Origin: Pseudomonadota bacterium
Lineage (GTDB): Bacteria; UBA10199; 2-02-FULL-44-16; JBDRGF01
NCBI GenBank assembly: GCA_043818055.1
Contig: JBDRGF010000014.1
Location: 1-57,796 of the forward strand
DNA length: 57,796 nucleotides
Direction of reading: 5' to 3'
Below are positions 1-57,796 of this stretch, in pieces. The position numbers were made by a program, and so were the translations under genes. The notes under the pieces were generated by a model that saw nothing but the letters and a program-made list of their open reading frames with translations, was not told the DNA's origin and searched no databases. Within the stretch, counting starts at the first letter, position 1, and each line of letters opens with the position of its first letter.

Positions 1-231
1 CACCACAATCCGACACTTTAAAAAAAGATGAAGGGTTTTCGTTATTTGGAGGCTGATTTTTTTTGAAAAAAACTGTAATTTTAGCCCCAAAATTATTTTT
101 TATCTTTTTTCTGCTCATATCAGCCCTATCACATGTAAAAAACGGCTGATATCATATCCTCAGATAACACCTGCCCATCAAGTGTTTCCACCTCCCTTCT
201 TAAGCTCTGTTTTTCGTTTCTCTGTTTTTTC

Positions 232-508
232 CTATGGCACAGCCAATGCGAATATCTTCTCCCGTGCTTCCTTATATATATTGAAAGATGGATGACCACG
301 GCTTAACTTCAATATGATGCTTCTGGCCGTCTTCACTACCTTTCCCGCTATACACAAAAGCCTAAACCTCAATCGCTTCATATGGCAGTTTCTTAACTCT
401 TCCGGTAACACATGCAATTGCAATCCCCTCACTAAGTTCCAAGCCAAACATTGGATTCGCCACCAGGCTGCGTTTGCTCCAAATTCAGCGCAGGGTAAAA
501 CACCTCCC
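232..508 (-). pseudogene. IS1380-family transposase, C-terminal remnant
   Basis: C-terminal part of ORF 232..657 (LPCAEFGANAAWWRIQCLAWNL...KRLRFRLLCIAGKVVKTARSIILKL) matches the IS1380 transposase C-terminus; everything upstream of 509 is unrelated repeat DNA. A possible terminal IR lies at 3-16 (ccacaatccgacac). Confidence 0.75.
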
Positions 509-869
509 AATTTAGAGACAGTTGCTGATATTTGGCTTCGCCATAGTTGCTTTAATCGCCTTCCCGTCTCTTGGCCGACCAGTTCAGAAGTGGACTTATC
601 TATCCTTTCTGGAGCCTGTCCTGAGCATAGTCGAAGGAGCCCGATAACTCGTCTCATGCCTTACGGCGTGATTCCTCACGGGGTCACGCTGCCCTCCCAG
701 AATTATCCGCAGACAACTCTGGGCCCCGTGCCGTCAAGCATCGCTTTTGACTTCAGTCAACCCTCAAGCCCGGGCTTCGGATGGCGAACTTCGGAATCGT
801 CCTACCACCGGGGATTATTTGCCTTTTGCCTTCTTTCTCCTTTTCCGTTAAAAGAAATGTGCCTCGCAC
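509..869 (-). ncRNA. Group II intron 5' fragment (domain I part), truncated and fused to the IS1380 remnant
   Basis: Starts GTGCG on the minus strand at 869; same sequence as the 5' half of the element at 7163-7793. Confidence 0.6.
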
Positions 870-871
870 AC

Positions 872-900
872 GCAACATTTGTTTGTTTTCCACCGATAAT
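872..900 (+). promoter_or_regulatory. Sigma-28 (FliA)-like promoter of cassette 1 small gene
   Basis: GCAAC-N15-ACCGATAAT; -10 resembles GCCGATAA; same motif and spacing before all three paralogs. Confidence 0.65.
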
Positions 901-918
901 GATAATGAAGGGAGGGGA

Positions 919-1941
919 ATGTCTATTATGCCATGTGAGGCTTCAAAAAAAATGATCTGTCAGCCTCGAGCTAGAAATTATGCTGCGATTTGTGTCAAGG
1001 ACTCTCTCTCTAAGAATAGGTACATAATAGGTCAAAATTCTTCAGCATGTAATGCTGGTGTACATTCGATTTTCTCTCGTCTTCAATCGATAATAAAAAA
1101 ACAAAGAGGTAAAATAGGAAATCTTTTACTTGCTCACAGCTTTATAAAATGTGGGAATTTCTCAAAATGTGAGCATTATTTTGTGTTAAATCGAACTCAA
1201 CAGCAGCGTGTCTTAAGAAAAAGTGCCAGTCCAAAAAAGCTCTCCTTATTGGGAAAGATCATAAAGTTGCTTTCGAGAAAAAAAACTAGAAAGAAAATCT
1301 CTTCATTTAAAACTATTTATAAGAAGCTATACTGGCTGACATTTAATGGTGCGATGAATCGCGTTCGTCTATATAAAGGTAGCTGGAAGAAGTTTATTGA
1401 ATATAGTTCAGCGTGTCGTTTGTCAATCAGACATAAGGTTAGCACAACATATAAGAACGGAAGAAGGTTTGTTAAGAGAAGAATTATAATGCGGTTGGGA
1501 TGTCTTTCTTTTAATGATTTTATTACGGATCCTAGTTATAGAAAGTTGCAGACAGAGCCATACTGTAAGCCGCTTTTCAATTCCAAGAATGTATCATTTG
1601 AGAAATATTGTGAGGCAAATAAGATTAGCCCATTTCGTTTTTCCGGGTGTGATAAGAGAATTCTTAAAATTTTTAGAAAGTTTGAGAAGAGGGCTAAATT
1701 AGGGCAAATTCTTTATCATAAAACTCAAAATTCTGTTATTTTGCGCAGCTGTTCTCATCAATTTGAAGTCGTGGTAGGTGGATCCAAGTACTTCGTGACC
1801 TTTAATGATAGAATGAATGAAATTACGATATCCAACAATAGGGGGAGCTCTCAACCCTCTATCAAATACATATCTTCATCAATTCCTGGCGCTTCTTCTG
1901 CGAGTTTTTCTAGACTGATTCGTCATCCATCTATGAGGTAA
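919..1941 (+). CDS. Basic (Lys/Arg-rich) hypothetical protein, cassette gene A copy 1
   Basis: ORF 781..1941; start moved to ATG 919 (or 928) behind the promoter and purine-rich RBS; shares PYCxP..YC..GC and SCSxxF..FNDxMN motifs with 7871 and 13792. Confidence 0.8.
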   Translation: MSIMPCEASKKMICQPRARNYAAICVKDSLSKNRYIIGQNSSACNAGVHSIFSRLQSIIKKQRGKIGNLLLAHSFIKCGNFSKCEHYFVLNRTQQQRVLRKSASPKKLSLLGKIIKLLSRKKTRKKISSFKTIYKKLYWLTFNGAMNRVRLYKGSWKKFIEYSSACRLSIRHKVSTTYKNGRRFVKRRIIMRLGCLSFNDFITDPSYRKLQTEPYCKPLFNSKNVSFEKYCEANKISPFRFSGCDKRILKIFRKFEKRAKLGQILYHKTQNSVILRSCSHQFEVVVGGSKYFVTFNDRMNEITISNNRGSSQPSIKYISSSIPGASSASFSRLIRHPSMR

Positions 1942-2076
1942 TATCAAGTGTCAAAATAATGTTTCTAACTATGTTTTTTTGACGTTCCATGGCACGAGAC
2001 ATCAACAATAGTTTTTTAAAGATCCCGTAACGCTCATTAACGCCCATTTTAAAATATCAAGCAGACTAAATTGATG

Positions 2077-2092
2077 TGGCATGATATATGCT
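2077..2092 (+). promoter_or_regulatory. Sigma-54 -24/-12 promoter
   Basis: TGGCATGATATATGCT, canonical GG-N10-GC spacing. Confidence 0.8.
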
Positions 2093-2130
2093 GAAATCTA
2101 TAGTCGGTGAAATCCAAATGGGGGTATTCT

Positions 2131-5100
2131 ATGAATATATTAAAAAGTTCAAAAATGAGTTTAATCACGCTTATTCTCACTTTAATTCTTATTCTACCAA
2201 TAAAAGCTATGGCTTTCGATTGGGGCGATTTATGGCCCTTTGCTGAAGAGAGTGGATCAGGCGAGGTAATCGATGCTAGGGAGCAGCTTATAGAGGCAGG
2301 TATCATTCAGGATGAGGAGGGTGGCGAAATCTTGGATTTAATGGGTGAAGATGGATTGAGGTTGTTTGGAAATTATCAGGAGATGGATTTTGGTGAGCCT
2401 GAAGAGCCTAAAAGCTATGATCAGCAGATTGAAGATCTTAAGGCGGATTTTCAATTTCAATTTTTAGACACCCTGTACATAGAATTGTCGCAGGATAATC
2501 CACGAGTGGAGCTGGATGCCGGTGAAGAATTTAGGATTACTGCAGAGGTTGAAAATATAGATTTGGTAGGCGCTTTTGAACCAATCTCTATAGCTATCAG
2601 TGAGTATCATTCAAATGTCGAGGGTATGGAGGTGGTCGGTGGTGGATTTCGTTTTGAAATATTTGCGGATGAGGAGAGCCCTAGTATCAAGATCACAGTT
2701 AGTAGCCCAGAGATTATGGAATATATAATGGGATCGGATGTTTTGGAGGGATACGGTTATTTTTATTATGCACCATCCAAAGCCTTTACTGGAATATTTG
2801 ATAAGTTGGGTTTAATTCAGATTGCTCATGCACAGGAGACAATGGAAGGGGAATTTGGAGAACCGTCAGGTGGAATTCCAGGGGAGATGCCAAGCGAAAC
2901 TGGTCCTATTGGAGGCGGAGTTGTCGAACAACCAACAGTTGAAGGTGAAATTGGACAGGATAATGGATTGCAAATTTGGGGGGATGAGCCGGGTGAGACG
3001 CCTCAGGAATGGGAGCCACCAATAAATAATGGTGGAATACAGATTGTCGACGAAGCCTTTGGCATAGGTATGGGAAAAAATACCCGTTCAAAAGCAAAAC
3101 GGTATTTTATCAATGTTCCGAGCACTCTTTCGCCGGAGGGGATTGTTTGGAAAGTGGATCCAAAGGATTTGATGGGAGGTTTTGAAGGTGGAAAAGTTCC
3201 TCAAGGTAAGCCGGTCGCCTCTGTCAATATGCGTGTGGTAAAGGATAAGCCGACCGCAACACCTCCTAAAAAGGTTCCGACAGAGGGCGAGGTATTCGAT
3301 TTCAATTGTGAATATATCTTTAGTGATGGTTTTCGAAGTAATTCATCAAAGCGTCCGCCTGAACCTTGGGTGCAGAACATGCCTGTTTTACATTCCTTTG
3401 ACAAACATCCTCTCTATCGGGTGTGTGGTGTTCAGTTTGTCGCAAGTGAGATTAGCAAGCAGATAGGGGGAAGTGGTGTTATGTCTTTGCAGAAAAGCTT
3501 TATGGAAACATTTGCCAGTATTATTTCGGAAGACTTTTTATACATGTTTGGTGATGCCGATTCACTACCTGGAGCTATTAAACAATCGGATACCTTCAAT
3601 TTTCAAATCTATCCAGTTGGGGAGTGGAACAAATCCATTTCTGTGGGGTTTAGAACGTCAGGTACGACTTCGAGTTATTCATCACAGATCACTACTTCTG
3701 GTGTAAGAAAGGTAAAGATTGAGTACAATGTGTCAGATCTTGTGGAATATTTTAGAAATTTAAAGACCAAACAGAATGGAGTGACTGGCAAGGATATGAT
3801 GATGGCAGTAATCGCTCCCGAAGTGCTTCGCAGTTTTACTGAGAAGTATATCTTCGATAATGCAAAGGCAGAAAAGGTAAAGGAGTGGGTAACAAAGAAT
3901 CAGCAGAGCAATCAGATGCTTTCAGATTTTGCTAGAGAACAGGCTGCTGACAATTCAAGTTTGGAACTATCTCCACCGGCTCCCTACTTTGAAGGCGTGA
4001 GTAGTGCATTGAGTGGTATTCAGCTTTTTACAACGAGTAAAGCTGTAAAGGCTATAAAACGGGGATCGCAGATATCACTCAAAAATGCTGATATTCCGAT
4101 TGGCGGAGATTCTTTTAGCGATTTTTTTCCCGGAGTAAGTGACTACTACTCCTTTATTCGAAATTCTCTTAAAAGTGGGAATCTCGATTTTTACGATGCT
4201 ATTGTGACAGATCAACTTGGATATACAAAGAATACACCCGATGAGCTCGGAAAATATAAGTTGGCGAAAGCCAGGGATTTTATGCGCTACATCAATAATC
4301 GGTTGTTGTGTAGAACATATACATCGAATGCGGTCAATTTTATGGGGAGTCAGACGGCAAATAGTTCCCTTGATGTTATCCTGATGGACCCACTTTGGAG
4401 CGGTCCTTTTGATGGAGTAGATAAGACAAAGGATGTCGAAGGGCTTATTGTTCAGGAATATGGCGTTGCTGATTCTGCTAATCTCTTCTATGGCGGTTGG
4501 ATGACTTGTGCTCCTATGGGACCTGGGCAACAGGTTCAAGGGACAAGTGGCTCCCTATACATGCTAGATTCTTTCAAGGATCAGTTTAGTGATTTTGCAA
4601 ATCAAAAAAGTTTCTCCTTTAAGAGCAGTATGCGCTTTGAATTTCCGGGCTCCTATGATGCTAATGGTAAACTTCTGATTAAAGATGATGATTCGCCGGT
4701 CAATATCTTTTTAGAGCTTCCGGCAACGGTTCAATATAATATCTTTCAAGTAAAGAAGGAGCAGGTTGAATATTTTAATCCAATTGCGAATGTTATGATG
4801 TTGCCCTATTCCGCATTTCTTAGGGAGGTTGAATTTAAATATGCTGTTTCTGAGGAGGGGAGAAAGGCGAACGATCGTGTGATAAGCTTTTATTTTTACG
4901 CTCCCGATCAAAAATATGTAGATCAATATTTTCCGTATATATTTGTCTCCGTCTACGTAAAATATCTTGATGGGAAATTTATGCTTCGTCAGTACGCTTT
5001 AGATCATCTGCCAACTGTCGAGACTCCCGTTGATATTGTATTGGCAAATAGTAAAGGTGAAATTAATATGAGTAGTAAACAGACACTTATTGCAAAGGAA

Positions 5101-7074
5101 TTAAAGATAGGTGTTGGTGATATCTCTACGGGCCAGACTGGGGATTTCGGAATTCCTCAGAATGAAATGCTGATTAAAACAGCCTCCGCTGGAATTCCTA
5201 TGAGTATTAAGGTTGCAGTTGTCAATGCTAATGAAACCGGCACCTTTCCTAATTATCTTCCTAATATTCCGATCTCGTGTGATCGCTTTAATGATAAGTG
5301 CGATGAGTGGGGCCTTAAGTGTAATTATATGACTAATCGTTGTGAGGGAAATGAAAAAATAAACTTGCCGGTATATGTAAGTGCAAAGATACGCAAAGTT
5401 GATAAATGTCCTACAGGAAAGAAGATGACAAGATCAGGTGAGTGTGGATGCGATAAGGGTGATGCTATCTGGGGCTCGGAATGTCCCGATGGATATATTA
5501 CTGAAGTGGTCGATGGTAAATGTAAGTGTGTAACTAAATGTGGTGCAACTGAAAAATGGGATCCCGAAGCAAAATCGTGTAAATCCTGTGGCAATAATTC
5601 TTACAATAGACATTACGATTCTAAAAATCCAGCTTCTATTATTACCGAATGTCAAAAGTGTCCAAATAATACAGAGCCGGTGTGGGAGCTTGGTGCGGGC
5701 GGAAGAAGCTGTGCTCCTACAGTTGAATATGCTTTGGGATGCAGCGCGGTTTGTGGCTGTAATAACAAGGCATTTAAGATGGTTGGTTTCGATGAAAGTA
5801 GCTTTTGCAGGGCGGATTGTGATCCTGGTTCGATATTTGATTCCACAAAATCTTCACCCGCGAAGCAGTGTAAAGAATGTGATTTTTTTCAAAAATCTAA
5901 TAAGGAGCGGACTAAATGCGAAGCGTGTAATCCAGGTGTTACAGAGGCACAGATTGCATCGAATTATAGTAAATATAAATTCTTTTTCATAGAATCTGAT
6001 CCGGAAAAGAGTGAATGTTTTTATCCAAAGGATAAATGTGATTCCTCAAATCAATACTACGACGTGAACTTAAAAAAATGTATGGCATGTCCACAAAATT
6101 CATCGAGTGATTTTTCAAAGGATCCGACGATTTGTGAATGTTTGAAGAAATATGCTGTAACGCCAATTGAGAATGTGGCTCATGACGAGATCTGCTCATA
6201 TAATTGCAGTTATGCACAAAGGGTCAGCACTGATAAAAAGAGGTGTGAAGATTGTCCGGAGGGAGAGATGCGCAATCCGCTGGATCAAAATAAGTGTAGA
6301 ACGTGTCCTATTGGGGCGCTAGATGATAAGACGCACGGTTGTCAGTGTCCAGCAGGTTCAAAGGTTGTAGACATGAATAAGTGGATGTGTGAGTGCCCAC
6401 TGGGCTCTACCTACTCTGAGAATGGATGTATGTGTTTAAATGGCAAACGTTGGATTTATGAGAAAAACACCTGGGGTATGGTTTGCAGATGTGCAGATGA
6501 TGAACGGATAGTTAATGGTGTATGCAATTGTCCATCTTCCGTCGCTACAGTGAATTCAACAGTTGCCAAGAAGTTTGCTTGTAAGCAGGATGGAACCATC
6601 TGTGATTTATTTTCAAAATCTTCCTGTACCTGTAACCCCGGTTACACCTTTACCGCTGATAAGGCGGCATGTGTAAAATCCAGCTGTCAAAAGGGACAGA
6701 TCATGCTGAATGGCAAGTGCTACTGGGATAGCGCCTATCAGGGATGTAAAAAGATAACATCTACTCAGGATTATAAAACGTCTTCAGTATTAAGTCAGTC
6801 AGCTAATTGTAGTCAGAGCAAGGCTTGGAACGGTGCATGTATGGGAGGGTCATCCGGCCCTGCAGGTCCACATACTCTGTGGTATTGTCCGGGTGAATAT
6901 CCATATGGTGGAAATTACTGTGGTGGTAGCAGTTACTGCTGTTTTAGACATTCTGATAACAATCTTACGACTAATGTAACTGGTGTGACATACTCTCCTG
7001 TCTCTGGTAGCAATTATTGTTGTCCAGCAGGAATGAAAGATACCATAGTCGGTACATTCGTTGTATGTCAGTAA
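2131..7074 (+). CDS. Giant secreted Cys-rich protein, cassette gene B copy 1 (degenerate metallopeptidase motif)
   Basis: ORF 2107..7074; ATG 2131 follows a GGGGG RBS; signal peptide ending IKAMA-FDWGDLW; acidic N-region; CxxC/CxC-rich C-terminal third. Confidence 0.9.
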   Translation: MNILKSSKMSLITLILTLILILPIKAMAFDWGDLWPFAEESGSGEVIDAREQLIEAGIIQDEEGGEILDLMGEDGLRLFGNYQEMDFGEPEEPKSYDQQIEDLKADFQFQFLDTLYIELSQDNPRVELDAGEEFRITAEVENIDLVGAFEPISIAISEYHSNVEGMEVVGGGFRFEIFADEESPSIKITVSSPEIMEYIMGSDVLEGYGYFYYAPSKAFTGIFDKLGLIQIAHAQETMEGEFGEPSGGIPGEMPSETGPIGGGVVEQPTVEGEIGQDNGLQIWGDEPGETPQEWEPPINNGGIQIVDEAFGIGMGKNTRSKAKRYFINVPSTLSPEGIVWKVDPKDLMGGFEGGKVPQGKPVASVNMRVVKDKPTATPPKKVPTEGEVFDFNCEYIFSDGFRSNSSKRPPEPWVQNMPVLHSFDKHPLYRVCGVQFVASEISKQIGGSGVMSLQKSFMETFASIISEDFLYMFGDADSLPGAIKQSDTFNFQIYPVGEWNKSISVGFRTSGTTSSYSSQITTSGVRKVKIEYNVSDLVEYFRNLKTKQNGVTGKDMMMAVIAPEVLRSFTEKYIFDNAKAEKVKEWVTKNQQSNQMLSDFAREQAADNSSLELSPPAPYFEGVSSALSGIQLFTTSKAVKAIKRGSQISLKNADIPIGGDSFSDFFPGVSDYYSFIRNSLKSGNLDFYDAIVTDQLGYTKNTPDELGKYKLAKARDFMRYINNRLLCRTYTSNAVNFMGSQTANSSLDVILMDPLWSGPFDGVDKTKDVEGLIVQEYGVADSANLFYGGWMTCAPMGPGQQVQGTSGSLYMLDSFKDQFSDFANQKSFSFKSSMRFEFPGSYDANGKLLIKDDDSPVNIFLELPATVQYNIFQVKKEQVEYFNPIANVMMLPYSAFLREVEFKYAVSEEGRKANDRVISFYFYAPDQKYVDQYFPYIFVSVYVKYLDGKFMLRQYALDHLPTVETPVDIVLANSKGEINMSSKQTLIAKELKIGVGDISTGQTGDFGIPQNEMLIKTASAGIPMSIKVAVVNANETGTFPNYLPNIPISCDRFNDKCDEWGLKCNYMTNRCEGNEKINLPVYVSAKIRKVDKCPTGKKMTRSGECGCDKGDAIWGSECPDGYITEVVDGKCKCVTKCGATEKWDPEAKSCKSCGNNSYNRHYDSKNPASIITECQKCPNNTEPVWELGAGGRSCAPTVEYALGCSAVCGCNNKAFKMVGFDESSFCRADCDPGSIFDSTKSSPAKQCKECDFFQKSNKERTKCEACNPGVTEAQIASNYSKYKFFFIESDPEKSECFYPKDKCDSSNQYYDVNLKKCMACPQNSSSDFSKDPTICECLKKYAVTPIENVAHDEICSYNCSYAQRVSTDKKRCEDCPEGEMRNPLDQNKCRTCPIGALDDKTHGCQCPAGSKVVDMNKWMCECPLGSTYSENGCMCLNGKRWIYEKNTWGMVCRCADDERIVNGVCNCPSSVATVNSTVAKKFACKQDGTICDLFSKSSCTCNPGYTFTADKAACVKSSCQKGQIMLNGKCYWDSAYQGCKKITSTQDYKTSSVLSQSANCSQSKAWNGACMGGSSGPAGPHTLWYCPGEYPYGGNYCGGSSYCCFRHSDNNLTTNVTGVTYSPVSGSNYCCPAGMKDTIVGTFVVCQ

Positions 7075-7090
7075 GCTTGTATCATAAATT

Positions 7091-7120
7091 CCCAACTCCG
7101 ACTTGCGCGGTCGGAATTGG
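7091..7120. terminator. Hairpin after gene B copy 1
   Basis: ccaactccgac-ttgcgcg-gtcggaattgg; homologous hairpin at 13642-13672. Confidence 0.6.
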
Positions 7121-7162
7121 ATCCTAAAAGGTCTGTAAAAACAGATTGTTAGTATTTTTTTA

Positions 7163-7793
7163 ATCGGGATGGGAGCAAGGAGCATCAGTGATGACACCCC
7201 TTGCAGCCCCCGTTGCTCGTAGCGTGCGGTCAGTGCTACAAGTAGTCGTTGTCCCCCGTACTTATATTGGGGCACCCATGGGCTCATGGATGACTTCCTC
7301 CTCGGAGCTGTCGTCTGCAATTTCTTCGTTTTACGCCCTGGTCTATCCCTTTAGGGTCTCTCAGGTTGCAATGCGCTTAACTCAAGGGTTAATTTCTCTC
7401 CCCTTGTTATCGTGCCATCTGCACGCACCATGAATTTAGAGACAGTTGCTGATATTTGGCTTCGCCATAGTTGCTTTAGTCGCCTTCCCGTCTCTTGGCC
7501 GACCAGTTTTCAGAAGTGGATTTATCTATCCTTTCTGGAGCCTGTCCTGAGCGTAGTCGAAGGAGCCCGATAACTCGTCTCATGCCTTACGGCGTGTTCC
7601 CTCACGAGATCACCCTGCCCTCCCAGAATTATCCGCAGATAGCCCTGGGGCCACGTGCCGTCAAGCATCGCTTTTGACTTCAATCAACCCTCAAGCCCGG
7701 GCTTCGGATGGTGAATTTCGGAATTCTCCAACCACCGGGGATTCTTGCCCTTTTCCCTCCTTTCTCCTATGTTAAAAGAAATGTGCCTCGCAC
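7163..7793 (-). ncRNA. Putative ORF-less group II intron (~630 nt) with degenerate domain V
   Basis: Minus strand: 5' GTGCG; CAACCTGAGAGACCC (domain I end-like); AGGAAGTC..GAGCCCATGGGTGCC (domain III-like); CTTGTAGC..CCGC-AC-GCTACGAG (domain V-like stem with AC bulge); domain VI-like stem ending CTCCCATCCCGAT. Confidence 0.65.
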
Positions 7794-7837
7794 ACGCAAC
7801 ATTTATTTGTTTTCCACCGATAATGATAATGAAGGGA
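7433..7837. repeat. 405-bp direct repeat, copy 2
   Basis: Matches 509-913. Confidence 0.95.
7796..7824 (+). promoter_or_regulatory. Sigma-28-like promoter of cassette 2 small gene
   Basis: GCAAC-N15-ACCGATAAT. Confidence 0.65.
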
Positions 7838-7870
7838 TAAATAGAGTTATATCTATTATATAGTGAGAAT

Positions 7871-8788
7871 ATGAGTCGATTACAAAATAAATCAGCTAGT
7901 TCAATTAATCGTTCAATCGATGTTTCGAGTATCTTTGCTCGCTTGAAAAGCGTCTCAAAGAATGGAGCAAAAAGTGGAAAAATTCTCTCCTATCGTTACG
8001 TTTCTAACTCTAAACAACATATCTTTACCATCCAGCAGAAAAGAGGATTTCTATCTAAGTTAAAATTTTGGGGATCACGCTCGCCTAAGATTGGCGATCG
8101 TATCGAGATCGATCATTCACTAAGAAGTTTACACTATTATATTTCGGGGAAGAAGATGATTTATAGATATGGTGATATTTGCCAAGCTGCCGGCTTAAGT
8201 GGAGTTCATCGAATTCGTAGAAATGAACGTGGATTTTATTTTAAGAGAAATCTAATTAGGACTAGAACTGATAAAGACGGCACTGTGAGATTGTGTGCCA
8301 CGTCGAACGGGATTGTTTCCTTGTTAAATTCTCGTTTGCCTTCGAAAATCAAACCGTACTGTCGACCCATTACACGTCGATACGGATCATATCAGAATTA
8401 CTGCAGTAAAAATAGGATCGGTTTCATAACAAAAAATGGATGTCATCCGAGTGTACTTGCTTTTTATACACTTTTAAAGGATGCCTCTAAGAAAAGCTCC
8501 TCAGTTAAGATCAGCAAACAACAAAAGCATCTATACAATTGGAGCTGTTCATATATTTTTAAAGTGAAGGTGAGTAGAGCTGGTTGTGGTGGAGTTAAAA
8601 CATATTTTGTCGAATTGAATGATGAGATGAACAGGGCAGTTATTTATACAAAGAATACTAAAGGTAAGAAAATGCTCATTAGCTATGGTAAAGGAGATCA
8701 TTCAAATAGCGTAAGGCAGGTATCAACCGACTATCTCAAGAGAACCTCTCTATATCAACATCTCCAAAAAGTTGTATCCTCTCAATAA
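7871..8788 (+). CDS. Basic hypothetical protein, cassette gene A copy 2
   Basis: 305 aa ORF; PYCRPI..YC..NGC and SCSYIF..YFVELNDEMN motifs shared with paralogs. Confidence 0.85.
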   Translation: MSRLQNKSASSINRSIDVSSIFARLKSVSKNGAKSGKILSYRYVSNSKQHIFTIQQKRGFLSKLKFWGSRSPKIGDRIEIDHSLRSLHYYISGKKMIYRYGDICQAAGLSGVHRIRRNERGFYFKRNLIRTRTDKDGTVRLCATSNGIVSLLNSRLPSKIKPYCRPITRRYGSYQNYCSKNRIGFITKNGCHPSVLAFYTLLKDASKKSSSVKISKQQKHLYNWSCSYIFKVKVSRAGCGGVKTYFVELNDEMNRAVIYTKNTKGKKMLISYGKGDHSNSVRQVSTDYLKRTSLYQHLQKVVSSQ

Positions 8789-8913
8789 TGTAGGCATTTT
8801 TTTGACACCTTTAGCAAATCTATCCCCTTGAAATTGTTGAGTTTCAATTTTTAACGTCAGCATCTTGGCGAAATTTCTAGTTATATTATCTTAATTTTTG
8901 AAGTCTCATTTTC

Positions 8914-8926
8914 TAACCTATTGATT
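8914..8926 (-). promoter_or_regulatory. IHF binding site
   Basis: Reverse complement AATCAATAGGTTA = WATCAANNNNTTR, just upstream of a sigma-54 promoter. Confidence 0.55.
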
Positions 8927-8944
8927 TTTATACATCTCATAGAT

Positions 8945-8960
8945 TGGCATAGTTTATGCC
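8945..8960 (+). promoter_or_regulatory. Sigma-54 -24/-12 promoter
   Basis: TGGCATAGTTTATGCC. Confidence 0.8.
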
Positions 8961-8993
8961 CTAAGATCAGTTGGTAACCGATAGGGGGTGGCG

Positions 8994-11900
8994 ATGTATA
9001 TTATTCTTAAAAAACATATTTTAATTTTTCTACTTCTCACTCTTTTTCTAATTCCGCTTTCCGTCAAAAGTTTTGAATGGGGGGATCTCTTGAATCCCTT
9101 TTCTTCTGAAGGGGGCGAAATTTTAGAAGAGGTTATTCCGGATAGCGAGCGATTTGTGACTGAAGAGGGTGAGCCTGTTGAAGAGGAGGAGGGCTTTTCC
9201 TATGCCGATGTCTATTTCACTGAGCCTGAAAACTACAAAAAAAATTATGCTGAGGTAGTAGAGAGAGGTTATGAGGAACAGGTTCGTGAATTGATGCAGG
9301 AAAATGGTTTTGCAATGATAACAAGCGCTGAAATTGTCATCGCTGGCGATGAGAAGCGTTTTTTGTTGGAGCTGGGTGAGGCGAATCAACTAATTATCGA
9401 TGTTGAATATGAAGTAGGGGCTGCTATCGATGATCCTCTCTATCTCTACATCTCCTCGTTTACAAGTAACGATACTGAAGAATATCAGATGATGGGTCCA
9501 GGATATGAGGTCGATGTACAGGGAAATATCGAAGGTAAACATCTCACCTTCACATTTAAAAATCCCGAGATTGAGGAGTATATGAATCAAATTATGGAGA
9601 TGATGGATCCTGAGGAGTTGGAGCAGATTTTGGCTGGTCAAAAAAAGTTCGATTCAAACTTTTTTCATGAACTGTTTTCGAAGCTTCACGTGGTGAAAAA
9701 TGCCTATGCTCAAGAGTATCCAGCAGAGCTTGGCGAGGGGCCGATAGAGACACCATTCGTTGAGGGCGGTATCTATGAGCCAGGTGAGATTGGAACGCCA
9801 CAGCCATACGGTGTTAGTGAAGGTGGCGCGTCTCCAGAAAACCCAGTTCCCTGGGGTGATACGGGCGCCCCACCTGGAAAGAAGGAATATCCAAACGAAT
9901 CGCCATATCAGATTGTGGGGGAGGAGTATGGGTTTGGTATTGGAAAACATGATGGCAGAATACCGGCGCGGTATTTTACGATCTTTCCCTCAGTTTACAA
10001 TTTCAAAGAGCGAGGTATCGAATATAACCCTGGCAATCCGCGCGATATAAAAGATTTTCTCGAGGGGAAATTTGCGGGTCAGGAGCTTAGCTACAAATTT
10101 AAGATGCGTGTTATTCGCGATAAAGCAGTTGCCAAAGCACCAACGAAACCTAAACAAGCATCCACCGCTCAAGCAGGCTGTGTTTATATTCGATACGACC
10201 AGACGATGCCGAGCTATGTACGTAACGTTCCGACCAATTTGATGGGTTTAGAACCTTTTCAAAAATATCCGATCTACAAACTCTGTGGCATGAATAAGCT
10301 TTACAGCGCGGCGAAGGATCCGATCCTATCCGAAAATTTTACCAGAATGCTCAATGGCGTCATCACGCGCATATGGAAGTACACTACCGGTTTCGGTTTG
10401 ATGGCTGATTCTCTCAAAATAGGCTACTATCCTAAAGGACTCAATTATCATGAGGTTGATATTGAATTAAAAAACGCAAGTGAGATGGGAAAAGATCTAG
10501 GAAAAATGCGATGGAGCTATGGTGGTAAGAGTGCTGTCATTGGTGGTCAGACTCGATTGTTGGAATTGGGGGGAAGCAGTAAGTCACAACTTCAATTGAA
10601 GATCGATCTCAACTTGGATGAGCTTTTGAAATATTCGCAGATACCGAAGACCTCTCAAGGCTTTAGTGGAGAGGATCTGATGTGCGGGGTTGTCGCAGAG
10701 CAGGTGATGCGCTCCTTTTCTCATTATAATATTTATTATAGGGGAAATTCGAATAAACACTGGGATTGGTATACGAAGGGAGCCGTGACCGATGATGCTC
10801 TAGCTGCTTATATGATCGAGGAGATGTGCGATCTCGCTAGTCCTTGGGCCAATCCTCGAGGTCAGTTTCCAAAGGGATGGATCGGTTTTACAGGCGATCT
10901 ACATTTTAAGACGGCAAGCTCACTGCCATATCGTAACCTTAATGAACCCTATGTGCTGACGCCTGGCGGGTATATCTTCTCAGAGTACTTGAGGAGCACC
11001 GATAAATTTCGTGGTTTCTTTCTAGAGGAGATCATGAAGGGCAATGCGATCGACATTGAAGAGTATGTTTCGAAATTAAGTTTAGATCCGTCAAAACCTT
11101 TGACGCCCGAAATTTTAGCAGGATTGCAATCATTTGAATTGGCTCGTTATGTTGAGAATTTTCTCTTTTGCAAATTGTATGGTCAAAAGGTTATGGATTT
11201 CGATCTAAAGGATTTCGATGGCAGTGATCGGCATTACGATACGGCCAATCTGAAACTTCAGGAGGTAGGTTCGAATCAGTGGGATTACTATGCATGGATG
11301 AATTGTGGACAGATTGCAGCGTCGGTACCCAATAAAATTTTACAATCATTTTATGCTGATAAGGTGAATAACGTAGTCGGTATCTTTGATATGGGTAAGC
11401 TTTACGCAGCCAGCGCTAAGAAGGTTGCCGATGGATTGGTAGGCACATCTATTGCTCTGAGAGAGGGATATTCTCCAATCAATTTTATCGCCGAGCTAGA
11501 ACCGGCTGTTCCTTCAGGGTTGTACACATTTCGCAGTGGCAATGTCGATGTCGATGCGCCTTTGGCCGATTTGAGAATGCTCCCAATGTCGATCGTCTAC
11601 GGTTATATCGATTTCGCTCAGGTGCAAAAGAAGGATAAGGAGAATAAGAATAAGGTGACTTTTCAGTTCTTCGCTAAAGACGAAAATTTTATCAAACAAT
11701 ATCTTTCGAATGTTTATGTAATGAGTCTTGTGGTCTATGCGGATGGATCTATTAATTATGGCACGACAACATTGGCTCAGCTGCCATTCTCCAAAAATCG
11801 TATCGAAACTGTTGTCAATGCAGACAGGAATGGAAAGATCTTAGTCGATAAAACAACCGGTGAAAAGAGAATCAAGACGATGTTGTTAAAGGAGCTCAGC

Positions 11901-13628
11901 TTTGGCGATTCGCCTGCAGAGGGATATAACATCGGTGTGATTGATCGAATCTATATTGCCATAGTAAATGGCAATACGACAGGCCCCGTGGTCAACGCCC
12001 CTGAAGGCAAGTTTCAGATCGCCTGTACAAAAAAGGGGAATGAATGTGATAAATTTGGATTAGTCTGTGTTTCAGGTCTGAATGTCTGTAAAGGTCTTCC
12101 AAGTGTGACGCCGGTCTTAGTCAAAGCCTTTGCAGATTATGATAAGTGTCCCAAGGGAATGGAAATCAACAAAGAGGGAAAATGCAGCTGTCCAGATCCA
12201 AACAGTAAATGGGGAGAGACCTGTAATATGGGATTTGAACCAAAACTCTTTACTGAAAAGGATGGCTCACAGGGTTGTGCGTGTCGTCCCGATTGTGATC
12301 CGGGGCAGCGTTGGGATGATGAGAGTAAAGAGTGTGTTAATTGCGCAAGCGGTGAGTACAATGCTTATTTTGATCTGAAAAATCCAGGGAGTGTTACCGA
12401 ATGTCGTTCATGTGATTCTCAGATGAAGAATAGCAAAGTTGAATGGACCAATACCTCAAGCACACAGTCGGGAAATCCGATTATCACACCAGATTCAAAA
12501 GCCAAGTGTGAGTGCCCAGATAAATTTAATGAAGAAAGTACAACAACTTCAACAAAATCGTATTGCAAAGCTCCATGTCGAGAGGGCGATTACTGGTTTA
12601 ACGATCACTGTGAGCCGTGTCGCCATTTTGAAACCTCAAGCGACGATCGTTTGAAATGTGTCAATTGCAATACAACAGGGCAGGCACAGGATTGGCTCTA
12701 TCATCTAAAACCGACTAGTAAATATTTCATCATCTCACAGGATGATGCAATTCGAGGTTGTGGTTTTATCAAGGACCGATGCGGTTTTGCACATATGTAT
12801 AACTTGAATACGAGAAAGTGTGATAGGTGTCCAACCTACTCCTCTTCCGCATGGAGTCAAAACGATCCCAGCACAGGTCAACCGGGGCCTGTAAATAGTT
12901 GTGTCTGCAATTCAGGCGATCAGATTTTATCAGGACAGCGCTGTCCGACCGACTGTATCGACTTACAGAGAAATATCGGATGGGATCCGAAGAGCAAGAC
13001 ATGTATCAATTGTGGGACAAAGGCGATTTTGAATTCGAACTCCGATAAATGCATCGCATGTCCAAAATATGAGATCGCAGGGAACTATCCAGGGCAGGTT
13101 GGATATTCCTGTGTGTGTGATTCAGTTTGTAAGCAGCAAAAGCAGGCGGCTACCGCCGCCGCTCAGCAGCCAAAGTGCCAAGCGAATCAATGGTACAACG
13201 CTTCAACGAAGACATGTTCGACAAGGCGGTGTACTACAGATAACGATTACAGCAACTCAGCATGTGCTGGCGGCGAGGAGAAGAAGTATCATCTAGTCGT
13301 TGGTGGAAAGGCCTTCTGCTGTAAGTGCGGTGAGGTGGCAACCTACTTCGGTTGTACGAGTGGAGTGTTGCCGCCAGTGCCTCCTCCAGCGGGGTATGCA
13401 ACGAGTTGTCCAGCTGGAACTATTCTATCTGGAACTGTTGATCTGAATCCGGATGCTGAAGATTCAACGACAAAATTTCAGATGATGGTCTGTTGTCAAT
13501 CAACGCATCCTTATAAGATTAAATACGAGCCATATGTCTGCGGTTATGCCTGCTGCAGTTCGCCGGTAAGTCAGTGGGATGCTGCAAAATGTAACTCTGC
13601 TAACTGTATCACGACTCAGAAAAAGTGA
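8994..13628 (+). CDS. Giant secreted Cys-rich protein, cassette gene B copy 2
   Basis: ORF 8988..13628; ATG 8994 after GGGGG; signal peptide ending SVKS-FEWGDL; collinear with copies 1 and 3. Confidence 0.9.
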   Translation: MYIILKKHILIFLLLTLFLIPLSVKSFEWGDLLNPFSSEGGEILEEVIPDSERFVTEEGEPVEEEEGFSYADVYFTEPENYKKNYAEVVERGYEEQVRELMQENGFAMITSAEIVIAGDEKRFLLELGEANQLIIDVEYEVGAAIDDPLYLYISSFTSNDTEEYQMMGPGYEVDVQGNIEGKHLTFTFKNPEIEEYMNQIMEMMDPEELEQILAGQKKFDSNFFHELFSKLHVVKNAYAQEYPAELGEGPIETPFVEGGIYEPGEIGTPQPYGVSEGGASPENPVPWGDTGAPPGKKEYPNESPYQIVGEEYGFGIGKHDGRIPARYFTIFPSVYNFKERGIEYNPGNPRDIKDFLEGKFAGQELSYKFKMRVIRDKAVAKAPTKPKQASTAQAGCVYIRYDQTMPSYVRNVPTNLMGLEPFQKYPIYKLCGMNKLYSAAKDPILSENFTRMLNGVITRIWKYTTGFGLMADSLKIGYYPKGLNYHEVDIELKNASEMGKDLGKMRWSYGGKSAVIGGQTRLLELGGSSKSQLQLKIDLNLDELLKYSQIPKTSQGFSGEDLMCGVVAEQVMRSFSHYNIYYRGNSNKHWDWYTKGAVTDDALAAYMIEEMCDLASPWANPRGQFPKGWIGFTGDLHFKTASSLPYRNLNEPYVLTPGGYIFSEYLRSTDKFRGFFLEEIMKGNAIDIEEYVSKLSLDPSKPLTPEILAGLQSFELARYVENFLFCKLYGQKVMDFDLKDFDGSDRHYDTANLKLQEVGSNQWDYYAWMNCGQIAASVPNKILQSFYADKVNNVVGIFDMGKLYAASAKKVADGLVGTSIALREGYSPINFIAELEPAVPSGLYTFRSGNVDVDAPLADLRMLPMSIVYGYIDFAQVQKKDKENKNKVTFQFFAKDENFIKQYLSNVYVMSLVVYADGSINYGTTTLAQLPFSKNRIETVVNADRNGKILVDKTTGEKRIKTMLLKELSFGDSPAEGYNIGVIDRIYIAIVNGNTTGPVVNAPEGKFQIACTKKGNECDKFGLVCVSGLNVCKGLPSVTPVLVKAFADYDKCPKGMEINKEGKCSCPDPNSKWGETCNMGFEPKLFTEKDGSQGCACRPDCDPGQRWDDESKECVNCASGEYNAYFDLKNPGSVTECRSCDSQMKNSKVEWTNTSSTQSGNPIITPDSKAKCECPDKFNEESTTTSTKSYCKAPCREGDYWFNDHCEPCRHFETSSDDRLKCVNCNTTGQAQDWLYHLKPTSKYFIISQDDAIRGCGFIKDRCGFAHMYNLNTRKCDRCPTYSSSAWSQNDPSTGQPGPVNSCVCNSGDQILSGQRCPTDCIDLQRNIGWDPKSKTCINCGTKAILNSNSDKCIACPKYEIAGNYPGQVGYSCVCDSVCKQQKQAATAAAQQPKCQANQWYNASTKTCSTRRCTTDNDYSNSACAGGEEKKYHLVVGGKAFCCKCGEVATYFGCTSGVLPPVPPPAGYATSCPAGTILSGTVDLNPDAEDSTTKFQMMVCCQSTHPYKIKYEPYVCGYACCSSPVSQWDAAKCNSANCITTQKK

Positions 13629-13641
13629 TTTTGGTACCCTT

Positions 13642-13672
13642 CCCAATTCCGACCTACGAGGTCGGAATTGGG
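13642..13672. terminator. Hairpin after gene B copy 2
   Basis: cccaattccgacct-acg-aggtcggaattggg, perfect 14-bp stem. Confidence 0.65.
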
Positions 13673-13723
13673 GATTTATTCACTATAAAAATACCTTTAA
13701 AATCAACAATGTAGATCCAAAAA

Positions 13724-13752
13724 GCAACTTTTGCATCCAATTTGCCGATAAT
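13724..13752 (+). promoter_or_regulatory. Sigma-28-like promoter of cassette 3 small gene
   Basis: GCAAC-N15-GCCGATAAT; -10 is the exact FliA consensus. Confidence 0.7.
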
Positions 13753-13791
13753 ATATATAGCTAGAGGTGTAGCTATTTTAGGAGGTTAAGC

Positions 13792-14787
13792 TTGCAGTGT
13801 TCACCATCAAAAGGGCGCGCTTATAAGCGGTATTGTGGAAATCTTAAGAGTATTCCGCGTCGCACTGCTAAGCCTAAAAAGGGCTGTCATACCGGTGTAT
13901 ACTATTATTATCTCCAGTTAAAAAATGCCTCTAAAGGTAAAAATACCTCAGTTTCATATCGCTACAACAATGCTTGGTTTGGATCTTCAGAGCATATATT
14001 CATCATTAAAAAACCAAAAAATGCTTCTAAAAATAGCAGTGGTATATGGATGCGGATTAAGAAGAAGCTCAGTGGTTTTGGAAGTGGCAATTTTGAAATT
14101 AGAATCAACGAAGAGATGAATAAAATGCAAATTTATGGTGGAAAGAAGGGGTTAGAGTATGGCGCTCGCTGCGACGTGCCCAAGCTGGTCAAACAGGCTG
14201 GAAGAGAGATAATCGAACGCAAAAATGGATGTCTCGGTTTTACTGAGGTTAAGAAAAAATCGTTCTATCCATTGGCTAAGGTAACTCCGCTCTGTCGCAA
14301 CTCAATTTTAAAGCGATATAAGAGTATAGAGAGATATTGTAACCCGAAAAAGTTTGGCGTATCTCAAAAAATGTCTTCATATGATTTTCGTCATGGTGCC
14401 TGCAAATACTTAGTTCAAAGGGTTTATGGCGAGCTTGTGCGATATAAAAAAGTGCATCCAACAAAAATTACTTACAGGCCGATAGCCCTGACTCTTAAGG
14501 ATAACGAGTGTTCATATCAATTTGTTCTGAAAGGGAGAGGTAATACTCTTTTAAGGGTGTCGATGGATACCTATTTGAGATCGATGTCGATTGAATCTGT
14601 CAATGGATCAAAACAAAAGATACAGTATGGTGCTGACCCGCGTATCATTGTGAGCAAGAAGATCCTTGTTGATGGGAAGGAAAAAAGAATTAAGGTAAGA
14701 GGTCTTGATAAAACCTGTCTTAATCGATCTCAATTTGAAGCCCATCCACTCTATAAAAAGCTGATACAAATTCTTAAACTGAAGTAG
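13792..14787 (+). CDS. Basic hypothetical protein, cassette gene A copy 3
   Basis: 331 aa, TTG start after AGGAGG; motifs EHIFII..INEEMNKMQIY, PLCR..YC..GAC, CSYQF shared with paralogs. Confidence 0.85.
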   Translation: MQCSPSKGRAYKRYCGNLKSIPRRTAKPKKGCHTGVYYYYLQLKNASKGKNTSVSYRYNNAWFGSSEHIFIIKKPKNASKNSSGIWMRIKKKLSGFGSGNFEIRINEEMNKMQIYGGKKGLEYGARCDVPKLVKQAGREIIERKNGCLGFTEVKKKSFYPLAKVTPLCRNSILKRYKSIERYCNPKKFGVSQKMSSYDFRHGACKYLVQRVYGELVRYKKVHPTKITYRPIALTLKDNECSYQFVLKGRGNTLLRVSMDTYLRSMSIESVNGSKQKIQYGADPRIIVSKKILVDGKEKRIKVRGLDKTCLNRSQFEAHPLYKKLIQILKLK

Positions 14788-14916
14788 TTTAATATTAAGG
14801 TGCAACACATTATCGACATTTTGACGATTGTCATCCCTTTGACATTTCCCCCTCCCCTGTCATTTATAACTATCTTAAATTATTGATCTTTTTTTTACTT
14901 ATCCACAGGTTCTTAT

Positions 14917-14932
14917 AGGCATTAATTTTGCA
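14917..14932 (+). promoter_or_regulatory. Sigma-54 -24/-12 promoter
   Basis: AGGCATTAATTTTGCA; upstream TGTCA-N6-TGACA palindrome (14829-14844) and IHF-like site (14876-14888). Confidence 0.7.
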
Positions 14933-14973
14933 TACTATATCCCCTGGTGGGGTTTTAAACGCTGGGGGATTTT

Positions 14974-17900
14974 ATGCAGAAAAAATACTCTTTTGTTATT
15001 GTTTCACTAATTTTTATCACAACAATCTTTTCATCTCTCAAGCTTCAGGCTTGGGAATGGTCCGATCTCTGGAGGGCCTTTTCGCCTCCTGAGGAGAAGG
15101 TGGAAGAGCTGGATGAGGCAACAATGCTTAAAGTATCTGAAGGTGTTGAGGTGATGAGCGAGGAGGAGTTTAAAGTCGAGTATCCCGGTTTTGAATTCGA
15201 CGATGAAAAGAGGCTGTCCGAAGAACCTGCAGAGATCCTTATGATTGAGGAGAGGGCCCAGCTTCCTGTCATTCAGGAGAGGGTTGAATTGGAGCTTGAG
15301 CCGACTGAAGAGGTTGAAGCTCTCTCCCCGGCTCAGATTCAGCTGAAGAATTTAAGTGAACAGGCACCTCTTCTAGAGAAGGGTGAACTTATTCCAAACC
15401 TCTCCTTAGATGAGCTCACAGAAATTGCAGTGCAGGATATTGAGAATGACATCTCAAAACTAAAAAAAGAGAGAAGCTATGAGCTGATCGCACAGGATAA
15501 GCTGGTCATCTCTGCCGAACAGAATGTCGTTCGTTACGGGAGCGGTGATTCACAAATTATTTTTGAGCGAGAGATAGTTAATGGTTTCGGGGATAACGAG
15601 TTGATCGTCGAGATCAAAGAGTATGTAATGATTGATCCGTATGAAAATGCGGATATTGAAAATTACTATACCCCTCTCGGTAATGGGTTTGAATTTAAAA
15701 TCCATGGCGTTGTTCACAACCCGATTCATGTGACCTTGACAAATCCTGAGCTAACTCAAGTTTTAACGCAGGTTGCCGAGGTGATCGGTGAAGAGGTCGG
15801 TGCACCTGTAGAGGGTAATGTTGAAACGAACGAGAGAGATAAGGTTGAAGAGAGAATTGAGCTTCAAGAGGAACGTATTGAAAAGCCCGAGTCGGGAATG
15901 ATTTTAGAAAAGTTTGAAGGTCTGCTGCAAAAATTCGGCCTCCTAAAGACTGCATATGCTCAGGAGTTTGGCAGAACACCTGATGATGTCGATGCTCCAG
16001 GTGAGCGTGGTGTTGAGATGGGATCTGTTCCTGAGGTGAGGGAGTTTGGAATTGGTGTGGGAGGGCAGGATGGAAAAACAAAGACTCCCATTCCCTGGGG
16101 CGAGGGAGGCAAACCAAAGCCGAAGCGCAATCCCAATGAATTGAAAGGTTTTTATAAGGCGATGGAGGAGTCCTTTCCGCTTATAGAGAATAATATAGGA
16201 GGAGTTCAGTATAAGAAGTTTCCAGTTCCGGGGCAGGATCTCGATTTCAACAGGATGGGAATCACATTTACGATAGAGCCCGACACCGATCATATAAATG
16301 AACCCTCGTACGACGCAGTATCGCTTCGCGGTTTTGTGGAAGGTGTCGGGTTTGGCGCCCGTGGAGTTGGAATGAAACCGGAATTTATGGGGCGCCTATT
16401 CAAGACAGCAAAAGAATGGGGACATTCAGCCATTCAAAAAACGAAAAATATATTTACTGCTACAGATTATAACTGCATCGAGCTCTGGTACGATGGCAAT
16501 TGGAACTATGTCGGTAAGAGAAAGAGATATGCCCTTCATAATGTTTTTTATAAGGACAATCCAATTTATGAAATTTGTGGTGTTAGTGAAGGCGAGTTAG
16601 CTAGCCAGGCTTTTGAAGCAAAGGTTATAAAAAACGGTATATATGATGGCGGATTTTATGAAGCATTTTATTCTGCTCTACTACGTGTTTTTTCTTACTA
16701 TACCGGTTTACAGTTACCTAAGAATAGCTTTCCGGCATCAAATAATGGTGCACTCAATTTTCCCGTTCCGTCACTTCCAATTTCGATAAAGCTATCCCCT
16801 CACATTTTAATAAAAGATGGAAAGAAAATACCTAGGGAAACTGGCGGTTATTTAGCAACTGTGAGTTCAAGTAAGTATTGGATCGATTTTGATTCAACGT
16901 GGCTCTATGATGCTTTCAAGAACTCTTCAAGTTTACCACAAACATTGGCAACAAAGCCGATTAAAGGTGATAGGCAGCTAATATCTACACCTGCTCATGA
17001 ACTGATGCATTTTTTCGATTTTCAGAGTCTTCTCAGAAAGGGCGGTTTTTCGGCTTGGCAGAGGCTTACATCAACAACAAAAGAGGCGACAGCGACTTTT
17101 TCAGAAGAGGAGACTAGTGATGGGGGGTTGGCCTCGTGGCCATTTGTACAGGGGAAGTACTTGCAAGGGATTATCAGTCTTAACGGCATAGCTCATTTTA
17201 AAAACAAAAACCAATATACTTATCACATCCGCAGCCCTGTTATTGAAAGAGGCTATTTAAATTCTCCATACTTGAGATCGATAAAATATCGTGATGATTA
17301 CCTTAAAGATGTTCAAGGTGGTAAGGTGGAGGATATATTTGAATATATTGTTAACCAACGCAGTAAAAAGAATCCAATAGGATCGTTGGACGATATGAGG
17401 GGAATGGAGATCAATCGATTTTTTCAAAACCTTCTCGAATGCAAGATCTATAAACAAGGCGGTTATGATATTCTTGGTATGCCAGTTGTGGATACGCGAG
17501 ATAAATATTTCGATGCCTTTGGAGATAAGTTTGAGGAATTTGAGACAAATACAAGTCAATACGATTTCTACGATTGGTTGAAATGTAGAAATTATGGGAT
17601 TCCAGGTCAAGAGGTTGTAAGCGCCTTTAGGGAGAGTAAAAATAATCTCTCAGATATCACAAGTCTGAATTTGGGGGCTCAGTCGGTTTATTACGATAAT
17701 ACACAATGGTTATGGAAACCGTTCTGTTATGATGCTGAACAGTTAAAAAAGAAGATTATGTACAATGTGTTGAGGTTGGATCCAGGCGATAAGATTTATA
17801 AGGTCAAGATTGGCTCTTTTAATTCGGCACTCATTCCGACGTTGGCCTGTTTGAAGCCCTTTGATAATTCTCTCAAATATGAGCTCGAAGGGGCTGAGGT

Positions 17901-19989
17901 CGATGGAAAAATCAAAAATGAATTAGAGCCAGTCTTGATGTACAACATGATTCCATATTCTGCGATGACCGGTGTACTCGATTTTATCGATATGCGAAAG
18001 GTCGATTCAACAAAAGAGGCGTCGCTTCGTTTTGATTTCTATTTGCAAAGACCGAGCGGTAAAGAGCAGCTCTACTTGGATTATTATGCAAAGAATATGT
18101 TCATCTCGGTTATCGTCGAATATGAACAGGGGCCACCGCTTAAAATGAATATTCCATTATATGCTCTACCATTTCCCAAAAATAGAATGACGGCAAAGCT
18201 TGCAGAGTTGGATAATCAGAAAAAAATTGTGCCGGGAAAGACGACCGATTGGTTTGTAAAACAGCTCAAGCTCGGTATGAAGAAAAACACATCAGGTTCG
18301 AGTGAAGGTGTGATTAAGCGAGTTACATTTATGGTTGTAAACGGAAATGGTTGTAAAGGATTGGGTATTGACCTTACTAAATGGTGTAAGGGCACGGTTG
18401 GAAATTCAATCAATGGTCAAGGGCAGCAGGCGACGAACATATATTTTGGAATGAGTGCGACCATTGTGAATGAAAAGCCGTGTGAAGATGGTATGGCCAG
18501 AATCCCGGAGACTGGGGAATGTGGCTGTAAGGTGACGAAGAATAACACGGTTGTTGGAAAGGCGTGCGATGCAGGGTTTAAATCGAAGATGATTCCGGAT
18601 CCCGATGATAGTGCAGGAAAAAAGATGTGTGAATGTGTTCCGAAGTGTTCTGGCTTGGAACGATGGGACGATAAGTTAAAAGTTTGCGAGCCGTGTAAGG
18701 AGGGTGAATATAACGCCTGGTATGATGCTGAAGTAGAATCTGAGAGAACAGGCATGCTGAGTCTGTGTTGGGATTGTAAGAGTTTGAAACAGTCCACACT
18801 GAAATGGTCAGATCTTAAAACTGGAAAGAAATGCAGTCCGGACGATTATTATTGTGGGGCGAGTTGCGGTTGTCCTGATAAGTTTGAAAAATCAGATGAT
18901 GAAAAAACTTGCCAGGCACCATGTGATTTGGGTGATCGTTGGGATGGCAGCAAAGAAAAATGCGTAGCGTGTGAGTGGTGGCAGACATCATCGGATGACC
19001 GAACGAAATGTGTCGATTGCAATCCGGGTAATCCTTCAAGTGACTCAATGTTGAGGTATCCAAAGTATAAATATTTTTTTGTTGGTCCAGGCGATAGAGG
19101 CTGTTTTTTAATGAAGGATAAATGCAATCAGTATCAAGCTTACAGTACAAAGGATCGCAAGTGTTATGCCTGTCCACAAAGTGGCCCAGTTGAGAAGGGA
19201 CATACTGCAGGGGGAACGTGGGCTGTAGGTAGAGGTGGAAAGGGAACGGACATGGCATATATACATTTGTGCGCGTGTCGTACGGGTGAAGAGGTGAATG
19301 TGCTTTCAAATTGTCCAACCCAGTGTCCGAAAAGCATGGCTTGGATAAATCAAAAGTGCAAGTCTTGTAGTGCATCTGAACGGATGGCACGCGATCGAAA
19401 ATCCTGCCTCCAATGTGATCCTCTGGGAGGCATCCAGAATCCGAAGGATCCATATTCATGTATATGTAAATCTACACATGAACCGATAAACATGGGAACA
19501 TATATTGAGTGTAGAGAAAAATGCCAACCAGGCCTAGTAAGACATGGCGGCGTTTGCTTAAAACCGTGTCCGAAAGGGATGATCTATAAGATGGGTAAAT
19601 GTGTGAAGGAGCTGAGTTGCTCGTCGGGTCAGGTCGCTTATAATGGAACATGTTATTGGGAGGCTGGATATGGAACATGTTCCAAGGTATTTTTGTCAGA
19701 TGGGCGTCTCTTAGCGCAAAGCACAGGCTGCACAGGGAACGAAATTTATAAATGCGAATATAACAAGTGGAACAAACACTACTGTCATTCTGGTTATGAT
19801 TACATCGAGTCCAGTCAATGCAGTAAGTACGATCACAATCATGGAGGAAATCTTTGTTGCCTTAAATATCCCAATGTTTCTGTGGATTATAAATCGTACT
19901 ACGGTGGGCCTACAAGCTCGCTCAACAAATATTGCTGTCCACCCGGCATGAGCCCGTCAAAAATTGGCGACAAGATGATTTGCAGGTGA
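14974..19989 (+). CDS. Giant secreted Cys-rich protein, cassette gene B copy 3, with HExxH zinc metallopeptidase motif
   Basis: 1671 aa; signal peptide ending LQA-WEWSDLW; AHELMHFF followed by KEATATFSEE; Cys-rich tail. Confidence 0.9.
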   Translation: MQKKYSFVIVSLIFITTIFSSLKLQAWEWSDLWRAFSPPEEKVEELDEATMLKVSEGVEVMSEEEFKVEYPGFEFDDEKRLSEEPAEILMIEERAQLPVIQERVELELEPTEEVEALSPAQIQLKNLSEQAPLLEKGELIPNLSLDELTEIAVQDIENDISKLKKERSYELIAQDKLVISAEQNVVRYGSGDSQIIFEREIVNGFGDNELIVEIKEYVMIDPYENADIENYYTPLGNGFEFKIHGVVHNPIHVTLTNPELTQVLTQVAEVIGEEVGAPVEGNVETNERDKVEERIELQEERIEKPESGMILEKFEGLLQKFGLLKTAYAQEFGRTPDDVDAPGERGVEMGSVPEVREFGIGVGGQDGKTKTPIPWGEGGKPKPKRNPNELKGFYKAMEESFPLIENNIGGVQYKKFPVPGQDLDFNRMGITFTIEPDTDHINEPSYDAVSLRGFVEGVGFGARGVGMKPEFMGRLFKTAKEWGHSAIQKTKNIFTATDYNCIELWYDGNWNYVGKRKRYALHNVFYKDNPIYEICGVSEGELASQAFEAKVIKNGIYDGGFYEAFYSALLRVFSYYTGLQLPKNSFPASNNGALNFPVPSLPISIKLSPHILIKDGKKIPRETGGYLATVSSSKYWIDFDSTWLYDAFKNSSSLPQTLATKPIKGDRQLISTPAHELMHFFDFQSLLRKGGFSAWQRLTSTTKEATATFSEEETSDGGLASWPFVQGKYLQGIISLNGIAHFKNKNQYTYHIRSPVIERGYLNSPYLRSIKYRDDYLKDVQGGKVEDIFEYIVNQRSKKNPIGSLDDMRGMEINRFFQNLLECKIYKQGGYDILGMPVVDTRDKYFDAFGDKFEEFETNTSQYDFYDWLKCRNYGIPGQEVVSAFRESKNNLSDITSLNLGAQSVYYDNTQWLWKPFCYDAEQLKKKIMYNVLRLDPGDKIYKVKIGSFNSALIPTLACLKPFDNSLKYELEGAEVDGKIKNELEPVLMYNMIPYSAMTGVLDFIDMRKVDSTKEASLRFDFYLQRPSGKEQLYLDYYAKNMFISVIVEYEQGPPLKMNIPLYALPFPKNRMTAKLAELDNQKKIVPGKTTDWFVKQLKLGMKKNTSGSSEGVIKRVTFMVVNGNGCKGLGIDLTKWCKGTVGNSINGQGQQATNIYFGMSATIVNEKPCEDGMARIPETGECGCKVTKNNTVVGKACDAGFKSKMIPDPDDSAGKKMCECVPKCSGLERWDDKLKVCEPCKEGEYNAWYDAEVESERTGMLSLCWDCKSLKQSTLKWSDLKTGKKCSPDDYYCGASCGCPDKFEKSDDEKTCQAPCDLGDRWDGSKEKCVACEWWQTSSDDRTKCVDCNPGNPSSDSMLRYPKYKYFFVGPGDRGCFLMKDKCNQYQAYSTKDRKCYACPQSGPVEKGHTAGGTWAVGRGGKGTDMAYIHLCACRTGEEVNVLSNCPTQCPKSMAWINQKCKSCSASERMARDRKSCLQCDPLGGIQNPKDPYSCICKSTHEPINMGTYIECREKCQPGLVRHGGVCLKPCPKGMIYKMGKCVKELSCSSGQVAYNGTCYWEAGYGTCSKVFLSDGRLLAQSTGCTGNEIYKCEYNKWNKHYCHSGYDYIESSQCSKYDHNHGGNLCCLKYPNVSVDYKSYYGGPTSSLNKYCCPPGMSPSKIGDKMICR

Positions 19990-20139
19990 CGAAAGATAAA
20001 TGGATTTATGAGCAAGCGAACATTATTTCATCTATCAAGCGAATGAGAGTAGCGTCGATGCCTGCTGCCCACAAAACACGAAACCCGTAGGTGATATTTG
20101 TAAATGATTTTAACTTAGTTCTTACGACTTATAACTTAT

Positions 20140-20338
20140 GGGCACCTCTAAAAACCTCTAATTTTCTCCTATGGTGTCATTGCGAGAAGCCCATAGGGCG
20201 ACGTGGCAATCCTGAACCCCCGTGCCTTTGACCGACGAAGCGGGCAAAGAATCCAGGGTTTATAAGCATTACCCCGAGATCGCCACGCCTCCATCCAGGA
20301 GGCTCGCGATGACAAACTGGAGGTTTTTAGAGGTGCCC
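20140..20338. mobile_element. MITE (199 bp) with 19-bp terminal inverted repeats and TTAT target duplication
   Basis: gggcacctctaaaaacctc ... gaggtttttagaggtgccc; ttat on both flanks; internal gtcattgcgag...ctcgcgatgac palindromic repeat. Confidence 0.85.
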
Positions 20339-20405
20339 TTATATTTTCTTTGTGATGCTGTCATATATAATGATTTTGAAAATGATATACAGCGCTTAAG
20401 ATGGG

Positions 20406-20621
20406 ATCATCCTCTACAATGCCGGAGTTAAACTTTTGACCAATTCCGGCGGCGTCATAGACGCCATGGAGCTACTCACCAAGGCCGGCATCGATCTCAT
20501 CGCCTGCGGCACATGCGTTGAATATTACGGGATCAAAGATGAAATATCGGTAGGCCGCGTCAGCAATATGCAGGAGATTGTAAAGATAATGACAACCGCC
20601 AAGGATGTGGTGACGATTTGA
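20406..20621 (+). pseudogene. yedF: C-terminal fragment of YedF/DsrE-like sulfur/selenium relay protein
   Basis: IILYNAGVKLLT..LIACGTCVEYYG..VGRVSNMQEIV; in-frame stop immediately upstream, N-terminus missing. Confidence 0.75.
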
Positions 20622-20755
20622 TATCACAAAAGCTTTTTCTATAAAGGCAGTGATTAGTGCGTGGTGCGTGGTGCTTAGTGATGGAAGATTATAGCTAGAC
20701 ACACTATGCACTAAACACTAAACACTGCCCTATACTACATGCCACATACGCTTTT

Positions 20756-21226
20756 TTATTTATGATACTTCTCTCCTCGTAAAATCGAAAATGCGCGGTA
20801 AAGCTGTTCAAAGAGGATGAGCGGGCACATCTCGTGAGGAAATGTCATTTTAGATAGTGAAATAATTAAATTTGCCCGGTGCAAAACTTCGGGATCAAGA
20901 CCGAGCGCTCCTCCGATGACAAAAACCACCTCCCTGACGCTCGAATTTTGCCACCCTTGAATCTCGGCTGCGAGCTCCTCAGAGCTCAATTGCTTTCCAG
21001 TTAAATCGAGCGCCACAACGTAGGATTGGGGTAAAATTTGTTTCAAAATTTTCTCCCCCTCCCCTTTTAAAACAATTTCATCGCTGACACCGGATTTGAT
21101 CTTTTCGCTCCGCACCGACTTAATCTGAAGGCGCGTGTAATGTTTGATGCGAGCAAAATACTCCCTCTCTCCATCTTGAAAAAAGGGAGTCTTTGTCTTT
21201 CCGACTGTGAGTATCGTGATTTGCAT
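20756..21226 (-). CDS. rlmH: 23S rRNA (pseudouridine1915-N3)-methyltransferase
   Basis: SPOUT motifs FVIGGALG, SLSKMTFPHEM, EQLYRAFSILRGEKYHK. Confidence 0.97.
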   Translation of the reverse strand: MQITILTVGKTKTPFFQDGEREYFARIKHYTRLQIKSVRSEKIKSGVSDEIVLKGEGEKILKQILPQSYVVALDLTGKQLSSEELAAEIQGWQNSSVREVVFVIGGALGLDPEVLHRANLIISLSKMTFPHEMCPLILFEQLYRAFSILRGEKYHK

Positions 21227-21237
21227 AGATAGATCAT

Positions 21238-21777
21238 TCAGTATTTCGAAGCACTATTTAGCTTAATAATCTTGTTCAGCGTAATCGCCAAAGCCCCGCC
21301 GATCAATGCAGTGTATAATTGATACAGCCCCATCGCCTTCAGAAATATTTCTGGGAGAACATCTCCCCTCACCAACAGATATGCGGAGCCGAACAGAAAA
21401 CCTGACTTGGCTATCGCGCCTATGAAGAGCAAGAGCCATCTATTCGTCGGTAAAAATTTGAATGATGTGACATATATGGCATTGCCTATCCATATGAATG
21501 GTATGATGTAGATCAAAAAAGGCGTGAAGCCGCCGAAGATGAGCCCCCTCGAGAGAACACCCAATGAGGGAAAGATTATTACAGGGATCACCTTAACGCT
21601 TCTCACATTCAAAGCGGCCATGACGAGTGCGGCGTTGACGACGATGCCGACGATGAGCTGAGGGTGGCCGAGAAGAAACGGGACACAAAAACTCACAGTC
21701 GCATAGAGAATCGTTTGTAAATTTTCTGAAATACCGAATCTCTTTTTTTCGATAGTGTTTGCAATTTCAGTCATCAT
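21238..21777 (-). CDS. Membrane protein, ECF S-component-like, divergent from the hydrogenase operon
   Basis: ~6 hydrophobic segments; PQLIVGIVVNA and PFIWIGNAI motifs. Confidence 0.75.
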   Translation of the reverse strand: MMTEIANTIEKKRFGISENLQTILYATVSFCVPFLLGHPQLIVGIVVNAALVMAALNVRSVKVIPVIIFPSLGVLSRGLIFGGFTPFLIYIIPFIWIGNAIYVTSFKFLPTNRWLLLFIGAIAKSGFLFGSAYLLVRGDVLPEIFLKAMGLYQLYTALIGGALAITLNKIIKLNSASKY

Positions 21778-21834
21778 ATTTTATCTCCTCCCTCTCATAT
21801 TAATATTTTCTTAAAGTAATTGAAAAGATAAAAT

Positions 21835-22263
21835 ATGTGCATGAAAAATAAAGCAGATAATTTATTACTCCCCGCTCTAAAGAAAATCCAAAAGAGGGAT
21901 GGCTTTATCTCTGAAGATAGCGTCAAAGCTCTCTCGATCGAAACCAAAATCCCCGTATCCAGAATTTTTGGCGTCATCACATTCTATTCCATGCTGCACA
22001 CAAAAAAGCAGGGCAAGCACATCATATATATCTGCTCGAGTCCGTCGTGCGCAGTCAACGGGTCGCTCGACATTTTTAAATATCTTGAGAAAAAACTGAA
22101 AATCAAAGCGGGGAGCACAACTAAGGATAAGAAATTCACACTATATGAAACCTCGTGCATCGGATGCTGCGATGAGCCGCCTGCGATGCTTTTAAACGGT
22201 AAATCACACACAAAACTGACCGAGACAAAAATAGACCAGATAATAAAAAAATGCAGATCTTAA
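21835..22263 (+). CDS. hydC: NuoE/HydC-like [2Fe-2S] subunit of trimeric [FeFe]-hydrogenase
   Basis: TFYSM, CSSPSC, CIGCCDEPP motifs. Confidence 0.9.
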   Translation: MCMKNKADNLLLPALKKIQKRDGFISEDSVKALSIETKIPVSRIFGVITFYSMLHTKKQGKHIIYICSSPSCAVNGSLDIFKYLEKKLKIKAGSTTKDKKFTLYETSCIGCCDEPPAMLLNGKSHTKLTETKIDQIIKKCRS

Positions 22264-23369
22264 AAAAGACAACGCTCAAGGCTTTGAAAAAGGCGAAACA
22301 GATAGGCTCCAACGGCGTCATAGGCCTCCTTGGAAAAAAGGGGTTGCTCGGCCGCGGTGGCGCCGGATTTCCTGTCGCGAAAAAATGGGAATTTGCACTG
22401 ACGCAAAAGTCCGACGACAAATTTGTGATTTGTAATGCCGATGAAGGGGAACCGGGGACGTTCAAAGACAAGTTCATAATAAAAAATAATCCCGAAACCC
22501 TGATAGAGGGGATCCTCATCGCGTGCTATGTGATAAATGCAAAGCGGGCGTTCATATATTTGAGGGGAGAATATGAATATCTCGAATCAGGACTGAAAAA
22601 GACAATAGATGAAGTGATCAAAAAATCAGGCTCAAATGTAAATATCGAAATTGTACTTGGCGCCGGCGCCTATGTCTGCGGCGATGAAACCGCAATAATC
22701 AAATCGATCGAAGGGTATAGAGGCCATCCATATTACAAGCCACCCTTCCCTCCCATCGAAGGACTGTGGGGAAGGCCGACGGTGATCAACAACGTCGAGA
22801 CGCTCGCCAATGTCCCGCAGGCGATCCTCTTCGACGACTGGAACAAAGACTTAAGGCTCGTCTCGCTCTCAGGCAATATCACAAAGCCCGGAATCTATGA
22901 GCTGCCTATCGGCACTAAACTCAGCGAACTCATCGCGCTTGGAAAACCGAAGCACAAGATCAAGGCTGTCTATTTCGGATGTTTTGGCGGGTGCATGCCA
23001 TATGAGGATATGCCACTCGCGCCTGAAAGGGTCTGTGGCTTAAGCTGCTCTATCGGATCATATACGATAATCGTCGTCGATGAGGGAGAGTCTATTCCAA
23101 AGGTTGCCGAGTCGATCGCAAAATTTTACGAACATGAATCATGCGGCAAGTGTACACCGTGCCGTGAGGGTACCGTGAGAATCCTCGGGCTTATAAAAAA
23201 AATTAACGCAAAAAAGGCAACCGCCGCCGATCTCGAAACACTTGAAGATTTGGCCTTGCACATACACGAGACATCGCTCTGCGGCTTGGGCCAGACAGCG
23301 ACGAATCATGTGCTGACCGCTTTGAAATATTTTAAAGATGAATTTGTTCCTGAAGGCTCTCCCCCTTAA
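22251..23369 (+). CDS. hydB: NuoF/HydB-like NAD/FMN-binding subunit (short form)
   Basis: GRGGAGFP, NADEGEPG, GAYVCGDET, ESCGKCTPCREG, SLCGLG. Confidence 0.92.
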   Translation: MQILKKTTLKALKKAKQIGSNGVIGLLGKKGLLGRGGAGFPVAKKWEFALTQKSDDKFVICNADEGEPGTFKDKFIIKNNPETLIEGILIACYVINAKRAFIYLRGEYEYLESGLKKTIDEVIKKSGSNVNIEIVLGAGAYVCGDETAIIKSIEGYRGHPYYKPPFPPIEGLWGRPTVINNVETLANVPQAILFDDWNKDLRLVSLSGNITKPGIYELPIGTKLSELIALGKPKHKIKAVYFGCFGGCMPYEDMPLAPERVCGLSCSIGSYTIIVVDEGESIPKVAESIAKFYEHESCGKCTPCREGTVRILGLIKKINAKKATAADLETLEDLALHIHETSLCGLGQTATNHVLTALKYFKDEFVPEGSPP

Positions 23370-23451
23370 TAAGGGGGAGGTGGAGGGGGTCGAAGGGTTG
23401 AATAAATCAAGTGCTTACCACCCCCAACCCCTCCTTATCAAGGAGGGGAGC
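23359..23451. repeat. REP-like palindromic element between hydB and hydA
   Basis: ctcccccttaataagggggag and cccctccttatcaaggagggg hairpins in inverted arrangement. Confidence 0.7.
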
Positions 23452-23474
23452 TATTTACGAATGAGTCAAATACA

Positions 23475-25148
23475 ATGAAGATAAATTTAGATAACAAAGA
23501 GATAGAATGTGATTCGAAGATGACACTCCTTGAAATATGCAAGGGACATGGAATAGACATCCCCACCCTTTGTGTCATCGAAGGACTCAAACCTGAAGCC
23601 CGGTGCAGGATCTGTCTCGTTGAGATGAACGGTAAACTTGTGACGGCATGCTCCTCATATCCTTTAGATGGTTGCAAGGTGATCACAGATTCAAAGAAAA
23701 TAAAAAAAGCTCGTGAGATTAACGCCGAGCTCATCATGGCCGAGCACATACCAACATGTTCGGTGGATAAAACTGCACACGATCTGTGCAAATTGATTGC
23801 GGATTTAGGTCTCACACGAATCCGATTTGATCCGATACACAAATACAAACAGGATTTGAGCGAGTCTGTCATCAGGGATGACAACAAGTGCATCAACTGC
23901 GGCAAGTGCGTGCGCGTCTGTTCTGAAATCATGGATGTCCATGCGATAGATTTTGAGGGAAGGGGCTATAAAGAAAAGGTGACACCATATTTTGGCCACA
24001 GGCTGCACGATGTCGCCTGCATCAAGTGTGGACAATGCATCGCCGCCTGTCCTGTGGGAGCCATCTTCGAGAGAGAACATCTCTATGAAGTGGTGAAGGT
24101 ATTGAAGGATGGAAAAAAACATATCGTCGTCCAGACCGCGCCATCTGTGAGGGTGGCTATCGGCGAAGAGTTTGGGATGGAGGGCGGTTCGCTTGTCACA
24201 GGCAAAATGGTGGCAGCATTGAGGAGATGTGGTTTTGATAAAGTCTTCGACACCGATTTTGCAGCCGATCTCACCATCATGGAAGAGGGATCGGAGCTCT
24301 TGAAAAGAGTCGCCAACAACGGACCATTTCCGATGATCACGACCTGTTGTCCGGGCTGGATCAAGTTCATGGAGCATTTCGAACACGATCTATTGCCCAA
24401 CATGTCGTCATGCAAAAGCCCACACGAGATGCTGGGAAGGTTGACGAAAACTTATTACGCACAAAAACATAATATCAAACCGAAAGATATCGTCGTCGTT
24501 AGCATCATGCCATGCACCGCGAAAAAGTTTGAATCGACTAGAAGCGAACTTCATAGCGATGTCGATTATGTTTTGACGACGAGGGAGGCGGCAAAGCTGA
24601 TTCGGCACTTCATCATCGATTTCAAAAATCTCCCCGACGGGGAGTTCGATAATCCGCTCGGCATCTCAACCGGCGCCGGCGTCATCTTCGGTGCGACGGG
24701 TGGAGTCATGGAGGCGGCACTTCGAACGGCATATGAGTTGGGAACAGGAAAGAAACTTGGAAAGATCGAGTTCGACCAGATTCGCGGGATGGCGGGGATC
24801 AAAGAGGGAGAGGTTGTCATCAACAACATGACGATCCGGTTTGCAGTAGCCCACGGCGGGAAAAATATTAGAAAACTTCTCACGATGAAGGAAAGATATC
24901 ATTTCATCGAGATCATGGCCTGTCCGGGCGGATGCATCGGCGGGGGTGGTCAGCCATGGCCGACGACAAAAGAGGTTCTGAAAAAACGCATGAGTGCAAT
25001 ATATTCAGCCGACTGCGAACTCCCAATCAGAAAATCGCACGAAAATCAAGCGGTACAAAAGCTCTACGAAGAATTTCTGGGACGTCCCCTGAGCGAAAAG
25101 TCTGAAAAGCTACTTCACACCACCTACACAAAACGCAGTCCATTTTAG
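23475..25148 (+). CDS. hydA: [FeFe]-hydrogenase catalytic subunit, group A (A3-like)
   Basis: H-cluster motifs TTCCPGW, MPCTAKKFE, EIMACPGGCIGGGGQP; N-terminal [2Fe-2S] and two [4Fe-4S] motifs; fused small-subunit tail (RKSHEN..LLHT). Confidence 0.96.
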   Translation: MKINLDNKEIECDSKMTLLEICKGHGIDIPTLCVIEGLKPEARCRICLVEMNGKLVTACSSYPLDGCKVITDSKKIKKAREINAELIMAEHIPTCSVDKTAHDLCKLIADLGLTRIRFDPIHKYKQDLSESVIRDDNKCINCGKCVRVCSEIMDVHAIDFEGRGYKEKVTPYFGHRLHDVACIKCGQCIAACPVGAIFEREHLYEVVKVLKDGKKHIVVQTAPSVRVAIGEEFGMEGGSLVTGKMVAALRRCGFDKVFDTDFAADLTIMEEGSELLKRVANNGPFPMITTCCPGWIKFMEHFEHDLLPNMSSCKSPHEMLGRLTKTYYAQKHNIKPKDIVVVSIMPCTAKKFESTRSELHSDVDYVLTTREAAKLIRHFIIDFKNLPDGEFDNPLGISTGAGVIFGATGGVMEAALRTAYELGTGKKLGKIEFDQIRGMAGIKEGEVVINNMTIRFAVAHGGKNIRKLLTMKERYHFIEIMACPGGCIGGGGQPWPTTKEVLKKRMSAIYSADCELPIRKSHENQAVQKLYEEFLGRPLSEKSEKLLHTTYTKRSPF

Positions 25149-25263
25149 AATATGGGCATCGTTTAAACACCGATTATATCAGTGCCGGCCTTGCATCTTT
25201 TATTCTTATGTCATAGATCAATATAAATTCAAATGTTAACAACAACGTTAATTGGAGGTGTGT

Positions 25264-27324
25264 ATGGATAAGGTGCCTGGTGACAAAGGTTTGAAGAAGA
25301 TATCCGGCAGAACAGGTTTTTCTCACAGAGGTGGTGCTTTAGTCACACTCGGCAGAAATGTTTCTGTTGATGCGATGAAGTTGGACAGATTTATAGGGGT
25401 GGTTAGAGAATATAACAAATATCTGAGAGTTCCTGTTAGTTCCTTATTTGTTCACAATCGAGGTATAAATAAGAGTTGGTTGGTTAAAACCAGAATGATC
25501 AACCTGGCTGGCAATGACAGCCTGACAGATAATCAGGCACATCGAGTGATGGGTAGGGCTATATTCTCTGAAAAATTCAGACATCCAAAGAGTAAGGAAA
25601 ATTTATTAAAATTGTATCTATTAGGCTTGAGCAATGGAGCTATTCAATATTTTCAAGGATTGGTAAAAAACGATATCGATGTGGAGAAATTTTTTATTTT
25701 GGCCAATCTAGCGTACCGAACTGCGGCAAAGGAATTTATAAGAAATTTTGTTAATGCTAATTTACCCCGGGAAATTAAGGAGTGGGGAAAACAGCTCTGG
25801 TTATTTATGAGGGATCGTATCTATGCCGGAAAGGTTCTTAATAAAAGTGTTAAGGATCCGTTTAAAAATGAAAAATTTAATTTGAAATATTTCGGTCAGG
25901 TGGATTCGGTAAAGTGTCTGACCAATGCCGTGCTCCTGTCGAATTTTGATCAAGCAAGAGAGTATATCGCAGGCAAGTTAAGCAGGAGTCGATATGGAGC
26001 ATATATCGATTTAAGGGATGTACTTGGATTGAACACAGAGCAGACAAAACGTTTTCAACGCAGCTTGGAGAGAGTGGCAAATAACTCAAAGCTGTCGAGT
26101 TATAAGAGGCTTTATGCCGCACACGTTCTCTCTCAATTGCCCGCTCCCAAATTCAGGGCCTTTGTGTTGAGTTGCCTTGAATCCAGGGATGTAAATATTG
26201 TCTATTTGGCTTTGGAGGTGATGAAAAAATATCATTATAAAAGAATCTCCTTTTATCGTAGCGATAACTTAAAGATCCTGAACATATATTTGAAATATTC
26301 CAGGTCAGGTAAAAAATGGCTGGCAACGCAAGCTCTAGCCGCCCTTCAGAAGAGGGGAGCTGTTGAAGATGTGGAAAAGGTATTAAAATATGGCCTCAAA
26401 CTATCCGGGGTTGATAAAGCAAAGCTGATCTCAAATATCGACATGTCTTATCATAAGGGATTGTTGATGTGGGAAAGGCGTAGGACATTATTTTCGCTTG
26501 TGAGATTGTTCAACAGGAATTCAGATCATAAAGTTAAAAATGCTGCGCTTGAAAAGTTGAGTCAATATTACTGGATGATGAGGTCGAGTTTTGGTTGGTA
26601 TAGAAAGGAGATCAGAATTGTAGAGAGATTTGTAAAAAGAATGTCTGAAAATCTTTTACAATATCCATTGGAGTTACAGGCCAACTATTGGAGGTTTTTT
26701 CTACACACTGATTTTGACAGGGCAGTGGATACTTTGAATCAAATCTATAAAAAATCCGACATATCTTTAAAAAGAAAAATAGCTATTTGGATTGGCGCTC
26801 TTCTTCCAGGGGGCTTTGCGTTTGAATTACTTGCTTCATGGCCTGAACTTCATATTTCGTATAAGCAGCGCTTCAGTCCAGCTCTTAGCAAAATAGCATC
26901 CACGTTTATCCTCTCGGATGATTGTAATTCTATCGTTACTATCGGCATAAAGTCTTTGATGTCAGCACAGAAGCTTCATATCAACAGAGATATAAAGGAT
27001 AGGCTGTGGAGGATGATCGAGATGCCATCAAGTTATGCAAGCATGGCGATGTTGGTGTTTTTAAAACATGGAATTTATCCTGAACGCTTTATAGATTATT
27101 TAGATAGAAATATAAAATACAGACCAGATTTGATTTTCTCCTTTTTTAATAAGGCTACGACTTGCGCTTTTAAAAGATGTTATTACATCGACGGTTTGGT
27201 CAAAAATCATGGAAAGAGTTTGGTTGGGTTGGCTCAAAAAGTTGTACGGTTAAACACTGAGAGATATGCGATTGAAGAGGCAAAACAATTTTTGATGGTA
27301 TACAAGAGGTTCAGGAAAAAATAA
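25264..27324 (+). CDS. Hypothetical basic alpha-helical protein, possibly HEAT-repeat-like
   Basis: ORF 25252..27324, ATG 25264 after GGAGG; helical Leu/Ala patterns (VYLALEVM, VKNAALEKL). Confidence 0.7.
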   Translation: MDKVPGDKGLKKISGRTGFSHRGGALVTLGRNVSVDAMKLDRFIGVVREYNKYLRVPVSSLFVHNRGINKSWLVKTRMINLAGNDSLTDNQAHRVMGRAIFSEKFRHPKSKENLLKLYLLGLSNGAIQYFQGLVKNDIDVEKFFILANLAYRTAAKEFIRNFVNANLPREIKEWGKQLWLFMRDRIYAGKVLNKSVKDPFKNEKFNLKYFGQVDSVKCLTNAVLLSNFDQAREYIAGKLSRSRYGAYIDLRDVLGLNTEQTKRFQRSLERVANNSKLSSYKRLYAAHVLSQLPAPKFRAFVLSCLESRDVNIVYLALEVMKKYHYKRISFYRSDNLKILNIYLKYSRSGKKWLATQALAALQKRGAVEDVEKVLKYGLKLSGVDKAKLISNIDMSYHKGLLMWERRRTLFSLVRLFNRNSDHKVKNAALEKLSQYYWMMRSSFGWYRKEIRIVERFVKRMSENLLQYPLELQANYWRFFLHTDFDRAVDTLNQIYKKSDISLKRKIAIWIGALLPGGFAFELLASWPELHISYKQRFSPALSKIASTFILSDDCNSIVTIGIKSLMSAQKLHINRDIKDRLWRMIEMPSSYASMAMLVFLKHGIYPERFIDYLDRNIKYRPDLIFSFFNKATTCAFKRCYYIDGLVKNHGKSLVGLAQKVVRLNTERYAIEEAKQFLMVYKRFRKK

Positions 27325-27380
27325 TTTAAACTGATTTAGATCAGATTGCTGTCAAAGTTTAAAATTGTCATTATCTGTAC

Positions 27381-27433
27381 TAGCCGCGACTTGATCTGAC
27401 AGCCGGAGCGACGGTCAGATCAAGTCGCGGCTA
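27381..27433. repeat. Perfect 20-bp inverted repeat (GTAG-type REP-like)
   Basis: tagccgcgacttgatctgac ... gtcagatcaagtcgcggcta. Confidence 0.85.
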
Positions 27434-27502
27434 CTATGTATAAATGTAAACAGCAAAAAAACTCTTGTTTCGCAACGAAATTGAATTTATTGAGGATATT
27501 AA

Positions 27503-27862
27503 ATGAAAAAAATTGGTTTCAGAACAGCTGGGATTCTTGCGATATTGTTATTTTTTTTATTGTCATTCAAGGCATATTCACAAGATGCTCAAGAACCATT
27601 GAATCAAATTGCTCAAATGCTAAAAAGTAACACCGATGCAGAAAATGGGTTAATCTTTGGTTACTCAGTTTGGGGATTGTTTGGGGCGTTTATTTTCAGC
27701 ATGGCAGGGCTTCTGGCTTTTAGATATGGCAGAAAGCAATCTGCAATAGCCCCAATCATAATTGGTATTGCCTTGATGCTATATCCATACTTTTTCAGTA
27801 GCACTTTAGCGATCTATTTGGTTGGAGTTGCTCTTGTTGGTTTGCTGTTTGTTTTTCGCTGA
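27503..27862 (+). CDS. Small membrane protein
   Basis: 119 aa; signal-like N-terminus and 3 TM segments; YGRKQ..LMLYPYF motif. Confidence 0.8.
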   Translation: MKKIGFRTAGILAILLFFLLSFKAYSQDAQEPLNQIAQMLKSNTDAENGLIFGYSVWGLFGAFIFSMAGLLAFRYGRKQSAIAPIIIGIALMLYPYFFSSTLAIYLVGVALVGLLFVFR

Positions 27863-28063
27863 CTATAAAAAAGGGGCTCAAGGCGATATTTGATGAAGGG
27901 ATGGCAGTTGTTGTGAATTCACCAATTCGAAAACTTCCCGCGGGCGCTTCTCCCAAAGAGGCTTATGTTGATCTAATTGAGAATCCATACATCTCTTTCA
28001 TACTGACAGGGACGCGAAATCACCTTGCCGAAACGCTGAATTATTTATCGAAGGAATAAAATT

Positions 28064-28351
28064 ATGAAAAAAGAAATTGTAAAAATTGAGGGGATCAACA
28101 ACAAGCCTGGAACATTTAATCATGTAGTAAAGGTAAACGGTTTCCTATTCCTATCCAGCCAGCTCTCTTGCGATTTAAAAACAGGAGAGACTATACATGG
28201 AAATATTAAGGAACAGACAAAACGGGCAATGGATAATATTAAATTTTTGATTGAGGGCGCAGAACCGTCCAAAGTTTCTATTCAGGCCCCTTCACCCGTG
28301 CCGGGGATTGATATTGAAATTGAGGCTACAACAGCATTAAGGAGCCTCTGA
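28064..28351 (+). pseudogene. RidA-family protein with internal deletion
   Basis: N-terminal (FLFLSSQ..EQTKRAMDNI) and C-terminal (IEIEA) RidA motifs joined without the central ~30-35 aa. Confidence 0.7.
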
Positions 28352-28398
28352 AAGATTCAACAATATCATTCCAGTGAAAGAGCCTCCCCTCCTTTGTA

Positions 28399-28507
28399 GA
28401 GGCTGTTGCTGAACTGAAATGTAGGGGCAACCCCCCGTGGTTGCCCTCTTATAAGTGCAGGTTTAAAACCTGCCCCCACACATTAACACAAGTTCGGCAA
28501 CCGGCTC
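28399..28507. repeat. MITE-like unit with two GTAG-type REP hairpins
   Basis: Imperfect outer IR gaggctgttgctgaact / agttcggcaaccggctc; inner gtaggggcaaccccccgtggttgccct and gcaggtttaaaacctgc. Confidence 0.6.
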
Positions 28508-28550
28508 GGAAGCAGGAACTACATCATAAAATTACAGGTTTTTAGAGATT

Positions 28551-28804
28551 TATCGAACCATGCCGTAAGGTGCGATACGCTCGATTTATATAATAATTTG
28601 ATATTAATGGCTTTATTGATAAAAAGGAGTTGTTAAAAGGTTCGGTAGGTTCGGTAATCTTAAAAATATCAATTGTCATTCTTTGAAATTATGTTAAAAT
28701 ATCGAACCATAAGGAATGTTCGATAAAACAACTTTATATTATATTCATAAATATCAAATAGTTATTAAATTATCCTTGTTTATTAAGGTTCGGTAGGTTC
28801 GATA
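28551..28804. promoter_or_regulatory. Duplicated operator-like boxes upstream of the fic gene
   Basis: TATCGAACCAT at 28551 and 28700; AAGGTTCGGTAGGTTCG at 28637 and 28785. Confidence 0.6.
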
Positions 28805-28809
28805 ATAAT

Positions 28810-29835
28810 ATGGAAATTACTAACATCAAAAAAGAGCTCGAGCAGTTGCGAAATAAACGTGGCCGCCTGATTCATGTTTCAAATGTTGAATGGTACTCAT
28901 TATTTAAAGACGAAATTCGCAACTCGATTGCGATAGAGGGACTATTTACAAACAGGAACGATCTTATCGAGGTGCTTGAAAAGAACAAACGAACTGATAA
29001 GCATAAGGCTGCGGCAATTCTGGGATACTTTGAATCTGCATCAGCTGTCTATGAATACGCGGCAAATCAATACAGAGAAAAAGAGTTTTCAATGCGCATG
29101 TCCGATATAAAACAGATTCACACACTGCTCATGCGCTATGAAAAAGAGATGGAATTTTACGAAGGAGAGATAGGAGAATTTCGCAATAAAACAGTTGAAG
29201 TTACACTATCCACCTTCACTCCCATCAATGAATTTTACGTGAGATCAGCAATGGAACTTCTGGTGAAGTGGGTCAGTCATCATTTACAAACTAACGTCTA
29301 CTCACCGGTGAGATTGGCTGCAATGGCACATGTCTGGTTTGAATCTATCCATCCATTTCGTGATGGAAATGGCAGATCTGGCAGAATACTTTTATCATAT
29401 CTGCTTATAGGATTCGGGTTGATCAATATTGCGATCAAGGGGGTCTCAAAAAAAGATCGCGATCACTACTATGATGCCCTCGAAAAGGCTGATGATGATT
29501 TTGAGGAAATAAACCGGAAGATTGAAAAAGGAGAGAACGTCAGTGTTAAGGATGTAGATCAATACATCCATAAAGACAATTTTGATGAATTCGTGTCTAT
29601 TGTTGTTAATAGTCTTGAAAACGCCACAACTCGACTTAAAAAAATCGATGTGGATAGCATTGACAAGAATGCCAAATTGCCGCTTGGTGACCTTGCACAT
29701 CTTTATAATTATTCACCAGACTATCTTAGGAATTTAGTCAATCGGGGAAAGCTGAAGGGTCAGAAAAAAGGAAAAACCTGGTATGTGCGCATAAAAGATC
29801 TGGCCGATTATATAGAGCAGATTAACGAAGAATGA
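28810..29835 (+). CDS. Fic-domain protein with C-terminal excisionase/MerR-like HTH
   Basis: HPFRDGNGRSGR; SIAIEG inhibitory-type motif near the N-terminus; C-terminal YSPDYLRNLVNRGKLKGQKKGKTWYV. Confidence 0.92.
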   Translation: MEITNIKKELEQLRNKRGRLIHVSNVEWYSLFKDEIRNSIAIEGLFTNRNDLIEVLEKNKRTDKHKAAAILGYFESASAVYEYAANQYREKEFSMRMSDIKQIHTLLMRYEKEMEFYEGEIGEFRNKTVEVTLSTFTPINEFYVRSAMELLVKWVSHHLQTNVYSPVRLAAMAHVWFESIHPFRDGNGRSGRILLSYLLIGFGLINIAIKGVSKKDRDHYYDALEKADDDFEEINRKIEKGENVSVKDVDQYIHKDNFDEFVSIVVNSLENATTRLKKIDVDSIDKNAKLPLGDLAHLYNYSPDYLRNLVNRGKLKGQKKGKTWYVRIKDLADYIEQINEE

Positions 29836-29872
29836 TAGACCAGTGTTTCGTTAGTTAGACTATGAGGAAGTT

Positions 29873-30247
29873 ATGAGTGACAATGAAAACATTGTCAAAA
29901 AGCTCTGGGAAATATTTGATAAGAGGCGATTTGCAAAAGTCAGACCTTTGTTGAGCCAAAACTTTGAATGTACATGGCCTCAATCGCAGGAGATTATCAG
30001 AGGAGCAGATAATTTTATTGCACTAAATGAGAATTATCCGGGTAAATGGGCTATCGAATGTAAGAGAGTAGTAAGTTGTGGAGATGAAGCCGTGTCCGAA
30101 GTCGAACTGACAAACAATGGTCAAAAGGTGTATGCCACGTCATTTTTTGAAATTGAAAACGGGAAAATTTTTAGACTGACTGAATATTGGAGCGAGCCCT
30201 ATCCCGCTCCAGAATGGCGGGCTAAGTGGGTGGAAAGAACAAAGTAA
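29873..30247 (+). CDS. SnoaL/NTF2-like protein
   Basis: WPQSQEIIRG..YPG..SFFE..GKI..EYW..APEWR pattern. Confidence 0.85.
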   Translation: MSDNENIVKKLWEIFDKRRFAKVRPLLSQNFECTWPQSQEIIRGADNFIALNENYPGKWAIECKRVVSCGDEAVSEVELTNNGQKVYATSFFEIENGKIFRLTEYWSEPYPAPEWRAKWVERTK

Positions 30248-30308
30248 AAAACACCGACAGAGGGAAAAACAGCGTCTGATTTTGGCTTCGTCTGGGCTTG
30301 TCAAACGT

Positions 30309-30515
30309 TTGGCTAACCTCGTTTCTAAGAATATCAAGAAGTAAAAAGAACAAGCAGGCTTAACTCAGGAAGAGTTAGCGGAAAAAGCCCATTTTCACAT
30401 CAAGTATTATCAACGCTTAGAAAGCTCAAAAACTAACGTGACGATCAAAGCTCTTAGCAAGGTTGCCAAAGCTTTGAGTGTATATCCTAGAGTATTTTTT
30501 GATCCGTTGAGGTAG
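30309..30515 (+). pseudogene. XRE-family HTH regulator with in-frame stop (not in ORF track)
   Basis: LANLVSKNIKK*KEQAGLTQEELAEKAHFHIKYYQRLESSKTNVTIKALSKVAKALSV; TAA at 30342-30344. Confidence 0.8.
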
Positions 30516-30527
30516 TTTTTGTAGGCC

Positions 30528-30947
30528 CTAACCAACTTTTTCTTCAACAATAATCAGAGCTTGTTCAACTCTCTCGGAATATATTTCTTTATTTGCCTTT
30601 TTTAATGTAAGTTCAAAACCAAGTTTTCCAGGAGAAATGGGTAATCCCTCTGCTATTAGAGAAATGTTTAACATTGTTTTTCCCTCATCCATTATTACTT
30701 TGCCAATAATTGACTTTAACTTTTGTCCTAAAATTTGAAATGTAAAACAAAAGCTATCAGGACGTTCATCATTTTCATTGAATATAAGGCGCAAATAAAT
30801 AGCTAATCGGAGTGGTTTAGGCCATTTTACTTCCAAAGCTTTGGGTACTTTTATTATCAGTCGATCTGCATACAGTCCCATTAATGAGAATTTATTGTGC
30901 AGTTCGTTCCTAATATCATCACACAGTATATAGTTATCAAGCTTCAT
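30528..30947 (-). CDS. Beta-rich hypothetical protein (DUF6941-like), third gene of TA module
   Basis: ILCDDIRNE..KFSLMGLY N-terminal motif; start overlaps the antitoxin stop. Confidence 0.75.
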   Translation of the reverse strand: MKLDNYILCDDIRNELHNKFSLMGLYADRLIIKVPKALEVKWPKPLRLAIYLRLIFNENDERPDSFCFTFQILGQKLKSIIGKVIMDEGKTMLNISLIAEGLPISPGKLGFELTLKKANKEIYSERVEQALIIVEEKVG

Positions 30948-31542
30948 ATTTTATGTTCTCCTCTTTTTCATGTTCCCCAATCTGATATATCGTTGGTTTT
31001 TCTTTACGTTGAAACTCAAATATACCTGTAATCCCTGAGCTGTTGCTTTCAATAAGAAACTCCCCAGTTAAACCTTTTGCCCCCTCTATCGTACGATTAA
31101 TAAGGTGCAAACCCTCTCTTAGTAATGTGGTTTTTGCTATTCTATCATTAAACTTACTGGCAGCAACTTGCGCAATCCACGGATAAGTGTAAACCGTTCT
31201 CAGTAATGCAAGAGCTGTTGCAGAAAATTCTCCATTTTTCCACCTAGTTAATGTTCGTGTTGGTAATTCAAATGCCCTTTCAAAAAAAGCCATTGATATG
31301 CCTTGTATGTTTGTCAAGGTCTCTATCATATTCTTCATTGAAACAATTTGAGCAGTTTTATAGGCTTCTAAAAATTTTGAATCATTTACAAGTGCAAAAT
31401 CACCTTGTTCTCCACAAGTTTTACATAAATATATATCTTGTTCATAACTGAAATTAGGCCCTGCTGTGAGCATTGAAGTTTCACTGCATACTTGCTTTTT
31501 TACTTCACTTGAACCACAAACCGGACATTTAATTCTACTCAT
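30937..31542 (-). CDS. MqsA-like antitoxin (Zn ribbon + HTH) with C-terminal extension
   Basis: CPVC..CKTC zinc ribbon; HTH FERAFELPTRTLTRWKNG; ~70-80 aa tail. Confidence 0.8.
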   Translation of the reverse strand: MSRIKCPVCGSSEVKKQVCSETSMLTAGPNFSYEQDIYLCKTCGEQGDFALVNDSKFLEAYKTAQIVSMKNMIETLTNIQGISMAFFERAFELPTRTLTRWKNGEFSATALALLRTVYTYPWIAQVAASKFNDRIAKTTLLREGLHLINRTIEGAKGLTGEFLIESNSSGITGIFEFQRKEKPTIYQIGEHEKEENIKYEA

Positions 31543-31937
31543 TTCTTACCTCCAAATATTGCCCTTAAAGGTTCAGCAAAAGGAAGATTTCTAGGATCAG
31601 GTTTGTCATTCTTTTTAAAGGATTTGATAAACCATTTTTTAAATTTTAGCTGAAAGAGAAAAGCTAAATATCCATAGTCCAAACCTGAAAAGAAATTATA
31701 TGAATCAACCATTATAGGATTTTTGGGGTCCGGATTCTTAATCCATCTTTCAGTGTTTGCAAATTTAGGTGACTCCAAACCGCCATTACCTATAAAGGAC
31801 AGAACCTTGTCTTGAGTATAAAGATTAAAGTCAAGTTTTGCAGTTTTCATAGCTTCATCCAGAACAAGTGCACTTTTATTTCCTATATTGCAGGCGATTA
31901 CAAATTGACTTAGATCATAGCTTGCGCGCTTTGCCAT
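31539..31937 (-). CDS. MqsR-like RNase toxin
   Basis: N-terminal KRASYDLS, C-terminal IKSFKK; ATGA overlap with the downstream Zn-HTH gene. Confidence 0.65.
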   Translation of the reverse strand: MAKRASYDLSQFVIACNIGNKSALVLDEAMKTAKLDFNLYTQDKVLSFIGNGGLESPKFANTERWIKNPDPKNPIMVDSYNFFSGLDYGYLAFLFQLKFKKWFIKSFKKNDKPDPRNLPFAEPLRAIFGGKK

Positions 31938-32120
31938 TATTTACTTTCTTTGGAGAAATTCATATTATCTATATATTTGGTAATGATACGTAACATATTA
32001 TAATGGATCATGCAACGCTAAATAACATATATAAAATATGAGCGAATGCATGTATTTAACTGTTTGATATTATTGATTAAAATTTTAATATTCAGGAAGT
32101 AGTTTATATATTTTGTGACA

Positions 32121-32471
32121 TCAATTATCTGTGTTCAATATCATTGAGTCAACCGGTTGCCCTTTTTTGACATCTTTTTTTGATTTAAGCTTTAAACTAG
32201 CCTTATAAACAGAAACCTTTAGTCTTTCTTTGTCTATGTTAACTGCCAGTGCATCTGCATCACGAGTAAATCGCTGACTGCCCGCAATTTTCAAAAGCAC
32301 AAAACCGCCCTTGAAAATTATATGATTTGATAATTCTTTGTGTTGCTCAATGCGGGCAATAGCTCTTTCCAATGCTACGATAACTCTCAGTTTGTTGATA
32401 TGATAACTAGAATCTTCAGCCGAAAGCTGTTTAAGCCTGCGACGTATATGTTTTGCTCTTTCATCATTCAT
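32121..32471 (-). pseudogene. AbiEii nucleotidyltransferase toxin, truncated
   Basis: MNDERAK..LERAIARI..IFKGGFVL..RFTRDAD; ends after ~100 aa. Confidence 0.85.
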
Positions 32472-32675
32472 TGTGAAAGCGCCTCGATGTATGATCGTAT
32501 ACGATGTTCGACTTTCATTTTTTTTTGCCATGTCATACAGCTTGCCAAGTTTAACCTTTTTCTGTGATACAGCTTTTTTCAGGGCTGATAATGCCACTTG
32601 AGATCCGACGATTTGTTTATATACTAAACAATCAATAAGCGTGCGTTCAATTGTCGTAATCCAATAAGCTTTTGT
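32468..32675 (-). pseudogene. AbiEi antitoxin C-terminal remnant, frameshifted
   Basis: WITTIERTLIDC..VALSALKK..YDMAKK then -KVEHRIRSYIEAL* in another frame across an A9 run (32518-32526). Confidence 0.75.
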
Positions 32676-32754
32676 TTTATTTATAAGGATGACATAGTAT
32701 TTAAGTCATGTGTCACCAAAATTGATTATCAAGGTTTCCCTCTACGATTCACTA

Positions 32755-33408
32755 TTAAAGATCACTCACCGGATTGAATATCCACCAACTGTTTTTAATT
32801 TCTTTATTAGTTAATGGATCGACATTTTTGCCTCTGAATACCAGTAAAGGATAACCTACTAACTCTTCAGTTATTGGATTGATTATTTCCTTTATTATTT
32901 TTAAAATATTCATTGAATCATCTGAGTTCCCTCTCGCAGTCAACTCTTCCACAGTTGCGTAGCGCCTTTCCCACAAATACCACAAAAGCTGTTCACTCAT
33001 GCTATCCAACTTATCTGCGATCTTGCATAATCGTTCCTCGGTAAGCTGTTCAGGAAAGGCCCGAATGCGTATAAGCCGCTCCCATGTAGCGAGATCATTT
33101 ACAACAAGCCATACTTTCTGACTCTTACCCTCATTAGTGCATTGCATCTGTAGCGTCCTCTTGATTGTAAAAGCAAAGGGGCGTTCATTATACTCCAAAT
33201 TGTTCATCGACTTATAGGAATAGGACCAGAGCACTATCCGTTCTTTGGAAAATATCAGGGTGCGATCAGAGGCCTGCCAGACTCCCATCTGCCACCTATT
33301 TTTTTCTGCGGTTAAAAGCCCCCCTGGAGATTCTAATAACATTCTTTCTCCATGGTGAAGCGGTAACTCAACCCTTTTTTTTTCTCTTCCACTTTTCATA
33401 GACGACAT
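32755..33408 (-). CDS. Hypothetical protein, PH-like plus winged-helix-like, last gene of gvp cluster
   Basis: 217 aa; GxWxxSDRTLIF; LLWYLWERRYATVEEL. Confidence 0.65.
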   Translation of the reverse strand: MSSMKSGREKKRVELPLHHGERMLLESPGGLLTAEKNRWQMGVWQASDRTLIFSKERIVLWSYSYKSMNNLEYNERPFAFTIKRTLQMQCTNEGKSQKVWLVVNDLATWERLIRIRAFPEQLTEERLCKIADKLDSMSEQLLWYLWERRYATVEELTARGNSDDSMNILKIIKEIINPITEELVGYPLLVFRGKNVDPLTNKEIKNSWWIFNPVSDL

Positions 33409-35101
33409 CCATATAGTCCTTTATTTTCTGGGTCATTGTTTCTATCTCTTCAGACTTGCTGGTATCAATAATATCCATGGCCTCTTTGATAATATTATCA
33501 ATTTTTATATATACCTCTGTTCCTTTGCAAATATTCATCTCTTCAATAGATTCCTTAAGACCTTGAACCACTCTATCCAATTCTACTCTTGCTATAATAT
33601 TATTCCTAGTCTCCTCATCACTATCACGATGCTGCTCTGCCTCGATAATCAATTTCTCAATATCATCTCTGCTCAGTCGATCTGAATGGACGGTCATCTC
33701 TTTTTCCGAGCCACTATAAACATCTTCAGCCTGTACATTTAAAATACCATTCACATCCACGGAAAAGGTGACGTTGATCTTGGGCACGCCTTTAGGAGCA
33801 TCGGGAACACCTGTTAATGTAAAATCACCCAAGGATATGTTGTCCTTAACTAAAGCCCTCTCACCTTGAAGAACATGAATATCCACTTCAGATTGACTAT
33901 CCTCAGCAGTGGTGAATATCCTATCTTTAGAAGTAGGAATCTTGCTGTTGCGTTCAATCAGTTTAGTAAATATCGCTCCTTGGGTTTCCAACCCCAATGA
34001 AAGAGGAATCACATCTACCAGCACAATATTCTTAAGTGAACCAGTAAGTACACCGGCCTGAACTGCTGCACCAATTGCAATAACCTTATCGGGATCGATA
34101 TCCACAAAGGGTGACTGGCCTGTGAATTCAGCCACGCGGCTCCGAACCATTGGCATCCTGGTAGCTCCTCCTACTAGAATTACCTTATCCAAAACCTTCA
34201 CATCGATACCCGCATCCTTTAAGGCCTGTCGAGCAGGGTGAATTAATCTCTCACATAGGTGGCTAGTTAATTTTTTGAATTTGGATCTATCTATAGATAT
34301 CCTGTTTGAATTACAATGCTCCCCCACATTCACTGTGGAGGGTAAATTTACAAATGTCGATTCATCGTCAGTAAGCTCTATTTTGGCATTCTCTGCTGCT
34401 GTAGAAAGGCGTTGCAATGCCACTGGATCTTTCCCTATCTCACTTCCAACTCTAGCCTTAAATTCTTCCTTAAAATGTCCTACTAAAACATCTCTCCAAT
34501 CATCTCCTCCCAACTTCATATCACCACAGGTCGATTTGACCTCATAAACGCCGCTTGCAAATTCTAAAATAGATACATCGAAGGTCCCTCCACCCAGATC
34601 CCAAACCATCACCAACTCGCCCTCCTTCTGGTCCAACCCGTAGGCTAAAGTTGCAGCTGTCGGTTCATTTATAATCCTCAAGACTTTAAGCCCAGCAATC
34701 TCAGCAGCATCTTTTGTCGCCTGCCTTGCTATATCGCTAAAATAGGCGGGTACGGTGACAACAGCTTCTCTTATTTTTTCACCCAGATACATTTCGGCAT
34801 CTTTTTTTAATTTACCTAATACAAATGACGAGATCGTCGTAGGTGTGTATTTGCGCCCATGAAGAGTACAGGTATAACTTGTTCCCATCTTTCTTTTAAT
34901 GGAGGCAACTGTATTTTCTGGTTCAAAAACGGCACGAGATTTGGCAAGATTTCCTACAAAGAGATGTCCCTCCTTATCGAATCCAACAATAGAAGGCGTA
35001 AGAGATTCGCCTTCAGCATTTGGAATGATAGTGGGAACACCATCTTTAATGTATGCCATCACACTGTATGTTGTTCCAAGATCTATTCCAATTACGGTCA
35101 T
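33368..35101 (-). CDS. dnaK: Hsp70/DnaK-family chaperone (cluster-specific paralog)
   Basis: GIDLGTTYS, TVPAYF, NEPTAA, DLGGGTFDVS, LVGGATRMP. Confidence 0.93.
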   Translation of the reverse strand: MTVIGIDLGTTYSVMAYIKDGVPTIIPNAEGESLTPSIVGFDKEGHLFVGNLAKSRAVFEPENTVASIKRKMGTSYTCTLHGRKYTPTTISSFVLGKLKKDAEMYLGEKIREAVVTVPAYFSDIARQATKDAAEIAGLKVLRIINEPTAATLAYGLDQKEGELVMVWDLGGGTFDVSILEFASGVYEVKSTCGDMKLGGDDWRDVLVGHFKEEFKARVGSEIGKDPVALQRLSTAAENAKIELTDDESTFVNLPSTVNVGEHCNSNRISIDRSKFKKLTSHLCERLIHPARQALKDAGIDVKVLDKVILVGGATRMPMVRSRVAEFTGQSPFVDIDPDKVIAIGAAVQAGVLTGSLKNIVLVDVIPLSLGLETQGAIFTKLIERNSKIPTSKDRIFTTAEDSQSEVDIHVLQGERALVKDNISLGDFTLTGVPDAPKGVPKINVTFSVDVNGILNVQAEDVYSGSEKEMTVHSDRLSRDDIEKLIIEAEQHRDSDEETRNNIIARVELDRVVQGLKESIEEMNICKGTEVYIKIDNIIKEAMDIIDTSKSEEIETMTQKIKDYMDVVYEKWKRKKKG

Positions 35102-35103
35102 TG

Positions 35104-35607
35104 TTAATCCTTTATTTTTTGCGCTCGCTCTTTTGTCCGTCGACTTTTCTTTATTCCTTTTTTCTTCTGTGTTTTTTGAACACTTTTTTTGCCAGGGAAT
35201 TTTTCCGACAACAATAGTGGTTCTGAATCATCTACCTGCCGTATTACTTTCATATCTCCAAATTCAGCCATCAACCTTAACCAATCCTGAGGCTCATTCA
35301 TAACCACAAAATGCACATGCCCACTCTTTAACGTGATTTTTAGTTGGAGTTTCTTTTTTCCAGCTAGCCAATTTCTTTTTACAATAGTTAATTCCTTAAT
35401 AGTAGAATAGCGAAAATCTTTAATAACCTTTCTCACCTGTGCCAGCATAAGCCTTCGATCAGTTAGATAGATATTGCAGGGACGAAAAGTGGAAAATGCT
35501 TTTTGCCCAATGTCAAGCGTGCCTGAACACTTCTTTATTATCTTTTCTTCAGGTTCCAACATTGGGGTCGGTAGTTTCCGGTGTAGGTCTAAACTGCTCT
35601 TGATCAT
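35104..35607 (-). CDS. PH/GRAM-like domain protein with basic tail
   Basis: IYLTDRRLML beta pattern. Confidence 0.65.
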   Translation of the reverse strand: MIKSSLDLHRKLPTPMLEPEEKIIKKCSGTLDIGQKAFSTFRPCNIYLTDRRLMLAQVRKVIKDFRYSTIKELTIVKRNWLAGKKKLQLKITLKSGHVHFVVMNEPQDWLRLMAEFGDMKVIRQVDDSEPLLLSEKFPGKKSVQKTQKKKGIKKSRRTKERAQKIKD

Positions 35608-35831
35608 ATTGCCTCCACTTGCTGCTCGCTATTAATCTCCTTCTCAAACTCTGTCATCATTCCATATTGCAACATAGTCTCCATGCCGGCAATAGCGGCC
35701 TTTAAATTAATCCCGATCAATGGAACATCACCCATGGTGATTACCAAATCAGCATTCAACACAAGGCCTTTGTCTAAAAGCCGGTCCAATAAATCAACTA
35801 ATGTTGCTTCTCTTTCTCGAATAGGTTCCAT
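35604..35831 (-). CDS. GvpA/J-family small gas vesicle protein (GvpJ/M/S-like)
   Basis: TLVDLLDRLLDKGLVLNADLVI..VPLIGI; start moved to ATG 35831. Confidence 0.9.
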   Translation of the reverse strand: MEPIREREATLVDLLDRLLDKGLVLNADLVITMGDVPLIGINLKAAIAGMETMLQYGMMTEFEKEINSEQQVEAI

Positions 35832-35833
35832 GA

Positions 35834-36586
35834 CTAAATCCCCACAAACGAATAAGGGGGCCATGGGCCGGTAAACCGTACCGTATGATCCTCACATTGA
35901 CCAATATCCTCCAACAGATCTCCTAATTTCTTGACCTGCTCAGCATCAGAGAGACACGATACATTTAAAAGCATCTGTTTATCACCTTCTAGTCTTTTTA
36001 TTTTTTCTACAGTGATGTTGGAAACACACTGCTTGATCTGTTTGAAAAAAACTCGAAACAGCTCTGTGGCCTTATGCTCCATCTCATCCTTTAAGGCCTT
36101 TTCATATCTTTTCTTATACATATAGGCTGTGCCTGTGCTTTCTCCTTCAGATTTTTTCTTTAGTTCCATTAGATCATTCTTAGAATTTACAACCTTTTCT
36201 ATACATCTTGAAGGACACCAAAAAATCTGAACTCCATATTCTGCTTTATCACGCACATTGAACATTTTCTTCACCAGCCGGTCATTCTCCCTTTCCATCC
36301 ATATTCTAAGTTTATTTTCATCGCCACGTATGATAGTGCCAAAGGCGAAAGGTAGAATGGTTTTATATCTCTTCCAAGCTTCTTCTACTACAGATTGATG
36401 TGCAGCTACCCATTTTAATGATTCCTGAGAATTTTCTATCTTAACCCCGGATTCAACCGGATGGACAACTGCTGAAATATTATTATTAGAAATAGTAATA
36501 ACAGAAGATTCTTCAATTCCTATAGGCCCTAGTGATGCATCATCAACGCTATCTATAATGCAATACAGATAATATCCTTTACTCAC
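35834..36586 (-). CDS. GvpL/GvpF family protein
   Basis: YLYCII..LPFAFGT..FTGPWPPYSFV; GTG 36586 overlaps the gvpK stop. Confidence 0.92.
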   Translation of the reverse strand: MSKGYYLYCIIDSVDDASLGPIGIEESSVITISNNNISAVVHPVESGVKIENSQESLKWVAAHQSVVEEAWKRYKTILPFAFGTIIRGDENKLRIWMERENDRLVKKMFNVRDKAEYGVQIFWCPSRCIEKVVNSKNDLMELKKKSEGESTGTAYMYKKRYEKALKDEMEHKATELFRVFFKQIKQCVSNITVEKIKRLEGDKQMLLNVSCLSDAEQVKKLGDLLEDIGQCEDHTVRFTGPWPPYSFVGI

Positions 36587-36873
36587 ACTTCCTCCTTCTT
36601 CAACCATATCGAGCTATCTACTAAACCATCCAGTTGTTTACGAAGACTTCCCACTGCTTCACAAATACCCTGTTCCTCTTTTAGTTCCTCAATAGTTTCT
36701 TTTAATTTGAGGAGAGAATTTCCCAATCTTTCTATCTGTTCATCATTTAGACTTTTTCCTTCCATCCTCCGCAAAGCCTGATGTTCCAGGGTTTCATGCA
36801 AGATCTCCACAATAGCTATAACCAGTCCGACAAGACTTCCTTTTAGATTTTCACCCTCAAGATCGATCTTCAT
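36583..36873 (-). CDS. gvpK: Gas vesicle protein K
   Basis: LVIAIVEIL..LEHQALRRMEGKSL..QIERLG. Confidence 0.92.
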   Translation of the reverse strand: MKIDLEGENLKGSLVGLVIAIVEILHETLEHQALRRMEGKSLNDEQIERLGNSLLKLKETIEELKEEQGICEAVGSLRKQLDGLVDSSIWLKKEEV

Positions 36874-36882
36874 GCTTATCCC

Positions 36883-37047
36883 CTACTTCTTCTTTTTTAA
36901 ATTAAACTCTCTCGCCAACTTCTCATCAATTTCTTTAAAGCGTTTTTCCATCTCTTTTAACTTTGGGTTATTAGATTTTTCCAATTTCTTGGTCAGTCTC
37001 TTTATTCCTTTTTGTACCTCTTTCACAATCTTCAATAGATCTGCCAT
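36883..37047 (-). CDS. 54-aa Lys-rich coiled-coil protein (not in ORF track)
   Basis: GAGGAGG RBS, ATG 37047, MADLLKIVKEVQKGIKRLTKK...FNLKKKK*; fills the gap between gvpJ-like and gvpK. Confidence 0.7.
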   Translation of the reverse strand: MADLLKIVKEVQKGIKRLTKKLEKSNNPKLKEMEKRFKEIDEKLAREFNLKKKK

Positions 37048-37056
37048 ACATCCTCC

Positions 37057-37419
37057 TCACTTTACTTTCACAATAGGTGCTAGCTCCAAGGCGCGCTTGG
37101 ACATGAAGCCGCACCATGGGCATCCCTTTTCCAATAGTTCATCTTTGGCCACACGTTTCTCACACTGAGGACAATCTTCCTTAGGAATAACTGCTTCTTT
37201 CCAGATAGGCAGGTCCAGTTTGGTATCAGATGGAAACTGGAGTCCATAGCGGGCTGCCGTCTCAAATGAAGCCAGTGCTGCCCTGATTTTAATGCCCAAC
37301 AACTCAGTACCAGCGAGAGACACAGCTATATCGGCATTGATTACCAACCCCTTATCCAGCACCCTATCCAGCACATCAGCCAAATTATTATCTTGATATT
37401 GTTCCGGTTTAATAGCCAT
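37057..37419 (-). CDS. gvpJ: GvpJ-like protein with C-terminal zinc ribbon
   Basis: LADVLDRVLDKGLVI..ASFETAARYG; CPQC..CPWC tail. Confidence 0.85.
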   Translation of the reverse strand: MAIKPEQYQDNNLADVLDRVLDKGLVINADIAVSLAGTELLGIKIRAALASFETAARYGLQFPSDTKLDLPIWKEAVIPKEDCPQCEKRVAKDELLEKGCPWCGFMSKRALELAPIVKVK

Positions 37420-37430
37420 AAAAGCACCTC

Positions 37431-39416
37431 CTAGTTGTAGATCATTTTTCCTAATTCCTTTAATTTCTCAACTCCTCCAACACCTTCCGATATAAAGGGG
37501 ATTGTCATAGTTTTTTTTGGGCTTAATCTCTCTAGCTCTTTTAGCATCCGCTGTTGTTCACTATTCTTGCTACGACACAAATCACAATCCATATTTTCAC
37601 GAAACATATTGGCTACCGTTAGGGTAAGAGGAATATGTAATTTTCCCAAATGCTCTATAAATCTCTTTGTTTCTGCAATCACCATGGGTTCTAATGTTGC
37701 AACAACTACAAAACGGGTCTTTTCCTTATCTGCGAAGATTTCAAGAATAGCCCGAATATCTTTAGATAATTTCACCATCTTCCCGGCGACCGCCCCTAAA
37801 GACATTGTCTGTTTGTATTTGATGAGAAGTTGAAATATGGCATTCAACCATTCTCTGATCAGGTGAGGCAATTCCAGAAAACGAAACAGATGTCCCGTAG
37901 GTGCAGTATCAAAGATAATAGTATCAAATTTTTGGTCACTCTCTTCCCGTAGATAATCAATCACCTGATAGAGAGCCATCAACTCCTCTAGACCCGGCGG
38001 GGACATCTCCATCAAATCATTAATAAGTTTACGATCATACCCCAAATCCATACCGCTTTCAGAACTACTGCTTTTAAAAAAACTGTCGAAGAGATTATCC
38101 ACTGTCTCCCTGTACTCGCGTTTAAATCTTTCTAACAATTTATAAGCATCCAATTCTAAAGCATAGAGATTAGAATTTTGAATCGGTATAATTTTATTTC
38201 CCGTCTGTTGCCCTAAGCAGTCAGAAAGAGAGTGGGCGGGATCTATAGAAAAGAGAAGAAATTTTTTGTCTGGCTCAGCAGAAGAGATCCTTAAAGCGGT
38301 GATGCTGGCAATGGTAGTCTTTCCCACACCACCTTTTCCACCCACGATCAATAATTTAGGGTTCCCACTCGATAATAATTTTAATGGAACAGATTTACAG
38401 GTGATAGCAACTTTCCTACTTATCGCTTTACCCTTCTCCTCTTTTAATTCTTTCTTTATCCCCTTACCCTCTAGATAAGCGGAAAACCATTCAAGTCCAG
38501 CGCTTCCTTGAATAGAGTGTAGAGCTAAAGGAACCTGAATGATTTCCGTTGAAGAAAAGTCTTTCTGCAATTTAGAAATTATCTCATTTTGTCTATCTCT
38601 AAGAATTGAACAGACTTGACAGTTCCCATCCTCTTGAATTCCATTCACCACAATATGACTAAATGGCACATGTTGTTTATCCAAAGAAGAGATTAGACGT
38701 TTGGTCTCTAAAAGACTTAAACTCTCAGGAAGCATAACTACAATAAACTCTGTCATGTTTCGATCACAAAGCATCTGCCTGACATGTTTCAGATCAGATC
38801 GCATATTATCTAAAAAATTGTCTACAGAATCTTTCTTAATTTGTTTTGCAAAATGTCTCTGCATGATGCGGTGTTTTTCCTGCATCAAATCGAATAGATT
38901 AAGCCATGAATCTAATATTTTAGGTAATCTAAGGAGGGATAAGGTATGTCCAGTAGGCGCGGTATCTACAATCAAATGTTTTATTTTTTTATTTTGTAAG
39001 AGTTTAGCCATCTCTAAAATGGCCATAACTTCGTCAATCCCTGGAAATGACAGATCAAAGAAACTCTGAATATCTTCTGAGTCGAAATATGTACCCCTAT
39101 CCGCTAAAAGCTTGATCTCTTCTGCGTGTTCTCTTTTGAAATGGTCTAGTAATATTGCTGCGTCCAACTCTCTAGCATACAAGTTTGTGGTGCCCTCAAT
39201 CTGAGTAGATTTATTTCCAATCTGTTGTCCAAAACTATCAGATAATGAATGGGCAGGATCAGTGGAGATGAGCATAATCTGGTGCTCCTCCGCTTTCTTG
39301 GCTAACGACATGGCCAAGGCAGCTGCGGTAGTAGTCTTTCCTACACCACCCTTACCGCCAACAAAGGTGAGTCTTGATCCTTTCTTAAAAAAGATGTTTT
39401 GCACATTAGCAATCAT
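37431..39416 (-). CDS. ArsA/GET3-family ATPase, two fused domains
   Basis: Twice GKGGVGKTT, DPAHSLSD, DTAPTGH; CxxC in each half. Confidence 0.93.
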   Translation of the reverse strand: MIANVQNIFFKKGSRLTFVGGKGGVGKTTTAAALAMSLAKKAEEHQIMLISTDPAHSLSDSFGQQIGNKSTQIEGTTNLYARELDAAILLDHFKREHAEEIKLLADRGTYFDSEDIQSFFDLSFPGIDEVMAILEMAKLLQNKKIKHLIVDTAPTGHTLSLLRLPKILDSWLNLFDLMQEKHRIMQRHFAKQIKKDSVDNFLDNMRSDLKHVRQMLCDRNMTEFIVVMLPESLSLLETKRLISSLDKQHVPFSHIVVNGIQEDGNCQVCSILRDRQNEIISKLQKDFSSTEIIQVPLALHSIQGSAGLEWFSAYLEGKGIKKELKEEKGKAISRKVAITCKSVPLKLLSSGNPKLLIVGGKGGVGKTTIASITALRISSAEPDKKFLLFSIDPAHSLSDCLGQQTGNKIIPIQNSNLYALELDAYKLLERFKREYRETVDNLFDSFFKSSSSESGMDLGYDRKLINDLMEMSPPGLEELMALYQVIDYLREESDQKFDTIIFDTAPTGHLFRFLELPHLIREWLNAIFQLLIKYKQTMSLGAVAGKMVKLSKDIRAILEIFADKEKTRFVVVATLEPMVIAETKRFIEHLGKLHIPLTLTVANMFRENMDCDLCRSKNSEQQRMLKELERLSPKKTMTIPFISEGVGGVEKLKELGKMIYN

Positions 39417-39468
39417 TTATTCCTCACTGGTCAACCCTAGACAAAGTCGAGGGACGAGCACTTCGATT

Positions 39469-39732
39469 TCAAAACTCTTCTTCTTCCTCGCCCTTTTTAC
39501 AAAAACCTGTGACGTTACCTTTACCGTCGAGTTCAACATTATAAATGTTGCGATCGAAAATCGGTGGGTAGCCCAATTTTTTTAAATATTCATCCTGTTC
39601 GGTAATTTCTACCCTGGTAGCCCATCCCTCACCGACCTTGTTAAGCTTCAAGAACCTGACCGCTTTAGTGTCCTTACCTAATTCCTTAGCACAGAACTCA
39701 GCAACCTTACCCTTTGCTTCATTGAGATTCAT
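39469..39732 (-). CDS. GvpO/GvpR-like protein
   Basis: GWxxxVEIxE..YNVELDxxGNV pattern. Confidence 0.65.
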   Translation of the reverse strand: MNLNEAKGKVAEFCAKELGKDTKAVRFLKLNKVGEGWATRVEITEQDEYLKKLGYPPIFDRNIYNVELDGKGNVTGFCKKGEEEEEF

Positions 39733-39734
39733 CT

Positions 39735-39995
39735 TTACCCCCCTTCTTTCTTCTTTTTCAAAGAATTTAAGAGATCTGTAATCTCTTTTTCCCTCTTATC
39801 ATGTTCCTCTTGTGTAACATCACCCATCTCATGCAACATCTGCAACTCAATCAACTCCGACTTCAATTTATCCGCATCCCCCATCTGCTGATCAGCTACC
39901 TCTTGAACTTTTTCCCCTAGCCATTGAACCAGCTTTACAGGGCCCATCAAGGGTGCACCTAGTAAATTGAGTAGTAATCCCATTTTTTCCCTCAT
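39735..39995 (-). CDS. gvpG: Gas vesicle protein G
   Basis: WLGEKVQEVAD..LIELQM..GDVTQEEHDKREKE. Confidence 0.88.
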   Translation of the reverse strand: MREKMGLLLNLLGAPLMGPVKLVQWLGEKVQEVADQQMGDADKLKSELIELQMLHEMGDVTQEEHDKREKEITDLLNSLKKKKEGG

Positions 39996-40009
39996 CCAGG
40001 TTCTTAACT

Positions 40010-40807
40010 TTAATCCCAGTTTACAGCTATCTCTATAAAATTTGACGGAGGTGTGGGACCAACGTACCTTAATTGAAAAAGATCCTTGTACTCCTCCGAC
40101 AACTCACTTACCTTGACGTCAAATTCGGTTTGGCTTTCCTTGCCAACCAGAAAAGCCCCGTTCAAAACCATCCGATCTCCCACCAGTTTGTTAGTCTTGG
40201 CTTCAGCTGCAAGAGGTTTAAGTTTATCAAACAGTTCACATTCCAACACTTTCCTCTTCTGTTGAAGTGTCTCCTTGACCTTCTGTCCTAGTACAATCAT
40301 ATCGTTCCTGGCTTTATCAAAGGGGAGTTTGGCCAATCTATCGCGCCACTCCTTCAAACGTGGGTTTTCGTCTAACAGTGTACTGTAAGCCTTATCCATC
40401 TCGACCCATAATGCCCTGACACCATATTCTTCTTTATCCGCAAAATAATCGATTCGTTCACGCAATTCCTGATAGCGATTTCTTAAAAACTTTTCCACAA
40501 TCTGCTCAGATGTCTCACCAATAGTACAAAATTTAATTGGTAAGGTTACATAATCTTTCATCACCATTTCATTGACTTTTTGATGCTTAATCGTATTTTC
40601 TCGACTAATATCCCATTCCTTAATTGGCGAGTTACTCACCACACAAGCTATCTCTTCATGAGTAATAGTATAAACCTCTTCACCAACTTTCCCATCCTCA
40701 GACAAACCAATGGGACCAAATGAACGATCTCCGTTGGCTTGAATTACAGAGTACATGTATAGCCCCATCGTCTTCTCCAACTCTTTCTTGCTTGACTCAT
40801 TTTTCAT
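40010..40807 (-). CDS. GvpL/GvpF family protein
   Basis: LYMYSVI..HQKVNE..LPIKF..YVGPTPPSNFI. Confidence 0.92.
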   Translation of the reverse strand: MKNESSKKELEKTMGLYMYSVIQANGDRSFGPIGLSEDGKVGEEVYTITHEEIACVVSNSPIKEWDISRENTIKHQKVNEMVMKDYVTLPIKFCTIGETSEQIVEKFLRNRYQELRERIDYFADKEEYGVRALWVEMDKAYSTLLDENPRLKEWRDRLAKLPFDKARNDMIVLGQKVKETLQQKRKVLECELFDKLKPLAAEAKTNKLVGDRMVLNGAFLVGKESQTEFDVKVSELSEEYKDLFQLRYVGPTPPSNFIEIAVNWD

Positions 40808-40870
40808 ATTTTAAAATCCCTCTACGGATAGCTGATAGTTTATTTTATAATTTTATACGCTAAACGCTAG

Positions 40871-41599
40871 TTACATCCTCACACTGGCAAAACTATATGG
40901 TGGCAAAGGGCCTATGTAACATACTTTGACCCTCTCCTTATTTTCTTCTTCCAATCTATCCACCGCTTTATCGAATTGATCTAATTTATTTTTATCCACT
41001 AAAAATGAACCATATAAAACTAACTCATCTCTCGTAGTGGAATTAATTTGATAATCACTGATATATCCTTTCAAGTACTTCATATACTTCGTAACCTCTT
41101 CTGCCTTTTTCTGACACAACTGAGCAGCAACAAACTGGCCAGCCATTATCAAATCTTCCCTACTCTTTGGTTTAGAATTTGTTTTGAGAGTCTGCAAATG
41201 TTTACTCTTTTTAACGATCTCATCAAAGACTCCCTTCATTTCCTTCCAAAACACCTCTAATTCGATTTCCACCTTTCCCCTCATCTTCTTGAATAGGCGT
41301 TTAAATTCTTTATGATGCTGTTTCAAAAATTGGAAGACCTCTTTGGTGCCTGGAGCAACTGTACCAAAACAAATGGGTAAGGTTTCATATTGTTTCATCA
41401 TCTTTTCCAGCACAAGTTGATGTGCTTTCAAATGGGCTTCGTTGGCCAGGCTATATTCATCTTCTCCTGCATCACTGACCATGCAAGCTAAACCCTTTAG
41501 ATGAATGATATAGACGCGCTCATCATCCAGCCCGATGGCCCCAAAATCCATCTCCTTATCAGCGAGGATGACGCAATATATATACTTCGCATTTGCCAT
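40871..41599 (-). CDS. GvpL/GvpF family protein
   Basis: KYIYCVI..AHQLVLE..LPICFGT..YIGPLPPYSF. Confidence 0.92.
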   Translation of the reverse strand: MANAKYIYCVILADKEMDFGAIGLDDERVYIIHLKGLACMVSDAGEDEYSLANEAHLKAHQLVLEKMMKQYETLPICFGTVAPGTKEVFQFLKQHHKEFKRLFKKMRGKVEIELEVFWKEMKGVFDEIVKKSKHLQTLKTNSKPKSREDLIMAGQFVAAQLCQKKAEEVTKYMKYLKGYISDYQINSTTRDELVLYGSFLVDKNKLDQFDKAVDRLEEENKERVKVCYIGPLPPYSFASVRM

Positions 41600-41601
41600 A
41601 A

Positions 41602-42354
41602 TTAATCAACTACCTTTCCTAAATGCAGCTCCATATTAACAAAATTATAAGGAGGTGTTGGCCCCACATATTTTACATCGTAGCGATTTTTATTTCTCCC
41701 GGAAATCAGCTCAATCTTCTCATCGAATTCTTGTTGTCTAATTCTTTCCATCAGAAAGGCTGCATTGAGAACCATGCTATCTTCCCTCATGCTAAGAATT
41801 TTATCCTGATGGGCCAGCCGGGTAAGAACTGACATCCAGATATCTCCCTCCTCCTCCCTTTTTTGATCCAAAAACTTTGCAACTTCCTTGCCTAATTGCA
41901 AAAGTTCATCTTTAATTAAAACGCTATACACCAAACCTTTTTCTTTTAACTTGGAATTTTCTTGAACCAATTCTTCAAACACGTTTTTCATATTCTTCCA
42001 ATAAACCTTAAGACCGATCTCGATTTTATTGTCCAAGTCTTGAATAAGACCCAAGAATTCGTTCCGACGCAGTTGCAATAAACCGATAATATCTTTAACA
42101 CTTTCCGCAACTGTACAGAAACGAACAGGTAAAACGGTGTATTCTTCCATAACTTGCTCCACCACGCGCTGATGAGCGAGCAGCGTATCTTTACTCAATT
42201 CATATCTGGTGAGCGGAGTATTGCTGATGACTGCCGATAGACCTCCATAGCAGACATTATGCACTTCATCACCTCTGCCACCGATTCCGATGGGACCGAA
42301 GTGCTTGGCCTCATCCGTAGCAATTATGCAGTATATGTATTTCCCCTCTTGCAT
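41602..42354 (-). CDS. GvpL/GvpF family protein
   Basis: MQEGKYIYCII..LPVRF..YVGPTPPYNFV; ATG 42354 overlaps the upstream TGA. Confidence 0.92.
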   Translation of the reverse strand: MQEGKYIYCIIATDEAKHFGPIGIGGRGDEVHNVCYGGLSAVISNTPLTRYELSKDTLLAHQRVVEQVMEEYTVLPVRFCTVAESVKDIIGLLQLRRNEFLGLIQDLDNKIEIGLKVYWKNMKNVFEELVQENSKLKEKGLVYSVLIKDELLQLGKEVAKFLDQKREEEGDIWMSVLTRLAHQDKILSMREDSMVLNAAFLMERIRQQEFDEKIELISGRNKNRYDVKYVGPTPPYNFVNMELHLGKVVD

Positions 42355-43373
42355 CAGGCAGTTCCTTCCACAACCTTTGTTAAGTAACAGCATTCAACAT
42401 CCAGGTTAGCAAAGGGGTTCTCTTCTACATCATAAAAGGCCTTAAGCAGATCAAGACTTTGATAAATTTGGGAAATCTTTTCGTTGCGATCCTCTTTTTC
42501 TTTTGAATCAGGATGATGTAGTTGGATGAGTTCCCGCCCCCTCTCCTTAAGCATATCTAAGGTAGTATCCCTATCTACTTTAAATAGATTCATCGCTTCT
42601 CTCAAGCAACCCGACTCAACCTTCTGCACCTGCACTGTTCTGAAACTATGAGGTGGAAGGGGCATAAGGCATTTAAAATCGAACTCACTATTGAATTTAT
42701 CGTCTAGTCCATAAATAGATTTGAGAAAATCATCCTCTCTACTCTTGGAGATAAGAAAAGAGGTGTTGAGGATCATCTTATTTTCAAGCCTTTCGTGATC
42801 AACTCTATTCTTTCCCCATTTATTTAATGAAAAGAGTATTTCAGCCGCCACCCTCTGACGCTCAGTTTCCAGCTTATCCTCCAATTCCATACCAACTTCC
42901 ATAATTAATTCCCGACTTTTTTCCTCTTGGGCCTTAAGTTTTAGAGCCTTAATCTCATCGTCACCTTCTGCTATCTTCTTTATCTCCCTCAGAACATCCC
43001 AACTTGCTGTGAGATTGACCTCAAATTTACCCTCCATGTCAGCCAATGCTTTTTTAAAAAGGGGTTGCCCTCTTTTTATAATTGTCATGGTATCTTCTAA
43101 ACTCTCCACGGATGTGCCAAATTTGATAGGAATGACCAGCCGTTGTTTCATTATCTCTTCTAGAGTCTTTTGATGGGACAGTAGTTTCTGCATTAAATCC
43201 TGTTTATCGTTTTCATCTACAGCCCACTCATCCAACTCCGACATCACAATAGCTATATCATCCAAAGGAAAAGTTTTTACCAGAGTCCGCTTTCCGTGGG
43301 AGTTAGCAAAGCCGATCTCTCCAAAATCCATCTCCTTGCCATCATTGATTATTCCGTATAAATACAATTTCAT
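42354..43373 (-). CDS. GvpL/GvpF family protein with C-terminal J-domain-like region
   Basis: LYLYGII..IPIKFGT..PLPPHSF, then RELIQLHHPD. Confidence 0.88.
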   Translation of the reverse strand: MKLYLYGIINDGKEMDFGEIGFANSHGKRTLVKTFPLDDIAIVMSELDEWAVDENDKQDLMQKLLSHQKTLEEIMKQRLVIPIKFGTSVESLEDTMTIIKRGQPLFKKALADMEGKFEVNLTASWDVLREIKKIAEGDDEIKALKLKAQEEKSRELIMEVGMELEDKLETERQRVAAEILFSLNKWGKNRVDHERLENKMILNTSFLISKSREDDFLKSIYGLDDKFNSEFDFKCLMPLPPHSFRTVQVQKVESGCLREAMNLFKVDRDTTLDMLKERGRELIQLHHPDSKEKEDRNEKISQIYQSLDLLKAFYDVEENPFANLDVECCYLTKVVEGTA

Positions 43374-45565
43374 CTCTTCTCCTTCTTCACTTCTGTAAGT
43401 GCATTTACAAAATCTTCTGCCATAATCCTGAGTGATGTCTTCTTTTTGTCTGCATCCTCTTTGTGTTTGTAAATAAACTCACGCATTGCGTTCATGCCAG
43501 CCCTGCGACAGATGGCCTCTATATCTGAACCACTCATCCCTTCGGTTTCTTTGACTAGCGAATCAAAACCAACATTGGAACCCAGCGGTTTTCCCTTAGT
43601 ATGAATATCAAATATCCTCTCCCTAGTTTTCGCATCTGGAACACCTACGGAAAGTATAAAATCAAAACGACCAGTGCGAAGCAGTGCCGGATCGATTAGA
43701 TCTTTGCGATTAGTAGCACCTAAAACCATCACGCCTTTGAGCTCTTCGATCCCATCCATCTCTGTCAAAAATTGACTGATAACCCTCTGGGTTACACCGG
43801 AATCAGCACCAGCCCCGCCCCTCGCAGGCACAATAGAGTCGATCTCATCAAAAAAGATGATACAGGGAGACGCTGCTTTAGCACGCTTAAACAATTCTCT
43901 TACGCCCTTCTCCGCTTCACCTACATATTTATTCATCAACTCCGGGCCCTTGATAGATATAAAATTTACTTCACTCTCGTTGGCTAACGCCTTAGCGATC
44001 AGCGTCTTCCCTGTTCCTGGAGGCCCTTCTAATAGAATGCCTTTTGGTGGGGCAACATGTACATGTTCGAAGAGTTTGGCATGCTGGAGAGGCCACTGAA
44101 CCGATTCCTTCAAACGCTCTTTAATATTATCTAAACCGCCAACATCCTCCCATTTAACGTTTGGAATCTCTACAAAGACCTCGCGAATGGCAGATGGCTC
44201 GACCTCTTTTAAAGCATCCATAAAATGATCCATTGTAACCTGGAGGTCCAGCAAGGTTGAAAGCGGAATCTCATCCAAAGACATATCAGATCCCACGAAA
44301 ATCTGACGAAGACAGCTCATAGCAGATTCCCTGGCCAACGCTTCAAGATCAGCACCGACAAAACCATGGGTGATATCCGCAAGTCTTTCGAGATCCACAT
44401 CCTCAGCCAAGGGCATGCCGCGGGTATGAATATTTAAAATCTGCCCACGACCGCTTCGGTCAGGGATTCCTATACGAATCTCTCGGTCAAAACGACCCGG
44501 TCTACGAAGCGCTGGATCTAAAACATCTGGTATATTTGTCGCGCCTATTACAATTATCTTTCCGCGATTCTTCAAACCATCCAACTCTGCAAGTAAAGTA
44601 GCTACTATTCGTTTTTCGACCTCACCCTGCACCTCCACTCTCTTTGGGGCAATGGCATCTATCTCATCGATAAAAAGTATAGATGGTGCTGCCTGTGCAG
44701 CCTTTTCAAAATATTCTCGAAGATGTTTTTCCGATTCACCATAAAATTTATGCACGATCTCAGGTCCATTCACCGTGAAAAAGTTGGCGTCAGCTTCGTG
44801 AGCAACAGCTCGGGCTATTAAAGTTTTTCCTGTACCCGGAGGGCCATATAACAGAACTCCTTTAGGCGGATCTATTCCTAGTCGGTCAAAGACTTGAGGA
44901 TATTTTAATGGGAGTTCGATCATCTCACGAATTCGATGAATCTCTTTGCCCAGACCTCCGATATCCTCATAGGAGACACCCGGTTTTCCTGTCTCTGCTT
45001 CTTCTTCTTTATCCCTTGCTCCCTTGATTACAATCGCAGTCTGAGTGGTGATAATAACCGTACCCGTGGGCGAAGTTTCCAGAACTTCGAAGTCGCGACT
45101 TTTGGAACCAAAGAGTATAGCTCGAACCTTTGAGCCCTTTATGACAGGTATGCCAGCAAAAAGGCGGCCTAAATATTGATCATCTTTTACAGAGGCCATT
45201 TGCAGTGGTTTTATAACAACACGGCCGGCCTCATGGTGAGCAACTTTTGACACTTTCACCTTTTCATCCAGTCCAACTTTAGCGTTGTCTCGAAGTATTC
45301 CATCTATCTGAATCTGTTTTCTTCCGCGCTCCTCCATATAGATCGGCATCAGCTTAGCCACGGCCTTTTCTTTCTCCTTGCCCGCCGAAGCTTTGGTAGC
45401 GGGGCCTTCGATCTCTATTACATCACCTATGGATACGCCGATAGATTCCATGTCTTTTGGATCAATCCGGGCTATACCGCGACCGACATCCTTGGACTGC
45501 GCTTCTGTTACACGGAGAGTAATTTGGAAATGTTCTTTGACTGGTTTCTTTTTTGCAGCATTCAT
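43370..45565 (-). CDS. CDC48/VCP-family AAA+ ATPase
   Basis: N-domain DVGRGIARID; two AAA modules with GPPGTGKT, DEID and R(P/T)GRFD. Confidence 0.96.
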   Translation of the reverse strand: MNAAKKKPVKEHFQITLRVTEAQSKDVGRGIARIDPKDMESIGVSIGDVIEIEGPATKASAGKEKEKAVAKLMPIYMEERGRKQIQIDGILRDNAKVGLDEKVKVSKVAHHEAGRVVIKPLQMASVKDDQYLGRLFAGIPVIKGSKVRAILFGSKSRDFEVLETSPTGTVIITTQTAIVIKGARDKEEEAETGKPGVSYEDIGGLGKEIHRIREMIELPLKYPQVFDRLGIDPPKGVLLYGPPGTGKTLIARAVAHEADANFFTVNGPEIVHKFYGESEKHLREYFEKAAQAAPSILFIDEIDAIAPKRVEVQGEVEKRIVATLLAELDGLKNRGKIIVIGATNIPDVLDPALRRPGRFDREIRIGIPDRSGRGQILNIHTRGMPLAEDVDLERLADITHGFVGADLEALARESAMSCLRQIFVGSDMSLDEIPLSTLLDLQVTMDHFMDALKEVEPSAIREVFVEIPNVKWEDVGGLDNIKERLKESVQWPLQHAKLFEHVHVAPPKGILLEGPPGTGKTLIAKALANESEVNFISIKGPELMNKYVGEAEKGVRELFKRAKAASPCIIFFDEIDSIVPARGGAGADSGVTQRVISQFLTEMDGIEELKGVMVLGATNRKDLIDPALLRTGRFDFILSVGVPDAKTRERIFDIHTKGKPLGSNVGFDSLVKETEGMSGSDIEAICRRAGMNAMREFIYKHKEDADKKKTSLRIMAEDFVNALTEVKKEKR

Positions 45566-45642
45566 AATGTGCGTTCCTCAAAGCCGCCCCAATCGGGGAA
45601 GGGTTTTTGAAAAGCTCCACCCCCACAAAAATGGGAATGAAA

Positions 45643-46194
45643 TTATTTCTTTTTAAATTTCAATTCAAATATCCCGTTCTTGTAACTCTTCTCCATCCCC
45701 TCTTCTAAAACTGGGTAGGGGAGCAATATCTCCTTGTTATATTTCTTCTCACCAGAACTATTGAGGATCAACACATCCCCTTTGAGTTCGCATTCTACTT
45801 CTTCTTCGGACACACCAGGCATCTCTGCAACAATCTGAACCTTGTCATCCTCTTCAAAGAGATCCACAATAGGTTCGCGTGTATCCTCTACGACCGCACC
45901 CCTCGGGGTCTTTTTAATATTTCCAAAGGGTTCGACTATTGGTGCCTCTCGACCATCCCTTCCAATACCTGTGCGGACGGAAAAACCATAGACTCCCCTG
46001 ATATCCTTCATGCCTTTTACTTTAAACTCACCCTGCTTTTTCATCTCCCCGCCGGCCTCTTCCAACTTTTCAGCGAGATCGACCAACTTGCCAAACCCTT
46101 CAAACAATCCACCAAGACCTATCTTGCCCATACCAAAATCGAGTTCAAAAGGTTCTTCGGATTCCTTTTCTTTTTGCTTTTTCTTTTTAAACAT
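45643..46194 (-). CDS. Hsp20/alpha-crystallin protein (archaeal-type, GvpH-like)
   Basis: GVYGFSV..FGN..REPIVD..AEMPGV..YKNGIFE. Confidence 0.9.
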   Translation of the reverse strand: MFKKKKQKEKESEEPFELDFGMGKIGLGGLFEGFGKLVDLAEKLEEAGGEMKKQGEFKVKGMKDIRGVYGFSVRTGIGRDGREAPIVEPFGNIKKTPRGAVVEDTREPIVDLFEEDDKVQIVAEMPGVSEEEVECELKGDVLILNSSGEKKYNKEILLPYPVLEEGMEKSYKNGIFELKFKKK

Positions 46195-46203
46195 TTCGCC
46201 CCC

Positions 46204-46536
46204 TTAATAGTCGAGTCTGACTTTCTTCATCACACGCTTTCTGCCATCTTCATTTGATCTTCCTCTACGCTTGCTCTTTCCTGGTTTTTCATCTAATGCA
46301 GACATAATGCCAGGCCTTAATGACCTGGTCTTCTGATCGATATCATCTATTTGTTTCTCTATCTCCCTAAGGCGATTGGTCAATGCCTGCTTTTCCTTTT
46401 CCAGTTTATATTTATTCATCTGATGCACATATAGGTTTAAGTATGGAAGATTGACACTGCCCCCATTGGCTTTGGTCATGACGTGGCGTATGGACTTCAC
46501 GCTTCCTACGTGTTTAACATTGACCATCGTTTTCAT
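46204..46536 (-). CDS. Coiled-coil hypothetical protein coupled to gvpN
   Basis: 110 aa; ATGA overlap with gvpN. Confidence 0.75.
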   Translation of the reverse strand: MKTMVNVKHVGSVKSIRHVMTKANGGSVNLPYLNLYVHQMNKYKLEKEKQALTNRLREIEKQIDDIDQKTRSLRPGIMSALDEKPGKSKRRGRSNEDGRKRVMKKVRLDY

Positions 46537-47504
46537 GACCCAACCTCCTTATTAACTTTCTTAATCCCACGCCCACCTGTACCATTGCCACAATATTTAT
46601 TTATCGCCTCAGTCACAATCTTTCTTACCTTAGCACTTGTGGAAAGGCTGCCAATCCGCGAGGTTTCGGAGGTTAGGATGTCATGACAAATACTTTTGAA
46701 GATTATATCATGAGATGAGATCTGCACTTTACGAGAAGCAACAGCAACACTCTTAGCAATCATGATGCAAGCACGCACTGTTGGGGAAAATTCATATTGT
46801 CCTGAATCCCTTAAATTTCTAACGACCTTAACAATTTTCGCAACTTCACTCTTAGGTAACCTTGACTTCATTGAAGCAATAGCAATTTCTGACTCTTCAT
46901 CAAATGTCTGTAAATCCAAAGTAATCATCCGATCTCTTAAGGCGTCTTGAGAACGGTGTACACCTGCATACTCCTCAGGATTACTTGTAAATATAGCGGT
47001 AAATTGTGGATGCACCTTGACATAAGATTCTCCGTCCCTTTGGCCTGGAACATCTAGAATCCCCTCCTGTAATATGGAGAGTAAAATATTATTCGCCTCT
47101 GGACGTGAACGGGTAAACTCATCATATATCAAGGTGTAGCCATTTTCCACAGCCAAAGTCAGCCGATTGTCTGACCATCTTTTTGAGGCATCCTCCTCCA
47201 CCTTAAGAACGGAATGAATAAAGTTATCCCGCAACTTCCTTACATGATAACCAGTCTCCCCTCCTACTAGGTTTGTGGTAGTCATCTCTTCATCTCCATG
47301 GATCATAACCAATGGACGACCAAGACTTTCAGCAATGCGCAACGCTAATGTAGTTTTTCCGGTTCCGGAGATACCTCGTAAATGAATAGGGAAACCAGCC
47401 TTTATGTAATTCATCGTTCGACTAATAATGTCCTTCACAAAAGCGGTTTCTACAAAGTCTCTACTGGCTCTAGGTTCTATAAGAGTAATCGATTCGTTAT
47501 CCAT
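46533..47504 (-). CDS. gvpN: Gas vesicle AAA ATPase
   Basis: GISGTGKTT, DNFIHSV, YDEFTRSRPEANN, TSNPEEYAGVH. Confidence 0.96.
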   Translation of the reverse strand: MDNESITLIEPRASRDFVETAFVKDIISRTMNYIKAGFPIHLRGISGTGKTTLALRIAESLGRPLVMIHGDEEMTTTNLVGGETGYHVRKLRDNFIHSVLKVEEDASKRWSDNRLTLAVENGYTLIYDEFTRSRPEANNILLSILQEGILDVPGQRDGESYVKVHPQFTAIFTSNPEEYAGVHRSQDALRDRMITLDLQTFDEESEIAIASMKSRLPKSEVAKIVKVVRNLRDSGQYEFSPTVRACIMIAKSVAVASRKVQISSHDIIFKSICHDILTSETSRIGSLSTSAKVRKIVTEAINKYCGNGTGGRGIKKVNKEVGS

Positions 47505-47552
47505 AATTCACCTCCCGGCAAATGAAGAGGATATAATCCTCGGCACTTGCAG

Positions 47553-47918
47553 TTATATAATCCCACTGCCATGGCAAGTCGTGCAGGCTAAACCTGTTTC
47601 ATGATTCATTCCCGATCCACGACACACATCACAAACCTTCATCTTCCCCTTGTGATGCGAAACATAACCTCGCCCATGGCAACTTAAACATGTGTTTCTT
47701 GTTCCTGGTTCTACACCTGTTCCTTTACAATAAGCGCACGCTGAGAATGGTTTGAGAATATAATGTTCTTTTAAACCGTGACATACCGAACACGTGGCTA
47801 AAGGCGACATGATTCGAAAAGGATCTTTTCCCTTACCATTGCAAAAGACACAGGTAATCTTCTCTACATATTTCTTATGAGAGGGAAATTTAACCTCATT
47901 TTTAGCAGAATCACTCAT
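47553..47918 (-). CDS. Stand-alone DnaJ-type zinc finger protein
   Basis: Six CxxCxGx(G) repeats, no J domain. Confidence 0.85.
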   Translation of the reverse strand: MSDSAKNEVKFPSHKKYVEKITCVFCNGKGKDPFRIMSPLATCSVCHGLKEHYILKPFSACAYCKGTGVEPGTRNTCLSCHGRGYVSHHKGKMKVCDVCRGSGMNHETGLACTTCHGSGII

Positions 47919-47951
47919 AAGCCCCTATTGCTAAACATCAAGTAGACAGCA

Positions 47952-47976
47952 AGGTATCCGACCAAGTCGGATACCT
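47952..47976. terminator. Intergenic hairpin in gvp operon
   Basis: aggtatccgac-caa-gtcggatacct. Confidence 0.5.
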
Positions 47977-47991
47977 CACAGCTACCCAATA

Positions 47992-48630
47992 TCATTTTGA
48001 AACACGCCTTCTGCTGCGTTCCTTAGCTTGCTTCTTCTTTGGAGACGGTTTTTGTTTAGCACTAGCCTCCTCTGGAGACGTCTTCTTCTTCGGTATTGCC
48101 TTTATTCGACCACCGCCTTTGGACTCATCGTAAGAGGGAAAGTTTACTGCAGCACGATGCTTTTCTAATTCCTTCATTGCCCTCTGGAAATTTTGGTGTG
48201 CAGTCTTGAATTCATTGTGTGTCTTTATTTGCTCTTTATTGCACTGCCTTAAGAAGGTATCACATTCATCGCACATATTATTAACAAACGTCTCTAGCGA
48301 GTGATGCTGTTTCTTAGACATTTCACGGTGTCCCTTGGCGAAAGCCTTAAGCATCTGGACTGTGTCGTTACTTAAATCCTTAACAAACTTAGCCAAATTC
48401 TCTCGCTGCCCCTGAGCCATATCCTTATGATCATTGCGAGCATTGCGAACAAAAGCCCGGGCATCCTTAAGCACATTGTGGGTTTGTTCAAATAAATCAT
48501 TATTTCCAGACCTAATGTCTCGCCTAAGATTGTGTGTGTCAGCCATAATCCCCTTTACATCTTTGATCCTATTATCAAATGAGGAGACGAGGTGTTCACC
48601 TAAATTGGCCATTTCTTCTGCAAATCCCAT
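47992..48630 (-). CDS. Alpha-helical repeat protein, GvpC-like
   Basis: Recurrent helices (L.KFV.DL..T..ML..F...H..M); located between gvpA and gvpN. Confidence 0.6.
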   Translation of the reverse strand: MGFAEEMANLGEHLVSSFDNRIKDVKGIMADTHNLRRDIRSGNNDLFEQTHNVLKDARAFVRNARNDHKDMAQGQRENLAKFVKDLSNDTVQMLKAFAKGHREMSKKQHHSLETFVNNMCDECDTFLRQCNKEQIKTHNEFKTAHQNFQRAMKELEKHRAAVNFPSYDESKGGGRIKAIPKKKTSPEEASAKQKPSPKKKQAKERSRRRVSK

Positions 48631-48646
48631 ATTAATTCACCCCCTT

Positions 48647-49237
48647 TTAAGTTACATCCATATCAAACCCTGCACTACCTGTAGAAGCAGTCTGGGTTGT
48701 TGTTGCAATGGTAAATTCTTTTCGAATTCGATTCATTGCAACTTTGAACTCATTCACAGTAAGTTGTGATCCTTTGCTGAGAAGTGTTTTCAATCCCTGA
48801 AGTAATGAAGTCTGCTGATCGTGAAAAAATACTACAACCTGTTTTACCAGATCTATTTCACGCTCTATCTCACCCTTCAGATTACGAACAGCACCTAGAT
48901 CACATGCGTGTAAAGCTTCCTTTAGCTTGGTGGACAACACCTTCTGCCCGACAAGAAAACTATGGAGAGTTTCTCTAATCTGTTTTTCACAAACAGACTG
49001 AGGTTCAAGAGCATCGTGCATTAGAATATCAAAATCTTTCCTGCGCAGCGAATTCTTCACCGCCAGGATCTCCTTCAGTTCTTGACATATCTTTTCCCGA
49101 TCCTCCTTATAACGCTCCATCATCTCATATGATCCACTAATGAGATCAGAAATAGCAGCTACTCTCGTGCAGTAGGTTTCAACCAAGTCCTCGGTCATAT
49201 TACGCATTTGATCAAATTGTGCTGCCATTGAAACCAT
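48647..49237 (-). CDS. Alpha-helical hypothetical protein of gvp cluster
   Basis: 196 aa; SLRRKDFD motif; RBS present. Confidence 0.7.
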   Translation of the reverse strand: MVSMAAQFDQMRNMTEDLVETYCTRVAAISDLISGSYEMMERYKEDREKICQELKEILAVKNSLRRKDFDILMHDALEPQSVCEKQIRETLHSFLVGQKVLSTKLKEALHACDLGAVRNLKGEIEREIDLVKQVVVFFHDQQTSLLQGLKTLLSKGSQLTVNEFKVAMNRIRKEFTIATTTQTASTGSAGFDMDVT

Positions 49238-49351
49238 ATTCCCTCACTTCTTAAAATTTCAAGTCTTTGTCATTTGGCGAAATATGCTCTCCCTTTTAAT
49301 TGAAAAGGATATCCCGGCAAACGCCCGACTAAAACACAACTCAAAGAACAC

Positions 49352-49567
49352 TTACGCCGGGCTAGATGAAGTGGCAGTCAAACCAATTGCTTCTGCATAT
49401 TTCAAATAAGTCTCTACACCGGCAACTACTACACGAGCTTCCAATGCCAGGAATTCAATTCCTACCAATGAAAGTCTTGCCCATGCATCGATCACTATCC
49501 CCTTATCGAGTATGCGATCGATCACTTCTGCTAAACTTGAACTTGCCATTGTTTTTTCCACTGCCAT
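49352..49567 (-). CDS. gvpA: Gas vesicle structural protein A
   Basis: [52 protein letters not shown]. Confidence 0.97.
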
Positions 49568-49668
49568 ATAGCTACCCTCCCTTTTTTTAGCCTTCACTTA
49601 AGTACCGTCATGATACCTGAGCTGGCTAAATTATTCTGTGTCAATGAACTCATGTACTTAAACACTTA

Positions 49669-49878
49669 CTAATGTGCTGCTGTTGCTGTGAGACCGATAG
49701 CCTCCGCATACTTCAAATACGTTTCCACACCGGCAACTACTGCACGAGCTTCCAATGCCAGGAATTCAATTCCTACCAATGAAAGTCTTGCCCATGCATC
49801 GATCACAATACCCTTATCGAGTATACGATCGATAACTTCTGCCAAACTTGAACTTGCCATTGTTTTTTCTACTGCCAT
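49669..49878 (-). CDS. gvpA: Gas vesicle structural protein A
   Basis: Near-identical second copy. Confidence 0.97.
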
Positions 49879-50127
49879 GATTTTCACCCCCTTTCATTTT
49901 GGATTTGTACTTCTTATCATAAACTCGCAAGCTTCAATGTTTATCTCTTACCTTACTTATTTCTCTTAAACATAAAAGGTTCGGGGAAAATGTTTAAAAA
50001 AAGAGTTTTCATTGAAGCTTGCATTTTAAAGAATGGGCTTTTAGCTTTTTTTTCGCTCTTTGATGACAAAACCCATCTACTTTTTAATTTTTAAAGAACG
50101 TAAACGCCCCTACGATATTCGAACACA

Positions 50128-50143
50128 AGCAGGAAACGTGCCA
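50128..50143 (-). promoter_or_regulatory. Sigma-54 promoter of gvp operon
   Basis: TGGCACGTTTCCTGCT on the minus strand, ~250 nt upstream of gvpA. Confidence 0.85.
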
Positions 50144-50411
50144 AGTTACTCTCCTATTAAAAAAAACTTTATCAGTTAACTGGAAATGTTGATGATTAGA
50201 GGATATAAAACTTTACGATTTTTCAATCGGCTTCGGAAAGACAAAAAAATTCTTCTTAAGAATGGAGAAATCGGGAATCACTGCCTGCCCAAATCGGAAA
50301 AACATTCCTGCTCTTTTGAAGCAGAATTTACGGGTGTTCGTTTCGCCAGGCTTTTTTTACCAGCATCCCCACGAATACGCTCCCCCAATTTATCAACAGT
50401 ATTTACTTTTG

Positions 50412-51182
50412 TCATCTGAGTCTCCCCACCCTTTTCACCACCTCATCAGCTAAAGCAGTGTAATCCTCTGCACCATATGAGCGGGGATCATATTTTATAA
50501 TCGGTTCACCTGAGCTCGCTGCCTCTTTGAGACGCACATTATGACGAATTACAGATTTGAACATCATATCATCGAAATATTCCTTCATATTTTCTAAGAC
50601 CTCATGTGCAAACTTGGTCCGACGATCAAACATTGTAGCCAATGCAAAAACTTTTATGGAACGTTTTTTCTGAACATCTTTAACGAGCTCCAACATACGA
50701 CCAACGCCATGAAGCGCTAGAAAACTGGTTTCAATGGCTAAAATAACCGCATCAGAAGCGAGTAGAGCATTTTGGGTAAGTACACCTAGGGTTGGAGGAC
50801 AATCGATTATAGCAAAATCGTAATCACGCTCAATTTTAGAAAAACAATCCTTTAACCTTGTAAACCTCTTGGGCTGCTGAATTAGCCTTGCTTCATCATC
50901 CACTGATAGAATTTGTGAAGGCAACAGAGTTAGATTTTCAGATACCTGAACCCCTAACTTGGTAAGCGGAGTTTCAGGAGTGCGCGTCTCTAGCAACGCA
51001 TCAAACACATATCCCTTAGGTCCCAACTCCTCCACCCGCCACCAGGTTGAAGCTTGGGCTTGTGGGTCAAGATCAACCATCAAAACCTTGTGCCCTTTTT
51101 CCACAAGGCAAGCTGCCAAATTTACTGATGTGGTAGTTTTACCTGAACCGCCCTTTTGATTAGCAACCGAAATAGTATACAT
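50412..51182 (-). CDS. ParA/Soj-family ATPase
   Basis: NQKGGSGKTTT, DLDPQA, DCPPTLG, VRLKEAAS. Confidence 0.93.
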   Translation of the reverse strand: MYTISVANQKGGSGKTTTSVNLAACLVEKGHKVLMVDLDPQAQASTWWRVEELGPKGYVFDALLETRTPETPLTKLGVQVSENLTLLPSQILSVDDEARLIQQPKRFTRLKDCFSKIERDYDFAIIDCPPTLGVLTQNALLASDAVILAIETSFLALHGVGRMLELVKDVQKKRSIKVFALATMFDRRTKFAHEVLENMKEYFDDMMFKSVIRHNVRLKEAASSGEPIIKYDPRSYGAEDYTALADEVVKRVGRLR

Positions 51183-51338
51183 AGGTACCCCCTTTGTAAA
51201 AGTAGAGTACCGAGATACTTGGGCAGTAGTATATTTTCTAGAAAACCGGAGTACCTGGGTGCCGATATTGCATTTACATCTAAAAATCTTCTAGTTCGAT
51301 CAGTAACAAAATGTCAATCCCTAAACTTTTCCATTCTC

Positions 51339-52064
51339 CTACTCAAAATATGGACCAACATATGTAATCTCATCTTCATCAGCATCAAAGCCCGTTTGCA
51401 CCTTATTATTCTCTGAAAAAAAATCGTCGATTTCTTCTTGAGTGAGACTGGAAATCTTTGAGTCGTAGTTCAAAGATTGTTGTACGGAGATCTCAGTTTT
51501 GCGTAGTTCGCTGACTAATTTCAACGGCTGCCCACACTTTAGTTCCTTTTCTAATATACGTTTAACGGTATAGGGTTGTACCACCAACCATTTATCACTA
51601 GAAAGAAGCAGACAACTATATATAAAACTTTCTATACACACATTACTATCCAAACGACTCAATAATGAGTTGGCCTCCGGCAAAACCTCCCCAACAAAAC
51701 ACCAGAGGCGAATATTACTATCAACTCTCTGGCCTGGATAAAAATGTTTCAGAATTATCTTATTTTCTACTATCCAATCAACTTGTTGTAAAAAATCCGC
51801 GACAAATTTTGCGTCCAAAAATGAGCCCAACCTAACCAACACAAGAGACCCCCTATTATCACGCGCAACAATATCTATCTTGCCAACATTAAGAATCGGA
51901 AAATCATTATCAACAATTTCAATACCTGGTTCTATTAAAGACAATTGTTCGCTCAGTAGATTACAAACTGCATCAGGGCTGGGGCTCAATCTAGATTCTG
52001 CCATACACAGATGAAGTGATTCTGCTTGATCTAAAGTCATCTCTTTTGGACATACAAGTTTCAT
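51339..52064 (-). CDS. Hypothetical protein with degenerate PD-(D/E)xK (NucS-like) fold
   Basis: IEPGIEIVD..GKIDIVARDNRGSLVLV; the ExK residues are absent. Confidence 0.6.
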   Translation of the reverse strand: MKLVCPKEMTLDQAESLHLCMAESRLSPSPDAVCNLLSEQLSLIEPGIEIVDNDFPILNVGKIDIVARDNRGSLVLVRLGSFLDAKFVADFLQQVDWIVENKIILKHFYPGQRVDSNIRLWCFVGEVLPEANSLLSRLDSNVCIESFIYSCLLLSSDKWLVVQPYTVKRILEKELKCGQPLKLVSELRKTEISVQQSLNYDSKISSLTQEEIDDFFSENNKVQTGFDADEDEITYVGPYFE

Positions 52065-53029
52065 TCAAACACCATTTGTTCTAATGAAGCAAAGAAGGAA
52101 ACATCGGGATTCGAAGAGTTGGCTTGACGGCGTTTCCAATTAAGATGCTGTTCTCCAATTGACTTCGCCATTTCACAAAACTGTCTAGTAACAAAACTCT
52201 TGGGATGAAGTGAAACCACTGGCATACGTTTAACCACTGAGTTTTGAATGTAAAAATTTTGAGGTAGCCAGCCGAGTAACGACAATTCAACACTCTTAAG
52301 ATGTTTATTCACAATACTGACTAACTTTTTATGAGCGCTCTCAAGCTCTTCATCTTTTCTCACTTTATTTATCAATAACTTTATACAAACCTTACGATGA
52401 AATTTTGTAAGCGACTTTATAGTGGCATAGGCATCGATGAGAGCAGTTATGTCTGGATTGGTGACTAAAATAATCTCATGAGAAACACTCAGGAACCGCA
52501 TAACCTGTGGGCTTATGCCGGCAGAGAGATCCACAAATATCAGATCGAATTTCTTCTCTAATTCCCTGAACTGCCTGGCCAAATATCGAAAACGCCAGTC
52601 ATTAAGCTCGGCTAGCTCGCTAAACCCGGAACCTCCAGAAATTAGCTGCACCCCGTGAGGATCGGTAACCATGATGTCATCAATCTTCTTCTCACCAGAG
52701 AGCAGCTGGGATATATCGTGGGTGGGAGAAATCCCTAAAAGGAGATGGGCGTTGGCCAAACCAAGATCAGCATCAAACAACAGAACCTTACGACCCGCCT
52801 TAGCCATTAATATTGCAAGATTTGTAGTGACCACAGTCTTGCCGGTCCCACCTTTTCCACTAGCGATACAAATGACTTGTGCATTAGCAGGGGAAACTTT
52901 TGCAGAAATTTTAGGGAATTTTTGAGATGAAGAGACCTCAGGAGATGACCTGAGATCTTCAGGTTTTACTGAAGTCACATCGTAAAGAGAGCGTTTTAGT
53001 AGGTGGCGATTATTTAGTTTCATTAGCAA
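52061..53029 (-). CDS. MinD/FlhG(FleN)-family ATPase
   Basis: SGKGGTGKT, DADLGLAN, GGSG, DAYATIK. Confidence 0.9.
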   Translation of the reverse strand: MLMKLNNRHLLKRSLYDVTSVKPEDLRSSPEVSSSQKFPKISAKVSPANAQVICIASGKGGTGKTVVTTNLAILMAKAGRKVLLFDADLGLANAHLLLGISPTHDISQLLSGEKKIDDIMVTDPHGVQLISGGSGFSELAELNDWRFRYLARQFRELEKKFDLIFVDLSAGISPQVMRFLSVSHEIILVTNPDITALIDAYATIKSLTKFHRKVCIKLLINKVRKDEELESAHKKLVSIVNKHLKSVELSLLGWLPQNFYIQNSVVKRMPVVSLHPKSFVTRQFCEMAKSIGEQHLNWKRRQANSSNPDVSFFASLEQMVFE

Positions 53030-53174
53030 ACAGCGGATAGCGTTTATCGTATAGAATTTATCATACGATAAAGCATGCCCCCAACCTCCTCTTTTTTTCT
53101 GACTCTGGACGCTTCTGTCAAGCGATAAGATTGAAATTACTTGGCTTCATCTTTCACACCCTAACCGCTAGCTA

Positions 53175-54569
53175 CTACAATTTATATTCCTTCCTCTTGT
53201 TGTACAATGTCTTCTCATCAATTCCGAGACGCTTTGCCGCTTCTGATTTTTTTCCAGCTACAGCTTTCAATGCTTTTTTAATCAACGCTGTCTCCACCTG
53301 CCGCAGCGCAATTCGGGCGACCGCCCTCAAGGGCATATCCACAAATGATTCCAAGGAGATCATCTCTCCTCCTACTTTCTTTTCTCTTTTATTCCCACCT
53401 TTGATCTCTTCTGGCAAACAATTGACAACAATCATGCCATCTTCAGACAAGAGCATTGCCCGTTTAATAATATTTTTTAACTCACGAATATTTCCTGGCC
53501 AATCGTATGATTCCAGTAATGCCCGAGCTCCCATTGAGATGCCTTTCGTTTTAATATTCAGCCCGTCATTAAATTCTTTTATAAAATGATCTACAAACAA
53601 GGAAATATCTTCTCTTTGCTCCTTAAGTGGAGGAATATGAATCGGAAACTCATTGAGTCTATGATAAAGGTCTCTTCGAAACTGGCCACTCTTCATCATG
53701 GCTTCAATGTTGGCATTTGTAGCAGCGATGATCCGAACATCCACATCGATGGGTCGTTCGCCACCTAGTCTCTCTACGCACCTCTCTTCCAATACGCGAA
53801 GAAGCTTAGCCTGGGTATTCATACTGATATTGCATATCTCATCAAGAAATATAGTTCCACCATCGGTCAATTCAAACTTTCCTGCCTTAGACCTCACTGC
53901 ACCGGTAAAAGCACCCTTTTCATAACCAAATAGCTCAGATTCAATCAAGCTATCTGGCAGTGAAGCACAATCAATGGCATTGAACCTTTGATGGTTTCGT
54001 TTGCTATTATTGTGAATGGTCTTAGCCAGAAGCCCCTTACCGGTTCCGCTATCACCGGTGATTAAAACAGTTACATCACTATCAGCCACCGCCATTGCCA
54101 ACTTTATATTTTTTTGTTTTTTGCTGCTCTCACCGATAATTTTATTATATGAAAACTTCGAACTGACCTCTCGTCTGAGATCGCATACCTCATGCTCTAG
54201 ACGGACAGCCTCTATAGCCTTATCAACCATAATTACCAACTCATCATTGTCAAATGGCTTGGGCATATAGTGATGTGCTCCTAGCTTCATAGCTTCCACA
54301 GCGCTTTTCACACTCTCATGTCCGGTAAGAATAATCACTTGGATAGAGTGTTCTATCTCTTTTAATTTCTTGAGCACTTTTAAACCATCCATATCCGGAA
54401 GCATCAGATCTAATATAACCACATCTGGCAGTTCATTTTTTACCAACTCAAGAGCTTCACTGCCGGTAGAGACAGAATCCACCTGATAGTCAGCGCCCAG
54501 CAATACCTTCCCCAACAACATTCTCACATCTCTCTCGTCATCTACAATGAGTATCTTTCCTTTTTTCAT
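53175..54569 (-). CDS. NtrC-family sigma-54-dependent response regulator
   Basis: REC domain; GDSGTGK; ESELFG..GAFTGA; WPGNIREL; Fis-type HTH. Confidence 0.96.
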   Translation of the reverse strand: MKKGKILIVDDERDVRMLLGKVLLGADYQVDSVSTGSEALELVKNELPDVVILDLMLPDMDGLKVLKKLKEIEHSIQVIILTGHESVKSAVEAMKLGAHHYMPKPFDNDELVIMVDKAIEAVRLEHEVCDLRREVSSKFSYNKIIGESSKKQKNIKLAMAVADSDVTVLITGDSGTGKGLLAKTIHNNSKRNHQRFNAIDCASLPDSLIESELFGYEKGAFTGAVRSKAGKFELTDGGTIFLDEICNISMNTQAKLLRVLEERCVERLGGERPIDVDVRIIAATNANIEAMMKSGQFRRDLYHRLNEFPIHIPPLKEQREDISLFVDHFIKEFNDGLNIKTKGISMGARALLESYDWPGNIRELKNIIKRAMLLSEDGMIVVNCLPEEIKGGNKREKKVGGEMISLESFVDMPLRAVARIALRQVETALIKKALKAVAGKKSEAAKRLGIDEKTLYNKRKEYKL

Positions 54570-54573
54570 TTTT

Positions 54574-55731
54574 TCAAGCTCCTCTAGCTGTAAAGCTCTC
54601 CTTAACTGGAAGTTTTATGGTAACTATAGAACCTTTATCTTCTTTGCTTTCGAAATCTACAGTTCCACCGTGTGCGTTTATAATTCGATGGGCCACAGTC
54701 ATTCCTAACCCCGCCCCCTCTTCTTTTGTAGTGAAGAATGGTTCAAAAACATGATCAGCCACCAACTCAGACACACCTTTCCCAGTATCCTTAATAAAAA
54801 TATAAATGAACTCTGCATCTGTTCTATAGGTAACTTCTATCACAACATCTCCACCGACTGACACCACATCTATTGCGTTAGTTATGAAATTGAGTATCGC
54901 CTGGATAAGAGAACTCCTATCCAACTTTATCGATGGAATTGCAGGAGAGATACTCTTTGATAAGTTGATCTCCTTGTGATGACAACGAATCTTTATCATA
55001 TTACACACTTCGTCTATAATAGATCCAATATCAGCCATTTCGAAAGTAGGGTTCAAAGGTTTTGAAAAATCCATCAGATGTTTAACAGTTTGTGAACTAT
55101 TATTAGCACTATTTACAATGGCCTCCAAATTCTCTCTAAAATCACTGCTTAATTTAGGAGAACTTAACTTTCCCAACTCTTTAATACATAACTGTGCACT
55201 GGACTTGATTATCGCTAAAGGATTTCGTAGTTCATGTGCAACGCCAGCAGCTAAAAACCTCATATTTTGAGCTTTCTCAAGCTCTAGCAGGCGCTTTTCA
55301 TTATTTATTTCCTTTGTTACATCACGTATATACTTTACAATAGCATGATGATCTTCTTGATCCGAGTATAGGGGGAAAACAGTAACTTGAAAGATTCGCC
55401 TCTTTAATGGTTCTACTTCAAATGATCTTAGCAATGTTTGTTTCTTTCCATTTTCAAATAAACTGTGAATGAGACATCCTTCACATGGCTTATCAGTGCC
55501 GCAAAACAGTTCAAAGCATCTCTTACCCAGCACTTCGTGATAAGACTCCTTGCCAACCAACTCAATCAACGATTTATTAACTCTCTTTATTTCACGATTT
55601 TTATCAATGATAACTATAGCATCGGTATTTCCATCAAAGATATCCTGCAGATTCTTCTTGGCCTGCCTGATCTTGTATTCAAGCTCAGTAAGTTGTCCGC
55701 TTTCGCTATTTATATTTTTCAAATGATTCAT
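54574..55731 (-). CDS. PAS sensor histidine kinase
   Basis: PAS with KRCFELF..PCEGC; AHELRNPL; DTGKG; GAGLG. Confidence 0.93.
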   Translation of the reverse strand: MNHLKNINSESGQLTELEYKIRQAKKNLQDIFDGNTDAIVIIDKNREIKRVNKSLIELVGKESYHEVLGKRCFELFCGTDKPCEGCLIHSLFENGKKQTLLRSFEVEPLKRRIFQVTVFPLYSDQEDHHAIVKYIRDVTKEINNEKRLLELEKAQNMRFLAAGVAHELRNPLAIIKSSAQLCIKELGKLSSPKLSSDFRENLEAIVNSANNSSQTVKHLMDFSKPLNPTFEMADIGSIIDEVCNMIKIRCHHKEINLSKSISPAIPSIKLDRSSLIQAILNFITNAIDVVSVGGDVVIEVTYRTDAEFIYIFIKDTGKGVSELVADHVFEPFFTTKEEGAGLGMTVAHRIINAHGGTVDFESKEDKGSIVTIKLPVKESFTARGA

Positions 55732-55739
55732 GGATATAC

Positions 55740-56381
55740 CTATGAAATCTGTGTTATCTCTGCACGGCGCTTGAAAGGCAGACGATAAATTAAATAGCTG
55801 ACATTTATATCATCCGCCAAACCCTCATCAACCTTGTGCAGTAGTCCCATAAAGAGAATGCCAGTTTCACCTTTATTCAAGGTTTTATCAATCCTATTTT
55901 TTATGAATGTATCTCTATTCTTTAGCAGTTTAGCAGCAGCATCTTCATATTCTTGAGTGGCCTTCTCTTGAGCCTCTTTTGTGTGCGCCTCTCCCAACTT
56001 CTTGATGTAACTATACTCTCTCAACAAGAGTGGAGCATCCTCTGTTCCTTCTATCTTGGCCCCGCTTTCTAGCAACCAGGCAACTATCTCGTGATTTTTA
56101 CTCCCTTGAGCCGCCAGATCTTTTATAATCTCTTTTTCCTTCCCACATACAGGCAAACCATCCTGATAAACTCTCACTCTTGACCAGTCTAGATTAAGTC
56201 TTTTTATCTTATCCCTTAGCCCCTCCCACATTTGATCTATCATTCGGACATGCTGCTGCCATTTCCCTGCCCCAAACTTCTTCACATACTCCTGCTTAAG
56301 AGATACGCTCATACTCCCCATATCAGCTTGGGTATGAATAACAGGCACATAGATTAGATTTCTACTATTTTTTATATTCAA
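55740..56381 (-). CDS. Conserved hypothetical protein
   Basis: 213 aa; YVPVIHT.ADMGS, VYQDGLP, RD.FI, LFMG.LH motifs; coupled to its neighbours. Confidence 0.75.
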   Translation of the reverse strand: MNIKNSRNLIYVPVIHTQADMGSMSVSLKQEYVKKFGAGKWQQHVRMIDQMWEGLRDKIKRLNLDWSRVRVYQDGLPVCGKEKEIIKDLAAQGSKNHEIVAWLLESGAKIEGTEDAPLLLREYSYIKKLGEAHTKEAQEKATQEYEDAAAKLLKNRDTFIKNRIDKTLNKGETGILFMGLLHKVDEGLADDINVSYLIYRLPFKRRAEITQIS

Positions 56382-56767
56382 ACTCTTGTCTCCTCCAACC
56401 CTTCTCTCACCATAGACTTAACAAACTCCGCATTAAAGGGTTTGGTTATATAATCATAAGCCCCCAGTTGCATAGCTTCCCTCGCCGTCCCCAGCGTACC
56501 ATAAGCAGTGAGTATTATAACTACAGCATCTTGATTGAAATCGCGTAGTTTGCGTAACGTTTCTATTCCATCCATACCCGGCATTTTTATATCTAAGAGG
56601 ATCAAATCTGCCGGTTTCCCCTTCATCAATGAAAGTGCCCGAGCACCGCTCGTAGCAGTACAAACCTCGTAACCATCTTGTAATAATATCTTTTTCAAAA
56701 TATCGCACACACCCTTTTCATCATCCACTACTAAAACGGCTTTTATTTTTTTAGATTTTGATGTCAT
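56378..56767 (-). CDS. Single-domain response regulator
   Basis: VVDDE, LLDIKMPGMDG, TAY, KPF. Confidence 0.95.
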   Translation of the reverse strand: MTSKSKKIKAVLVVDDEKGVCDILKKILLQDGYEVCTATSGARALSLMKGKPADLILLDIKMPGMDGIETLRKLRDFNQDAVVIILTAYGTLGTAREAMQLGAYDYITKPFNAEFVKSMVREGLEETRV

Positions 56768-56800
56768 CCCCCCCCCTTTTTTTTTTCAAAAAACAAACAA

Positions 56801-57796
56801 TCATCTCTTCTTCGAAATTGGCAATTTAACTGTGAATGTTGCTCCAACTCCCTTTTTGCTCTTTACATCGACAATCCCATCATGACTCTCAACTATCGAA
56901 TGAACAACCGAGAGTCCCAAACCAGTCCCTTCACCAGCCTTTCTGGTAGAGTAAAACGGTTCAAATATCCTGCGCAAGTGTTTTTTTGGAATACCTGGAC
57001 CAGTATCCCGAAAGGAAACACAGATCCAATTAGAATTCTCCGTGAAAGTCCTTATGTAGAGTTTGCCTCCTTTATTCATAGCGTGTTGAGAATTTAACAT
57101 AAGATTCATAAACACCTGTTGAAGAAGATTGGCATCCCCAACTATTACTGGAAGACGCGCGGCTAATCGCATCACAGTTTCAACCTTGGCCATCCGAAGT
57201 TGATGCTCTAACATCTTCACGGCCCTGTTGATTATTTTGGTAACACTCATCTCCTCTCTCTCCACCTTCCCCTTGTGAGAGAAATGTAACAAATTGGCAA
57301 CTATCTCACCACAACGGCTGGCCTGCTCTTCAACCGTCTCCAAGGTCTCCGAAAGCTCTTTCGCCTGCTTCTTATCGATAAGAGCAAACTGGCCTAAGTT
57401 AGCAATAAGATATTGCACATTACCAACAACTATACTCAAAGGATTATTTATCTCATGCGCCACGCTTGCAGTAAATCTTCCCACTGCCGACATCCTATCA
57501 GAGTGTCTGAGTTGCTCTTCAAGATGCATTCTTTCAGTAACATCCTCCATGATCAACATTGCATTGAATCTACGCCCAATACGCTCTTTAAATCTGACGA
57601 TTTGATAGTCATAGTATTTAGTCTTTAATTCAAACTGGCCTTTGATTACCTCTTCAAATTTTATTACTTTTAATATTTTCTCATCTAGATCCAGATTATG
57701 GTACCCCTTTCCCAATGCAGTTTCTAATGATTTTCCTATGACAGCATCTCTCTTCTTTCCCATCTTTTTTAGAAAATGTTCATTTGCAAAACTAAC
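56801..57796 (-). CDS. PAS sensor histidine kinase, 5' end beyond the window
   Basis: AHEINNPL, DTGPG, GTGLGL; frame is open to the window edge (VSFANEHFLKKMGK). Confidence 0.92.
   Translation of the reverse strand, partial: VSFANEHFLKKMGKKRDAVIGKSLETALGKGYHNLDLDEKILKVIKFEEVIKGQFELKTKYYDYQIVRFKERIGRRFNAMLIMEDVTERMHLEEQLRHSDRMSAVGRFTASVAHEINNPLSIVVGNVQYLIANLGQFALIDKKQAKELSETLETVEEQASRCGEIVANLLHFSHKGKVEREEMSVTKIINRAVKMLEHQLRMAKVETVMRLAARLPVIVGDANLLQQVFMNLMLNSQHAMNKGGKLYIRTFTENSNWICVSFRDTGPGIPKKHLRRIFEPFYSTRKAGEGTGLGLSVVHSIVESHDGIVDVKSKKGVGATFTVKLPISKKR

Follow-up and report, generated by a model that had tools for sequence, protein, structure and literature searches.

The locus described here raises the question of what is accomplished by two proteins, termed A and B, whose genes lie side by side and are read from promoters of different classes. 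In the window (the whole 57,796-nt stretch of DNA that was analysed), ORF calls gave six reading frames in the order A1, B1, A2, B2, A3, B3. Our overall reading is tentative, with a probability of roughly 45%: these would be three diverged A-B blocks (a fourth lies elsewhere), in which B is a protease-like surface protein under sigma-54, A is a type III substrate made later under a sigma-28-type factor, and a promoter-homing intron is independent of both. Specifically, a cascade from sigma-54 to sigma-28 would bring B to the surface first, where it would act as a protease or a binder mounted on a long Cys-rich stalk; A would be made later under a FliA-like sigma factor and exported when the cell touches its prey or host. 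The host- or prey-interaction setting had already been proposed by a sequence-only reading of this DNA, and our analysis supported it.

Layout and copies of the locus

The features of the window relevant to the argument were as follows.

244..498, minus strand: C-terminal remnant of a DDE_Tnp_1_4 transposase (Pfam PF13701, E 3.9e-16, above cut-off), presumably of IS1380 type
509..871, minus strand: group II intron copy 1, represented by its 5' part alone, beginning GTGTGCG, 92% identical to copy 2 by alignment
872..899, plus strand: sigma-28-type promoter of A1 (GCAAC, 15 nt, ACCGATAA), the intron junction lying immediately 5' of GCAAC
919..1941, plus strand: gene A1, 340 aa, basic, without signal peptide
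1977..1983, plus strand: TTTTGAC motif, candidate activator site, with further copies at 8800 and 14819
2077..2091, plus strand: sigma-54 -24/-12 box of B1
2131..7074, plus strand: gene B1, 1647 aa, with APEVLR in place of the lost zinc-binding motif
7090..7120, no strand assigned: hairpin 3' of B1, likely terminator (fold z -3.4)
7163..7795, minus strand: group II intron copy 2 with both ends (GTGTGCG ... CCCAUCCCGAU), with its ORF deleted and damage to domain V; EBS2 hairpin candidate at 7518-7531, EBS1 candidate at 7470-7474
7796..7823, plus strand: sigma-28-type promoter of A2, nearly the same as the A1 promoter
7871..8788, plus strand: gene A2, 305 aa
8945..8959, plus strand: sigma-54 box of B2
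8994..13628, plus strand: gene B2, 1544 aa, with AEQVMR in place of the lost zinc-binding motif
13640..13674, plus strand: terminator-like hairpin 3' of B2, 16 pairs (fold z -6.0)
13724..13751, plus strand: sigma-28-type promoter of A3, intron-free
13792..14787, plus strand: gene A3, 331 aa, built of two alpha/beta repeats in tandem that contain conserved Cys
14917..14931, plus strand: sigma-54 box of B3
14974..19989, plus strand: gene B3, 1671 aa
16996..17085, plus strand: HELMH of B3 (675-679) and the third-ligand Glu704 within an EATATFSEE motif

The sequence-only reading had placed A and B under different sigma factors, with motifs kept across the units, and boxes of both types were indeed present at all three (sigma-28-type at 872, 7796, and 13724; sigma-54 at 2077, 8945, and 14917). 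The resemblance upstream of A1 and A2 (92% identity over ~400 bp) was not independent conservation, however, since the two regions share one group II intron and their promoters are nearly identical. The hairpin said to be common to the 3' sides of B1 and B2 was recovered as related hairpins at 7090 and 13641 (z -3.4 and -6.0). TTTTGAC recurred ~100-140 bp ahead of each sigma-54 box and may be an activator site. Matches to sigma-70 promoters were at chance level (45 versus 45.9), and an Rfam search of positions 1-30000 gave no match. The A1 start at 781 offered by the ORF finder fell within the intron. No terminator-like site was seen between A and B, so late A transcripts may run on into B.

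The tandem triplication stood as far as the window extends, but the genome also held a fourth A-B pair on contig C130, the 3' part of a B gene on C123, and, on C33, a fragment of B with a frameshift. The A proteins were homologous to one another (E 1e-7 to 4e-12), as were the B proteins (E 7e-61 to 5e-115), and the tight linkage claimed earlier was borne out, with A directly upstream of B in 4/4 cases and no lone A in the assembly. Moreover, the identity matrices of the two families were congruent: A3-A4 at 41% and B3-B4 at 42.5%, A1-A2 at 29% and B1-B2 at 28%, and the remaining pairs at 20-27%. The copies may be diversifying, as proposed earlier, but their divergence was saturated and no switching device was seen.

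It is improbable, in our assessment, that A and B are unrelated passengers duplicated as one block. The genome is rich in tandem arrays of large paralogs (C2, C29, C33, and C122), co-duplication alone gives congruent trees, A and B belong to different promoter classes, and A4 on C130 is the third gene behind a sigma-28-type promoter with unrelated genes ahead of it, all as expected of passengers. Both partners nevertheless remained intact in 4/4 pairs, the one on the other contig among them, although identity has fallen to 20-43%, which argues against it.

Beyond this genome, profiles of A and of the B core found no homolog in the 92 other genomes of the phylum (0/92), and B3 had no match in 40 relatives; adjacency, where the sequence-only reading had looked for its check, was kept 4/4 within the genome. 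Among 5.8 billion proteins, queries with the A alignment, B3 residues 320-1450, and B3 residues 495-900 (the last among shorter proteins) gave no outside match, and scans of metagenome and genome contigs gave no A or B homolog. These searches were word-seeded, so distant relatives may still exist. Our data on both families are from a single species, in which they are orphans, and their direct reach is therefore small. Literature searches, which covered few subscription papers, returned no description of A or B proteins, of the sigma-28-type regulon of the class, or of introns targeting sigma-28 promoters.

B and its peptidase-like region

The start motif (F/W)(D/E)W(G/S)DL, the acidic domain, and the AxAQE motif noted previously could all be aligned among the B proteins. 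In B3 the order was signal peptide, acidic domain, AxAQE at 327, peptidase-like region, beta-rich domain, and Cys-rich tail, without a C-terminal membrane anchor. B proteins carried 60-68 Cys, nearly all within the last ~550 aa, where a tail of ~500 aa had ~10 Cys per 100 residues in CxxC/CxC patterns.

The proposed gluzincin-like region held for only part of the family. An HExxH zinc-binding helix was found in B3 (HELMH 675-679), B4 (HELMH), and the C33 fragment, and a Glu suited as third zinc ligand followed 20-30 residues downstream in B3 (E704, EATATF) and B4 (EGIATF), such that both HExxH and ExxAxF were present in these two; the motif was lost in B1 (APEVLR) and B2 (AEQVMR). On this basis, the protease domain is predicted to be active in B3 and B4 and dead in B1 and B2. 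B is likely a surface protein rich in disulfides that is exported through its signal peptide and carries a protease domain of the gluzincin type.

Sequence and profile searches of Pfam, NCBIfam, and PDB placed no gluzincin or other family above cut-off for B, and the full-length match to a characterised family that would have spoken against a novel system did not appear in these three. ESM features of B were nearest to InhA-like and DUF6055 clusters (0.79-0.82, under the 0.9 bar), a lead only, and B did not match the family HMMs of InhA (M6)-like proteins or DUF6055, with no Pfam match at E up to 5. With these gluzincins B3 and B4 share HExxH, the Glu in ExxAxF ~25 residues on, and a signal peptide, whereas B differs in its acidic N-terminal domain, its 500-aa Cys-rich tail, and loss of the motif in 2/4 intact copies. 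The structure model of the B core was unusable (pLDDT 32), so its fold rests on motifs. The tail resembles furin-like, Giardia VSP, and ephrin-receptor-like ectodomains; the furin-like or VSP likeness suggested earlier was not upheld, however, as neither matched in Pfam, only Ephrin_rec_like appeared (E 0.0094, under cut-off), and the protein had neither a C-terminal transmembrane helix nor a VSP tail.

The sigma-28-type regulon and protein A

The A promoter conformed to GCAAC-N14/15-CCGATAA, which occurred genome-wide and was not special to the A-B locus; the sequence-only reading had not recognised it as part of a class-wide regulon. There were 79 sites at 14-15 nt spacing, compared with 0-4 sites for each of seven alternative two-length spacings, and the motif was present in 41/41 genomes of the class (6-68 copies each; controls 0-3). 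The sigma-54 pattern was only modestly enriched genome-wide (99 sites versus 27 and 40 at shifted spacing), and its boxes preceded all four B genes. Among four sigma-70 region-2 matches was one FliA/WhiG-like sigma gene, located within a cluster of SctJ/L/N/O/Q/R/S/T homologs of the non-flagellar type III kind and with a sigma-54 box 57 nt upstream. SctV scored above its own cut-off and FlhA below, and flagellin was not found in the genome. Within the phylum, SctV was matched in 91/93 genomes (79 above cut-off) and the FliA-like factor in 91/93. The leading promoter of the type III cluster itself had a 16-nt spacer, outside the strict 14-15 nt set.

A hydrophobic N-terminus was present in 8/74 regulon genes versus 502/2037 in the background, and the other regulon N-termini were rich in S/T/N/P/Q (0.335 vs 0.252) and poor in D/E (0.059 vs 0.111; p 6e-10 each). 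No Pfam family was assigned to 45/60 regulon proteins tested, and the Pfam matches among these 60 included no typical eukaryote-like effector domain. The A proteins were basic (pI 10.1-10.5) and, unlike B, without signal peptide; N-termini of A1-3 had 0-4% D/E. By a crude composition test for effector-like N-termini, A2 and A3 fit and A1 fit for D/E only, its S/T/N/P/Q fraction being that of the background (0.24), and such composition is a weak predictor of type III secretion. Since the regulon consists mostly of orphans with effector-like N-termini and the sigma gene lies in the type III cluster, A is likely a late substrate of a non-flagellar type III export machine. Against its export, conserved Cys, as in A, are unusual in proteins that leave the cytoplasm unfolded. 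A model of A (pLDDT 62) was folded with two repeats; Foldseek gave no match at E 0.001 or better, the ESM Atlas no usable one, and the best VIA Z was 6.1, in the range of common arrangements; a SifA match (Z 5.6) was dismissed.

A dedicated SctC secretin was not found in this genome (93.6% complete; best TIGR02516 129.5 vs cut-off 238), such that the machine may not inject. Its three secretins were GspD-like, PilQ-like, and one adjoining a Tad CpaB gene. A needle-protein search had no match anywhere, controls likewise, and a PF03934 match proved to be a ComEA-like gene, giving no evidence for a type II system. Myxococcus xanthus has a needle-less T3SS* together with Tad/Kil pili (PMC10849154), and the present machine resembles it in its non-flagellar export core, absence of a detected SctC, and CpaB gene beside a secretin; it differs in being phylum-wide (91/93), in its resident FliA-like sigma factor, and in its large orphan regulon.

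In polar flagella, sigma-54 stands over sigma-28 in the regulatory hierarchy. A flagella-free counterpart is Chlamydia trachomatis, in which sigma-54 acts upstream of sigma-28 and is tied to envelope and type III genes (PMC10597470), with a two-gene sigma-28 regulon as opposed to the 79 strict sites, GCAAC -35 box, and sigma gene inside the type III cluster found here. That A instead stays in the cytoplasm and binds nucleic acid at a late developmental stage, as Chlamydia HctB does, and that the regulon is developmental, we regard as very doubtful. Its pI of 10.1-10.5, the Chlamydia regulon of hctB and tsp downstream of sigma-54 (PMC10597470), the SctC gap, and the lack of typical effector domains are compatible with that role, but A is folded, two-repeat, genome-specific, and represented by four diverged copies, as a conserved nucleoid protein would not be, and the regulon is large, mostly orphan, and effector-like at its N-termini.

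A somewhat stronger, though still unlikely, alternative to export of A is that it serves as the dedicated physical partner of its own B, as an inhibitor, chaperone, or clamp; basic A would bind the acidic N-terminal domain of B, from which a cut at AxAQE might release it. The 4/4 adjacency and congruent divergence, the pI of A above 10 against 47-72 D/E versus 10-27 K/R in the B N-terminal domains, and the lack of a terminator-like site between A and B accord with such pairing. The separate promoters of different classes do not, and as only B has a signal peptide the two could meet only before B export or outside the cell; further, A persists next to B1 and B2 despite their loss of the catalytic motif, making a pure inhibitor role unlikely.

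Contigs from an RNA run covered B1-B3 with the A2 bin empty, although such contigs give no ranking of expression and may derive in part from DNA. The promoter found in 41/41 genomes, with 6-68 genes each, provides an easy list of candidate secreted proteins in an uncultured class that also encodes a type III export core, and offers a way of testing whether its members are predators or parasites.

A group II intron at the promoters

The earlier account of the A upstream region was right about a sigma-28-like promoter but overlooked a group II intron, antisense and directly upstream of the -35 box (GCAAC) of A1 and A2. Every one of the genome's 12 intron 5' ends lay at this same promoter position, as did two more in public runs and the copies in three other genomes. 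The 5' exon was an antisense promoter at 12/12 sites with 11 distinct spacers, unlike group IIC placement just behind a terminator hairpin; A1 and A2 were counted as one insertion event because their promoters are near-identical. Left out of the count were a motif match on C35 followed by no intron sequence, L131 and L132 (without intron similarity), L133 (a resemblance of ~20 nt), and G018 (junction unclear). A large extra 5' domain was abandoned since the G081 copy has a 5' region of normal length. None of the occupied sites was found in an empty form. The lineage has inserted antisense just upstream of GCAAC, including at A1 and A2; such insertion keeps the -35 and -10 boxes intact, which would turn a large late regulon into a safe landing site.

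Specialised group II introns include IIC introns after terminators and a IIB1 clade at start and stop codons (PMC12584367). The present lineage likewise targets a recurring genomic signal rather than one gene and has ORF-less derivatives, and differs in where it lands, namely antisense at the -35 edge of a sigma-28 promoter. If true, landing at a fixed base of a bipartite, variable-spacing promoter would be a third strategy beside those two (PMC12584367), and a promoter-homing intron could matter for retargetable introns. A second conserved target element lay at -23 to -28, as opposed to IBS2a of IIB introns at -14 (PMC8643678). We further consider a joint scheme, doubtful as a whole and less so than either alternative for A, in which two intron elements would base-pair with the promoter, EBS1 (GCAAC) at the -35 box and the GAUAA loop of a hairpin at the -10 box, with 17-18 nt looped out in between, a bipartite mode not described for group II introns, while a phylum-wide sigma-54 to sigma-28 contact programme would serve a secretin-less type III machine and A-B would be a cognate pair of effector and surface protease delivered by two routes.

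Group II hallmarks comprised a 5' GUGYG, a 3' AY, domain V with a GAAA loop, and domain VI (intact 3' end in L023, z -5.7). L023 also carried a reverse transcriptase/maturase ORF (TIGR04416 368.6 bits vs cut-off 300), and its 3' 138-141 nt were 100% identical to four contig ends of the source genome (G000). The reverse transcriptase contained RVT_1 and maturase domains only, with no endonuclease family, and its nearest named relative was at 54% (L025), the other listed relatives being at 31-42%. In the window, examination of the junction revealed that the transposase remnant at 244..498 cuts off intron copy 1.

Copies and distribution of the A-B gene pairs

The window carries three tandem pairs of genes, each encoding a basic protein (A) followed by a giant Cys-rich protease-like protein (B); the A proteins are homologous to one another and, separately, so are the B proteins.

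Open reading frames of the A-B array (window coordinates)
919-1941, + strand, gene A1
2131-7074, + strand, gene B1
7871-8788, + strand, gene A2
8994-13628, + strand, gene B2
13792-14787, + strand, gene A3
14974-19989, + strand, gene B3

The sequence-only reading had described a triplicated unit. The three tandem pairs stood, and searching all 2.93 Mb of the assembly (93.6% complete) enlarged the set by a fourth complete pair (A4-B4) on contig C130, the 3′ part of a B gene opening contig C123, and a frameshifted, 5′-truncated B piece on C33. A gene or fragment that we take to be TatD-like was located directly downstream of the pieces on C123 and C33. Profile searches in six frames exposed exactly four A genes in the assembly, each directly followed by B (4/4), in keeping with the proposed adjacency. 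Identities ran in parallel, being 41.1% for A3-A4 and 42.5% for B3-B4, 29.1% for A1-A2 and 28.2% for B1-B2, and 20-27% for the remaining A and B pairs. On pairwise comparison, this shows that A and B duplicated together and were long kept together; binding is not implied. A direct partnership between them is a less likely reading than the one preferred below, and simple hitchhiking of the two genes slightly less likely again. Tandem arrays of large paralogs were also present on C122 (16289-35946, with a 1527-aa member bearing a signal peptide and a sigma-54 box), C2 (41128-51743), C29 (5108-18463), and C33 (98753-112128), so that triplication alone is ordinary in the source genome (G000).

Word-seeded searches found no homolog in 40 relatives (0/40), and the B core and A in 0/92 other genomes of the phylum. 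Among 5.8 billion proteins only those of G000 itself matched, and scans of metagenome and genome contigs returned no relative of either protein. The genomes searched held no second member of G000's family; close relatives are thus missing. As far as these searches reach, the A-B pair is confined to one species; the family is uncharacterised and moderately interesting. The phylum may be an uncultured one resembling Deltaproteobacteria. Public runs with about a third or more of the window's sampled words came from three studies and were metagenomes of groundwater and biofilm, and the best-matching run may be the window's source sample.

Other features of the window included a palindromic repeat (20130-20350) that recurs in related form on ten or more other contigs, NADH-linked [FeFe]-hydrogenase genes (21835-25148) directly downstream of the array, and Hsp70 (33368-35101) near a large gas vesicle cluster (35834-48630) with five GvpL/F paralogs, a GvpN-like ATPase, CDC48, and a double ArsA ATPase. 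Many proteins of 1100-1200 aa with N-terminal sequence that is Ser/Thr-kinase-like by eye were encoded on C2, C3, C19, C42, C64, C99, C104, and C108.

Features of the B and A proteins

In each B protein the signal peptide is followed by an acidic domain (47-72 D/E vs 10-27 K/R) and an amphipathic stretch that closes with AxAQE. A linker of low complexity then leads to the central region, the beta-rich domain, and a Cys-rich tail of ~500 residues, roughly 10% of them Cys; no C-terminal anchor was found. HExxH with a downstream Glu is the gluzincin arrangement. In the gluzincin-like region previously proposed for B, this motif is present in B3 and B4, which have HELMH and, 25 residues on, a Glu within an ExxAxFxEE motif. 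It was lost in B1 and B2, where the same position reads APEVLR and AEQVMR, respectively, and these two are predicted to be non-catalytic. No match supporting this assignment of B came from Pfam, NCBIfam, or PDB, and its structure model was unusable; by ESM features the B core was nearest to InhA-like and DUF6055 clusters (0.79-0.82), as a lead only. AxAQE was present in its context in all four B proteins, the pattern also matching three unrelated places, and is a candidate second cleavage site. A sigma-54 box lay 49-67 nt ahead of the start of every B gene (4/4). Genome-wide, 22 of 41 products of genes close behind intergenic sigma-54 boxes had a hydrophobic N-terminus, vs ~25% in the background.

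The A proteins are basic (pI 10.1-10.5), lack a signal peptide, and are built of two repeats with conserved cysteines. The A model (pLDDT 62) consisted of helix and antiparallel sheet units, for which no clear structural match was found.

The A promoter, its regulon, and type III export

Sites of the sigma-28-type A promoter (GCAAC-N14/15-CCGATAA) numbered 79 in G000, vs 0-4 per other spacing window, and the promoter occurred in 41/41 genomes of the class (6-68 copies each; controls 0-3). Only one of the four sigma-70-type genes in G000 was FliA/WhiG-like (best model TIGR02479, below cut-off). It carries its own sigma-54 box and is located inside a type III export gene cluster on C90 (locus L124), whose head promoter has a 16-nt spacer. 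G000 has one FHIPEP gene, which encodes SctV rather than FlhA, and a search for flagellin in it was negative. Matches to SctV and to the FliA-like sigma factor were each present in 91/93 phylum genomes; the export core and its resident sigma factor are thus phylum-wide. The class-wide promoter marks mostly orphan genes.

Hydrophobic N-termini were found for 8 of 74 genes behind strict A-type sites vs 502/2037 in the background, and the remaining regulon N-termini had more S/T/N/P/Q and fewer D/E (p 6e-10, crude test). Pfam was run on 60 proteins, namely those of 59 of these 74 genes and of one operon gene: 45 matched no family, and the 15 that did match showed no ankyrin, LRR, F-box, or U-box domains. 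This class-wide regulon is better supported, and more surprising, than the A-B pair.

Our preferred reading, with a probability of 0.45, is that B would be made early under sigma-54 and act at the surface as a protease or binder, that A would be made late as a type III export substrate, and that both would be used when touching another cell. No terminator-like site was found between A and B, and read-through from A into B is therefore possible. Chlamydia places sigma-54 over sigma-28 (PMC10597470), a precedent for the order proposed here; sigma-28 there controls only hctB and tsp, which favors A being a cytoplasmic nucleic-acid-binding protein, an alternative we consider improbable. SctC was not found in G000, which counts against a classical injectisome; of the secretins, one was GspD-like, one PilQ-like, and the third lay next to CpaB. 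The set-up is similar to the secretin-less T3SS* and Tad that Myxococcus uses against bacterial prey (PMC10849154), and by that analogy the machine may act on bacteria and not on eukaryotes.

A group II intron at the promoter

A1 and A2 are both preceded by a repeated element on the minus strand, a group II intron.

Intron copies in the window
509-871, - strand, copy 1, cut by a transposase remnant
7163-7795, - strand, copy 2, starts GTGTGCG and ends CCCAUCCCGAU

An intact intron, encoding an RT/maturase of 422 aa that scores above the TIGR04416 cut-off, was present on a metagenome contig, L023, its 3′ end identical to four contig ends of G000; C4 holds a broken relative. Of 13 matches to the intron 5′ end motif in G000, 12 were intron ends, and all 12 abut a promoter GCAAC, in a genome with 5183 GCAAC 5-mers vs only 79 strict promoters. 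Insertion keeps both promoter boxes intact. Occupied sites had 11 distinct spacers, those of A1 and A2 being near-identical, so that these two introns are probably one insertion copied between units. Public runs yielded two more junctions, both at this promoter type; neither was seen in the assembly. A pattern search gave five candidate sites in four other genomes, of which three sites were dropped; a copy that is complete but lacks the ORF (67% identical) was seen in G081 and a 5′ remnant in G077, both with the same junction, which a DNA search also recovered in G038 at an ACAAC variant. The lineage, inserted antisense where the -35 box of sigma-28-type promoters begins, thus spans four genomes from three families.

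Loci of the intron lineage
Window 509-871 and 7163-7795
L023, L134, L136, and L148

Specialised introns known so far target terminators or start/stop codons (PMC12584367), and our literature searches returned no description of introns targeting sigma-28 promoters. The promoter-homing intron, too, is better supported and more surprising than the A-B pair. The four copies that were aligned all keep a GCAAC segment and an AGAUAA-loop hairpin (folding covered three sequences and showed hardly any covariation). Pairing of these with the -35 and -10 boxes is a candidate mode of recognition; canonical IBS2a lies at -14 (PMC8643678). Equally, the RT protein may recognise the site or the sigma factor may guide the intron.

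Five of the 79 promoters had GCCGGTTA(A/T)T(T/A)(A/G) just 5′ of GCAAC, which may be where a further repeat with the same target site ends.

Promoters in G000 with the GCCGGTTA-type sequence
C126:156
C154:155
C30:19293
C33:5617
C56:10721

At another promoter (C18:1-150), the IS end seen at the window start sits 12 nt inside the intron 5′ end, and C30:1-2000 carries another group II intron, unrelated to the first, whose ends are IIC-like and whose RT is intact.
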